From Selaginella moellendorffii (Eukaryota > Plantae > Lycopodiophyta): DNA of 64,000 nucleotides. The position numbers were made by a program, and so were the translations under genes. Position 1 is the first letter of the stretch. Each line of letters starts with the position of its first letter. The notes under the pieces were generated by a model, which saw nothing but the letters and a program-made list of their open reading frames with translations, did no database searches and was not told where the DNA came from. Positions 1 to 64,000 of the stretch are shown here, one piece after another. The stretch covers positions 24,973 to 88,972 of the forward strand of contig NW_003314390.1 of NCBI RefSeq assembly GCF_000143415.4, given 5' to 3'.

Positions 1-13
1 ATCCATCGCATTA

Positions 14-960
14 TCACACAAGAAAACAACCTTCAAGAGGGCAGCCCAATTTGCAAAATCTCTTTTTGTACAAAGGGATAAAACACTGCTCCAATGCAGT
101 GGCAGCAGTACTACTGCTCGCCATGTTCTGCCGTACTTTGTGTAGCCAGCGGTTGTTGATCAGAAAGCACAAGTCTCTCCTAGCATGGTGAACCATCAGG
201 ATCTATAATCTGATACCATGATAATGATCTGAGGAGACGCTAGAAAACAGGGTACATGGCCATGGCCGTGGCCACCAGCGTCTGACCTAACTACCCCGTG
301 CCACGTGGCAGAAGCCTGACTCTGAACGAGCTCCTTGAGTAACCATCAATCCAATATCGCCTCCAACTTCCAGCATGTGTGAATAAGCACCAAGTTTAAG
401 CGTCATATTGTCCCAAGCTTACAGCCATGTTGAGTTGTTGACGTTTGCCATATCATCAATCTCTAACAACACAAGTGATGCTTGATACAATTGTGAGAAT
501 CCAAGGCCATAGTGCACTCCTTTGATGCAAACCGTGTTCATAGACCACATCCTCATGGTCTGACCGAGAGGGTATAACCAAATGCCCACCTTTGAGTCTA
601 AATGAAATGGCTTTAGAACATCATACCCTCGCTTGTGTGTAAGGTATCAGCATTTGAGTGCGAGCTATTGAGGGTTGCATTGATGGAATCTCCACCCATT
701 GCTTGGTCACTGGGTTTCCAACCATGAAAGGCCTTTTGGAATAACGAGAAGATAATTCCCTGGGCAGACAAAACTACTTGCGACCCATGCGGGGCAAACC
801 AGTTCTCAATAGATATTTCTTTCCCCATCAGACTCCATGCTGGTTACTTCTAGAAGCGTCTGAGCTCGTTGAATGAAGTATACCCTTGGTGCAGAAACAG
901 GAACTTGGTTCATCCATTGTTCCGTGAAGTATGGATGCCGTTGCAAATGAAACCATTGCT
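14..960 (-). pseudogene. Degraded F-box-associated (beta-propeller type) gene fragment
   Basis: Broken minus-strand frames give YDS-W / V-x-G-x-x-Y / L-E-x-G-G-like motifs (DSKVGIW..VCIKGVHYGL..HMLEVGGDIGLMV), typical of plant F-box C-terminal domains. Several stops and frameshifts. Confidence 0.35.
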
Positions 961-1172
961 TACACGCCGGCTGCAGCCGCAAAACATCTTCGGCTGGTAG
1001 AAAGGACAGTACATGAGCATTCCATCTCGACTGGGCTTGAGCGTGAATCCATGCATCTGAGAGGAAGCTCTCGGTAGATTTGATGAACGAGAGAGAATCA
1101 TACCTTCTTCCCAGAGTACGGGTTCAGCAAATAGAGAAGCCTAATTTTGCCACCAGCGACTTCCACGGTATC

Positions 1173-1295
1173 TATTCGGGAATGCCAGCCGCTGCTGGCG
1201 CTACGCCCGGGGCCTGCCGGGCGTCTCTCTTATTGACTATAAGAACTGAACAGACACGACGGGTCAAAGAGGGAATCACGAATATTCCCTCAATA
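1173..1295 (-). repeat. Copia 3' LTR (123 bp, TATT...AATA ends)
   Basis: Near-identical to 3262-3393 apart from one C/T change and a 9-bp net deletion. Confidence 0.95.
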
Positions 1296-3261
1296 CTCCC
1301 ACTCAAGTTGAGCTCGCGATACTTCTTTTCTTCACGCCCAGAGCTTGTGCGTGTCGCGCGAACACTCGGTGGAAGTGCCTCGTGAATATATCTGCCACCA
1401 TCTCCGTGGTAGCACAGTAGACGAGTTCCACTTTCTTCACCGCTACCTGTTCACGAATAAAATGAAACTGAACCTGGATGTGTTTTGCGATGAAATCTTG
1501 GATTCTTCGTCAAGGCAATAGCTCCTTGATTGTCGCAATGCAGAACCGTTGCCTCCCCTTGCTCGTAGCTTAGACCGTTCAGCAGAGTCCTGAGCCAAAG
1601 AATTTCCTTGGCTGCTTGGGTCATCCCGATATACTCAGCCTCTGTGCTCGAGAGAGCCACGATTGGCTGCCGCTGGCTGCTCCATGTAACTGCTGCGCTG
1701 CCCAGGCTGAAGACGTAGCCTACGCTGATCAACTTCCCCTGCCCAGTCTGCATCCGAGAATTTGAGTTGAGGCTGCTCTTGTTTTGTGTAGTACAAAACA
1801 TAATCGGCTGTCCCCTTCAGGTAACGAAACACACGCTTAACTGCCTGCCAGTGCTGGAAGCCGGGATTTGCCAGGAACTGCGAAACCACTCCCACTGAAT
1901 AGGCGATCTCTGGCCTGGTACAAACCATGAGGTAGACTAAACTGCCTACCATCTGCCTGTACGGGATCCTCTCCATCACTGCTTTCGCTGCTTCCGTCTG
2001 AGGTGCCATGTTCTTACTGAGGTGCATGCCAACTTCCATTGGCGTTGATGCAGAGTTGACGTCACTAAGCTTGAATTTCTGGAGGAGCTCTTCAATATAT
2101 TTCTTCTGAGACATTTCTAGTGTGCCCTTCCTCCTGTCTCTGAAGATCTGGATGCCAAGACAGTACTTGACGCTCCCAAGGTCCACCATCTTGAATCTCG
2201 AGCTGAGATCTTTCTTCAGTTGATGAATCAGCTTCTTGCTTTTGCTGAGGAGCAAGCAGTCGTCCACGTACAAAGCCAACAGCACCAGGAGAGCTCCCAC
2301 TTGCTTAATATACACATTAGTGTCTGCAGAGGGACTCTCGAAGCCAAGGGCAAGAAGAAACGAGTTCATCTTTGCGTACCAGGCACGAGGCGATTGCTTC
2401 AGGCGCCTTCTTGAGCTTGCATACCAAGTGCTCTCGTCCTTTGGCAATAAATCCGGCTGGTTGCTCAATGTAGACTTCCTCCTCCAAGTCGCCATTCAGG
2501 AACGCCGTCGTTACATCCATGTGCTCGACGTGCATGTCTTCGTGAGCTGCTAAGTTGTAGAGAAGTCGAATTGATGCAAGCTTCACCACTGGTGAAAAGG
2601 TCTCATAGAAGTCGACTCCTTCGACTTGTGAGAATCCTCTCACAACAAATCTGACTTTGTAGCGCGTGTCTCCATCAGGTCCTGTCTTGAGCCGCAAGAG
2701 GAACTTGGTCTTAATCACCTTCCTCCCAGGTGGCAGCTCCACAAGATCCCAGGTCTTGTTCTCCATCAATGAGCTGTACTCAGCTTTTCGAGCCTTATTA
2801 GCTTTCTTGGCCTCTTCGTTTGCCCAGTGCCCTGGTTTCTTGCAAATGTTACAGCGATCATTCTTCTTTTTCTTCTTGAACTTTTCTGGTTTGCTGCTCT
2901 CGCCCTGATCGTTCATTGGTCCTAATCTGTCCCACACTGTGACAGATCGTTTCCCCTTTCCTGCGAAGAGTGCCAATTCTTTCTCATTTGAGCTCGCTTG
3001 CCCTGACTTGAGAAAACCCTCCAACGCTGTGAGGTTAGCTACGATCTGGCTGAAAGTGTTACTGGAACTTAAATGATGCGACCCTGCGAGTTGCATTGGT
3101 CCAAGCCCCTTGAAGAAAGCTGTGATCAGCTCATCTTCATCGAAGTCCTTCATTTGAACTGCATCGATGGATTCTGTCTGAAGAGAAGAGAGCGGCCCTG
3201 AGGCGCTGACAGAGGCAGCGCCATCGTCCCAGGATCTGAAGCCCTCAGGGCTCCGATACCA

Positions 3262-3393
3262 TATTCGGGAATGCTAGCCGCTGCTGGCGCTACGCCCGGG
3301 GCCTGCCGGGCGTCTCTCTTATTGACTATAAGAACTGAACAGACACGACGGGTCAACTTGACCCACGAGGGAATCACGAATATTCCCTCAATA
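3262..3393 (-). repeat. Copia 5' LTR (132 bp)
   Basis: Abuts the PBS on one side and the GTATC TSD on the other. Confidence 0.95.
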
Positions 3394-3645
3394 GTATCAA
3401 CACCCACGAGACGGAGTTTAAAACACTCGATGCATCGGAGAAATCAATTACGTCTTACCTTATCAAAAGACCTTATGTCCCTACGTCAAACAGCTTGATT
3501 TCTCAACAGCAAATACCAGGCCTTGCTCTGAGAAAGTTCCGAAAGAAAGGAAAGATGCTTTTCTTACTTGGAAAACGTTGCTGCGCAGATGCCACAACCG
3601 GACAGTGTGATCCAATTACATGAACGAATCGTTCTTCGGGGACAC

Positions 3646-4375
3646 TTCACGACCAAGCCCTCCATTGCTTTTTCGTCCTGGGAAGATTTGTCGAAGAGTC
3701 AGCAACCAGAATTACTCCAGGTTGCTGCATGTTGACAACTCATCGTCAGACACTCTAAAGTGCGTCACAGTGTACGAAGGAATGGATGAACCTAGTGGTG
3801 AGGAAACTAGTCCAGTTTGTTCCTGCTGGTGGAAAAAATCCATCTGTTCCAAGGAACCATTGGACATGAGCTCGTAGACGAGCAGCCTTCTGAAGCATCA
3901 GAAGCGACTTATGTTTCCCAGAGCCGAGACTTCTGTTACCAACTCCTTTTGTCCATGCTGTGTCACTGCTCAAGGACTGGCCTACTTGTAGACGTTGCAT
4001 TTCTTTTTCGCTGTTGAGTGAATCAGCCTCTCTGGAGCTAAGTAGCCTGGAGTTCCTCTCACTCCAGTGACCATTCTATTTCGACTGTCAATGAGTAGTT
4101 TCGCTATTGCGACTTTGGCCTACTTGTCACCCAGGATGTTGGCTTGAGATCCAAGTGGATGGTCGAGTCTCTGGATTCCTCGTGGAGACTGCTCCAAGAT
4201 CGAGTCACCACTCCCGGCCTGGGCCATGAGCGAAATCCAGAAAGGGAACACGATGCAAGTGGTGTCAAGGACTCAGAGGCAGGCAAAGAATCTAATCCAG
4301 ATGACTAATGCAATGGTGCGAATCTTCACTTACCTTCCAGTTTGATGTCCAGGCGCCTGGAATCCTCACATTCAC
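3646..4375 (+). pseudogene. Scrambled G-type lectin S-receptor kinase pseudogene (paralog of 28865-31369) with two internal inversions
   Basis: Plus-strand pieces: QNYSRL, TVYEG, GLAYL, PAWAM, PLTFQFDVQAPGIL. Minus-strand pieces 3810-3962 (LLVYE..NGSL) and 3989-4184 (HEESRD..GTPGYLAPE) match 29235-29690. Confidence 0.85.
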
Positions 4376-4460
4376 ATACCATCACCAAAAACCCATTCGC
4401 CATGAGCTTCACATTTCATTTTCCCGCGGAACAGAGAAATCCTAAAAACACAGCGACCGT

Positions 4461-5640
4461 TCACGAAAAGTATCTGCCTCTTAATTTCATGATCACAACA
4501 GTATTGACACGAAAGCCCCAAAGGGTAGCACTCTGAAACGCTCCAGCCCCTTGAATGACCGCTTGGCCCTTCGAATAGTTAGCCCCCGCAAAAGCGCTCG
4601 CCCTGCTATTCATCGCCATCCTCGCACCCAGCGCCGCCATTACATGGTATGGAGTGAACTTGAGCACTCTGTCGCCCACCGCAATGCACAGCATTCCCTA
4701 ATAGAACTTCTTGGCGTCTGGCGAGAAGAAGCCGCCCATGACCTCGGTGCTCGGGAGTGCATACCACTGCACAATGCATTCGCAATACCAAAGGAGAGTG
4801 AAGCACAAAACCAAAGGAGAAGATTCATCACCTTTGGGGCAATGAACAAATCGCCAACAGTGTAAGTACGAATGGGGTACTCCGGATCGCTCATATCGCT
4901 GTAGCTCTTTCGAAGATACGATGTTCCAGCCTCGAGCATGTTGTCCATTGTTGTCTTAGGCCAAGTTGTCGTCCCTGGCTTTGTAGACTTGGCAAAATCT
5001 AAAAGAGATGGTCTTTGAAGCTAGACATCCACACCAAACTGAGCTATACCTGCGTACGCAGCATCGGAGATTTCGCTTCCTCCCGTTTTGATTTGCCCCT
5101 CCGCTTCCAGGATTGCATACGTGAACTTGGTCCTTGGGAACGCTAGCAGATACACTGCAAGAGCTTAATCCAGAGAGAGTTTGTGAAAAGAGCTTTACGC
5201 TGTTTATAGTGTCGGCTTGACAAGTTATGTTGTGCTTCTACTTGTGCATATGCAGTATCTTGAGCGACTGCGTCCCAATCCTCGTCGTCCTTGAATTCGC
5301 AAAGCAGCACACAACGTTGTGGCGACATGAAAAGTTTCTCCAGCTTGCCCGCACGGTTGTGAGGCTCTTCATCGAAGACAAACACTCTAGCACCGGTACT
5401 GCGCTTAGGCGATTCCTGACTTTGTTTTCCTGTGCAAATTTCGGACTGCTTCGTCCCTTACGTTGTATTCCACTTCTGTAGAAATCGTAAACTTTTGCAC
5501 TTGTCGGATAAGTTCCAGACGCCTGAGGCTCTCTATAACTCCTGTTTTGCTTAGATCAGGATTGTAAGCCTGCACATACTCTGCCATGGAAAGAGTTACT
5601 GTTTGTAGGCACATGTCAAGCGTCTCCTTGCTCATTTCAA
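4461..5640 (-). pseudogene. PD-(D/E)XK restriction-endonuclease-like gene remnant (possible Crinkler-type REase + kinase-like)
   Basis: Spliced reading gives ..CVLLCEFKDDEDWDAVAQDTAYAQVEAQHN..YLLAFP.., an E-x-K plus AxAQxxxY motif. Short GT-AG introns, a frameshift near 5400-5450 and an in-frame TAG near 4700. Confidence 0.5.
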
Positions 5641-8600
5641 ACTGACCAAGTTGGGATGAACAAACCAAAGCAAATCTCGCTTGGCTGGAAAGAAAATGGA
5701 TCCGTTTTCCAGGCTCCTTGATTTTAATTAATCGACTTGTTTTGTGTTTTAATTCTTTTAATAAACATTTTATTAGGATTTTTTTCTAATTTTAAAAATG
5801 GGCATACAAGTATTTATATAAAATTCAGAATTTTTATTCTTTTATCATTATTGAAAATTTTCAAAATAAAAACAATTGTAAAGTTATATTTTAGTTATAT
5901 TTATAGCTAAAATAGAGAAAATATTAATTATTTCTAATTAAAAAAGTTATTTAGTTAAAGAAAAGATTTTAACCATATATTGTATATATAACAAATTAAT
6001 TTAATAAATTATTTAGGTTATCTCTGTTACTATTTAAATAATTTGCAATGCATTGCATGTAGCAATGCTTGATTTACTTAATAGTAGTGTTATTTCTATT
6101 TATTGATTAAATTAATCAAATGAAAGTTTATAATTATAAACATGAAAGACAAGATTATATAGACTATTAGATGTTAGAATCAACTAGAATATACTAGGAA
6201 GTTTATAAACAATAAATATGTTTATAAATTATAAATACAAGATTAATCTAAATGAATAACAACCATTAGATTGTAAAAGATCCTAGAATATCAAAGCATA
6301 TTTTAGGTATATCCACTATCACCCACAGGTTTTTTAAGCAAACTAAAAATAAAGAAATTAAATATAATAATATTTACTAAGAATGTATAATAATAACTTA
6401 ATTAAATCTATGAAGTACTGTAAAACGTTTTATGATTTTTCAATAAAAGATAATAAATAAATAAATATATAAATATAAAAATGTATATATATGTATGTAT
6501 AAGAATAAAACTTAAACTTATAATAGGAAAAATGTATTCTAAAGTTTTTATATATACAATACCTTAAAAAAATAAAAATAAAAAGGTCTAAATATACAGC
6601 TATAATGCCATATATATTAACATAGTGGGATTTTGGTAGCAAACATATTAGTTTCAATTTAGACCATTTTCTTTTATATATAAATTAAGGTTTTTGGGCT
6701 AATTGATATGCACATTTCTTTTTATATTCTATACACTCACATTGGTGGAGATGATGGGCAATTTTGATTGTCCTTAAGAAGTGTTAAGATTTAGGATTTT
6801 GGTTTAAATTTAACTTTTGCATTATCTAAATTTTCATTTTCTTATAGCTTTTCTCAACTTTTTCTCTTTTATGCTTTCCTTCTTGTTCATCTTTATAGCA
6901 AAGCAATATACTTCACCTCCTTTGACTCTAGAGTAATAGTTAGTGCAATTGCTCAATTTTATATGGTTGCAATTGAATAATCAAATTTAGATGGCAACAT
7001 TCAAACGCATATTTGGACATGTTGATGATTGTGATGATGCTTTTCAATAATTGCATTGTCTTCACCAATGGCCATCTGAGTCAATGATACAATTTGGTGT
7101 TCGTTTTTGAAACCTCTTGCTTCGTGTAAAGTTAAATATGTCAAAGTGGATCAAGTTGGGAATGTTGTGGCAAAAACTTCATCAAGATTTTGTAGGACTT
7201 CTATATGCACTTACTTTAGCCACCATTGACGATACTCTTCACTTGGCATAATGTTACAAAATGTTGTTTTTTCCACTTTTTGTTGTATATCCTTCAATTC
7301 TACTTCCTAAGGTGTATTTGGATCTAAAAACATGATTTATCTTAGGTACTATATTTTTTATAAGGGTTTATAAGTTGATCATGACAAACTTGTGACTATT
7401 CTAAAGTTTCCCACTCCAAAGTGTGTGAATTATGTGTAACACTTCTTGGGCAAGATGCAGTATCTTAGTTATTTTATTGATCTTCTTTTTTATTGTACTG
7501 TACCATTGCAAACATTGCTAAAGTCATTAACATCATCTTTTATATGGTTTATAAACTGTGAGTAAATCTTTACGGATCTCAAAGAGCTATTAATTACTCC
7601 TCCGGTTTGGCATATCTTGATTACACTCAACCTTTCATTTTACGCAAAGATACTTCCAGTCATGGAGGTGTGTTAATGCAAGAGAGCTCGAGTGTGTCGG
7701 GTCAACGCCATCCTATTGTATATATCAAATGTGTATTACAACTAGTAGAAGTGAATTACTCCATGATAGGGAAGGAGTGTTTAGTAGCAGTTTGGGGTTT
7801 CTAGAAACTTCATGCACATTTATATGATTTGTAGAGGTTATTATAAAGTGATCATGCTATAGTTCCTTCATTATTAAAGCAAAATGACTTGGTTGATTGT
7901 ACTATTTTTCCCTTTTGCGATCCCTTTAATAGTTTTTGTGTTGTAGTAGTTGATCAGCTTATGAAGGAATATGCTAATCTCTTTGAATTTGACTTATTGT
8001 CTAAGGCCAAAATTCCCATACATCATCCAATTCCAACTGAGGATGTTTGTCCAATCAAAGTTCTTATTCGTCATTGGTCACCCAAAGAAATCAAAATTTT
8101 ACATGAAAACGTTAAGGAAATGTTGGAAAAGTGTGTTATTTAAAAGTTACGGAGTCTTTGGGCATGTGAATTTCATCTTGTGACAAAACCTAATGAGAGT
8201 ATTCATTTCTACATTGATTATTACTCATTAAACGAAGTGATGATCCTAAATGTGTACCCTCTTCCTCACATTGCTGATCTCTTGAATCATCTAAGGAGAA
8301 ATTGTTGATTCACTAAGTTAGATTTTGTTTCTGGGTATTTACAAGTACTGATAGCCGAATAAAATATTTCTAAGATTGCTTTTTGTACACTATTTGGTTT
8401 GTATAAGTTCGTGGTGATGCTATTTGGTTTGAACAATGCTTTAACGACTTTCTAGTATATGATGGACAAGGTTCTTTGTGATATGCCGAAGGTGACTATT
8501 GACTTCATCAATGATGTTTTAATCCATTCGGAGGGGACATGGGAGGAACATGTCTGTGATGTTTGTAAAGTGTTAGATTGGCTATGGGAAGTTGATTTAA

Positions 8601-9714
8601 AACTGAAATAGTCGAAACGCATGTTTGGATCCAAGGACACAACTCATTTTAGGTACCATATTTCTCACGAGGGATTGCAAGTTGATCCTGACAAACTTGT
8701 GGCTAATGTAAAGTTCTCTACTCTGAAGTGTGTGAATGATGTGTAATGCTTTCTGAGTAAAATGCAATATCTTGGTCATTTTATGGATCATTTCCTAGGT
8801 AAGGTGCAATATCTTGGTCATTTTATGAATCTTCTTTTTTATCGCATTACACCATTGTGAGTGTTGCTAAAGTCATCAACATCATTTTTTATCTGATCTA
8901 CAAAATGTGAATAGGCGTTCATGGATTTCAAGGAGCTATTGACGACTCCTTTGGTTTTGGCATATTTTAACTACACTTTACTTTTCATTTTGTGCATGGA
9001 TGTTTATGATATTTGTTTTGGAGGTGTGTTAATGCAAAAGAGCCCAAGTGTACTTGGTTAACACCATCCCATTGCATATATAAGCTGTACATTGCAATCG
9101 ATAAAGGCAAACTACTCCACAACAAAAAATGAGTGTTTAATAGCAATTTTGGGTTTCAAGAAAACTTTATGCATATTTATATGGTTCTTAGATATTCCTA
9201 AAAGGTGATCATGGTATAGTTACTTCATTATTGAAGTGGAAGAACCTAGTTGGTCGTATTGCTCAGTGGGTTTTGAAGCTTCAGATATATTATTTTGATG
9301 TTGTTCATCACCTAAGGAGTTCTATGGCTGATGCTAATACCCTTTTTCAAACTCCTTTTTCTTCTTTAATCTTTTCTCATGTTTCTGATGAGCCTGTTGT
9401 TTCAGTATCTATAAATTTTCTAAATGAGGATTTTATGCCATCGGCAATTGTACTTGACGTTCAATGTCCACAAAGTGCAGAGCAAGATTTACCTTCTCTT
9501 GATGAGGTTCATGAGGCTTAAAAGATTGAGCCATGGTTTTGAAGGCTAGTTGAGATTCTTACATCACTTACTAATGACTTGCCATTCCAGCATTTACATT
9601 TTCAATATCGCCTTGAAAATGGCATTCCTTATTTTATGGGGATGGATCCTGATAATCATTTATAGCTGGTGGTGCTTTTAATTTTTATTGCATGGTTTCT
9701 TCATGCCAACCATG

Positions 9715-9909
9715 TGTAAGCTCCTGAATTTGGACTTCCCAGGAGGTCACCCAGCCTAATACTATTCAAACCCAAGGACGTTTAACCCCATATATCCCAA
9801 GACCCTTAATTAATTGGAAAACGGGGTGCACTCTTGTCCATGGGCCCTTTCCCTCTATATTTGAACCCCAATGGATCATCTCTCGAGTCGTTCTCTTTGG
9901 TTGTTTACA
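9715..9909. mobile_element. Solo LTR (195 bp) nested in the decayed Gypsy integrase
   Basis: TGTAA...TTACA termini and 5-bp TSD CCATG at 9710-9714 and 9910-9914. Host sequence resumes exactly as in the intact copy. Confidence 0.88.
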
Positions 9910-10768
9910 CCATGATTCTCCTATTCTAGGTGGGTATATGGGATATTGTTGTGTGACTGAAAAGCTGTACATGTCTTTCTATTAGCTGAAGATGTGATGT
10001 GATATTATTTGGTATGTGTGTAGCTGCATTTGGTGCCAAGCTCGTAATACTCCCCCTTGTGCTAAAGAAGGACGGTTGGAGTCAATTGCAATTTCTCATC
10101 CATTTGAGTTTATGGCGTTTGATTTTATGGGACTTTTTCCACAATTGAGTATTGGCAATGAGTATATTATTATTACTTTTGATTACTTGACTTGCTAGGT
10201 GGAAGTTGATGTTCTTGCTAGTGCCTTCATAACTACTGTTGGATACTTCCTCTTCAATTGAGTGGTGTTCCAACATTCTTTCAAATAATGGTCCTATATT
10301 TATGGCTGAGGCATTTAATGTTTTTACGTCTCAATTGAGGATACGTCACACTTTCACGAATGCTTATCATCCACAGTCAGACAGTTTAGTGGAAGGGCTC
10401 ATTTGGACATTCAAAGGGATCATCGTGAAGTATATGAACTTTCAGCATTCGAATTGGGATGGTTATTTGCCATCTTTTCGATATGTATATGTTATAGGGG
10501 TGCAAAGTTCTATTGGTGTTTCACCATATAAATTTTTATATAGTCATAATCCAATATAACCAATGGAATTAACTTGACCTTCAAGATTACCATGAGATAC
10601 CAATACTAAGTCATGGGATTAATATTTGAAAAACATTCTTCCACTTGTCTGAGCAAAGTTTGGTGAACAATTGGGTTGCATACAAGTGGGACAATAAAGT
10701 GCTATAACTTCCATCATCATCCACTTGCAAAATACAAAATGGATGACTTAGTGTTAGTCTATTTTCCA

Positions 10769-11134
10769 TATAACGCACTTTATCTCTCTCCCTTAAGCTA
10801 ACTGGAAAAGGCTTGGTTTGTGGATGCTCCACCAAGAGGAAGGACATATGTATGGATGCCTAATATGTACGATTTCAACTTTACGGGTAGGAATATATCT
10901 TGCTCAAAGGTATATTATACTTTTAAGTAGCTACTAATCAATGGGAATAAAACCCATGCCATTTGCTTCGAACCACATGAAGTGCACTTTATTTTTCTCT
11001 CTTTAAGCCAATTGGAAAAAGAGTAATTACTTGATGAAAAAGCCCTTAATGGCTATTTTATCCCCATTTATCCTTTAAAGTTCCAAGGATCCATTGTGAC
11101 AATATATTAAAATCTCATCCCATGATCGCATACA
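10769..11134. mobile_element. Second insertion in the decayed Gypsy, possibly an eroded solo LTR
   Basis: ~365 bp absent from the intact copy. Ends tataacgc...cgcataca resemble eroded TGTAACGC...GCGTTACA. TSD not resolved. Confidence 0.4.
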
Positions 11135-12544
11135 CTATAATTTTTTGGTTTATCTAAAAGGCTCTTTTTTGAGTGGAAAGGACCATATTGAGTGTTGCGG
11201 CAAGTTGGACCACAAATTTATGAAGTTTGGCATGATGTCTAGTAAATTGATCCTCGAAAATTATGCATGTGTAGTAGTTAAAATGCTTCATACAAAGGGA
11301 TTATAAACAAATGGTACTACCTACAAATCCACTAATGCCTTCTGTTCTTCCAAATCCCGGCCTATCTACAAGAGAACCTTAATAGTCTTCCATTATTCTG
11401 AGAGGAGGGGATGATATAAGATATAAGTGTATGGCTACGATGCCATATATTAATATTACCATAATGGGATTTTAGTAGCCATTATATTGGTTTCAATCCG
11501 GACCATTCACTCTTGTATATAAATTAGGGCTTTTTAGTTAATTGATATGCACACTTTCTATATTCCCTTTCCATATTCTATGCACTCATTATATGTGTGT
11601 GTATATGTATGTATATATATATAGGAATAATATTTAAACTTATAATAGTAAAAGTGTATTATAAAAGATTTATATATACAATACCTTTAAAAATATAAAA
11701 CAAAAACATAACTTAATAATTTTTAAACATTAATATTACCTTAATATTTACATAATAATGTCAACCATACCATTACCTTAATTTTATGTTTTTAATTTTA
11801 AAATAAATTTAATTTTTTATTTTTTATTATTTGTGGTGCAGCACTATTTCTTCTTAAATATTTAAAATAAATAAAATACAAATATTTAAGGAAATTTTGC
11901 TAAATAGGAGAAAAATATGAGAGTCATTTTATATTGTTACAAATGGTGAATAAAAAATAGATGTTAAATTATATTTTTTTATGATGTTAAGTTTCTTATA
12001 ATAATTATAATATAAAATGTTATGTTTTCATATAATAAAATTTGCAATATCACATAAAGTTACAAAAATTGCATTAAATGTTTTGCATCTTATTTATTAT
12101 GCTATAGTAAAAAATTACAATACAATTAACTTTACAACATTTTTTACTTTTATTTACTAAAAAGTTATCTATAATGTTAGAGTTTGGATTAAAAAATTTT
12201 TAAAGTTCACTATGGTCATAAGGTTAGTAGTGGGTAATTTTTTTAAACAATGCAATATCTTTAAGTGGGAGATAAACATTAATGTTGTAATTTATAATAA
12301 AGTTTTGCAATATAGAAAAACTCATTATGTTACATCTTGTAACATTAAATTTCCAAAAAATTGTTTTATTATTTTGTATTATCTATTTTGAAGTTAGCTT
12401 TTTTATTTATTCATGTTAATCAAGCTTTTTATTATTCAAATAATTCCCTAATGGGCTAAACAAAGTTTACTTTAATAGTTTATTTTCATTATTGTTCTCA
12501 GATGTGTCCTTCAACAATGGTACTCGCAAATGCCGATCTCACCA

Positions 12545-12780
12545 AACCCGGCATCCTTGTTGATCCTCACTGGATGCAGCCATACTGGTATCATAGCTCA
12601 AGGACTGGAGGAGTTTTTCTCCAATCGACCATGGAATCTACTGCTGCATGGTGGGCGTCTTTGGATGAGCCAAGCATCTGGGTGAAGCCCAGGAGGTTGT
12701 CGAGAGCATGCCTTTCGAGCCGGATTCGAGTGCCTGGCTGACTCTACTGTCCAATAGTCATGGGGACTTCGAGAGGGGTG
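12545..12780 (+). pseudogene. PPR (PLS/E-class) C-terminal fragment
   Basis: Frames give LTGCSHTGIIAQGLEEF and YCCMVGVFG*AKHLGEAQEVVESMPFEPDSSAWLTLL. Confidence 0.75.
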
Positions 12781-13300
12781 ATGGATCTTGACCGGAAGAA
12801 ATCGTTACCTTATATACTTTTGTCGAATATGTACGTTTTTTCACGCTAAAACGCGAGGAGCGTTCTGGCAACCAACGAGTTACATTAGAAGCGCACAAAC
12901 TTAAAGGTTTTCTAAACGCGATTGGCTCCATGGCTCTCATCTCGGCCTGTAACTTCCATCTCGATCCGTTTTTGCTCGTCCCGAGTTCTCTGAATTTGCT
13001 CTAGAGAAAACAAACTCGTAAGTTGCCATCTTCACTGAGAGATGGCTAATCTTTCACGTACGTACATGAACTCTGCTCATCAATCTTTTCCTCTTCTGCT
13101 GCAGGTGACTGTACTTTCTCTGGCTTTCACGCTGCTCCATGTCTTGAGCGAGGGAGACGAGGAGCTGCTTAGAACACTGTGGCCACTTAGAGCAGAGCAC
13201 GGAGGAACTTGGACGCTGCCGAAGCAAGAAAAACAATTACGCGCTGCATGTGGTCATTTCCTTTTGCTCCTTTTAAGGACACGGTAAGCTGCGATAGGGT

Positions 13301-14602
13301 ATGGCTACTATCTATGTTCCCCAGAAGAGGCAAAAGCGGCACTGGGATGGTATGATCACGAATGGCAAGGTGAGGGGTAGAATCACAGGTACTCTGGATC
13401 ATCGCATCTGGTCCCAGCTGCCTTTGGAAATCCAGCTCCACATTCTAAACTTCTTGCCAGTGCCGGCACTTTGCCGTGGAAAGAGTGTCTGCAAGGCTTG
13501 GAAGTCCGCAATCCAGGGCACCAGAGCTCAAGGGCAGTGGTATATCATGGATGGTTACTGCAGTGTTGGGCTCTGTGATGGAAATTCCAGATCTCTTTCA
13601 TGGAAGATGATTAAGATTTTCAAACCTTTGGAGGAAAGAACAGAACATATCTGTGTGTCTTCTGCCGGGTTTGTTCTCGCATACTTTATTTTGGACAGGT
13701 TACAAACTATAGTGGTGTTCAACCCCTTGAATTTAAGGTCCTTGGTGAAGCTGCCTCGACCACCTGGTTCTAACCTCATACTTTTCGTGGCAATCCAATC
13801 TTCAGTTGGTAGTTACCACAGGCCTTGGTTTTCTGTGATTTGTCTCCGGGGAATCAAGCCAACGATGACAGGTGCACGCCATCTCGTTCTACAAGTTTAT
13901 GATTCGAGAGTTCACAAATGGGTCTCGTCTTGTCGAGTATTCACAAGCAGAGATGAAATTGCCTAGGTTTCCTTTCATGACGCCACCAATTGCATGCTTC
14001 TACGGGAGGACAAGCTTTACTTTATCACGATCACAAAGAACAACACCAGGTCGCTCAAGTGTGTCAACGTGTGGGATTCACACGGCAAGGTGGCGACTTT
14101 GGCAACGTGGACGAGCCTTCCCATGGGCTTGCATCAAGAAACATACGACGCCCCATGCCGGTACAATAACACCTCACTTGTTTACTGCGCTGGTAAGTTT
14201 CTTCTTTTTCTTTTGGGATATCTACATGTTTGTGATTACTGAGTTTCAGGAAAGCTGGTGCTTGCAAACTTGATTCCAGACAGTGTCGATGCACAAACCC
14301 AAGTTGGTTTTGTCTATCTGGATGAAGCATCCAGACAGTGGCAACCCTTGGCAACTATGCCTAGAGAGAATATGCCGGCAGAGCTTAGAAAAGTTGGGCT
14401 GCGAGCAGGCAATATGCGTGAGTGGAGTTTGATAGTGGCGGGAGGGGAGACGGAGATCACCTTGTTCATAACTCACTTAACGTTCGGTTGGGGTTGCATT
14501 TACAATAAGGAAACCGGTATCTGGCGACCAGCTTGTGGCCTAAGGTCCGAAGGTGGTATGCTGTATCCTTTCAAGCCATCATTCCATCCAGTCTCCATTT
14601 AG
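13301..14602 (+). pseudogene. F-box protein gene with one premature stop (TAG 13964-13966); intron 14193-14249
   Basis: F-box LDHRIWSQLPLEIQLHILNFLPVPALCRGKSVCKAW. The frame continues past the TAG, through a 57-bp GT-AG intron, to YPFKPSF. Confidence 0.82.
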
Positions 14603-14894
14603 TTACTCCCATTAAAGTTGCTATTTTGTGGTGTCATGAATGAGTATGGGAGGTGAAGAAATTCATAAAAACTTTTTTTTTTCAAACTGTGAGTGCATGG
14701 AATATGGAAAGGGAATACAGAAATGTGCATATCAATTAGCCCAAAAACCCTAGCTTATATACAGGAGCGAGTGGTCCGGATTGAAACCAATCCGACGGCT
14801 ACCAAAATCCCACTACGCTAATATTAGTATACGGCATTGTAGCCGTACACTTGGCCCTCACATCATCCCCTCCTTTCGGAATAATAGAAGGCCG

Positions 14895-17800
14895 TCAGGG
14901 TTCTCTTGTAGATGGGCCGGGATCTGGAGGAACATCAGGAGGAGGCATCGGTGGATCTGTAGATGGTATTAACTGCTCCTGATCCCTTTGTATGAAGCGT
15001 TTTAACCGCTGCACATGCACAATCTCCGGAGGATCGGCCTGCTGAACGTCATGCCAAACCTCATAAACTTGTGGTCCAACTTGCCGCAACACCCGATACG
15101 GTCCTTTCCACTGCGCAAGGAGCCCCTTAGATAAACCACGTACCGTAAGATAGGGAAAACGGACTAACACCAAATCATCCACTTTGTACTCCGCAGGTGG
15201 ACGATGATGGGAATTGTAGCGCCGTTGTTGTCCCACTTATACGCGGCCTAAGTGTTCAGCAGACTCTGCTCGGACAAGTGGAAGAATGCTTGTCAAATAT
15301 TGATCCCATGACCTAGCATCAGGAGCTCGTGGCAATCGCGAAGGTAAACCTAGCTCTGTTGGTAATATTGGATCATGACCATATAGAAGTTTATATGGTG
15401 AAGCACCAATAGAACTCTGCACCCCTGTGACATAAGCATACCGAAGAGACGGCAAATAACCATCCCAATCCGAATGTTGAAAGTTCACATACTTCGCAAT
15501 CATCCCTTTGAATGTCCGAACGAGCCGTTCCACCAGACCGTTTGATTGTGGATGATAAGCACTCGTAAAAGTGTGGCGTATCCCCAACCGAGATGTCAAA
15601 ACATGAAATACCTCAGCCATAAATGCAGGACCATTATCCGAAAGAATCCGCTCTAGACAAGAATGCTGGAACACCACTCGATTGAGGAGGAAGTATCCAA
15701 CAGCAGTTGCAGAGGCACTAGCAAGAGCACCAACTTCCACCCAACGAGTCAAGTAGTCAGAAGCAATAATAACATACTCATTGCCAGCAGTTGATCGCGG
15801 AAAAGGTCCCATAAGATCAAACGCCACCAACTCAAATGGACGAGAAACTGCAATTGACTCCAACTGTCCTTCCGCAGCACAAGGGGGAGTATTACAAGCT
15901 TGGCACCAAACGCAGCTACGCACATACCAGATAATATCACGTCGCATCTCTGGCCAATAGAAAGATCTGCGCAGCTTCTCAGTGACACAACGGTGTCCCA
16001 TATGCCCACCTAGAATAGGAGAATCATGGTAGGCATGGAGAAACCGCGGAATAAACACCGAAGGCACCACCAGCCATAAATGATCATCAGGATCCGTCCC
16101 CACAAAATAAAGAAGGCCATCTTCAAGGTGATATTGAGAATGTAAATGCTGAAAAGGCAAGTCATCAGCAAGTGATGCATGATTCTCAAACCCATCTCGA
16201 AGCCTTCGAATCCACAGCTCAATCTTTTGAGCCTCGCGAACCTCATCCAGAGAAGGTAGATCTTGCTCTATGCCTTGTGGACACTGAACGTCAAGGACAG
16301 CAACCGCTGACGGCACAGAATCCTCATCTAGAAAATCCACAGATGCTGGAACAACAGGTTCATCAGAAACATGAGAAGTGAGTGGAGAAGGAAGAGGAGC
16401 TCGAGAAAGGGCATTAGCATCAGCCATAGAACTCCCTGGGCGATGAACAACATCGAAATCATATATCTGAAGCTTCAAAGCCCATCGAGCCGTACGACCA
16501 ACCAGGTTCTTCCGCTTCAATAATGAAGTAACAGCAGCATGGTCACCTTCAAGTAACGTCCGAGAACCATGTAGATATGCATGAAGTTTCTCGAAACCCC
16601 AGACTGCTGCTAAACACTCCTTCTCCGTTGTGGAGTAGTTCATCTCCGCTGGTTGTTACGTACGGCTTATGTATGCAATGGGATGGCACTGACCAGGCAC
16701 ACTCGAGCTCTCTTGCATCAACACACCTCCAAGACCAATGTCAGAAGCATCCACGCGCAAAATAAAAGGTCGAGTGTAGTCAGGATATGCCAAAACCGGA
16801 GGAGTCGTCAATAGGTCTTTGAGATTCACGAACGCCAGCTCACAATCGGGAGACCAGATGAAAGATGACGTTGATGACTTCAGCAACGCTCGCAATGGTG
16901 TAGTGCGATCGGAAAGATGATCCACAAAACGACCGAGATACTGCACCTTACCCAAAAAGCGCTACACATCATTCACACACTTCGGAGTAGGGAACTTTAG
17001 AACAGCCACAAGTTTGTCAGGATCAACTTGCAAACCCTCACGAGAAATACGGTACCCAAGATAAGTTGTGTCCTTGGACCCAAACACGCACTTCGACCGC
17101 TTCAGCTTTAAACCAATGTCGCGTAGCCGATCCAACACTTTACAAACATCACAAACATGCTCCTCCCACGTCCCCTCCAAGTGGATCAAGACATCATCAA
17201 TGAAGTCAGCCGTTACCTCTGGCATATCGCAAAGAACCTCGTCCATCATCCGTTGAAAAGTTGCTAGAGCATTGTTCAAACCAAACGGCATCACCAAAAA
17301 CTCGTACAAACCAAATGGTGTACGAAAAGCAGTCTTAGGAATATCTTCTTCAGCCATCGGTACTTGCCAATACCCAGAAGCAAGATCTAGCTTGGTGAAC
17401 CAACGACTTTGCCCCAGACGATCCAAGAGATCAGCAGTGTGAGGAAGAGGGTACACGTCCGGGATCGTCACTTCATTTAACGGACGATAGTCGATGCAGA
17501 AACGAATACTCCCATCAGGCTTCGTCACAAGATGAGGTTCACATGCCCAAGGACTCCGCGACTTCCGAATAACACCCTTCTCCAACATCTCCTTGACGTT
17601 TGCACGTAAAATCTTGATCTCCTTGGGTGACCGACGACGAACAGGAACCTTGATTGGACGAGCATCCCCGGTTGGAATGGGATGATGTGTGGCAATCTTG
17701 GCCCCAGACGATAGGTCAAATTCAAAGAGATCAGAATACTCCTTCATGAGTTGGTCAACAGCTGTAACACAAAGATCATCGGAGGGATCGGAAAAGGGAA

Positions 17801-18383
17801 GAGCAGAACAAGATGGAAACACAAGAGGAAATAGTGGGGGAACAAAAGTAATGGAAGCAGAGGTAGAAGTAGAGGGACGAAGAGGTACGGAAGTGAGAGG
17901 AATGGATGAAACATAAGGAAGTATGAGACAAGGGGGAGAAGCCTCAAAGTCACACTTGGCATGATTGTGCTGCAACCAATCCATACCAAGAATGAGGTCA
18001 AAAGCTTGACTCGGCACCACCCGCAATGACTGCAACTCAAGCTCGAGATCGCCCACACGCACAACCAGGTCCGCCTCATCTCGTGCACATGCATGTGTAC
18101 GGCCGTTGCCATAAAGAATGAAAACTGGATCCGCCGCACGACGCAAGTGTAGACGACAACGTGTGGCAACAGGTCGAGCAATAGAAGATAAACTCAAACC
18201 TGTATCAACCAACACGGAGAGAAGAATAGGAGACCTCTTGTTATAAAAACGAGCTTGGAAAGTAAACACTGGATGAACCGGTGCCGAGTGAATCCCTTGA
18301 TGATACTCCCGAAAGAAAGATGGAGGGGTCACTAACTTATTCGCGCAAGGTCCCTCCATTACTCGCGCGACTCCTCGTTTCCC
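14895..18383 (-). pseudogene. Gypsy pol in the -1 frame relative to gag (stops at 16962, 16656, 15237)
   Basis: ORFs 16962-18494, 16656-16955, 15237-16643 and 14895-15236 are one frame broken by single stops. Confidence 0.92.
18320..18383 (-). other. -1 programmed ribosomal frameshift signal (G GGA AAC + H-type pseudoknot)
   Basis: Slippery heptamer at 18383-18377 in the gag frame, 6-nt spacer, stem 1 UCGCGCGAG/CUUGCGCGA, stem 2 AUGGAGGG/CCCUCCAU. The shift enters the pol frame. Confidence 0.85.
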
Positions 18384-19291
18384 GAATGCACTTCGGTATC
18401 CAAACCTTCCACCGCAGCAGCACCAATGGGACGTTGCTGACGCCAAGGTCTCCACCCAGGAAATGGAGGTCGCCAATCCGGAAAGCGCCGACAACGCCGA
18501 TAAGTATGACCAACTTCATCACACGCCCAGCAACGAACGTCACGGCCATGACCACGTATTCGCCCTTGTCCTTGGACTCGAGTAGCAGCAGCATCAACCT
18601 CCATGGGAACAAGACCATCACTCATAGGAAGTGGAGCTGAAGGACGTGTAGCAAGAAGTGGAAGAGGCGACGTCTCATAACGTTGTGCCAAGCGAAGAGC
18701 ATCATCAAGAGTGGTAGGAGCAAGTGCATGCACAAGTCCGACAAGATCTTGACGAAGTGCTGGCCACAACATTCCTAGCTTGATCCGCTCCGACATATTT
18801 GGCTCCGCACGAAGCAAAAGACTTCGGAAACGAACGCCAAATTGCATCACCGACTCAGATGGCCCTTGGCGAAGACGATGCAATTGTTGGAAGGCATCAT
18901 CATAATCGTCGGCGTGTCCGAAGGCGCGTTTGAAGACGTCCGGAAGAACACTCCAATCGCCACGAGTAGCTGCGCTCAATCCATTGTACCACTGCAATGC
19001 CGTCCCTTGGAGACATGTGGGGAACTCACGCAAACGTCAAGCATCATCCCAAGAATGATATGTGGCAATCACCATGAAGTGATCGAACCAATAGTACACA
19101 TCATCCCCAGGATTCCCACGAAAGAACTCCGGCCGAACGCGAGGATTGGCACCAAAAGCAGGAGGAGTTGTACCATGTGCCGTGAACGCCGCCATCAACT
19201 GAGTTTGGTTGTTCAATTGCAAGCGCATAGCATCAAGCAATTGAACCAACTGCTACTCTAGAGTCAAAGGAGGAGATTGCGGATCGGCCAT
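18359..19291 (-). pseudogene. Gypsy gag (two premature stops, ~19253 and 19037)
   Basis: Retrotransposon gag motifs (LQGTALQWY, LRQGPSESV) and a CCHC knuckle CWACDEVGHTYRRC. Confidence 0.9.
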
Positions 19292-21250
19292 GAAAATGAA
19301 TGAAAAAGAAAGAGCAAAAGAAGAGAAATGACAAAATGCTGGAAAGAAATGGTAGATCTAGACAATGCAAAAAGCTAGATTTAAACCAAAATCCTGAAAG
19401 GAAAGAACAAAAGAAAGAAAATGGAAAAAGCTAGATCTAAACCGAAATCCCAAATCCAAGCACTCCCCAGGGACAATCAAAGGTGCCCCTCATCTCCACC
19501 AATGTGAGTGCATGGAATATGGAAAGGGAATACAGAAATGTGCATATCAATTAGCCCAAAAACCCTAGCTTATATACAGGAGCGAGTGGTCCGGATTGAA
19601 ACCAATCCGATGGCTACCAAAATCCCACTACGCTAATATTAGTATACGGCATCGTAGCCGTACACTTGGCCCTCACAAAACAAATATCCTTCATAAATAC
19701 TTAATTTTTTAATACAACATTTTTTTCCAGGTTCCAGTTTTATTGTGAGGACATTCAACACAACAGCTCCCCAAATTCACAAAGGTAATTGCCCAGATAT
19801 TTCATGTCACTAAACAAAACTCCACGACCTTGCAAAAGTTCTATTACAACCATCTTGCGACGGGCAGCCTCCAATTCATCTTCAAACAGATCTAGATCGT
19901 AAGGTTCTAGCTTCATAGAGCCAGGTTTGTGGATTTAAATCCAGAGCAACACTCACACTGGGCTGAAATTTGGTATTGATTTCTGTTAGAAACATTATCT
20001 ATCAAACCACACCCGATTATCAGGTAGGTACATGGCTTTTTTTTTTCTGGTACTGGTCACTTTTTCCTTCCATATCAGCCAGCTGGAGTTGTGGTTATAT
20101 AACGTATTGCGCTGAGAGAAATCTGCAGAATGCCAATGAAGTTATACAGCGTTTGCCATGGACAGGGCGATCATTAAGCTTGGAAATACATTTTTCTACG
20201 GGGATGGAGTGTTTGCGTTGGAGAAAAATTTTTATGGGATGCCTCTGAGGATCTCTGCCAAAGAAGGAGATTTTGGAAGAGTCATTAGTGAGAGACGTTA
20301 TCAAACTCAATATCAGCCCAGCAGCACCATTGCTGGCATTTGAGTGTAGAACGGAAAAGTGCGTATCTTTGGCTCGTTGCTGCCAACAGAAATTTGAGGC
20401 AGATCAGCAGATTGGCTTACATCCTTCTCCTTTTTCTTAGGCCCTTTTTTGCAGAAGCAGAATGATCGAGATCTCCCAGATCCATGGCGACGCTGTGGCT
20501 GCTGTAGATGATTGGAAACAGCATGTCGCAGAGCACCGAGGTCATGGCAGCCATCTGGGAGGACGTCTCGGGTCTCAAAAACGCACACTACTGCAGGAAG
20601 CTTGAGGAGAAAGAAGGAAAGTTAGCCGAATTTCCATGCCGATTTGCGTTGACCGACACCAACCTGATATGTTTCATTGTGATGGTTGGACAGTTTCACT
20701 TGAAACCAGGCAAGCAGCTGCCTCCGGTTTTGCAACCTCCACCGTCCTAATTGGAAAAATGCTCTATGGGACTTGCAAGCAGCCGAGAACTCTCGGCCTG
20801 GAATCAAAATGGTTTGCAAACCAAGCCTTGCGTATTCCGGAGAATGCTCCACCAGGCTCCACCACGGTAACCATCGCGACAAGACCACCTTCGTGCCCGA
20901 ATTGCCCGAATCAGAAACACAGCCTGGGAAGCAAGGGTCTTGATTTATTCTGGCGTGTTGATCTTGTTGGTGGTAGCATTTGTTGGATTGGCCTTAAGAA
21001 TTTGAGGTTCGAACAAATCGAGAGACCCGGCAGTGCTCATATTATTGTTTCATCGTGTTCTTGTGTGAGATGGCAAAGTATACAACACTGCCTAGCATTG
21101 TACAAACCATATTCGTCGTGCTTTACTACATGCTTGGGTACTCTTGACAAACTGGATACTTTCTTTCGGTTACGTTCTTCACCACCTTTCCTGTCTAAGA
21201 CTAATAAGACTACAAGCTCTCTTTGATTAACATGCCTGACCAACATCCTT

Positions 21251-22693
21251 TCACAATTTGGACACGTCGGGTATCCAAAACGCTAAAACATATGAGGCAG
21301 TCGCAAACATGAGCCTTCGCGGAGCCCATTTCACCACGGCAGGAATTCCAGCGTTGTTCGTCCAGCACGCTACCTGGAATTCAATCAAAATAAGTCTTTT
21401 TTTTCCTCTTTTTTAGCACGAGAATTTCTCTCACCTCTGCACCGCTTAAGGAGCTCCATATTCTCAAACTTCCATCCCCGGAGCCTGAGATTCAATACTT
21501 ATAGCTATCAGGAACTGATACAAACGAATGTTACCTGAGATAACATAGCGACCGTCTGGACTGAACGATGCTTCCAACGTTTCTCCGTCTCGACTGGGCT
21601 TGAGCGTGAATCCATGCATCTGGGAAGGAGCTCGGTATAGACTTAACGAGCGAAAGAGAAGTTTACCTTCTTTCCAGAGTAGGCATCAAGCAAATACACC
21701 CGGCTGTTTGTTGTGGAGAGAAGCATCATTTTGCCATCGTTGCTAAACTTCATGCCAGCGACTTCCGCGGTATCACCACCCACGAGAAAAGTGTCAAAAG
21801 GTCCCTGAAGCATTCGTTCGGACTTTCATAAAATTATTGGAGAATCAATCACTTCTTACCTTGTCGAAAGACCTTACGTCAAACAGCTTGATTGCTCCGC
21901 CTTCCATGGCAACAGCAAATACCAGGCCTTGTTGATCATACGCCACAGACGGTCTTCCCCGGACTCTAAGAAGACCCTGAAATCATGGAAATGCTCTAGC
22001 CAAAGTTCTGGAAGAAAACGCAAGGAAAGAGTTTTTCTTACTTGGCAAACATTGCTGCGAAGATCCCACAACCGGACAGTGTGATCCAATGACCCAGACA
22101 TGAAAGAATCGTTCTTTGGAGACATACATAGTGATACAACCCTGTGAGGAAAAGAAATAAAATAAGCATGGCCTTGGGTTGCTCCAAAGACTCACCTTTG
22201 CGTGTGTCCTCTGAAATATCGTAGAAATCTATTATCATACAACGATAGATACCGCAAGGACTCTGGAAACAAAGAACGAACCTCAAACACACAAAAAACG
22301 TTCTCTCTTACCATCACTTCCATTGCTGGAGGAAAAAATCACAGCATTGGTGTGATGCGTGAAACATATGTGATCCACGCCATATCTTGCACTGTAGAGA
22401 GTCTTCATGGGCCTGGATGGAGCAAAGAAAAGGAAACTTGAAACCTCCCAAGAACTCGGGGGGAAAAATCACTTACGTCGCACTGGCAGTATCGTAGAGC
22501 CGAATGGACGCGTCCTCCGCGGCAGTCACCATGAGATCCTCCGTGCGATGAAAATCCAAGGAGCTGATCTTCCCCCCCTGCCGCATTGCTCGTTTGCCAA
22601 GATTCTCGACGCATTGCTAGCAGCTCTACTTACACAATCCTTGAAGACCGCGCCCACAGACATGTTCTTGACGACATCCTCCGCGATTTCCAT
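21251..22693 (-). CDS. WDR82: WD40 protein WDR82/Swd2 (APRF1-like), multi-exon
   Basis: [19 protein letters not shown] start; [22 protein letters not shown]; [20 protein letters not shown] end; short GT-AG introns. Confidence 0.92.
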
Positions 22694-22856
22694 CGCCCCC
22701 GAGAAATCGCGGCTATGGCGCCACTGCGAATTTGCCCTACCACTAGTGCTCTGTTTTAGGGCTCTTTACGAGAATATTCGACTATATTCGCCTTTTAATG
22801 AGAGTATTCCGTTATATTCGAAAATGATTAAAAGTCTGTTAACAATGAAATTATAG

Positions 22857-25221
22857 CTAATTAGCCGCCTCTTCTGTGACCATTTCTTCAATCACTGGCT
22901 GCTCGAGCGGCTTATCTTCATCCATTGGGGCCTCGGATTTCTGGCACAAAAGAGAAGAACATTTGGTGTAAAGAGATTTGGATCCAGAAAACTTAGAAAA
23001 CAAACCTGTTCCAACGCTTCGAGCTTGCTCAGCCTTGCGAACATGTTGCCATAGAGCTTGGCTTCCTTCTTGTTGTATTCTACTTGCTTTTGCTTCAGTG
23101 ACTTGTACTCCATTCTCAAGTCCCTGTAAGATAAACGCGTGAGCCCTGGTTTGATGCAACGCGATTAAACTATCTTACCGGTTTTGTGGATCAATCTCCA
23201 ACGCTTTCTTGATATCAAACTCGGCCAGGTCCAAATCTGCAGTGCGCGTGTAAGCTTGAGCTCTGCGGTAGAGAGCCTTTACGTTCTGCGACTCCAGCTC
23301 AAGCACCTAGAAATTCAAATGTAAGAAAACAGGTAGACAAGCGAGGAGACTCTCTAACCTTCGAGCAGCACTTGATTGCGTCTTTAAACTCGTTGAGCTT
23401 CAGCTTTGACGCAGCGTTGTTCAAGTTGCAAGAGACTTTGAGTGCCTTGGCTTGTTTCTTCTCGTCGTCACTAAAGTTGGAGTCGTAGTCAATAAACTTC
23501 AGGGCCTGAAATCCTTGTCAGGATGCAATTCATAATAGGAGCGATCGCATATTACCTGTTCGTACTTCTTTGAGGCACGAGCAAATTTACCAGCTTTGTA
23601 TAGAACATTGCCCTCGTCCTTACGGACGGTGGCTTCTTGCAGCTTCTCCTCTGCTTTGTGCAAGTCCCACGAGTCCTTTGCCTAAACAGAGCAAGTTAGG
23701 ACCTAGAAAATCACTGCAACGGAGATTACCTTCACAAAAGAGATCATTTCCACCTCATAAACCAGGGTAGAATTGGCAGGAACCAAAGCGAGATCCCGTT
23801 GAGTATCAACGTCTCCAAACCCGTGCTCAGGACCAATGGTAACAACTGCAACTTCTCCTTTCTTCATCGTCGCCACCGCCTTGTCCAACCCATCAATAAC
23901 TTGTTCTGAAAGAACTAAAACAAGTTAGCAACGGAAAACCCAGATTGACAAAAGACCTTCATCAGTTTTAAACTCGAAGGGATCCTCGTCGTCGCCTTTC
24001 TTCTCAAACACAGTGCCGTCCAAAAGCTTGGCCACATACTTGACTGCATTATCATTATCGTTAACAGAGAGCACGAGATGGTTTTAAGAAACTCACTTTT
24101 CACAATGGTTCCATCGTTGGGTTTGTCATGTCCTTCACTCGCCTTGATAATCTTCTTCGTAATTTTGCCATCTTGGCCGATTTTCTCAACAGTTTTCCAA
24201 GATACCAGCTCCAGATCGATAGAAAGTGTGCCCTGCGATTCGCCAAGACCATCTAGACGATCCAACGCATTAGAAACTTAGCTAAACACACACACAAACA
24301 TCTCACATTTCGGCCTCACGGTCAGCAAAGCTTTTTCCCCCTTCATCATCGTCTTGACAGCAATGGCAAGTGCTTCGCAAAAATGACCTGCGTTATCCGA
24401 ACATAGATTAAGCACATCTTCAGCATAACGAACGCGAGTCCTTACCTTGGTGAACATAAAACTCTGCCCCTTCCTCAGGAGACTGTCCAACTACAAGCCC
24501 AGCTTCATTCTTCGCGACGTACTTCACTGAAAGTAGTAGTGCAAGTGAGTCAAGGACCAAAGCCTGTTAGCCAAAAGCATACCAGTCACTTCGTCGAGAT
24601 CTTTCGGCATCTCATATTTTTTTCCCTCGGAAACAATCTTCTTCACCACGCCACCATCCTTGGAGATATCCTTGACGCTGTCCCAAGACAAGAGCTCAAC
24701 GTCAAACTTGAGCGTCGCATTGGGTGGTATGGTTGGCGGCGACCCAGCTTCTCCATAAGCCAAGGCCGGGGGAATGGTGAACACCGCGTTCTCACCCTTC
24801 TTCATTGTCTTAATGCCTTCGTCCCATCCCTTGATAACTTGGCCTACACAAGCACGAAGAAAGAAAAATCAACACCAGATAGAAATCCATAACTCGCTCA
24901 CCTTGCCCAAGCTTGAATGTGAAAGGATCGCCCCTATCCCTGCTCGAATCAAACTTGGATCCATCCAGAAGCGTTCCAGTGTAGTGAACTGCAAGAATCT
25001 ATCAGCATTGCGACGCCAGGGCGAGAGAGAAGAGCGCTACCTTTCACTTCATCGCCAGGCTCTGGCATCTCCCAGCCAGTTCCGGCCTTGACGAGCAGCT
25101 TCTTGAGGCCATTCTTGCCGATCTCTTGCTCCTCGCCGGCCTTGAGCGGAGCCGCCGATGTAGCTTCCATTCCGGCCTCTTCGTCCATACCCGCGTCGGC
25201 AATCTCGAAATCGTCCGCCAT
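22857..25221 (-). CDS. ROF1: Multi-domain TPR immunophilin, FKBP62/65 (ROF1/ROF2-like)
   Basis: Three FKBP domains ([41 protein letters not shown]), TPR exons, and [14 protein letters not shown] tail. Confidence 0.92.
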
Positions 25222-25483
25222 CGCCAGGAAGAGCACACAACACGAGCCCTAAAACTCAACTCCTTTATAAAAGTCGCAATAGATCCGATGGGTAAGTCAC
25301 GTGGCGCGATACAAGCCCTTGGATCTCCAATCCAACGACCCGAGACTAATTAAGATGCCAATATCCATAGCCTTCTAGATGCTTCTGCAGGCATATTCTC
25401 TCCGGCAAGGCATATTCTCCGAGAACCCTAATTGACAGAGCACGAAATATTTCTCGCCGGGCTAGGGTTTTATAGATCGCGCG

Positions 25484-27029
25484 ATGATTTACACGGCGCT
25501 GGATACATTCTATGTCTCCGAGGAACAGCTCAAGGCCTCGCCTTCGCGCAAGGATGGTGTGGCCGAGGAGACGGAGACAATGCTGCGGCTCTACGGCTGC
25601 GAGCTGATCCAGGAGAGTGGAATCTTGCTCAGATTGCCGCAGGCGGTGATGGCAACGGGCCAAGTCTTGTTCCACAGGTTCTATTGCAAGAAATCCTTCA
25701 CGCGATTCAATGTCAAGGTTTGTAATTTTTTTATCCTCTCCATCTAGGTGAGTCGAGACTGTTTTATCTTTGGTTTGAGTTTCACAGGATGACTGAGTGA
25801 GATTTTCATGGTGTTTTTTTGTAGAGAGTAGCGGCCAGCTGCGTGTGGTTGGCGGCGAAGCTCGAAGAAAGCCCACGAAAGATTCGAGATGTCTTGAGTG
25901 TGTTTCATCGGATGGAATGTAGGCGCGAGAATTATCCTCTCGTGCTACTCGACACAACTTCGAAGGCAAGGATTTCTTTTTCTTTCTTTTGCTTCTCGCT
26001 GTTGTGCTCAAATCGATTTTACAGGCTTACGAGGAAATGAAAGTCGATCTAATAAGAACCGAGCGGCATTTACTGAAAGAGATGGGATTCATTTGTCACG
26101 TCGAGCACCCGCACAAGTTTGTTCTCAATTACTTGCTCCAATTGAAAGCACCTCTCGAGCTCATCCAGGAAGGATGGAATTTGGCCAACGACAGGTAACT
26201 TGCTTTTCCACTTTCCAGTTTTCTTGAGTTTTTGTTTTATGTTCATCTAGCTTGCGGACGACATTGTGTGTGCGTTTCAAAAGCGAAGTTGTGGCATGCG
26301 GGGTGGTTTATGCTGCTGCTCGAAGGTTTCGTTACCCTTTGCCAGAAAATCCTCCGTGGTGGCTCATTTTCCAAGCAGATAAGGCCGAGATTGATGTCGT
26401 ATGCAAAGTTCTTGCTTTTCTGTATCAGCAACCCAAGGCTCACTACGTCGACGTGAGCAAAGGATCAAAGTCGTTCGTTTTGTCAAGCAGTTCATGGGAT
26501 CCTCCTCCAGATGTTCAAGTAAGAAAAACCTTTTACTGATGAGCGGTGTTTGATGATTTAAACTTTTATCAGGGCAAGATCACTGTGAATGGTACCACTG
26601 CTGGTGCTGTTCTTGTCCCGAGTGTGGCTGCTATCGTTTCAGCGGACACCAAAGACGAAGCGCCTCCTATGGCCGATCCAAAAGGAGAAATAGTAGCAGA
26701 AAAGCCTGCTATTGATGGTGAAGGCGTCGAGAAAACAAAGGAGAAAGATGAGAAAGACCGTGAGAAGGAGAGAGAACGAGACGCGAGACGCGATCGAGAT
26801 CGCGAAGAACGGCGAGATAGAGAAAAGAGTAGGGATAGAGAACGGGACCGAGACAGGGAGCGGGACCGGCACAAAGATCGAAGTCATCGAAAGGATAGCA
26901 GACGGGATTACAGTAAGTTCTTCGTCTTCTCTCTCGCAAACTTAACGTTTGGAATTGGTAGCAGGCTACTCGAGTGACAAGTCAAGGTACCATTCGTCCA
27001 GATCAAGTGATCGCCATCGACACCACTGA
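25484..27029 (+). CDS. CYCL1: Cyclin L1 with RD/RE-RS-rich tail
   Basis: [49 protein letters not shown]; HVEHPHKF; arginine-rich C-terminus. Confidence 0.95.
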
Positions 27030-27077
27030 ATCGATACAACGCTTTTGTACGTGTACGTGATTCTTGATTTAAATCCT

Positions 27078-28814
27078 CTAACATCGCTTGACCACTTGTT
27101 GTAAAAGATAAGAACTGTGCAGATTAGTGACACTCAAAACGCTCGTCTCTTCCAAGATGTCCGGAACATAAGGCATGCTCTTGATAAGATCTCGAGCGTC
27201 TTCCAAGTAACCGGCCCTGCAAAGCAAATCAACCATGCAAGCAAAGTGCTGCTTGGTTGGACGAGAAAGATAATCCATTTGCATTGAAACGAAGTAAGAT
27301 CTTCCACACTCCAACTTTCCAGCATACTTGCAAGCGATCAACACACAAACGAAGAACTCATCGTCGGGAACTCCACTTAAGCACCAGCTATGAAACGTAA
27401 AGAACGCCTCCGTGATATGCCCATTATGGGCATACGCTGCCATGAGAGAATTCCATGCTAACAAGCAGCAATGCTGCCATGGTATCGTATCAAAGAATCT
27501 TCTTGCATTGTGGATATGCCCGTTTCGGGCATATGCCGCCACCATGGAACTCCAGGCCAGGGAATCCTTCCATGGAATCCTTGAAAAGAGAAAGTAAGTG
27601 TAGTGCAAGTGACCCTTTCGGGAGTACGCCACCATCAGAGTCGTCCAAGAGATTACATCTTTTTGGAGCTCTGGAATTCGATCAAACACCTCTTTCGCTT
27701 CTTCCAAATGCCCGGCTTGGGCAAATGCCGAGAGAAGACAGTTGCTCACGACTGTGTTGTGCTGCGGGATCTCATCAAACATTTGCTTTGTCTCCTCAAG
27801 TTTTTCATTTTCCGCGTAGCTGTTCATGAGAGAGCTCCACGAAACAGGCTCCCGGATTGGAATCTCGTTTAGGAGTTTTCTAGCTCGATCAAATTGCCGG
27901 TGTTGGGCATAGAGAAGGATCATCCAAGTTACAGAGACTCGATTGTGTTGCGGCATTTTCGCAAACACAAGCTCTGCCTCGCTAGAATTTCCATCTAAAA
28001 CGTAGCATTCCAGGAGTGTGTTCCAGGAGACTATAGTTCTATGTGGCATTTTGTCAAATGTTCTTAAAGCCTCGCAAATATGCCCTGCCCGGGCATATGC
28101 CGCTATCATCGAGTTCCAGGATATAATATCCCACTCTGGAAAGTGGAATAAAAAAATATTCTCAGCATCAAGGATGGATGCTCGGGTATGTGTGTGGAAA
28201 AAGAAAATGGCGCTAAAGGTGATGAGATTCCTCTGTGGAATTCGATCGAACAGCTCCTGGGCTCTATCGAGATGCCCATTCCGAGAATATGCCAGGATCA
28301 TAATGTTCCAGGAAATGATATTGCGCGACGGAATTTGCTGGAAGATGGCCTGGGCATCTTCCAAGAGCTTGTTTTCCGCGTATGATCCGAGCATCGAGTT
28401 CCAGGATGCCAGATCTCTCGCGGGCATCTCGTCGAAGATATCCCTGGCCTGGGAGAGCGATCCCAGCCGGGCGACTGCCGCGAGCATCGAATTCCAGGAG
28501 ATTAGATCCCGTTGCGGCATCGCGTGGAAAACCTCCACTGCCCTGTTCAGCTGATCGTTGTGTGCGTAGGAGGCGAGCATCGCGTTCCAGGCGACGCAAT
28601 TGCGAGTGGGCATCGCGTCGAAGAGGAGCCTTGCTTCGTCCGGATGCCCGTTTTGGGAATACGCGCAGAGCATCATGATCCAGGAGAAATTGTCGCGCGT
28701 GTCGATCGAGATTCCGCGGAAGATCGCCTCTGCCTGCTTCACATTTCCCGATTTCCCGGATGCCTCGATCATCCTGTTGAGCGCCGGCACATCCTGCTCA
28801 AGAACGAAGATCAT
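27078..28814 (-). CDS. PLS-class pentatricopeptide repeat protein (tandem ~31-aa S-type repeats, truncated E domain)
   Basis: Repeated FDxMPxRDxxSWNxMxxAY units; HFACMVDLLCRAGYLEDARDLIKSMPY. First ATG at 28814. Confidence 0.9.
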   Translation of the reverse strand: MIFVLEQDVPALNRMIEASGKSGNVKQAEAIFRGISIDTRDNFSWIMMLCAYSQNGHPDEARLLFDAMPTRNCVAWNAMLASYAHNDQLNRAVEVFHAMPQRDLISWNSMLAAVARLGSLSQARDIFDEMPARDLASWNSMLGSYAENKLLEDAQAIFQQIPSRNIISWNIMILAYSRNGHLDRAQELFDRIPQRNLITFSAIFFFHTHTRASILDAENIFLFHFPEWDIISWNSMIAAYARAGHICEALRTFDKMPHRTIVSWNTLLECYVLDGNSSEAELVFAKMPQHNRVSVTWMILLYAQHRQFDRARKLLNEIPIREPVSWSSLMNSYAENEKLEETKQMFDEIPQHNTVVSNCLLSAFAQAGHLEEAKEVFDRIPELQKDVISWTTLMVAYSRKGHLHYTYFLFSRIPWKDSLAWSSMVAAYARNGHIHNARRFFDTIPWQHCCLLAWNSLMAAYAHNGHITEAFFTFHSWCLSGVPDDEFFVCVLIACKYAGKLECGRSYFVSMQMDYLSRPTKQHFACMVDLLCRAGYLEDARDLIKSMPYVPDILEETSVLSVTNLHSSYLLQQVVKRC

Positions 28815-28864
28815 TGATCTTGGCGCCAAAAGCTCTATTTAAAAATTAGGGCTCTTGGTTCCAG

Positions 28865-31369
28865 CTAGGGTTCTTGACGATAGGAGAATGTGGTGCCATC
28901 GCCATCCACGGCGATACTGAGAATCCCCGGCGCCTGGACATCGAAATGGAAGGTAAGTGGCGGCGGCTCGATCTCCTCCTCGCTCTCCAGCATTCGTACC
29001 ACTGCATCCATCGTAGGTCTAGCTGCTGGATCTTCTTGCACACACCAAAACGCTGCGTGGATCAAATTCTTCGCCTTTGCCGCGTCGGCCGACGCTCGGA
29101 TGCTCGGATCCACCACTTCCATCGCATTCCCTCTCTGGACTTCCCTCATGGCCCAGGCCGGGAAGTACGTGTCGACCTTGGCGCAATCCAGGTTTCTCCT
29201 CCCGCCGATGAGCTCCAAGAGCACCATCCCATAGCTGTAGACGTCGCATTTCTTGGTCGCTGTGGAGTGCATGAGCCACTCCGGAGCTAGATATCCTGGA
29301 GTTCCTCTCACTCCGGTGAGAACTCCATTCTCATCTTTGTCCATGAGTAGCTTCGCCATGCCAAAGTCCGCCACTTTGGCCTCAAACTTGTCACCCAGGA
29401 GGATGTTTTGTGGCTTGATATCCAAGTGGATGATCGAGTCTCTGGATTCCTCGTGCAAGTAGGCCAGCCCTCGAGCAGTGTCGAGAGCAATGCTGTGTCG
29501 AAGTTTCCAGTCCAGTTTGTTCTTGCTGTCCGAGAAGATCCATCTGTCCAAGGAGCCATTGGGCATGAACTCGTAGACGAGCAGTCTGTGTGAAGCTTCG
29601 GCACAAAAGCCGTGAAGTTTGACGATGTTGATGTGGCTTATGCCTCCCAGGGCCTGGACTTCTGCGATGAATTGTTTCTGTGCGTGTTGGGCGCTGAGTT
29701 TCTTCACAGCTAGCTTCATCTTGTTGTCAAGAACTCCCTCGTACACGGTGCTGTAGCCTCCTTGTCCCAGCACGGTTGTGAATCCTTTGGTGGCGGAGTG
29801 AAGGCCTCGGTATGAGAATTGGAAAGGTGACGCCTCCACACGGGTGAGAAAGCTGCTTAACTCTCTGAGTAAGACGTTTCTTCGATGCAGGGCAGCGAAC
29901 ATCACTGCGAGGATTGTAATAGCAATTGCAGCACTTCCAGAGGTAACTCCGATAACTATATGCTTCGCAGTTTCTGATCTTGGATGGTCCACAGGCACCA
30001 ACCTGGAGTAGTTCTGGTACTTCAGAAAGCCCACCAGCTGGTTCGCCTTGGATGGATCAAGTGTCAAGCTTCCCAGAACGTCTTCCACGTAAAAACAGTT
30101 TTGGAGTGCTCTGTCATAGAAGAATGCAGCGCAGCTGCAAGTGGATTTGCATTCCTCGAGGCATTCTTCCAACGGAGCACCTGTTCTATTCGGAGGATTG
30201 TAGCTGTCGGTGATGTATGAAGTGCCTGCCATGGTGACAAAATCGGTCTCATACCTGGTGCTGCAATTCTGAAGCGAGGACCATTCTGGCCTGGAGCATT
30301 TTTCAGGTACCGAGGTAGTCGAGTTGTTTGTTTCATTGGTGAAGCACTGACACTGCTTTCCTCTCTCAAACAGTCCGTAGCTCCCGCATGGAACCGGTTG
30401 CTGGAAATATTGATCTAAGGTCTCTAGCTGCCAGCTTCCATTGGCGAATTCTCGCCTGAAAGAAACGATGATTCCATCGTTTCCGAACTGGAAATACCTC
30501 ATGGTAGTGTTTCCTGGGAATATTTTTCCGTTCCGGGAGGAGCCGCACGGCTGCTGGTTACCACCTCCACTACTTACAGGTTCGTATGCCAAGCTGATTT
30601 CTCCTGCGGATGATAAACTCACTGCTGTTCTAAATCCTGCGCAGGTTCCAGTGGCTGAGCTTAAACTCGTTCCGGTGAGGCTCCATAACAAGTACGGCTG
30701 TTTTGCCTTTGGAGGGTTGCGCATGTACGCTACCATTCCACTCGGCTCGACTTGTAGGATAAACGGACCTTCGCTTGGATCTGAAGCGTCTTTGTTACTT
30801 ACCAGGACCTGTCCCGTCACTAACTTTTGATTTGGCAGGAGTGCGTTACTCGGATGATCGAAAAACTCCCATACGGTGATCCGAGATTCATTGTAAAGCT
30901 GCAAATTCCCCGAATTCTCGATGCCGATGAACGCAGTGCTTTGCTCTGAGGACCACGCGATAGAACCATTCCTATCGAGCAGCTGCAACCGGCCATCCAC
31001 TCGGGTAAGCATGCAATTCTCAGTTACTGGAATGTCCCGGTTGGCTATCCAGACAGGGGCAGCTGTGGACGAATTGCGAGTGCCAAACATCAATGCCAGG
31101 TAGTACTTGTTTGTTCCGTTGAAGTTCAAGAATGCTAAGCCAAAATTCTCATTGTCGCTGAGCAGAAGTTCGCGTGTTCTTGGAGTCCTGCCTTCCGCGA
31201 CCGCGCTTAGCAAACGATAGCTTCCGGACCTGCCATCACCTGGAGATTCAGGGGCACTCTCATTGATGAAAGTTCTCCATCCCTCGGGTATCGGGTATAG
31301 CTTTCCTTTACATCTTACAATTAACAACGCAAGTCGCAGGAGGAACAACGCAACCACTTGCTGCTTCAT
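28865..31369 (-). CDS. G-type lectin S-receptor-like kinase (SD-2 type), intronless
   Basis: Signal peptide, bulb lectin (VWIANRD, GNLQLY, WEFFDHPSNALLP), EGF/PAN Cys, TM, kinase HLDIKPQN (non-RD), DFG, GYLAPE. Confidence 0.96.
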   Translation of the reverse strand: MKQQVVALFLLRLALLIVRCKGKLYPIPEGWRTFINESAPESPGDGRSGSYRLLSAVAEGRTPRTRELLLSDNENFGLAFLNFNGTNKYYLALMFGTRNSSTAAPVWIANRDIPVTENCMLTRVDGRLQLLDRNGSIAWSSEQSTAFIGIENSGNLQLYNESRITVWEFFDHPSNALLPNQKLVTGQVLVSNKDASDPSEGPFILQVEPSGMVAYMRNPPKAKQPYLLWSLTGTSLSSATGTCAGFRTAVSLSSAGEISLAYEPVSSGGGNQQPCGSSRNGKIFPGNTTMRYFQFGNDGIIVSFRREFANGSWQLETLDQYFQQPVPCGSYGLFERGKQCQCFTNETNNSTTSVPEKCSRPEWSSLQNCSTRYETDFVTMAGTSYITDSYNPPNRTGAPLEECLEECKSTCSCAAFFYDRALQNCFYVEDVLGSLTLDPSKANQLVGFLKYQNYSRLVPVDHPRSETAKHIVIGVTSGSAAIAITILAVMFAALHRRNVLLRELSSFLTRVEASPFQFSYRGLHSATKGFTTVLGQGGYSTVYEGVLDNKMKLAVKKLSAQHAQKQFIAEVQALGGISHINIVKLHGFCAEASHRLLVYEFMPNGSLDRWIFSDSKNKLDWKLRHSIALDTARGLAYLHEESRDSIIHLDIKPQNILLGDKFEAKVADFGMAKLLMDKDENGVLTGVRGTPGYLAPEWLMHSTATKKCDVYSYGMVLLELIGGRRNLDCAKVDTYFPAWAMREVQRGNAMEVVDPSIRASADAAKAKNLIHAAFWCVQEDPAARPTMDAVVRMLESEEEIEPPPLTFHFDVQAPGILSIAVDGDGTTFSYRQEP

Positions 31370-31473
31370 GAGGAGACCCTCTCTGGATCCTTTTTTCTGG
31401 ATAGGGAACACACGTTCTCCGCTTGCAAGCTCCAGGAAAACGTGTAGCGACAGTAGCGTGGCGACCTTTCGGG

Positions 31474-32005
31474 CTTTCAGGGACTAGACTTGACTTGGTT
31501 CTTCGGGCTTCGGATTCACTAACGAGAAGAAGCTAAGTTTGGATTGCTTTTTTTCTTTGACTCCTGTTGTGTTTGTGAAGGATGTGACATCCCGTGAGTA
31601 CCATTCAAATTTCATGTAAAGTTAGCTTCGTCTTTGCAAGGTCAATTTTACCTGTCCTGTTTTTCTTCTCCCGCCTGCAATTTCTGTCCTGTCCAGACTT
31701 TCAGGAACTAGACTTGACTGTTTCTTTCGGGCTTCGGATTGACTAAGTGGAAGGAGAAGAAGATAGACCTTGTTTATAGCAATTCAGATTTCATGTATCA
31801 GCTAATTTAGCTTCGTCTGTGCAGGGATTGCTGGCACAAAGTAGAGGATCCGCTTGAAACACAGGTCAATTTTACCTTATCGTATCGTGTCATGTTTTTC
31901 TTCTGCAATTTCTGTCCTGTCCAGACTTTCAGGAACTAGACTTGACTGGAAGTGAGGCTGTTTCTTTCGGGCTTGGAATTGACTAAGTCGAAGGAGAAGA
32001 AGCAG
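31474..32005. promoter_or_regulatory. ~225-bp unit repeated ~2.3 times, rich in W-boxes, in the bidirectional RLK promoter
   Basis: Units start ctttcagg(g/a)actagacttgact at 31474, 31698 and 31926. About eight TTGAC(C/T) cores on either strand. Confidence 0.75.
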
Positions 32006-32047
32006 AATCAACTTACAGCTCTAGCAAATCAACAGAGCCCTCTGCAG

Positions 32048-34594
32048 ATGTACGCAATGAAGCTGCTTATTGTCTCAGTCTTCCTGGTGTGGATGATTTC
32101 TATACTTGCGCACGGAACCAAGTATCATCTGCCACAAGGGTGGGAAGTAGTAAACAACAACAGGCTGCCAGAATTCACAGCATCACAAGGCAACGCGAGC
32201 TATCGGCTGCTCCAAGCGGGTAACACATCCCTCGTAAGTCAGGATGGGAGATTTGCTTTATCCTTCTTCCGATTCAATGACTCGCCCAGGTACTACTTTG
32301 CATTAGTCTTTGGTGCCAGCAATTATACGAGCAGCTCAGCATCAGGTGTCTGTGTTTGGAGTGCAAACCGGGACAATCCTGTTACTGAAAATGCGACTCT
32401 TCAACTCTCGGATCAAGGTCTGTTGCAAGTTATGGATTCAGATGGAAGAGTGGTCTGGAATTCTCCCCGTGGAGTTTCTGGGATAGAGGTTCAAGACAGT
32501 GGGAACGTCGTTCTCTACGACTCCACAGGTGGTGTCTCCTGGCAGAGTTTCGATCATCCTACAGATGTTCTCTTGGAGGGACAGGTTATAGTTACGGGAC
32601 AGAGCCTCGTGAGCAGCAGCAGTTCATCGAGCCTGTCAAGTGGGAGCATGAAGATGGAAGTTGTGGCAAGCGGTCTTATTTTCTTGCTGGAGCTTGATAC
32701 CGTGCAGCCTTACCTGGTTTGGAACATGTGGAATGGTAACTTGCCGTCGGACGTGACATCGATCAACACGTCGTGCCCGTCTTATCGAATAGCTCTCCAT
32801 TATTCTGCTGGAAGTGTAGAAGGGAGATACCAGGCAACAAGAAACAACACCAGTGATCAGCCATGCGGGCCTCCCACCGCCGCAGTACTTGGAAACTATA
32901 GCAGCACTGACTTACACTATCTCAAACTTGACATCGATGGAAAGCTGATTCCTTACATCTATAACTTTGGACGAGCTTCGTGGGAATCCGGCCAGCCTTT
33001 CATGAGCAACATATTTGGATCCTGCCTCCCGATGACGTGCGAGTCACACAGTGTTTGCGCCGGAAGCTCTCAGTGCAGCTGTATAGTCCAAGGCCAGGAT
33101 GGGGATCAGGAGCAAACTTGCCCGAGTCCGAGCGACATACCTCTCGTGTGCAACCACGAAGTCGAGGCTGAGAACCACCATTTTTTCAACGTGACTGGAG
33201 CAGGCTACTTCTCCAACAATTACACCAAGGCCGACAGAGTTTCCACCTTGAGCGATTGTTGGAACTTGTGCCTATCGAATTGCTCCTGCAGCGCACTCTT
33301 TTACAACAAGCAGGCAAGCACCTGTTTTTTCGTCGACCGGATGTATGGAGGCCTCACCAGAGATCCAAACTTCGATGGTTTCCTCAAGCTACAAAACGCA
33401 GAGCTTTTTGTGCGGGAGGGGCCCAAGGATCGCACACTTTTGCTTGGAGTGAGCATTGCTGCCGGCTTTGTTCTGCTATTAACCTTGGGCTTGGTCGCGC
33501 TGAGAATCTGGAAGCACAAACTCGACAAGGACGCAAGAACTTTGTCTCTGGCACTGCAAGGCTCGGCTCAGAAGTACGCTTACAGGGAGCTTGAGGTGGC
33601 GACTGCGAGCTTCTCGTCAAGCGTTGGAAAAGGTGGCTATGGAACTGTGTTTAAAGGGACGCTGGCAGACGGTAGACAGGTGGCAGTCAAGCGTCTGGAA
33701 GATCCCAAGCACAGTGAGAAGGGATTTATCGCAGAGATGGCCTCGCTGGGACGGATTAGCCACCACAACGTCGTCCAACTCTATGGCTTTTGCTCCGAGA
33801 AGAACCAGCTCATACTCGTCTACGAGTTTATGGCAAACGGATCCTTGGATAAGTGGCTGTTTGAGGATGGCTGCCTGGGATGGGAGATACGCCGGAGTAT
33901 TGCTCTTGGATTGGCTCGAGGTCTGGCTTACTTGCACGAGGAATCGCGGCAGCTTATCATCCATCTCGACATCAAGCCCGACAACGTTCTTCTCGACGAT
34001 AAGTTTTGTCCCAAGCTCGCAGATTTTGGCTTGGCAAAGCTGGCCAAGAGCCGGGACGCAAGCCAGACCGTGACTGATGTTCGAGGAACTCCAGGATATC
34101 TCGCCCCGGAGTGGCTCTTAAACTCGGCAGCGACGAAGAAATGCGACGTCTACAGCTATGGCATGGTGCTGCTGGAGCTCATAGGTGGGCGAAGGAACCT
34201 CTCCAAGCGTTTTATCTTCGGCAGTGGCGGGCACGACGATCGCTCCATGGACGAGGAAGAACGGGCTTTGTGGTGGTACTTCCCGGCCTGGGTCGTGGCT
34301 CTAGCGAGAAAAGGGGAGTTTCTCCGGGTTGTGGACGCGAAGATCCGAGACACTGTAGAGGAGGATCAAGTGAGAAAGCTCGTCCAGGTCGCGCTGTGGT
34401 GTATCCAGGATGATCCAAGGAGAAGGCCGTCGATGGATGCAGTCGTCCAGATGCTGGAAGGCCGGAGGGAGATTTCGGAGCCGCCACTCTCCTTCCGGTT
34501 TGCGTTGAAATCTCCGGGAGTTCTTCGATTTGCTTCCACTGCTTCCATGGGCGTAAGCGTGGCGGTACCGACTGAGCTCTCAGGTCCAAGGTAG
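32048..34594 (+). CDS. G-type lectin S-receptor-like kinase (SD-2 type), intronless
   Basis: VWSANRDNPV, WQSFDHPTDVLL, PAN domain, TM, HLDIKPDN (non-RD), DFG, GYLAPEW. Confidence 0.96.
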   Translation: MYAMKLLIVSVFLVWMISILAHGTKYHLPQGWEVVNNNRLPEFTASQGNASYRLLQAGNTSLVSQDGRFALSFFRFNDSPRYYFALVFGASNYTSSSASGVCVWSANRDNPVTENATLQLSDQGLLQVMDSDGRVVWNSPRGVSGIEVQDSGNVVLYDSTGGVSWQSFDHPTDVLLEGQVIVTGQSLVSSSSSSSLSSGSMKMEVVASGLIFLLELDTVQPYLVWNMWNGNLPSDVTSINTSCPSYRIALHYSAGSVEGRYQATRNNTSDQPCGPPTAAVLGNYSSTDLHYLKLDIDGKLIPYIYNFGRASWESGQPFMSNIFGSCLPMTCESHSVCAGSSQCSCIVQGQDGDQEQTCPSPSDIPLVCNHEVEAENHHFFNVTGAGYFSNNYTKADRVSTLSDCWNLCLSNCSCSALFYNKQASTCFFVDRMYGGLTRDPNFDGFLKLQNAELFVREGPKDRTLLLGVSIAAGFVLLLTLGLVALRIWKHKLDKDARTLSLALQGSAQKYAYRELEVATASFSSSVGKGGYGTVFKGTLADGRQVAVKRLEDPKHSEKGFIAEMASLGRISHHNVVQLYGFCSEKNQLILVYEFMANGSLDKWLFEDGCLGWEIRRSIALGLARGLAYLHEESRQLIIHLDIKPDNVLLDDKFCPKLADFGLAKLAKSRDASQTVTDVRGTPGYLAPEWLLNSAATKKCDVYSYGMVLLELIGGRRNLSKRFIFGSGGHDDRSMDEEERALWWYFPAWVVALARKGEFLRVVDAKIRDTVEEDQVRKLVQVALWCIQDDPRRRPSMDAVVQMLEGRREISEPPLSFRFALKSPGVLRFASTASMGVSVAVPTELSGPR

Positions 34595-34610
34595 CAAAAT
34601 TTGAATGAGT

Positions 34611-34701
34611 GGATATGCCTGGAATATGCGAATTTTAAACTTCTATACCGAGCTAGAATATTCTTACATAAAGAGTTGGCATATGCTCTTTTCTAGGGTT
34701 T
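34611..34701. promoter_or_regulatory. Four GNATATNC (P1BS-like) motifs plus telo-box
   Basis: ggatatgc 34611, gaatatgc 34622, gaatattc 34656, gcatatgc 34679; ctagggttt at 34693. Confidence 0.7.
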
Positions 34702-34710
34702 GTGGAAGCT

Positions 34711-35903
34711 ATGGGCAGGGAGGTCTCGACGAGCACTGGATTGCGCTGCTCTGCGCTGGACGCCATCGCCGATCGCCTTAGCGCCTTGCCGGAGCTCTAC
34801 CTTCCGCATTCGTCCTTCGCCGGGCGCGCGGATCAACAGGTGAGCCAGCAGGAGAAGAAGGATCATCTCGTCTCGCTGCTCCACAGGGACGCGGCTATCT
34901 TCCTCGGTGAGTAAAGAATGTCTTGCGATCTTCGATGGAATTCGTGTTGATTTCCTTGTTTTCCTTGCAGAGCGCTATGGGAGCCGGCTCTTGCTGTCGG
35001 AGCTCACAGAGTTTGAGTGTCTCAAGGAGGATTACGAGGTGAATTGGCACCTCAAGAAGCTCAGGGCGGCCAAGAATCCATCGCCGGGCGAGCAGCGATC
35101 CAGGGCCGCGGCAGTGAAGAACCGGCGGCTTGCGTTCCTGGAGCAGCTTGTGGAGGATGGCAACTATTTCTCCGAGGAGGAGATGAGGATGCGGTGCCCG
35201 TTGCTCCATCACGAGTACGTTGGCCAGTTCCAGGAGCCGTCTATCTGGGCCTTCTCGCGGCGCGGGGACAAGATGGCGGACATTCTCATCAGGCAGTCCG
35301 AGGAGGCTTTCATCCAGCGCAAGATGGAAGAGGAGCGCAAGAAAATCCTGGAAGTGGAAGAAGAGGAGGAAGAAGAGGAAGAAGATGAAGAAGACGAGGA
35401 AGATGAAGGAAAAACAAAAGATGGCGAGCAGCACAAAAATGAAGAGGTGAGTTTTCCATGGTTTTAGCTCCTCGGGAAGAACTCTCTTCGATTTTTTCTT
35501 CTAGATTACTGACGGCCTTGCTTGGAATGTGTTGCAGTCATACACTTCCGAGGTTAATGCCTTGTGTTGCTTGCAGCTCTCTGACGATGCCGGGACTTCA
35601 AACCAAAGGCAAGCAGTGCCATCGCCACTGCCACCGTCCAGCGACGATCGGCTTCAAGCGTTCTCTCAGGAGATGATGGCCAAGTTCCTCGCTGCTGAGG
35701 ACAAGAACAAGCTCTCGCCGGAGGAGCTTCAATGTAAGCTGGATGACTTTACCCGCGTGATGCAGGAGAAGTTCCTGAGCGGTGAAGACTCGGAGCACGT
35801 CGACTATGCTGTGATCGATGACAACGCTGCTCTGGACGATCACTGGCTCCGTGAGGTGTCTCACGAGGCCGAAGAGAAGTACTTCGAGGAGGAGGATCTC
35901 TGA
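34711..35903 (+). CDS. CCDC97: CCDC97 (DUF2052) family protein
   Basis: IFLERYG; VKNRRLAFLEQL..YFSEEEMRMRCPLLHHEYVG; MQEKFLSGEDSEHVDYAVIDDN..EEKYF. Confidence 0.88.
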
Positions 35904-36114
35904 TGAACAGGTTCTTTGAAGAGATTCTCGTGTACATAACTTAACTGGCAGCTTGTTCCTGTGTAACTCTTTTAGCGTGTTCTTTTGCAGCGCAGGTGCG
36001 CTGCGAAGTTGTGTATTAAGTTAAAAGAGATTGAATCTACAAGTAAGCTTTGTCATTACTTTCCTTGAGCAGTGTCACGCGCGCTTGTTTGTTTGTAAGC
36101 CACACAGCTTGGCT

Positions 36115-36878
36115 ATGGCGAGTCTCGCAATTGGACTCTTGCCACTGGTACCTCAGCACAAGCGTCGATTTGATCGGTTTCTTTCTCGTTCTGCAACAGC
36201 GAAAAGACTGCTGAAAGTCGCTGCGAGTTCCAGTAATTCCACTCCAAGTGAAAAGGTATCGTTTCTTCGATTTTCATAACATTCTGGCTGCTTCATAGAA
36301 GTTTTTCTACAGGGCATAGCAGTTACTCCACAAAAAATCCGCGAGATTGTAAATTCGAGCTCCTTGGCAGCCGTGACATTGCTGCTTGGATGGACTCAGG
36401 TAAAATTTTTGTAAGAAAATGTTAATTCTAATTTTTCTACCCAGAGTGCGGGCATTGCTGGAGCGACCGGCAGAGATCTGGTCGATCGAGCGGCGTATCC
36501 AGAGTATAGTTTGGAACAATGGATTGTGATTCTCGTGGCGTGGGGCGGCGTCGCATTTTTCTACTTCATCTTCCTACCGGTAGGTACTTCACTCTCACTC
36601 GAGAGAACTTACGCAAACCTTTCTTTTATTCTTGGCAGCCAGTGATTTACGCTTATCTCCACACCAGATGGATGAAGCGCAACAAATACGAAGCGTTCTT
36701 CCAGTTCTTCATCGTCTTTGCTTTCTTCCCAGCGTAAGGACTTCGTTCTTCCTTTTGCCATCCATGTTTCTAATGAATTTTTGTGGATTCTCGTGCTTGT
36801 AGATTGCTTCTATGGGCTCCATTCATAAATTTGAGGCCTCTTCCCACCGATCCCACAAAGAAATACCCGTGGGAGTGA
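36115..36878 (+). CDS. ndhL: Chloroplast NDH complex subunit L
   Basis: Transit-peptide-like N-terminus; YLHTRWMKRNKYEAFFQFFIVFAFFP; LLWAPFINLRPLP..KYPW. Confidence 0.88.
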
Positions 36879-37002
36879 CGAGCCAAAAAGTGTAAGATAA
36901 GCTCTCTTTTTAGGGCAAAATAGGATATCTCAAAAGCCCTAAACAGGGAAGGCAAACAGGATATTCCAAATGGAGCTGGGAGGGAATTTTAGGGCTAGAG
37001 CA

Positions 37003-37681
37003 ATGCTGTTGGTGCGAGCTCATGCTCGCGCGGTAGCAGGGTATGGGCGATCGGGCAGCGGCAGCTTGTGGAATCGCCGGCGATGGAGCTCAGAAGCTCC
37101 GGCGGATCCAGCGCCGCCGCCTCCTGATAGATTGAATTTGGCGGAGGGCTTCGTCAAGGTGTGGGAAAATTTTGCGAGCAGCGTGCGGCTGATTTCTTGA
37201 TGGTGAGATAGCTCCGGTTTCGTGCAGAGGATGCTAGAGATTGAGCGAGAGGATGGCAAGAAGCGGCTTCTTCGGCTCACTGTGGACAGTGGCGGATGCT
37301 CGGGGTTCCAGTATAACTTTAGCTTGGATGAGAAAGCCCAGTCGGACGATCGGTACGCTATGCTTTCTCTTTTCTTCTTTATAAAAACTTTGTGAGAGCA
37401 TCGATTGCTGCCAGTGTTTTTGAGAAAGATGGTGCGACGCTGGTGGTGGATGGAATCTCTTTCGACTTTGTAAAAGGCTCTACGGTAGATTTTACGGAAG
37501 AACTTATGCGCTCGTCGTTTATGGTATGCAAAATCTCTCGAGATCTTCCTCTTTCCGGTTTCCAGTTTTGGTTTTCTCTTCATTTCCCTGATTGCTGGAT
37601 TGTTTCGATTGACAGGTTACGTCCAACCCCAACGCATCCGCTGGCTGTGGTTGTGGAGCTTCTTTCGTCCGTAAACCATAG
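37003..37681 (+). CDS. ISCA2: Mitochondrial A-type Fe-S assembly protein (IscA2-like)
   Basis: [50 protein letters not shown]; Arg-rich targeting peptide. Confidence 0.9.
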
Positions 37682-38655
37682 ATGGTTCTATAATAGAGAA
37701 AAAGGAAACGAATTTTGTCCCAGCATTGGTGGAGTCTGAGCACGCGTGTAGATAAGTTTGGATTGACAGTTTGACACTTCTGTGTTGTAGGAAAACTGTC
37801 TGGCTTAATGGCAGCAGTTTAGATCCCCTGGCTGCGAAGCAAAGGCAAAAGCTTTTGCCAGATCTTGGAATGGGCTGGAAACAGCTGCGAGCGTCAAATC
37901 GAGCGCAGCAGCAGTGTCAGGCAAATTGGCCTGGATCACTCTCGAGAAACTTTGCGAGATCCAGAAAGATCCATGCCTTGATCACAGTAGGAATGCCTCC
38001 TTTTTCTCTATCACTCACTCACTTGAGGATTCCTGGCACCTTGACCCAGGAAGAAAGAGAAGTTTTTGGAAGAAAGCGAGACAATAGAGGATGGGTTTGT
38101 CAGTTGTTGGCACCTACACGTAAGTACAAGAGTGTGACCATTCAATTCGATTCAATTCCAATCCACAAAGCAAAGATTTCTCCCCATTTTTCTTTTCATT
38201 GTCCTATGCTTGTCTGCCAAAGCCAAGCCTACCAACGAGCCCTAATTTCCAGCAACTGATAAACCCTAATGTTTTTGTCGCCCGCCAAACTAGCTAGCCG
38301 CTATGATGGCCGCAAGTGGCAGGCAGCAACGGTGCCACGTTTTAGCGCCCTCCCGGCCAATGAGGCTTTAGTGTTTGATATTGCGCATCCAATGGCCACT
38401 CGTTTAGATCTGCATTTCTGACACGTGTATGCGTATATGTATTAGATTGGCCTATGGCCATGCATGGGGCCAAATTCCATGGCCATGGCAACTAGCACAT
38501 AGTCGCGAGCGTAGCTAGCCACAATTTGGTGAAGCGTGCTAGGGATTTTCTTTCTTTTGTGCTAGGAGTGGGAAATATTTTCCCTTTGGCTAGGTTTTCG
38601 ATCCGGCGCGCCTTGGTGGATTTCATGAGAAGCGCGCGCGATCTCGGCAGCGTCG

Positions 38656-40297
38656 ATGATGTCCAGCGCCTGGGGATACACGGATTTGAGCAGCGGAGGA
38701 GTGCCTTGGGCGCAGGTGAGTCCGTGTGCTCGATTTTCTGTCCGAAATTTCGAGTCCTGGGAGTGAGATCGCAGTGCTTGACTGTCTTGGCAGACCGGAA
38801 TCGCGGGTAATCGTTGCGATTGCGACAGCTTTGATCCTCTCGAGCGTGCGAGGAAGATTGGCGGCTGGGATGATGTCCCATACGGCACAGGAGGGGGGTC
38901 TTTCCCTGCAGCAAAGGAGGTGGTGGTGGATCAGGAATGTCCGTCGTGGCCTCTCCGGCTTTGCTCGACTACAACGCAAGGATTCCAAGGTGGGATTGAG
39001 ATGAGCAGGGAGTTCGAAGCACTCGTGTCAGTGCCGGAATCGTTGACAGCTCGATCGAGCTCCTCGAGCAGCAATGTTGCGAGCACGAGCGCTGCTCGCT
39101 TCGACTCGTTCCTAGACGAGAATGGCGATGCCAGTGTGGCCACAAGCTCTTGCCACTTTCCTTTGTCCGAGGAGTGCCTTGGACAAGCTCCCTCGTACAA
39201 AGAAGTGGCCGATGGCTGGGACGCTATCGGCTCCCTAGCCGACATGGACGATTTCCTGGGGTACGTAACTTCCTCGTTTTACTTACTCGTGAGTGATGAG
39301 TGACAAGCTTATTGCATGCAGACACAATCCACCATTTGGGCAAGCCAACTCTTTGGAAGTCCAGAGCCAGATGATGCCGCCAGTGCCGAGAATCTCTCCC
39401 GAAAGTTGCAAAAAGAAGTTGGTGCGTGTTTTCCTACGTGCTGGTTTCTCAGTCGCGGGAATAACTATCTGCTTTGTTTTTTCCCAAACCTTCGAGCAGC
39501 CTATTCTTATCCAGCATGAGGCAACGTCTGCAAAAAGGTTGAAAACGCTGTCGCCATGGATCTCTGGAAAGCCTTCACAAAGACATACGTTTCACCAGGA
39601 GTTTAACTCTCCGGCCTTGCCCGTCGTGGAGCCGCAGGGAACGGCGACCGCTAGCAGCATCGAGCACCTGCTTCTGCTCCAAAGGGCCATGAACTACAAC
39701 GGCGCCATCCAAGCTTCCAACTCGGTGCTCGGTGGGGCATATAATTACGCAGCACCGCCTGCTTTTGGAGACGGCTCTCTGGAGGCCTCCGTACTCTACC
39801 AGCTTGGGTGCACAATGTCCAAGGTACTAAACTTCCCTGATCTTGATGACGGAGGAGAGCATCCCGTTTTTTCTTCTTTTCGCTGTCACAGCTGGACGTC
39901 AGCACAAGGCTTTGCATCCGAAACGCTCTCTACCGTCTCGCCACGAGTGCCTGCCACAGAAGCGGAGACGAGGGCGTGAGCTCCATCGAATCTTCTGCCA
40001 AGAGGTACGTCCGGGGTATCGAAAGTTAACGATCGGTACGAAAGATCGTGTGCTCTGTTCGCCAGGCCCGGTGGCATTCCCTGCTTGGAGACATGCACGA
40101 ATCCAATCGACCGCACGGTGGCAAGCCTGCTGTTTTACAAGCCGGAAGCAGACACTACTCAAGACGGGTCCGTGTCTCCACAGTCGACGGTGGTCTCATC
40201 AGAAGGCTCCTGGATCCAGCAGCCAGTGGCAATGGCAGGCGTCACACCGCAAGCCACACTTCCGCGCTGCGCTGGCTACTTCGCGCGAGGGGTTTAA
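38656..40297 (+). CDS. LNK-family clock co-activator (copy 1)
   Basis: GWDAIGSLADMDDFL; LEASVLYQL..LDVSTRLCIRNALYRLA; TNPIDRTVASLLF (LNK conserved motifs). Start inferred from splicing. Confidence 0.8.
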
Positions 40298-40456
40298 GGA
40301 CACTCCGCGCGAGGGGTTTAAGGAGGGGGTGGCACACACAGGTCAAAGGAGAGGCGAAAGGAGTGGGGTAGAAAAACAAGGCGGGCCGCGCGGTGAATAC
40401 ATAGCAGGGGGGCCGGGGGTTCTGGGTTCAGGGTTTAGGGTTTATAGAGCTCGCGA

Positions 40457-42262
40457 ATGCAGGCTGCTGGGTTGGTTCGTGGGCTGGAACCAGCACTAGT
40501 GGGCGACGACTTTGGCTTCTTCTCGGGCGAGTGTGAAGTGGCAGCGGCATTTCACAACCCGTTTGTAGCGGCAGCAGTTGCGCACCGGGATGCTGTTGCT
40601 GCTGCAGCTGCTCCTGGTGCGGCTACATTCGCTAACGTCTTGGCGGCCGCCAAGAGGATAAGGCTGGGTGAGAGGTGCTGGGGGAGCGGCTTCGAGGAGG
40701 AGGATAGCGCGCCTGAGAAAACGGTGCGTAGCTCTTGTCGCTCGGCTCCTCTCCTTTCTCCTTTGCTTTGCTTTGCTTTCCGTCCTCCTTGCTGCTTTCT
40801 CCTGGGATAGGATTTGGTTCTTGAGTCGCTCGCATTAAATTAGTAGCCCTTGAGAGTGACGATTGAGTGGATGGCATTTCTCTTGTGACATGACTTGAAT
40901 GCTTTCAGAGAAGTCAATCTTGCAGACGAAACGCTGTGAAAGAAAAAATAAAGGGACCGGTGGAAGGAAGGAATGCTCCCAAGTTTTTGGGACGGGTCCG
41001 GTGGTTATGTACTGCCAAAGTACGCTTCCGAGCCATCCAGTCCGGTGTGCATGCGTTAAGAGTGCCGAAGGTGCTCGTTCTTCGTTTGGGTGATGCGGGG
41101 GCTTGTCTTTTTCCAAGAGCTGCTGGGCTTTTCTAAAGTGCTTTGCTATGGTTTTGGCAGGCTCGGGTCCCTGAACCGGTTCCCTCGAATGATGACGATT
41201 GGGACAAGGAGCTAGCACCGGAAGATCTCGAAGAGTTTGTACTCTCGGCTTTGTCACCAGAGGCGCTCGACAACGGGAAGCCTGACATCGAAAATGCTAC
41301 TGGTGCTAAAGGCGATGCAGGAGTTGTTTCGGCAAAGCCAGGCCTGGACAGGGGGCAGCAAAGTCACAGCCATAGCCAAACTGGCGTCAGCAGCTCTGAG
41401 AGGATAAAAGGGAAGGCAGCAGCAGTAGAACCCGAGCTTTCCGCAGGTGCTCTGGTTCTTCAGGAGCTGGAGACGGTTGTCTCGAAGGTACGCCCCTTGC
41501 GGCTTTAAAAACCATTGCACATTTTTTTCATCTATGCCCGATCCTTTTTTACAGCTCGAAAGCCGGAGCAGACTTTGCTTGAGGGACGCGTTCTACAGGC
41601 TCGCAGACAATGCCACGCGAAGAACCGGAGTTCAAGCCGACGCAGCGGAACTCCAGCGCTTGTCGTGGCGCACAGCATCCTTGTCCCTGAGGTACAAACA
41701 CCAACCCCGTCTCTTTTCTTTTCGTTCTCTCGCATTTCCAGTTTCCTGGTACGTAACGCTCGATCGAAAACCAAACAGACAGGAGCTGTCAACTAATACG
41801 ATTGATCGATCCGTCGCGAGCATGCTCTTCTGCAAGGAATCTCCCCCTCCACCTCTCCCGCTCCCGGCTCCCTCCTCGCCGCCGCCTCTTCCTCCACTTC
41901 CTCCGCGGCCGCGTTCTTCTCCTGGTCGTCCTCTTCGTCCCAAATCCTCAGCTTCTTCGAGCAGTAGCATTCCAAAGAAGCAACACCAACACCATCAAGC
42001 TCCGCTGGGCAACAACACCAACAAGAAGTTGTCGCTGGCCCCAGCTCACAAGCATCGTTGTGCTGGATCGACCAGCGTGCTACGAACAGCCACGACATTG
42101 CGAGCGACGCCGGCGGCGATCCCAGGAGCAGCTGCCAGGAACACCAAGAGTTTGATACTACTCCCGCCATCAGCGGCCACCAAGCGAAGATCGCCAAATG
42201 CCACTACTACTTTTACTAGTACTAGTACTACTACGACGACTAACAAACGAGGCAAGCTCTGA
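40457..42262 (+). CDS. LNK-family protein (copy 2), Pro/Thr-rich tail; 5' exon structure uncertain
   Basis: LVLQELETVVSK|LESRSRLCLRDAFYRLA; TNTIDRSVASMLF; telo-boxes just upstream of 40457. Confidence 0.7.
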
Positions 42263-42575
42263 GGGTGGCGAAGAAAAAAATAAAACTGCAGACCGAATTT
42301 GGGTCGCTTGACTTTGTCAAGTAAAGATGTTTATCGAGAATATTCTAAAATGTTACGAATATGGCCTTTTTCCCCCAAAACTGTAAGCAAAACTACGGCA
42401 GTAAATATAAAAGTATTTTCTTGTAACCTAATGCCACTGGCCTAGGTGGCACTCTTCCCGTTTGTGCCGTCTGGAATATTCAATAGAATGTTCCTTTGTT
42501 TAAATAAATGTTCTTTTTGTTTGGTATATTCTGTTTATGGAGCAAAAGGAAGATGCTTGAGCAGAGATGGAGTAG

Positions 42576-45194
42576 ATGCTTTGGGAGAACTACGCGTCGG
42601 CTCTTCGATGGTGCGCCAAGACCAGGTCGCTCGCCCAGGGAAAACGAATCCATTGGGCGCTGATCGAGGAATTGGGCGACCATCCTGGCGCGCTCTTGGG
42701 GAATCTCTTGATCGGCATGTATGGGAGGTGTGGCTGCTTGGGAGAGGCTCGCGAGGCGTTTGAGAGGTTGAGCGAGAGAGATGGGTCGTCCTGGGACGCG
42801 ATGCTGGGAGCGTATGCCCAGAATGGGGATGTGGGCGGTGCTAGGCGGTGCTTCGAGACAATGCCGACGAGGTCCAGCGGCTCGTGGCGCGGTTTGCTGT
42901 GGGCATTGGCGCGCAGTGGGCGGGGAGGCGAGGCGATGGAGATGCTCAGCAGGATGGATCAGGAAGGCGTGGAGATCCAGCTCGCAGCGCTCGCCGCCGC
43001 CGTGAGCGCGTGTAAGAACCTCCAGCAAGGGATCGCCATTCACGAAGAGATTGCTACCCGCGGAGTAGAGTGGGAGGCGATTCTTGCAACAGCACTTATA
43101 AATATGTTTGTTAAGTTGCGTTGCTTGCAAAGAGGCAAGGATTTGTTTGATAGAGTTCGCCCTTCCAGCCCAGTGGCGTGGACAATTCTCATTGTAGCAA
43201 ATGCCCAAGAAGGGCATCTTGATATAGCGCAGCACCTCTTTAGATACATGCCAGAAAGAAACTTGATCTCATGGACAAGTATGATCACAATACTTGCAAG
43301 AGCCTCCCAAATCCACGAAAGCTGGAGCTACTTCCAAAAAATGCCAAGCCGAAGCGTAGTCTCTTGGAACGCTATCATTGCAGCATTTACCTTAACAGGG
43401 CATCCATGTCAAGCACTAAAATGCTTTGGAGAGATGGACCTTGACGGCGTGGAGATGGATTCCATCACCTTCGTATGCGTCATGGACGCTTGTTCCATCG
43501 TGGGCGAGTTACAAATTTGTAAAATTCTCCATGCCGGGCTCGTGGATCGCGAGATCNNNNNNNNNNNNNNNNNNNNNNNNNNNNNNNNNNNNNNNNNNNN
43601 NNNNNNNNNNNNNNNNNNNNNNNNNNNNNNNNNNNNNNNNNNNNNNNNNNNNNNNNNNNNNNNNNNNNNNNNNNNNNNNNNNNNNNNNNNNNNNNNNNNN
43701 NNCCAGAGAGGCCAGATCGAGGAGGCACAGCGCGTCTTCGACCAAATGCCTACCACCGCCATCGACACCGTCTCGTGGAACGCGCTCCTCGCAGCCTACA
43801 CTCGCGGCGGGCGGACGATCGAGGCCGCCAGGATCTTCGACGCCATGGCGATGATCCAGTGCAACACCATCACCTGGAACACCATGATCTCGGGCTTCCT
43901 GGACAACGATGAGCCGCATGCCGCGATCCAGGCTCTCCGGAGGATGGATCTCGAGGGCTTCCAGGCGGATCGCGTGAGCCTGATCGCGGGAGTGTACGCG
44001 GCGGCCGGGATTGGGAGCGCCGCCGCCGGCGAGGAGCTCCTCGCTGCCGGGATGCTCGATCTCGACCGCGACTCCAGTGCCGCAGCGGGCGCGATCCATC
44101 TATATGGCCGATGCTGCAGGCTGGATCGCGCGCGGGAAATCTTCGCATCGATCGCGCGCCGCGATGCGCTGTGCTGGGACGCGATGGTGAGGAGTTTGGC
44201 GCACGCCCGGGAGCTCGGGCTCGCGCTGGCGGCGCTGGAGAGGATGCCGTACAACGACCTCTACGCGTGGAACGCGGTGGTGGCGGCGCACGCCCAGGCG
44301 GGGCTTGTACGGCAGGCGGAGGAGCTCTTCGCCGCCATGCAATACCGAAACGCAGTGTCGTGGAACACGATGATCGCTGGCTACGCCCAAAACGGCCACC
44401 ACTGCCGCGCTCTCCACCTCTTTCGATCCATGGACCTCGAGGGCGTGCCGCCCACCAAGATCTCCTTCATCTCCTCGATCGATTCATGCGGAGAGGTGGC
44501 GGTGGCCGCGGTGGGGGCGGCGGCGGGGCCGCTCCTCCACGCCGAGATCGCTGGGAAGAGCTTCGAGTGGGACGTGGGCGTGGCCACCGCGGTGATTAGC
44601 ATGTACGGCAAGCTCGGCCTCCTGGACCGCTCACTGGCGGTATTCCACGGCATGCCGCGGAGGACCGTGGTTCCGTACAATGCCACCGCCGCGGCGCTGG
44701 CCGAGAATGGCCGTTCCCGCGACGCGCTGCACTTCCTCCACACGATGCTGCTCGACGCCGTTACACCCAGCGACGTGAGCTTCCTCATCGCCATCGCGGC
44801 GTGCAGCCACGCCGGGCTGTACGAGGATGGATTGGAGCGCTCGGCTGGGATGAGCCAGGATCACGGGCTTGATCCCAGCTTCGATCACTACCTATGTGTG
44901 GTGGATCTTTTGGGACGGGCGGGGCAGCTGGGCGACGCCGAGGAGCTGCTGTGCGTGATGCCGTACGAGCCCGACGTGGTAGCTTGGACCGCGCTGCTTG
45001 CCGCCAGCGTCAACCACTGTGACGTACACCGCGCGGTGCGTGCCGCCGGGCGGGTGCTCGAGCTCAAGCACGACCCGGCCGCCTATTCTTTGCTCTTGAA
45101 CATTTGCTCTCCCAGACTGGAAACCAACTGTCAACATAATCTTGACTTTTCTATCGTCACATATTTGTACAGTGGAGAGAGATACAAACAATAG
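42576..45194 (+). CDS. PLS/E-class PPR protein(s) spanning an assembly gap
   Basis: PLS triplets and E domain (HYLCVVDLLGRAGQL..MPYEPDVVAWTALL). Continuity across the Ns is unproven. Confidence 0.8.
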   Translation: MLWENYASALRWCAKTRSLAQGKRIHWALIEELGDHPGALLGNLLIGMYGRCGCLGEAREAFERLSERDGSSWDAMLGAYAQNGDVGGARRCFETMPTRSSGSWRGLLWALARSGRGGEAMEMLSRMDQEGVEIQLAALAAAVSACKNLQQGIAIHEEIATRGVEWEAILATALINMFVKLRCLQRGKDLFDRVRPSSPVAWTILIVANAQEGHLDIAQHLFRYMPERNLISWTSMITILARASQIHESWSYFQKMPSRSVVSWNAIIAAFTLTGHPCQALKCFGEMDLDGVEMDSITFVCVMDACSIVGELQICKILHAGLVDREIXXXXXXXXXXXXXXXXXXXXXXXXXXXXXXXXXXXXXXXXXXXXXXXXXQRGQIEEAQRVFDQMPTTAIDTVSWNALLAAYTRGGRTIEAARIFDAMAMIQCNTITWNTMISGFLDNDEPHAAIQALRRMDLEGFQADRVSLIAGVYAAAGIGSAAAGEELLAAGMLDLDRDSSAAAGAIHLYGRCCRLDRAREIFASIARRDALCWDAMVRSLAHARELGLALAALERMPYNDLYAWNAVVAAHAQAGLVRQAEELFAAMQYRNAVSWNTMIAGYAQNGHHCRALHLFRSMDLEGVPPTKISFISSIDSCGEVAVAAVGAAAGPLLHAEIAGKSFEWDVGVATAVISMYGKLGLLDRSLAVFHGMPRRTVVPYNATAAALAENGRSRDALHFLHTMLLDAVTPSDVSFLIAIAACSHAGLYEDGLERSAGMSQDHGLDPSFDHYLCVVDLLGRAGQLGDAEELLCVMPYEPDVVAWTALLAASVNHCDVHRAVRAAGRVLELKHDPAAYSLLLNICSPRLETNCQHNLDFSIVTYLYSGERYKQ
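43557..43702. other. Assembly gap (146 N)
   Basis: Run of N. Confidence 1.
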
Positions 45195-45829
45195 TCAACA
45201 ATCCATCAAAGAGACTTTTCCACACAACTTGAAAAGGAGCTCTCCTCTTCGCATATGGTGCAGTTGAAGAGTTAGTGTGGCCTTGAAGGAGTCTCTTGCT
45301 CTGTTCTTGTGGTTCTCCTTGCAGGGTAGTATATATATTGTCAAAGATGAATTATCTCAGCAAAACTCTTTGACATTGTTGGGAGCTGGGAGAATGCTTG
45401 TGCAAACAGTGGAGTTTACTTTGATCACCCAACAAAAAGTGTCACTAAGTTTAACACTTGGCCCTGGTGTCAATTGTAAGGTATGTCCCAGAAGGAAATG
45501 ATGTGCCCAGCGTGATGGGGTGGTGGGCACAACGAGGCCTCCGATCTCGGTGTGACTCACTGCCAATGTTAAACTGAAGCTCACTCGTTTTGGAAATATG
45601 CGTTGAAAATCCTCTCCACAATGGTATTGCCTCTTAGCACATAGCCGTGAAAGGACAATAATCACGTCAAAACTGCTAGTGAGAAGAGCTCTCAAGTCTT
45701 CCTCTGTGCACGTATTAGTTCCGGGTGTTCCGGGAGTTCCGGGTGCACGTATTATCTGCACTGCTCGCTTGTCGGGCAAGCTTGTTTGCAACGTCTATGA
45801 TGTGCCTCATGAATTTTGAAACCACTGGC

Positions 45830-46200
45830 CAGGGTGTTGCTTAGCTTTTGGATGGGACCATGGGAGCAACCGCTTCTACATGGCTCTTGTTGAACCAAGC
45901 TGTTAGCAACCGTGTAAACCTGGCGAATTACTTGAGGCAGAACCAACGAGGCCAGTTCCCTGGAACGAGCACCAGTGACATTGACGTGACGTATTTTGGA
46001 TGCGATGGCGGCTACGATGGTGATTTCAACGTTATTGGCTTCATCGAGAACTGTTGCAGCTGTTTAGACAAGATCCCAATAGCCCAGGCAGGTTAATCGT
46101 ACGCACGTGGATAAGAACCTACTAGACGTGGACCAAGTATCAACTACTGTACATGCTGCTGTTCGGCCGCCTACTCGTTTGCTCTTAAACATGTGCTCTA
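45830..46200 (+). pseudogene. Degraded PPR tail fragment
   Basis: 46165-46200 (ggccgcctactcgtttgctcttaaacatgtgctct) resembles 45077-45110 of the upstream PPR. Confidence 0.45.
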
Positions 46201-46297
46201 AGAAAGCAAAAGCCTCTAAACAATCGAGAACCCAAAACAATAGCAGCGCAATAATTCTTATTTCTTTATTTTATTATTTTAAATATAACTTTGGGAG

Positions 46298-46926
46298 TCA
46301 GTTTGCATAGAGCAGGGCAAGACCAGACCGGAGGATATAAATCACCCCATTAAGTACAAAATAGATGCAGCTGTTAGGACGAACAATAACAATTACGTTT
46401 TGCACAATTCTGATACAGCCTTGGATGCTTACAATTATAGCTGCATCAACTCTGATATATCTGAATGGAGACCACACAGGGAAGGCATTCCCGAAATACT
46501 TGCATATGATGATGATTATTTGCGGGCAAGGGTAGCCACCCGGCACGTAAATCACAATAATCTCAAGGATGATGATGATGGGAAGAAATATTACTTTGAG
46601 AAGGGGAACTTTAACACAAACGTCATTCAGGTTGGTTATAACTTGCTGAAGTGAGCCGTTCACTTTGTTAACCGAATCTGCTGGGACACCAATGTCCTGT
46701 TCACCTGAGACCTGCTTCAGAGAACGCATTGTACCTTTAAAATCATATGAAAAAACAATTAGTAGGCTACTAATATATATAGTGAGAGATAGATATATAT
46801 ACCAGAAAGATCTTCACTGAGTGAGATATCTTGCTCCGGAACAGAGACGTCCATGCCAAAAACATTTGTGGATGCTAAGAAGAGGCACAGGAGCGAGGCA
46901 ACAATTGCCACATTTAACTTTGCCAT
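46298..46926 (-). CDS. Uncharacterised secreted protein (186 aa) with an Ile/Val-rich, Cys-containing C-terminal domain
   Basis: Exon 46926-46803 (signal peptide MAKLNVAIVASLLCLFLASTNVFG), a phase-1 GT-AG intron, and exon 46734-46298 join in frame. Confidence 0.72.
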
Positions 46927-47205
46927 TTGATTAATGCACAAATATAGGGGAAATGAACAGGAAAAGTGTGTGTTGTAAGTTTTGAAATGATACATGTTTA
47001 AATACTCAGATAAATTTCACCAAACAGGATAGATTCAAATCATATCAAATTTGATTGGGAAAGATGGTTGCCAAACACTGAAACTTCAATCGAAACAACT
47101 TAAGGTTTACGAATATTCTATGATATTTTAAGTTATGAAACATTGTTATTACTTAAGTAGTTTTATTAGAAGAAATGGAAACCACACAAACAATATAAAT
47201 CGCGA

Positions 47206-48198
47206 TCAAACTATGGCGAGCAGCAACAACACCACGATCGCCGCTCCAGATCCAAGCGAGGTCATCGATCTATAACCAGCGGAGGTTTCTTGTCCGGCAA
47301 CTCCACCAGTGGGCGAGAATGCTTCCTCTGGCGATGGAGATGGAGCAAAAGCCTCGTACTGTGGCTTGATCTCCAGCTCCATCTTGAGCCCCGACTGGCA
47401 ATCGTTCCCATTGGCGCTCGTGTAGTAGCGCATTCCCAGAGGCGGCACCACCTTGAGCAAAGTTCTTCCATCGCTTTGCCTCGACGCGAGTCCGAGCACC
47501 GGCACAAAGTAGGACTCGTTACAAAGCTGGTAACCGGGCTCCCAAACTTCCACCACCGAGTGCTGCGAGGCATTGAACAAAAACCCTGGAAAAACCCCAA
47601 GATTGTTTCCAAGTCAAAAAAAAAAATCTAAACAACTTACTGAAAGAATCCCCAAAGTAGAAGTTTTTGTTGGCAGTCCACTGCGAGTAATCCACACCTG
47701 GAGCCCATCCTCGATCATCTCCAACCGTGTACTCTGTCGGAGTGTAAACCGGAGGAGACTCGACGCTCACCATAAACTTCTTCCCAGCGTTGCAATTGTC
47801 CTGGACCGAAGAGACGTAATAGTTTTCTCCCACCCATGGCACCACCGTCTCGTTCCATGTCGTGTTTCCTGGATGTGGGAAGATCTTAGGGAAGCGCAAA
47901 TCCCAATTGCAGTCATCATAGACAGATTTTGGCACCCGGAGGATGGTATCACTCGCGGAGACTGTGAAGACTGCCAGAGAAAATCGCCCCAAGACACCGG
48001 ATTTATAAGTTCCTCGCGCTCTATAGAGGTAGAGTTATACTCACTCAGTATGTCACCAGCGTGAAAGACTCTGCCTTGAGACCATTGCGTGAAATTCACT
48101 CCAGTCGTCCAATGGCCAACGTAGTAATCCGTTCCTTCAGCAGCAGTGCCAAGGATCTGGATCGCGATGCAGCAGCAAGTAATCACAAGAAACTTCAT
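47206..48198 (-). CDS. Two-domain phytocyanin / early-nodulin-like protein, probably GPI-anchored
   Basis: Signal peptide; two plastocyanin-like domains (YYVG..W..F..GD; YTVGDDRGW); Pro/Ser spacer; hydrophobic C-terminus; Cu ligands absent. Confidence 0.9.
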
Positions 48199-49267
48199 CG
48201 TGCTCGTGACGAAAAAGAGAAACGAAAGGGAATATGTTCTTGCGGCTCAGTTTGGAACACACATGTAAAGGAAGAACTCGTCTTCTAGAGCGCTGTGTGA
48301 CGTGGTCCTCGAATTGAATCGTTTGGGTCTCTAGAAGATGCTGACTTGTTGTCACGGAAATTGCCACGAATAGAAGCTATGCTTATTCTGGAAATCTAGA
48401 GTAAATGGCTACGCGGTTTCATTATTTATCTAAAAGTTAGTACGAACAACAAAAATGTAGAAAGCCTTTGTTTATTTCCAAAGAAAAAAATATTTCTCTA
48501 ATTTTTCATTGTGATTGAGAAGTATGTCTCCTGCTCTATAGCAGCCACCAAACTTTCCAGAGCCCCAAGGTATAAGATTTTGTTGTTTGCCCAAACCTTC
48601 AATATATCCTGATGGAGTGTGTGCTTTTATCCAGGGTGCAATAGTCCAAGTTGGCTGCTCCTAAGCTCACCCAGCTCACCAATTGCAGCCCTAGGGGCCT
48701 TTTTGCAGCCAGATTGCTTCCCACTAGCTTGCAGCACCAAGGAGATGCTGAGCACAGCCTCTCTAATGATTCTTTCTCACTCCAAGTTGGCCGTGATAAA
48801 AATGCCTTTTGGCTCTCTCCCACACACTCCTCAACTTTGGGAAACACTGTTGGTTTGAAATGCATGTTAAGATTTTCTAACCTAACTCACCAAAGAAGGT
48901 GGCAAGCTCTTTCTTTTGCCAGGATTCTCTCCTTGCCACTCCAATTGTTCATTACATTGGGTCACTATGTTTCTACAGTTGGTCACAAGCAACACAAAAA
49001 TTCCTACATTAGAAAGATGGGATGAGCTCAAAATTCTCTCCACAGACTCCAAAATTTCTTCCAACACACTTAAATTGCTACTCTAAACTTCCAAACACTG
49101 TGTCTATAGAAACTTGCAAGTTACTAAGAGATTCCTGATAAAGAGCACTTTTTTTCTTCTAAAAGAAGATTGAAATTTATTTGAAAAGCATGATTTATGA
49201 AAATTAATCACTTGCATAATTGTCAACAAATTGTAGATTGACACATATGCCAATTATTACTTTATCC

Positions 49268-49360
49268 CTAGGCATTGTGCACTATGATGTAAAGCCATTA
49301 AATCTAATTTTTGCTGGCAATATAGATGCTTTTAAGCTCATTGGCTTTATTTCTAAGATT
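49268..49360 (+). pseudogene. Protein-kinase exon relic (STN7-like catalytic loop)
   Basis: After an AG acceptor: GIVHYDVKPLNLIFAGNIDAFKLIG, resembling GIVHRDVKPQNIIF..FKIID. Confidence 0.4.
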
Positions 49361-49399
49361 AAAAGGTCATGGTTGTCCAAAAGGGTGAAGCCTAGCTGG

Positions 49400-52120
49400 A
49401 CTTTATTGCTTTAAGGTTGAAAAAAATGGTTTAAATTTTTGTCATTAAGTTATTATTTTTTGTTGATATTTGTAACCTAAATTTTAAGAAAATAGTTTTA
49501 AGACTTTATGTTTTGTTGTTAGTAGTCATTAGATTTAAAGTCAAAATTAATTTTTTTAATTGATATTTTTAATTTCTATTTATGACTAAATTTTAAGAAA
49601 TTTATAATAGTTATAAATAACAAACTAATATATTTAGTTATTATGTTTGAATAAATTTTAAGTCATTATTGTGATGATATTTTAAGTTGTTATAATTAAA
49701 GACAATTTTAGTTGTTTATAGTAAAATATAAAATAAATAGCTGATAGTTTAATTTATAACCAATAAATCACAGTTGAAGCTAATATAGAGCTAACAAAAT
49801 TGCATATCTTGAGCTAACATAGGCTATCAGCAAATCATACACAATAATCCATAATAAAGTGTTATGATCAAACATACTATATGTTGATGTGGCAAATACA
49901 AGATTAAGAGTGATACCATACTAGGATAACTTTGAGTGCTACTAAATAATATAATTTTTCATCACTTGTCCTTGTTTGTGATTGTCTTTAGCTTCATTTT
50001 GCTGAAGTTTTGTTACTACAACAATCTTTTTGATTTAGTTTTTGAGAGGCAAGTCAAGGTGAAACATTCCCACAATAATGCCATTAAGGAAATAAATCAA
50101 TTCATATTAAAAAACATGAAAGAGAAATTTATATTGTTGTACCCACCTTACAAGTGAGTTGCAACTGAGTGACCAACACAAACCACCCTTAATCTTAACA
50201 ATGTCATCTATAATAGTAGCATTAGCCAGTGCTTCATAGGAAACTCTCTCTTAGGAAAATTTAGGAAGATATAATTGGAACATAGTCACCTTTAGATCAT
50301 TGTGGAAGCATCATTATGATGTTCTTGTTGTCTTCAAACCTCACAAGTTGCAACAGATCAATAAATCATGTATAGAAATTAATTTTTTCAATGGAAGCAT
50401 CCTTGCAACACTAGTGGAAAATCACAATTTACAAGTTAGTTTTTCTGTTTTGAGAAATCTAAGAAATCTTCTACTTGGAGGAAAACTAGAGCCAACTTCA
50501 ATGTTACAACTTAGAGCCACTGAAAGTGTTAAAAGTATCATACCTTGAATAGATAAAAGTTTAGACTCAGCCCAATAAAACAAAGAACGACTACTCTTAC
50601 CATACTCTAATTCTACTATACTCTTACTTGTATCCATTTTATGTTTGGATGTAGGAGAAGATTGACAATACATAGTAGTGAGTGATGAGAGAAATCAAAG
50701 GAAAATTTTCATACTTACCATGAACTCCTTGTAGTGAAAACCATGAGAATCACTAAACTCCTTACAGTGCAGGATATTCCTTAAATATCCCAAGATCCTT
50801 GGAGTGCAAGAGAGACAATATAGGGCAATCATGGTTAGCACAAAATAAAACTACTTATATTCTAATCACCACAACCCAAAGAGAATTCATCTAGAGCACC
50901 TTCAAGCTTTTAAAATAGGAAAAATGAAAACTCTAAAGTCAAAGACAAGCATTAAGACCACTTGCCTTGCCAAATGCTAGTACCTATATCTAAGACTTAG
51001 CCATATTTCTGAATAACTGATAAAAATATTTACAAAAACTAAACAAGTAAAACTATAAGTTCATCATGAATATACCTTCTTGATAATCATGAAAATACTT
51101 TTCTTTCTTAGGTCAAGAAGGCAAAATGAATCACATCATTTCTTACCTTAAAGCACAATGTTTGGGATCCAAATTGCACTAGGGCTTTGCTTTGTAATTC
51201 AAAGAAAGCTTGGAGTAGTAGGAATGTATACCAGATTTGTTTGGAGAGCCTTCGTCCAAATAATGACAAATTAATACTAAATAGTATTAAAAATTACTTA
51301 TGTTATGAAATGATCTATTGTTTGGCTTGATATTCTAGTAGTAACTTGAACATTTAAATTAATTAAAAAAGTAGATAAAATAGAAGTACTAACCCCTCCA
51401 TAAATAGGTAATAAATTGTCTTCACTCCCATGTAATCATTTAGAGAAATAATCAAATGCATTATTATCCTTAATATTATCATTGTCACCACCATTACCAC
51501 CACCTAAATTCATACCACCATCATAGGAATTATAAAACTGTCACCAATTTCAAAATATTGTTATGTTAAAAATAAATCTACATAATTTAATCCCTTTGAT
51601 ATCTTCCCCTAGAAATGTATTGAAGGATGTTTACTATAAAGATGAATATAATCTGTGATAATCCATATGAGGCAAATATGATTACCTCCACACCTCAAAC
51701 ACTAGCATACAACTTTGATTCCTAAATCCTAGATAAGGAAATATAGCTTCTTATTAGCTTTAATAAGAATATCCTTTATTAAGAAGTTTGTAATTGAATT
51801 TTTTTACTGCAACATCTTAACGACTTATATTTTAGTTGCTACTAAGTTGCATTTAACTAATGAAATGGTCTAGTTATAAAGAATAAACTGTAAATTGCAA
51901 CAATAAATTATGATATATATTCTGTTGTAAAGAATAACTCCATTTTCTAACTAAATTTTGTATGAATATAAAAAATTTCATAAATTGCAACATAAAATTT
52001 GTAATTAAAGCCAATTTGCTACTAATATTTTAAGTAGTTAAAATTTACAGCTTAAATTAACACAATTGTTTTTGTTAAATAACATATCTTTATAATGCTA
52101 TTGTGTAACAATGATCCTTT
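49400..52120. mobile_element. AT-rich decayed transposon relics (retroelement gag/protease-like and possible CACTA pieces)
   Basis: Very low GC, CpG-depleted, no intact ORFs; recurrent ttgcaac/ttgctac short motifs at 51800-52030. Confidence 0.4.
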
Positions 52121-53291
52121 ATTATCCAAGGCCCTGCTTAAACCACCTTTTCTTCTTTTTTAGGGTTTGTCAAATATAACTGCAATGTCAAATTGGTGAC
52201 TACCTTGAGGGGCACAATGGCATATCTTCACAAACAAAGCCTTCATCAGCGTTGTTCATTGATTTGGACTGTCTTATGATTGTCCAGGACTTTGATTTGA
52301 TCATTAAGACATCACAAAAACCTAGCACATTGATGCAAAACTCTCATAGCCATGATTGTTTCCTCTAGATCATTAGGGATTTGCAGAAATTCCAGCCGAT
52401 TATGGAGCAGTACTGCCACACATGCTGGGGTGATTAAGGCAGCGAGCTGAGGAGCTCACCAAGAACATGTTACCCTTCTGACCGCCAAATGACCTGTTTG
52501 TTTAAAAGTTGCATTACTATATTTATTTAAGTTTTCAGTCTAGGCATATTCTAAAATATTCACGGTCAAACGATGATATGCTGCACCAAATCCAGCTTCA
52601 GGAAACTCCCCACTCCCCATTGCAGTTGCTGAGGGATTCTGTGTACAGTCTATATGAGAGGATTTTTAACACTTGGGCTTATGAAATCTGTGGTAAAGAA
52701 CCTGGCCAATATCCAACATATTGTCCTTGTATTTAGTTCAACTTGAGCAAGAGAGATTTAGACATTCCATAATCTTTTAATAAGATCTCATGGCTGTCTT
52801 GTCTCTGTTGCAATTTAGAGTTGAGGATATTTGATTTCCTGCTTGGCATATTCTAATTTCCCCAGAGAAAATCCTATTATAACTGCTTGTGAAGTTTGAA
52901 GAGTTGCTATTTGCAAATGAGGGATTGGGCTGCTAGAACTTAACAAGGTTTAGCTGTTTTTCTATCAAAAGCTCTCACTTGAATAGTTTGATTGGTACCC
53001 TTTAGAGAGATCTGGTCTTCAATTCTTGTGCACACAAGCTATTAGACACAGTTTCTAAGAATTAAGTTAGGACATAGAACTTGGGATTCGCTTGAATAGG
53101 AAAAAAAACCAACATAAAAAAATCATAATACTGATCTCATGGTTGCAATGAGGATGCTCCAATACCAAACATATAAAATTTAAGCAGTGACATCTAGAAA
53201 TCAAATGATGATGCCTACTAGCACAATTGGTGGCAATTATTAAAGTCCTTTAAGCAAACCAAAACACTTTTTAGCTAAACTAGGTTATCCA

Positions 53292-54128
53292 CTAGAGCTT
53301 GGAAAATGCGGGCTTTCGTTTCTCCTTTCGAGCTCGAATGGCCTCAGCAACGTCCTGGAAAGACATCGATGCCGAGTTTCGCGCGGCAACGTAGTCCAGT
53401 CCCTGTGCCACGCTCATGTCACGCCCCTTGACAAGAACAGCCTTGGTGCCGCGCACAGCGAGCTCGGATTTCCCCGCAATCGCTCCTGCCAGCGATCCCA
53501 CCGCGGCCTCCATTTCCTGCCGGGAATCAAACACCCGGCTCACCAGTCCCAGCTCCTTGGCCTCCTTGCCATCGAAGTTCCGCGCCGTGAGCGCCAGTTC
53601 CATCGTGTTTGCGTAGCCCACGATCGCTGGAAGGCGCTGCAAACTTCCCAGATCGGCAGTGATTCCTAGATCCACCTCCTTGACGGAGAAGAGCGAATCC
53701 CTGGTGCAGTACCTCACGTCGCAGGCCGTGATGAGGTCGATCCCGCCGCCAATGCACGCGCCGTGGATCATCGCGATGACTGGCTTGCGGCAAACCTCCG
53801 GGGCCGAGAGGGAGTCTTGCAACCACCTGATGTATGCGCCGAATCTCTCGCGGCCGCGAGCGCCATCGCCATCGCCACTACTGGAGGAAGGGGAGGAAGA
53901 CGATTTTGTGCTGAGGATGTTGGTGTCGATCCCCGAGCAGAAATTGGGGCCACTCCCTGACAGCAGCACCACGCGCACCTGTGGATCATCGTCCAGAGCT
54001 CGCAGCGCGATCGGGAGCTCGCGGAAGAGGGAGTCGTCCAGGGCATTACCCTTGTGTGGCCGGTTGAGGAGGAGACGCGCGACGCCGTGCTCGTCCACGC
54101 CTTCATTGCGTACCACCGCCATAGCCAT
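53292..54128 (-). CDS. DCI1: Peroxisomal delta3,5-delta2,4-dienoyl-CoA isomerase (crotonase family)
   Basis: FCSGID, KPVIAMIHGACIGGGIDLITACDVRY, KEVDLGITADLGSLQRLP; C-terminal PTS1 SKL. Confidence 0.95.
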   Translation of the reverse strand: MAMAVVRNEGVDEHGVARLLLNRPHKGNALDDSLFRELPIALRALDDDPQVRVVLLSGSGPNFCSGIDTNILSTKSSSSPSSSSGDGDGARGRERFGAYIRWLQDSLSAPEVCRKPVIAMIHGACIGGGIDLITACDVRYCTRDSLFSVKEVDLGITADLGSLQRLPAIVGYANTMELALTARNFDGKEAKELGLVSRVFDSRQEMEAAVGSLAGAIAGKSELAVRGTKAVLVKGRDMSVAQGLDYVAARNSASMSFQDVAEAIRARKEKRKPAFSKL

Positions 54129-54289
54129 CAAGAACCCTAATTTCTCAGCTTGTACGAGTGTTAAAAGAAAGTGTTAAAAAAGTTTACAAAATTGTAAAAA
54201 AACTACACCAGAAGTAAAATTTCCGGGTAACATTCGGCCAACCTGTTATAAAAGGTTTTAAAACATGTAACATATATATAAAACTAGGA

Positions 54290-54720
54290 TTCAATCTACG
54301 CCGTCTGAGAGACAACGGCTTAGATTTGGAGTTCTAGATTGGCTCTCTCCTATCAACGAGCTCGGCTTTCTGATACCACCAACGCAGTCACGAGGAACTT
54401 GGCAATGCTGACGGGCTTCTTAGCAGATGCGGCAGGGTTGCCTTGAGTTCAGTCATTTTCTGGTCATGAACTTGCAACTTCAGACGTCTCATACCAGCGG
54501 GCTAAGACACAACAAACGTTTTAGTCAAGAAAAATTAAGCAAACTCACTCACATTCGAGACTTTGACAGACATGTGCATGTTCCGAGGGGCCACCTCTGC
54601 TGGCTTCGTTCATGTTTCCAAATTCCTGAGTGATCTTGGGGTGGAGGGCCAAAGATGTTGCTGCCAACAAGCTCTTTGGCTTTGCAACTGTAGCACAAGC
54701 GTCCCTGCCAAACATCTACA
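54290..54720 (-). pseudogene. Degraded direct duplicate of the 3' end of the DUF4057 gene
   Basis: Colinear with 60640-61200 (gacaacggcttagatttggagttctaga; ctcacattcgagactttgacaga), with CpG loss and deletions. Confidence 0.88.
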
Positions 54721-54989
54721 TATGCTTAGACATACCATTAAGCTCTTTTTACTTGCCACTTTGTGTATCGCCTCAGACTCCTATTAAGGGAATGTTCCAT
54801 TCCATGCACTCACAATTATAAACTTCTACATTGGTTTCTTAAGCATTCCAAAATTAGAGTTAAATTAATTTTGGTTTAAACCATAATTATGGCACTAGAT
54901 CCCATTAAACCTCCAAAGGAAAGTGACCCTCTTTTTTTTTTTGTGACGAGTCATTTACACTGTCTTAATAAATAAACTTTGAGTATCCT

Positions 54990-55530
54990 TCAGAAGTGTA
55001 TTTCCAATCATGGAAAGTCTAGATGCGATCTTCATGGAAAAGGATCTATGGGGAGTGATCTAGAGTGACCTCAAGCCATGCGACAATGATGCAGATCAGA
55101 AAAAGGAGTGGAATGTGAAAAATAACAAGGGACTGAGGGTTTTAGGACAAGATCTCAAAAAAAAAATTATATGGATATCAATGGAACAATTAAAGTGAAT
55201 TAGGTTGTTGTATGCCTGATCCTTGGCAAGACTAGCAAAGCAAGATTGCTGCATCTCAAGCACATACATGGTGAAATAGAAGTTTGCCAATGTACTTGTG
55301 GATATTCCCAAGCACATTAATGTAGTTTAGATGGAGGAGTTAGATAATGATGAGTTACTCATGGCATTTGACTGAAAGGTCCAATGTAGCTAGCAGGGTC
55401 ATATTACTTTAAGTTCCAGCAACACTTTTACACAGCTCATAGTAAATCTCACTATGTTAGAGGGTTTCTCAAAGTCTAGGCAAGAAAGCTCAAAGAAGAA
55501 AAAGTTTGGCACTATTCATTGGGAAGGAGA
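54990..55530 (+). mobile_element. Decayed Copia gag relic related to the element at 1173-3393
   Basis: 55340-55530 aligns with the reverse complement of 2950-3150 (ttaagttccag..aacacttt..gagggttt.ctcaa). Upstream FMEKDLWGVI..EWNVKNNKGL is Copia gag-like. Confidence 0.7.
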
Positions 55531-56387
55531 AACTATCACTCCCAGTCTGAGCCAGATTGACGTATTGTGGAGGAGTTGCAAAGAAAAAAAAAGCAAATGA
55601 CTTTCACCTTGGTGGTTCATTGGTCCTAATCAGTCCCCCCTCAGACGTGGAACTTGATGCTTCCCTCTTGTTTCTTGTACTTATAAGCTAGGAAGGCACG
55701 TTTTTTGATTGAGATGTAGAAAGATAAAAACTTTACACTCCAGAAACACGTTACACTCTACTGATCTACTCAGTTTGGAGAAAGAAAATTGAGGATGCAG
55801 GTTTGGAGAGGCTCCAAACCTTGGCTTCAGAGAATGGTTTATTAAGGCTCTCTGTCCTTCCTCATAAACAAGACTTGGATCAGGCATGTTTTAACACTTA
55901 CAAAACTTGCTTATTTGTATGTTAATTATATGCGGTGGATGTTATTCCCCAAATAAAAAGCAAAAGACAGGTGCAGTGCAACTATTGTGTGGAGTAATTG
56001 GTGGTGGTCGTGGTTCAATGTTTCTCAAAGAGTGGTTGGTTGATACCACCTGGCAAATGAAGAATGGTATAAGAATCAGTGACCTTTACTACGTTCTCTA
56101 TAAAGTTCATAATATATACTCTGAATATTCTAGGAACTTAAGAAACTTATAAGTTTAAAACCTGAAACTTTAAGTTATCAAATTTTAAAATTTAGATAGC
56201 ATGTAGATCACCAAGAGCGGAAACCATGAAGCAGCAATCAATGAATTATGTGGAAGACTTGCTACAACGTTTTCACAAAGTGAGATTCATTAATGTGGTC
56301 CCTGAAAAACTCTTCAAATCCTTCCCAAAAAAGAAGATCAAGGACATAGGGCAAAACTATGAGTGGCCCGAAGACAAACAAAGTGCT

Positions 56388-59167
56388 TCACCCCCTTTTC
56401 AGTTTCTTCAAACCTTTCTTCACCTCTTCCACAGCATCCAGCAATTCCGTGTTGACAATCCCCCGAAGTTTCCGACCAGCCCAAACAGCCGACAGAGGTG
56501 AAACCTGAAGGACAAAATAAACATGTCAAAAATCAAATGAAATATGCCTTACCAGGGGGATTTCTTTGTGCCCCTTTCTCGCTCGCCCACTCCACCACAC
56601 ATCTCCGAAGGCCACCTTTCCTACCCTTGGATGTGGGTTTGGTGAAACAACCAGCCTAAGGTAGCCAGTCCAGCACCACTGTTTTAGTTTTCGACAGGCT
56701 CCTCCTGAATGCAGCATCTTGTCAATCTTCATGATGTCGAGTGAGGAAAAAGCTTGAGTCACACCCAGCCCAGATCCGGTCCTGAACTGTAGAAACACAG
56801 GCATCATCTTGTGCGACTCTTTGCTTCTGAGAAGAAACATCCCATCTGGTCCAGCTTCTTGGAATGGTCCAAGCCATGCATAAGTAGCAAACGATGCACC
56901 AGCCTCAACAGCTTCAAGCCACAGGTTCAACTGTTCTTCAGTCTGAATCTCCTGAACCAGCACCCCCGAGTGCCCTCTTGGCTTTACAACTTCATACTCC
57001 TCCTTGTAGACCACATCTGTTTCCTGCAAACCCAAAACCTCAGCTGGTAGCTTGTTGTCAAATGCCTCCCCCACGATGCATGCAAACCGCTCAAAGGTAA
57101 TGCCACGGACTGATGCGTTTGCAGCTGTGCTGATGACTCGCTCCATTACTGTACCAGCAGGCATATGTTCCCAGAGTGCTTCTGCAATCATCGGCTCTTG
57201 AAGGATCACGTATTGCACGTTAACCAGACCTGAAGAACCAGGTCCGGCTTCATCACCCCTCACCCCTCTTATGTGTGGAATGATCGGTGCAAAAGGTCCA
57301 GCACTGGCATCACTCTCAAGCAGCGTTGCAAAGCCACAATCCACTAAGGTCATGATACTCCTCTTCCGCTGCACAATAACATGACCAAAACCTGGAAAAG
57401 ACCAGCATGAGGAATATATCTGTAAAGAATCAGTGACACATACCTGTAAGATAATACGTGAACAGAATGTCCTCAATCATTTGTGCCGTCTCTGGATCAT
57501 CCCACACCCGCTCCGCTTCATCCCTTAAAGACCGAAGAAGTCCAAGCTCCACCCCAGGCTTTTTGATCAACTCCAAGAAGAAAACTTGGAACCAATCCTC
57601 TGGTGGTTTGTCCTGCACAACGTACTTCTCAATCGCCGTGCTCAAAAGTCGCCTTCTTCCAGTGTACATGGAAGTAATCGCGGGCATGTCCAGCCTGCTG
57701 ATATCTATAAACCGTTGGAGAAAGGCTGGAATGTTGGTGTCGTCAAAGCCAGGTAAACTATATATTTCTCTTACATCGAAAGGCTTCACTGTCCCTCTCA
57801 GAAGTCTTTCCCGAACCTTAAGCATATTCGTGCCGGTGCCCGCAACAAACAAGCAGCTCTTCAAGAAACGGTACGACTTCAGAGCCAGTAACATGGGGCT
57901 CAACAACGGCTGCCCTTTCGTAGGACTGAGTTCAGACTTGAATCGACCTTTCATACAACGAAGCAGCATTTGAGCCTCATCAAGGACAACCACCCCCTCC
58001 TTCCAACCAATGTCATCTGCAAGATTCCTTATAACCTCCTTCAGCTGATCCATAGGCAGTTGCTGATCCACTGGAACACAATCGATCAAGGCTTCAACCG
58101 CAGCACGGAAGACATCATCAACTGCCGGGTACTCCAACTGGAAAAAAGCCCAATCACGAGGATGAAGCCCAGGTTTCATCGCTTTCAGCAACTTCAAATA
58201 TTTCAGCCGGACAAGAATCAAAATCCCAACACCAAACCGCACCACTGCATGATTCGGATCAAGATCGTGTTCACCTGCGGGGAACCGAGTCTCCATCCAT
58301 CTGGCAACCCTGTCTACATCATTCGATCCTCCTCCAAATCCAACCATTGGACGCTTACCCGTGAAAAACAAGGTGAATCTACTGCAGGCAAGTTCAATCA
58401 ACATTCTCGTTTTTCCTGAACCGCTGGGAGCCAAGAGCACGGTGGTGTGGCGTTCTGACAACCTCTGCGCAAACCGATTGTCGAGCTCCACAAGTCCATC
58501 TCCTACGCCTTCCCATAAAAGGCATGGCAGGTTACTAAGCGCGCACATGAGTGTCCGGGCCGAGGGAAATTTCGCCTTACAAGCCGACTCGTGAGGAGCC
58601 AACCGAGATATGAACTGCGATTTCGTGGAGATGGAAGTATCACACACCTGTGATATGCCCAATCCTGTTATGGTTGTTTTTGTTTCTGTTTCAGACAAGA
58701 AAAGGAGTGAGCAACATAGCCAACATGGTGTGACCACACTGGCCCAATCGACTAATTACAAAAGATCGCAGAATACCAACGATCCAACAGCACGAGAGCC
58801 CAACAAGCCACGAACAAAAGCCTGACGCAACAGCACACGACGCCATAGGCTGAAGCAACCCAGAGCACAGAACAGCAAAACGCCCCAAATCGAGGGGGAT
58901 AGCTAAATACACAAAGAATGACTTACCATTACTTCTGAGGAGGAGGAGTTTTTTCTCCCGCAGCAGTTCTTCCTCCTTCCGCAGCTGTTCTTTCTTCTTC
59001 CGCAGCTGTTCTTTCTTCTTCCGCAGCTGTTCTTTCTCATTCCGCCAATATTCCGCCAGAGATTGATTGCCACTCTGAAGGGCAGAGAGAAAAGATTCCC
59101 CAGCCGCTTGGATCTGCGGCTCAAGAAGCCCGATTTGAGCCACCACCTTAGCCAATTCCTCGTCCAT
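56388..59167 (-). CDS. Crinkler/RHS-like protein: coiled-coil header + P-loop NTPase + PD-(D/E)XK nuclease (812 aa)
   Basis: Exons 59167-58927, 58685-57444, 57391-56553 and 56504-56388 join in frame. Walker A APSGSGKT, Walker B VVVLDEAQ, AGTG, GRRR; nuclease GITFE..AGPDGMFLL..PVFLQFR. Confidence 0.8.
58955..59045 (-). repeat. 21-bp tandem repeat encoding the heptad EQLRKKK
   Basis: ccgcagctgttctttcttctt, about 4 degenerate units. Confidence 0.9.
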
Positions 59168-59369
59168 TTTGCTAGCTGAAACCCTATCTTGAAACCCTCT
59201 TGTATGGGACGGTTTAGGGTTTAGGGTTATATTAAAATATAATTAATTATAATAAGTCCTTGATTATAAACGAGCGAAGCAACATGGATCAAAGAGAAAA
59301 CGAGGGGCATAGGAACAGAACACAACAGTCATAGCCAGACAAACAAACGCGAAGCAAGAGAAGCCATAC

Positions 59370-59571
59370 CTGGCACTTTGAGGTGCGGCTCAAGCTTCTT
59401 AGCAGCAAAGACAGGCACCCTTAGCTGGATCACTTCGTCGTATGTGAGATCTTTCAACTCCCCCACAAACTCGTAGCCCTCTGATTCCAGACTTTGCACA
59501 GATAGATCAATCACGGCCGGTTTCCCGACTATTTGAAATGACCGCACCGTAGCAGTAAAACTTTCAATGGA
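59370..59571 (-). pseudogene. Orphan SAM-domain-like exon lacking a start codon
   Basis: VQSLESEGYEFVGELKDLTYDEVIQLRVPVFAAKKLEPHL, ending at a phase-1 GT donor followed by intron-like sequence. Confidence 0.55.
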
Positions 59572-59652
59572 TTAGAAAACCTTTTATGATCTTTAAAGCA
59601 TCAAATGCAGTAGCATGAACAAAACAAGATCTGCATCCAGCTTGTTAGCTTG

Positions 59653-60384
59653 TCAGCCACCCCCACCAAAGCCATAACTCTTTCCCAGGAAGATCATTTG
59701 CAATTGGTCATAGCCAGACAACACTCCAGCTCCAGCCACGGCTCTCAAGATGTTAGCACCTGCACCCTTAAACAAGGACTTGACTCCTTCCTTGGCCATA
59801 ATTCCCCTCAGTGCGTGCATTGAGCTCTTGTACTTGGCACCCTCGCCAGACCTCATCATTATAGGCCGCCTCACCGTGTCAATCGGGTACGAGGCAAGGC
59901 CAGCAGCAATGGTGATGCTCCAGCCCAAGAAGAAACTCGCAGCAAAGTTGCCCTGTTGCACAAAGAAGAAAGCACGATTGATTGCTGGAGCAAGCTAAAA
60001 GGTCACCTTGAGGTCTCCAACCAACAGCACCGGCTTGAGAGAGTCGTACATTCCAAAACAGAGGCCCCGGTACACAACAATACCCACGCACGAAATGTTG
60101 AAGCCGAGGTAAAGGCCGGCAATGCCATCGCTGGCCAGGGTCTTCTTGTACACGTCCAGGAGGCCATTGAACTGGCGGCCACCGCCACCACCCTTCTTTG
60201 CAGCCTTGGCGTCGTTGGCCAGGCGAGTCCGGGCATAATCCAGCGAGTAGACAAAGAAGAGCGAGGAGGCACCGGCAAGGCCTCCCGACGCCAGGTTTCC
60301 AGCAAACCACACCCAGTAGCCGTCCCGGTCGGCCTTAAAGTTGAAGAGCCTCTTGAAGTGGTCCTTGAAGGCGAAGTTTAGCGC
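59653..60384 (-). pseudogene. 5'-truncated ADP/ATP carrier (AAC) copy
   Basis: [33 protein letters not shown]. The RRRMMM signature reads RRPIMM, and GLYRG reads GLYLG. No upstream exons before the next gene. Confidence 0.85.
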
Positions 60385-60694
60385 CTGCATGTACACCAGA
60401 CAATGAGCAAATTGATAGGAGACCAAGATATCAGGAAAGAGAATTGAAAAACATGTATCACATAAAATATATAATCACGTATGCAGGATCACGAAGAATA
60501 TTTATGTTGTCACCTTGATAAACATAATAGAAATTATAACAAAACACAAGTGTTAAAAGTAAACTTGAGTAAAAGAGGCAACAACACTGATCGTTTAAAA
60601 GAGATGCGGGGTAAAATTCTTAAAAATAAAGAAAACTATGATTCGATCTACACCGTCCCTTTACACGCATAGACAACGGCTTAGATTTGGAGTT

Positions 60695-61989
60695 CTAGAC
60701 GAGAGCAATGCTGCTCTCTCCACCCGGTGGCTTTCTGATGCCACCAACGCAGTCGCGAGGAGCGGGCTTGTCGTCGGCAAAGATGTCACTTCCACTCATC
60801 TCTCGGAGCTTGGCAACGCTGACGGGCTTCTCGGCGGACGCGGGAGGGTCGCCTTTGAAGATGTTGTTGCCGCTGAGCTCAGCCATTTTCTGGTCGTGAA
60901 CTTTCCTAGCCGCAACTTCGGACGTCTCCGAGCCAAACAGGATCTGGCTTCGCCCACCAGCGGGCTGAGAAACAACAAACTTTCAATCGAGAAAAAGATC
61001 GAGCAAACCCACTCACATTCGAGACTTTGACAGACGTGCGCACGTTTCGAGGGGCCGCCTCCGCCGGCTTCACTTCCTTCGGCTCTTCCCTTGCTTCCAA
61101 ATTCCTGTTGAGCGATCTCGGGGGTAGCACGGGCGGAGGGCCGAAGATGTTGCTGCCAACGAGCTCTTTTGCTTTGAAACTGGAGCGCGAGCGCCCCTGC
61201 TGGATGTCTGCATACGTCTCGGACGTGCCACTCAGCTCTTTCTGCTTGGCAACTTCGTGAATCGCCGTTAGTTTCTTCGGAGAGGCGCACTCCTCCACAG
61301 CAAAGTTGATTTGGCTTACACCGCCAGCCGGCTGCAAAAGTGGGCCAAAGCTAGAAAGAAAAAAAAAGCACTATAAAAGTTTCACCTGGTGCATACGAAC
61401 GCCCGTTCGCTCTGGAACACCGTTGGCGGAGTCGGTCCCATCAGTCAGAATCCCACTCCCAAACATTTCTTTCCTCTTGGTGTCAGAACCAGGTCGCCTT
61501 CTCGAGACAAAAGTTTTTAGCTATGAGGATTCTTGCTTTCCAGTTCTCTTCGCTGTAAAGAAGAGAGAAAGACAAAGAAGAAAAGGCCATACATACCTCT
61601 TGAGGAGTGCCTCGGCCTCTTCAGCAGTTATCTGGTCTCCAAACTTTAGTGTGCTCACCCCTCCAGCAGGCTGGAATCTCAGTAAAGAAAAAAGAACATG
61701 AGAAGAGCTTCACTCCATTCACTATTCCATTGTAAACACATCTATCTATCTCACGAAATAAATGGAAGCAAAGCGAGAAAAACTCTACCTGATGCATGCG
61801 AATCGTTGGACGCCCCACTGGACTCCCATTCTCGGTAGCGGCATTTCTCTCGTAATACGATGGCGATCTTGGAGCGGCAGCTTGATCCTGGGACAAATCC
61901 GGGCCCTCGGACCAGCTGAAGAGATCGAAAGTGGTAGCGCCTCCTGGCGGCATTTGCCCTCTCTTGACGGGACTGTTCTCCATCGCCAT
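60695..61989 (-). CDS. DUF4057 (HN1-like) plant protein, multi-exon
   Basis: TFDLFSW, PAGGVSQINF, EVAKQKELSG, KLREMSGSDIFAD..GGIRKPPGGESSIALV. Confidence 0.88.
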
Positions 61990-62231
61990 TCCTCTGGCAA
62001 GAGAAGAGAGCAAGAAACGAGAGCTGAGAGAAGGCCTACATTCTTTGAAACAACGCGCATTACCTTGCTCAGATCCAGCAAGAACCAGGAACTCCAATGC
62101 CAGATCCCGCGGAAGTCGCTGTTATTCTCGGGTGGCCGGCGCCATCGATCGAGCGAGCGTCGTGGTGCCCTGGCGCAACCCTCGGAAAAATGTGAAGAGG
62201 AAGAATTTTATTATTTTCAAAACCCTCCTAG

Positions 62232-62348
62232 GAATATCCTATTCCACGTCATCAATAGAATATCCATGAACAGCGGAAGGATATTCTACAGCATAGTTAG
62301 CGGAATATCCTGGTCAACAGAATATGGCTACTTATAGACAGAATATTC
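62232..62348. promoter_or_regulatory. Five GNATATNC (P1BS-like) motifs upstream of the DUF4057 gene
   Basis: Matches at 62232, 62258, 62279, 62303 and 62341. Confidence 0.72.
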
Positions 62349-62370
62349 TTAAAGTTGATTGATTTTGTGC

Positions 62371-63708
62371 CTAGCTGAGGAGAAGCACGCCGCCATGGAT
62401 CCACGCCACGGCCGAGAAACTAATGAGACCAGCCAAGAGCGTCACGAGAATGCTCAAGCAAGCGTACGCATAGCCACACCTCTTCCATCCCACTGCGCGA
62501 CGCTCCAGCCAGTAAATCTCCGCTGCGAGCGTCGACACCGTGCTCATGCACCCCAGCATTCCAAATTGGATCCCTCCAGACACTAGCAGCAGCTGGTGAT
62601 TCGATACCTGTGAGAGACAGAGCTCTCGGCTAGAAACTCGAAACGATCGAGAAACTCTGGAAGAACTTACCACCCCGAGGAGCTCCAGGATGTTGAGGAC
62701 GAACTCGGCCAAGGAGGCAGTGACGTTGGCACACAGAGTCCCCGTTGGAAGCCAGCAGAGCCTTCCAGCGACGCCCCGGCCATTGAGATTGGAGAGCCAC
62801 CAGCGGAGCCACACTCCCAGAGGAGCGAGCGTGCAAGCGATCCATAGCTTCTTCCTCCTGTAGTCGTTCTCGCGAAACAGCAGGAAGAAAGCCATCGTCC
62901 AGAGGCCAATGCTGAGGAACACAAAGAGGAGGAGCTGCGTCGTGTGCCTCCAGTAGAGCTTCTTCGGCTTCTTCGACTTTGAGGCTTCGGTGGTGGCATC
63001 ATCCAGCTTGCATGCCAGGAGCAAGTTTGCGGAATCAATGCCGATGAGCAGAGACATCATAGCCAGCTCCATTCCTAGAAATTCTTTGGAGTTAGCTGAA
63101 GAACTCAACCGACTTACCCAGGAGAAAGCCCAACAATCCTCTCACCCAGCAGCCGGCGGTGATGATCCTCACCATGCTTTGCGACCACGACGCAAACGTG
63201 GTGATGCTTCCCATCAAACCGGTAGAAAGTCCCACCGCTAAGTGCTCGGAGAAGTGTGCTATCTCTTTCTTGAGCACAACTCCCACCCAGCCCATGAAGA
63301 AACATCCGAGCTAAAGAAGGAAAACAAAAGCCACCATAAGAACTCGAAAGAGAAAAGGGAAGATCTTTGGGTACCATATTGGCTGGAAGATCGATGAACA
63401 AAGCACTGCTTGTATCCGTAACTTGAGCTATGGTCGGGCCAAAGAGCTGCTCCAGTCCATACCTCAAGAGCACCTAGAAGCGCCACTCGCATTCTCAGTT
63501 CTTCTGGAGCAACGAAAGAAATCGCCAAAACTTACTCCAAGAATCCCAAATGTTGCCAGGTGGGCGAGCACCGACACCTGATCTAGCAGCACACACACCT
63601 CCCGATCCTGTCTAGACAAGCTTTAGCAACCTGCATTGCGATCCCGAGCGCAAGACGCACCTCTGCGAAGGCGTCCGCAGCCGCCATCTTCTCCACATCC
63701 TCCTCCAT
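62371..63708 (-). CDS. FEX: Fluoride export protein (two CrcB/Fluc domains)
   Basis: LATFGILGVLLRY, DLPANM, GLSTGLMGSITTFASW, APLGVWLRWWL, PTGTLCAN, FGMLGCMSTVSTLAAE. Confidence 0.93.
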
Positions 63709-64000
63709 CGCGTGGATGGACTCAAGAGCCCTAAACTAAAAATGGAATCCGATCCAATCCGATCCAAGCAGATCAAGTCGAGCGAGCGAGCGATGCGAGC
63801 GAGAGATGGCGTTGGCGTGATGTGATGGAAGTGGCCAATCACGATCAAGTGTGGCTGTAGCGTGTGCGCGACGGTGGGAAGAGAATCAACAGATCGGGCC
63901 CGGGAATTCGATCAAAAGAGGAACGTTCAAGGGAAGATCCAGCACAGCTTAGTCGCGATTCCTTTTTCTTTTCCCTTTCCATGTCAAGCAAGCACCGAGC

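What the first reader, a model, noticed from the sequence alone, without database searches (positions are those of the whole stretch)
22760..62350. GNATATNC (P1BS-like) clusters mark the promoters of many unrelated housekeeping genes
Seen: perfect GNATATNC sites cluster in tiny intergenic spacers. There are 5 in 117 bp before DUF4057 (62232-62348), 4 in 76 bp before CCDC97 (34611-34686), 3 before the PPR (42338, 42474, 42524), 2 before cyclin L1 (25391, 25410), and 1 plus near-matches before WDR82 (22772) and ISCA2 (36959). Most have a telo-box-like TAGGG motif nearby. Chance expectation from base composition is roughly one per 3-4 kb. Known: GNATATNC is the PHR1/MYB-CC phosphate-starvation element, but these genes are not classic phosphate-response genes. 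Inference: in this lineage the motif may be a general promoter or gene-boundary element in a compact genome.
Basis: partly seen in the sequence, partly recalled or inferred. Interest (0 to 1): 0.78.

Follow-up and report, generated by a model that had tools for sequence, protein, structure and literature searches.

The report
P1BS-like motif arrays in spikemoss promoters
In this stretch of the spikemoss Selaginella moellendorffii genome, tight clusters of the plant "phosphate-starvation" DNA motif really do fill the tiny promoters of several unrelated everyday genes. In other regions of the same genome the motif marks only about one promoter in seven, so it is a subset signal and not a general promoter mark.

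Summary
GNATATNC occurs 38 times in the window against 11.5 expected, and the clusters sit at the stated coordinates. Three same-composition control motifs are not enriched. The arrays are not tandem repeats. The real motif is a 10-bp palindrome, RGNATATNCY (22 hits against 3.2 expected).

With gene calls for 22-64 kb, 15 of 29 sites lie within 300 bp upstream of a start codon. Four others are coding by-products of the PPR "AAYA" motif.

The window is S. moellendorffii scaffold GL377694.1. In nine independent loci of this genome (204 kb, about 57 promoter spacers) the motif is only about 2x over chance. It is about 2.7x denser in upstream spacers than elsewhere. It occurs in 8 of 57 spacers, and no promoter has three or more sites. 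So it is a subset element, not a general promoter or boundary mark. The telo-box is the commoner proximal mark here.

The most likely mechanism, which is inferred, is homotypic arrays of sites for a dimeric PHR1-type MYB-CC (GARP) factor. Whether phosphate controls them is untested.

The scan has flagged similar arrays elsewhere in this genome.

The assembly gap lies inside a PPR coding region, more than 1 kb from any site, and does not affect the finding.

The parts
22755..22830 (.). Promoter spacer of the WD40 (WDR82-like) gene (minus strand, ATG 22693). It is also the 3' flank of the FKBP-TPR gene (stop 22857). It holds one perfect site at 22772-22779, three one-mismatch sites with an (A/G)TATTC core, and the telomere heptamer at 22755-22761.
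25358..25452 (.). Divergent 262-bp promoter between FKBP-TPR (minus strand, ATG 25221) and a cyclin-like gene (plus strand, ATG 25484). It has two perfect sites (25391, 25410), both GGCATATTCT, and near-matches at 25358 and 25445. Telo-boxes lie at 25247, 25424 and 25463.
34611..34700 (+). Array of four perfect sites (34611, 34622, 34656, 34679) in the 116-bp spacer between the receptor-kinase stop (34594) and the CCDC97 ATG (34711). The sites are 100 to 32 bp before the ATG. A telo-box follows at 34694-34700.
36909..36994 (+). Upstream region of the ISCA-type Fe-S gene. It has one perfect site at 36959-36966, a near-match (GGATATCT) at 36924, and three telomere heptamers (36909, 36937, 36988). 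The region is 45 bp before the ATG at 37004 or 263 bp before the called ATG at 37222.
42338..42531 (+). Three perfect sites (42338, 42474, 42524) plus near-matches in the 313-bp spacer before the PPR gene (ATG 42576).
47111..47118 (-). Single site 185 bp upstream of the ATG (46926) of an unnamed minus-strand gene, in AT-rich DNA. This may be chance.
62221..62348 (-). Array of five perfect sites (62232, 62258, 62279, 62303, 62341) plus one near-match (62319). It lies upstream of DUF4057 (minus strand, ATG 61989) and 23-139 bp past the CrcB stop (62371). A telo-box-like AAACCCTC abuts it at 62221.

Best explanation
The clusters are homotypic arrays of a 10-bp palindromic site, RGNATATNCY. This is an extended form of P1BS. 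They lie in the proximal promoters of a subset of Selaginella moellendorffii genes.

The most likely reader of these sites is a dimeric GARP factor of the PHR1 (MYB-CC) subfamily. Several dimers would load side by side within about 100 bp of the start codon and set the transcription level of those genes. They would act next to, but not specifically coupled with, the more widespread telo-box.

What is shown:
- the motif, its extended consensus and its clustering;
- its placement on the promoter side of spacers;
- its limited frequency in the genome sample.

What is inferred:
- the identity of the factor;
- activation as the outcome;
- my leaning that this is a broad PHR/PHL-type regulon rather than a strictly phosphate-starvation one.
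For: Enrichment and specificity:
- GNATATNC is 3.3x enriched in the window.
- The extended RGNATATNCY is 6.8x enriched, 22 vs 3.24.
- Control cores of the same composition are not enriched.
- The arrays are not tandem repeats. Each site sits in unrelated flanking sequence.

Placement in the window:
- Of 29 sites in the gene-mapped 22-64 kb, 15 lie within 300 bp upstream of an ATG. That is 4.36 kb of such DNA, or 3.4 per kb. Two more lie at -314 and -352.
- Sites occur in tandem and divergent spacers but in neither convergent spacer.

Site composition:
- Half-sites in the spacers are GAATAT (19), GCATAT (6), GGATAT (6) and GTATAT (1).
- Near-matches keep the ATAT core and lose the outer G or C.
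- This fits the PHR1 site GNATATNC better than the stricter NIGT1 site GAATATTC, which only 6 of 17 sites match.

Independent loci:
- Nine loci have 73 sites against 33.1 expected.
- Upstream spacers there have 0.68 sites per kb, against about 0.25 per kb outside them once PPR coding regions are removed.
- For the 10-mer the figures are 0.41 against 0.11 per kb.
Against: - There are no binding, expression or transcription-start data for these genes.
- Start codons, not transcription starts, were used as the reference point. Some sites at -16 to -36 may be inside 5' leaders.
- The independent sample is small (about 57 spacers) and centred on PPR genes. Counts were made by hand from tool outputs after the scripting machine was lost.
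- The upstream excess in that sample is modest. My Poisson estimate is P of about 0.005, and weaker once paired and duplicated sites are allowed for.
- No orthologous promoters from other species could be fetched, so conservation is untested.
- Several extended-consensus sites lie in distal or 3'-flanking DNA (window 50771-52845; L011 12238-13267) without a called gene.
Confidence: 0.6

Rival explanations
1. In this lineage the motif is a general promoter or gene-boundary element of a compact genome. It would be present at most genes and would insulate or terminate between closely packed neighbours.
For: - Arrays sit in very short tail-to-head spacers of 116-381 bp, sometimes closer to the upstream stop codon than to the next ATG. 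An example is 62232-62348.
- 7 of 17 spacers in the window carry a site.
- Other scan notes report arrays before many unrelated genes. These are leads only.
Against: - Only 8 of about 57 spacers in nine independent loci carry a site, and none has three or more. L002 has no site in any of its 11 promoters.
- Neither of the two convergent spacers in the window has a site.
- Arrays occur in divergent promoters with no 3' end.
- In the 1.1-kb spacer before ISCA the site is at the promoter end.
Confidence: 0.12
2. This is ordinary P1BS function. These genes would be true phosphate-starvation targets of PHR1-type factors, and the arrays would simply give strong induction when phosphate is low.
For: - The sequence matches P1BS exactly, including the base preferences at the N positions.
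- PHR1-like proteins exist in Selaginella (PMC11082045).
- Some arrays elsewhere in this genome are reported before phosphate-linked genes such as a PHR-like regulator and an inositol-pyrophosphate Nudix. These reports were not checked here.
Against: - The genes here have no known link to phosphate. They are WD40, FKBP-TPR, cyclin-like, CCDC97, ISCA, PPR and DUF4057.
- No Selaginella phosphate-starvation transcriptome was found in the paper library, so nothing supports induction.
Confidence: 0.2
3. The sites are read by another GARP or MYB-type factor: a NIGT1/HRS1-type repressor, KANADI, a LUX-like factor, a CCA1/RVE-type factor, or a heat-shock factor (GAAnnTTC).
For: - GAATATTC, which is 6 of the 17 spacer sites, is also the palindromic NIGT1 site (PMC11082045).
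- The same octamer fits GAAnnTTC.
- Half-sites fit the KANADI hexamer as I recall it from memory. That was not tested.
Against: - 11 of 17 spacer sites are not GAATATTC and break at least one GAA or TTC arm, while the ATAT core is kept.
- The outer G and C and the R/Y flanks do not fit the evening element.
- The full palindrome points to a symmetric dimer, not a monomeric GARP.
Confidence: 0.1
4. This is not a functional element. It would be base-composition chance in AT-rich spacers, a local tandem duplication, a mobile-element fragment, or poly(A) signals of the upstream gene.
For: - Some isolated sites lie in AT-rich DNA. The apparent array at L007 141-252 is in an AT-rich stretch, about a quarter G+C as I judged by eye from the sequence. 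The site at window 47111 is another.
- PPR coding regions generate the motif through AAYA codons.
- A 21-bp duplication abuts the sites at 42474 and 42524.
Against: - Same-composition control motifs are absent from the array-bearing spacers.
- Array probabilities are about 1e-7 by my arithmetic.
- TRF finds no repeat in four of the five multi-site arrays.
- The R/Y flank preference is not explained by composition.
- Arrays occur in divergent promoters with no upstream 3' end, which rules out poly(A) signals.
Confidence: 0.03

Closest known systems
P1BS, the PHR1-binding site GNATATNC, read by MYB-CC (GARP) dimers
   Same: It is the same 8-bp palindrome with the same tolerance at the two N positions. 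It is located in promoters and often occurs in more than one copy.
   Different: - Here there are up to five copies in about 120 bp, within about 100-350 bp of the start codon.
- The genes downstream have no evident phosphate link.
- A purine/pyrimidine flank extends the site to 10 bp.
- Binding and phosphate response are untested.
NIGT1/HRS1 palindromic site GAATATTC
   Same: It is a subset of the same motif and is read by a dimeric GARP factor that Selaginella also encodes (PMC11082045).
   Different: Most sites here are GCATAT or GGATAT variants that are not the NIGT1 palindrome.
Telo-box (AAACCCTA) of plant housekeeping and ribosomal-protein promoters
   Same: It is a short element concentrated just upstream of the start codon. 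It is published as enriched in Selaginella ribosomal-protein gene promoters (PMC3212954). It lies within 16 bp of a P1BS-like site in four of the seven site-bearing spacers.
   Different: - It has a different sequence and a different reader (TRB-type proteins).
- It is commoner here, at about 11 of 19 genes.
- It is no more frequent in spacers with the P1BS-like motif (4 of 7) than in those without (6 of 10).
Yeast general regulatory factors (Reb1, Abf1, Rap1) at promoters of compact genomes
   Same: These are Myb-type factors at nucleosome-free promoters between closely packed genes.
   Different: No evidence of insulation or termination was found here, and the motif is absent from most promoters sampled.

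Membership tests
P1BS (PHR1-binding site) | Sequence is the palindrome GNATATNC | tested here: met
   38 perfect sites, 17 of them in short upstream spacers. The extended RGNATATNCY has 22 hits against 3.24 expected.
P1BS (PHR1-binding site) | Bound by a dimeric MYB-CC factor of the PHR1 subfamily | not testable with these tools
   There is only literature support that Selaginella encodes PHR1-like proteins with the coiled-coil domain (PMC11082045).
P1BS (PHR1-binding site) | Lies in promoters of phosphate-starvation-induced genes and confers that induction | not testable with these tools
   The gene families here do not suggest it. No Selaginella phosphate-starvation transcriptome was found.
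NIGT1/HRS1 palindromic site | Strict GAATATTC | tested here: not met
   Only 6 of the 17 spacer sites are GAATATTC.
General core-promoter or gene-boundary element | Present at most promoters of the genome | tested here: not met
   8 of about 57 upstream spacers in nine independent loci carry a site, and 7 of 17 in the window.
General core-promoter or gene-boundary element | Marks gene ends whatever the orientation of the neighbours | tested here: not met
   Neither of the two convergent spacers in the window has a site. Arrays are present in divergent promoters that lack a 3' end.
General core-promoter or gene-boundary element | Fixed position relative to the transcription start | tested here: inconclusive
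   Most upstream sites lie 16-110 bp before the ATG, but transcription starts are not known here.
Telo-box | Telomere-repeat heptamer in the proximal promoter | tested here: met
   AACCCTA has 13 hits against 5.0 expected, and 9 of the 11 in the mapped part lie within 60 bp of an ATG. Nine of ten CCCTAAA hits lie within 100 bp of an ATG.
Tandem repeat or mobile-element fragment | Copies share a period or flanking sequence | tested here: not met
   TRF at score 30 reports nothing in the arrays at 22772, 25391, 34611 and 62232. It reports only a 21-bp duplication at 42482-42522.

The most novel reading that the evidence does not exclude
In Selaginella a PHR/PHL-type MYB-CC factor has been recruited as a constitutive activator of housekeeping promoters. 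Together with the telo-box system, dense arrays of its palindromic site would define, and perhaps insulate, the very short promoters of a large set of RNA-processing, organelle-biogenesis and PPR genes, independently of phosphate.
Probability: 0.2. Interest if true: 0.7.

Novelty: new variant of a known kind. Interest (0 to 1): 0.45.

Why it matters
If these arrays are bound by a PHR-type factor at genes unrelated to phosphate, the best-known plant nutrient-response element has a much wider, lineage-specific use in a lycophyte. That would bear on how MYB-CC regulons evolved. It would also warn against reading every P1BS hit in non-model plants as phosphate control.

There are two practical points for motif scans of this genome:
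- PPR coding regions create the motif through the AAYA peptide.
- The extended 10-mer separates signal from chance much better than the 8-mer.

Tried and rejected
- **Orthologous promoters in other species.** None could be fetched.
- **Left part of the window.** The look-up for the F-box ORF at 13301-13963 found nothing, so 1-22 kb has no gene calls. That part holds Copia and other retroelement ORFs and an F-box ORF.
- **Scripting.** The machine was lost. Later positional counts were made by hand from tool outputs, and no k-mer discovery or permutation test could be run.
- **L007 141-252.** This apparent four-site array is plain AT-rich DNA and was discounted.
- **Helical phasing.** Of 22 neighbour distances, 13 fall within 2.6 bp of a multiple of 10.5, which is near the 50% expected. 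I found no phasing.
- **Coupling to the telo-box.** Four of 7 site-bearing spacers have a telomere heptamer, against 6 of 10 of the others. There is no specific coupling.
- **Literature.** I found no paper describing P1BS-type motifs as a promoter feature of Selaginella. The csRNA-seq study that mapped Selaginella transcription starts does not mention it in its text.
Full report
**1. Source and gene map**

An exact-protein look-up placed the window on Selaginella moellendorffii assembly GCA_000143415.2, scaffold GL377694.1. A second look-up covered the right half. Together they give gene calls for window positions 22-64 kb, covering 19 genes. Those next to the clusters are:
- a WD40 gene (minus strand, ATG 22693);
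- FKBP-TPR (minus, 22857-25221);
- a cyclin-like gene (plus, 25484-27029);
- a PPR gene (minus, 27078-28814);
- two lectin receptor kinases;
- CCDC97 (plus, 34711-35903);
- an ISCA-type gene (plus, called ATG 37222);
- two unnamed genes;
- a PPR gene (plus, from 42576);
- DUF4057 (minus, ATG 61989);
- CrcB (minus, 62371-63708).

Pfam scans agree for the kinase, CCDC97, PPR and CrcB. The cyclin label is only weakly supported when searched exon by exon.

**2. The observation**

GNATATNC occurs 38 times against 11.5 +/- 3.1 in shuffles.

Three control motifs with the same base composition but a rearranged core are at or below expectation. None falls in the array-bearing spacers.

Tandem Repeats Finder sees no repeat in the arrays at 22772, 25391, 34611 or 62232. 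It sees only a 21-bp duplication beside two of the PPR-promoter sites. So each site sits in its own flanking sequence.

Adding one flanking base on each side gives RGNATATNCY, a 10-bp palindrome. It has 22 hits against 3.24 expected. That means 58% of the octamers carry purine/pyrimidine flanks where about 28% would by chance.

Half-sites in the spacers are mostly GAATAT (19), then GCATAT and GGATAT (6 each), and rarely GTATAT (1). Near-matches inside the arrays keep the ATAT core and lose the outer G or C.

**3. Where the sites are**

In the mapped 22-64 kb there are 29 sites:

| Location | Sites |
|---|---|
| Within 300 bp upstream of a start codon | 15 |
| At -314 and -352 (DUF4057 array) | 2 |
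| Inside genes | 5 |
| Distal intergenic | 7 |

- The 15 proximal sites lie in 4.36 kb of such DNA, or 3.4 per kb. The shuffle rate is about 0.18 per kb.
- Four of the five genic sites are in one PPR coding region. Two of these were checked and are the codons of the conserved AAYA(R)xGH motif.
- Site-bearing spacers are tail-to-head or head-to-head. Neither convergent spacer has a site.
- In the one long tail-to-head spacer, before ISCA, the site is at the head end.
- The DUF4057 array is the exception in its distance. It is 243-359 bp from the ATG and close to the CrcB stop.
- The intervening sequence there looks like a 5' leader with a short upstream ORF and a splice donor. That reading is my inference.

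**4. How general is it?**

I sampled nine other loci of the same genome by looking up PPR paralogues found. These are L002-L008, L010 and L011: 204 kb on nine different scaffolds, with about 62 gene starts in about 57 distinct spacers.

- They hold 73 sites against 33.1 expected from shuffles.
- 21 of the 73 are inside the PPR coding regions themselves.
- Upstream spacers (14.6 kb) hold 10 sites, or 0.68 per kb. The rest, without the PPR coding regions, has about 0.25 per kb.
- My Poisson estimate for that excess is about 0.005. It is weaker once paired and duplicated sites are discounted.
- For the 10-mer the contrast is 0.41 against 0.11 per kb.
- Only 8 of about 57 spacers carry a site. Two carry a pair (L005 9965/9985 and L010 9922/9960). 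None carries three or more.
- L002 has no site in any of its 11 promoters.
- An apparent four-site array at L007 141-252 is simply AT-rich DNA.

So the motif is a real promoter-side element in this genome, but of a subset of genes. The window's richness (7 of 17 spacers, three arrays) is not typical. It is partly what one expects when windows are flagged because they contain arrays.

Genes carrying sites in my sample include:
- PPR genes (4 of 11 PPR promoters);
- a plastid ribosomal protein S6;
- a ubiquitin-conjugating enzyme;
- an FtsJ/Spb1-type methyltransferase gene in two duplicated copies;
- a signal peptidase;
- a WW-domain protein;
- a light-harvesting protein.

None of about 13 receptor-kinase or transcription-factor genes had one. 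This trend is suggestive only.

**5. Telo-box**

- AACCCTA occurs 13 times against 5.0 expected. Nine of the 11 hits in the mapped part lie within 60 bp upstream of an ATG.
- Nine of ten CCCTAAA hits lie within 100 bp of an ATG.
- About 11 of 19 genes have such a heptamer, so it is the commoner proximal mark.
- Its enrichment in Selaginella ribosomal-protein promoters is published (PMC3212954).
- It is no more frequent in spacers with the P1BS-like motif (4 of 7) than in those without (6 of 10).

**6. Mechanism**

A symmetric 10-bp palindrome with a fixed ATAT core and tolerant second and seventh positions is the published site of PHR1-subfamily MYB-CC dimers. NIGT1 dimers need GAATATTC. Selaginella encodes both kinds of protein (PMC11082045).

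Only 6 of the 17 spacer sites are GAATATTC, so a PHR1-type reader fits best. Heat-shock factor, evening-element and GATA or I-box readings fit fewer sites.

Neighbouring sites are at least 10 bp apart and show no helical phasing. That is compatible with several dimers side by side.

Everything beyond the sequence pattern is inference. This covers binding, activation, and whether phosphate status matters.

In Brassicaceae, conserved sites of most G2-like factors are reported to sit mainly in introns, not at transcription starts (bioRxiv 10.64898/2026.02.05.703842). If the proximal placement holds genome-wide, it would be a lineage difference.

**7. Assembly gap**

The gap at 43557-43702 is inside the PPR gene. 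The sequence before it ends at the start of a PPR repeat. The sequence after it begins in the second helix of a repeat, and both sides score as PPR.

With 146 N the frames agree, and about 48 missing residues would equal one repeat plus the missing part. The gap length is only an estimate, so continuity is plausible but unproved.

It has no bearing on the motif. The nearest site is more than 1 kb away.

**8. Earlier notes of this scan**

Nineteen notes on P1BS in this genome describe dense arrays before unrelated genes. These include an XIP aquaporin, a GDP-fucose transporter/CBS pair, a PHR-like regulator, an F-box gene, a Nudix gene and an RRM block. One follow-up states that the motif is common in this species' promoters.

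I treated these as leads. My own sample agrees that arrays recur, and it puts a rough number on how common single sites are.

**9. Limits**

- The scripting machine was lost, so later counts were made by hand.
- Transcription starts, expression data and orthologous promoters were not available.
- The independent sample is small.

Noticed in passing
window 27512-28292; L003-L008 and L011 around 10200-12500: PPR coding regions are themselves rich in GNATATNC, about 0.9 per kb (21 sites in nine PPR genes). The cause is that the conserved AAYA(R)xGH peptide is encoded as GCA-TAT-GC. Any genome-wide scan for this motif in Selaginella needs to mask PPR genes.
   Followed up: yes
L005 9965-9996 and L010 9922-9973: Two PPR promoters on different scaffolds share an extension of the site, GNATATNCCGTC. 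It appears twice as a direct duplication in L005 and twice in L010. It may be a PPR-promoter variant of the element.
   Followed up: partly
L008 5105 and 16942; 8780-9450 and 21555-22254: A duplicated block of about 12 kb carries an FtsJ/Spb1-type gene and a PPR gene twice. The single site 70 bp before the methyltransferase ATG is kept in both copies, as are three sites upstream of the PPR.
   Followed up: no
L011 12238-13276: Four sites with the full RGNATATNCY consensus lie 100-1100 bp past a PPR stop codon where no gene is called. All nine hits in this locus carry the purine/pyrimidine flanks. There may be an unannotated promoter here.
   Followed up: no
window 50771-52854: Four extended-consensus sites (two of them GGCATATTCT) and a telo-box at 52159-52167 lie in a 5-kb AT-rich stretch with no called gene. 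This could be an unannotated transcript or a distal element.
   Followed up: partly
window 27029-27078, 28814-28865, 34594-34711, 58179-58218: Gene packing is extreme. There are 48 bp between two convergent stop codons, 50 bp and 116 bp between a stop codon and the next ATG, and 38 bp between two tandem genes. Untranslated regions and promoters must overlap.
   Followed up: no
window 59211-59228: 2.6 tandem copies of the telomere unit (GGTTTAG) lie 45-60 bp upstream of the ATG at 59167. That gene is the upstream one of the pair that another note on this window (s1-388256) read as alternative header exons of the NTPase-nuclease gene.
   Followed up: no
window 62063-62160, minus strand: The presumed 5' leader of DUF4057 contains a seven-codon upstream ORF and what looks like a splice donor. 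That suggests a leader intron. This was read by eye only.
   Followed up: no
window 1638-3153 and 15237-18494: There are retroelement ORFs here: Copia-type reverse transcriptase (RVT_2), and a second retroelement-like ORF pair recognised by eye only. They lie in the unmapped left part of the window. Three isolated motif hits fall in these elements.
   Followed up: partly
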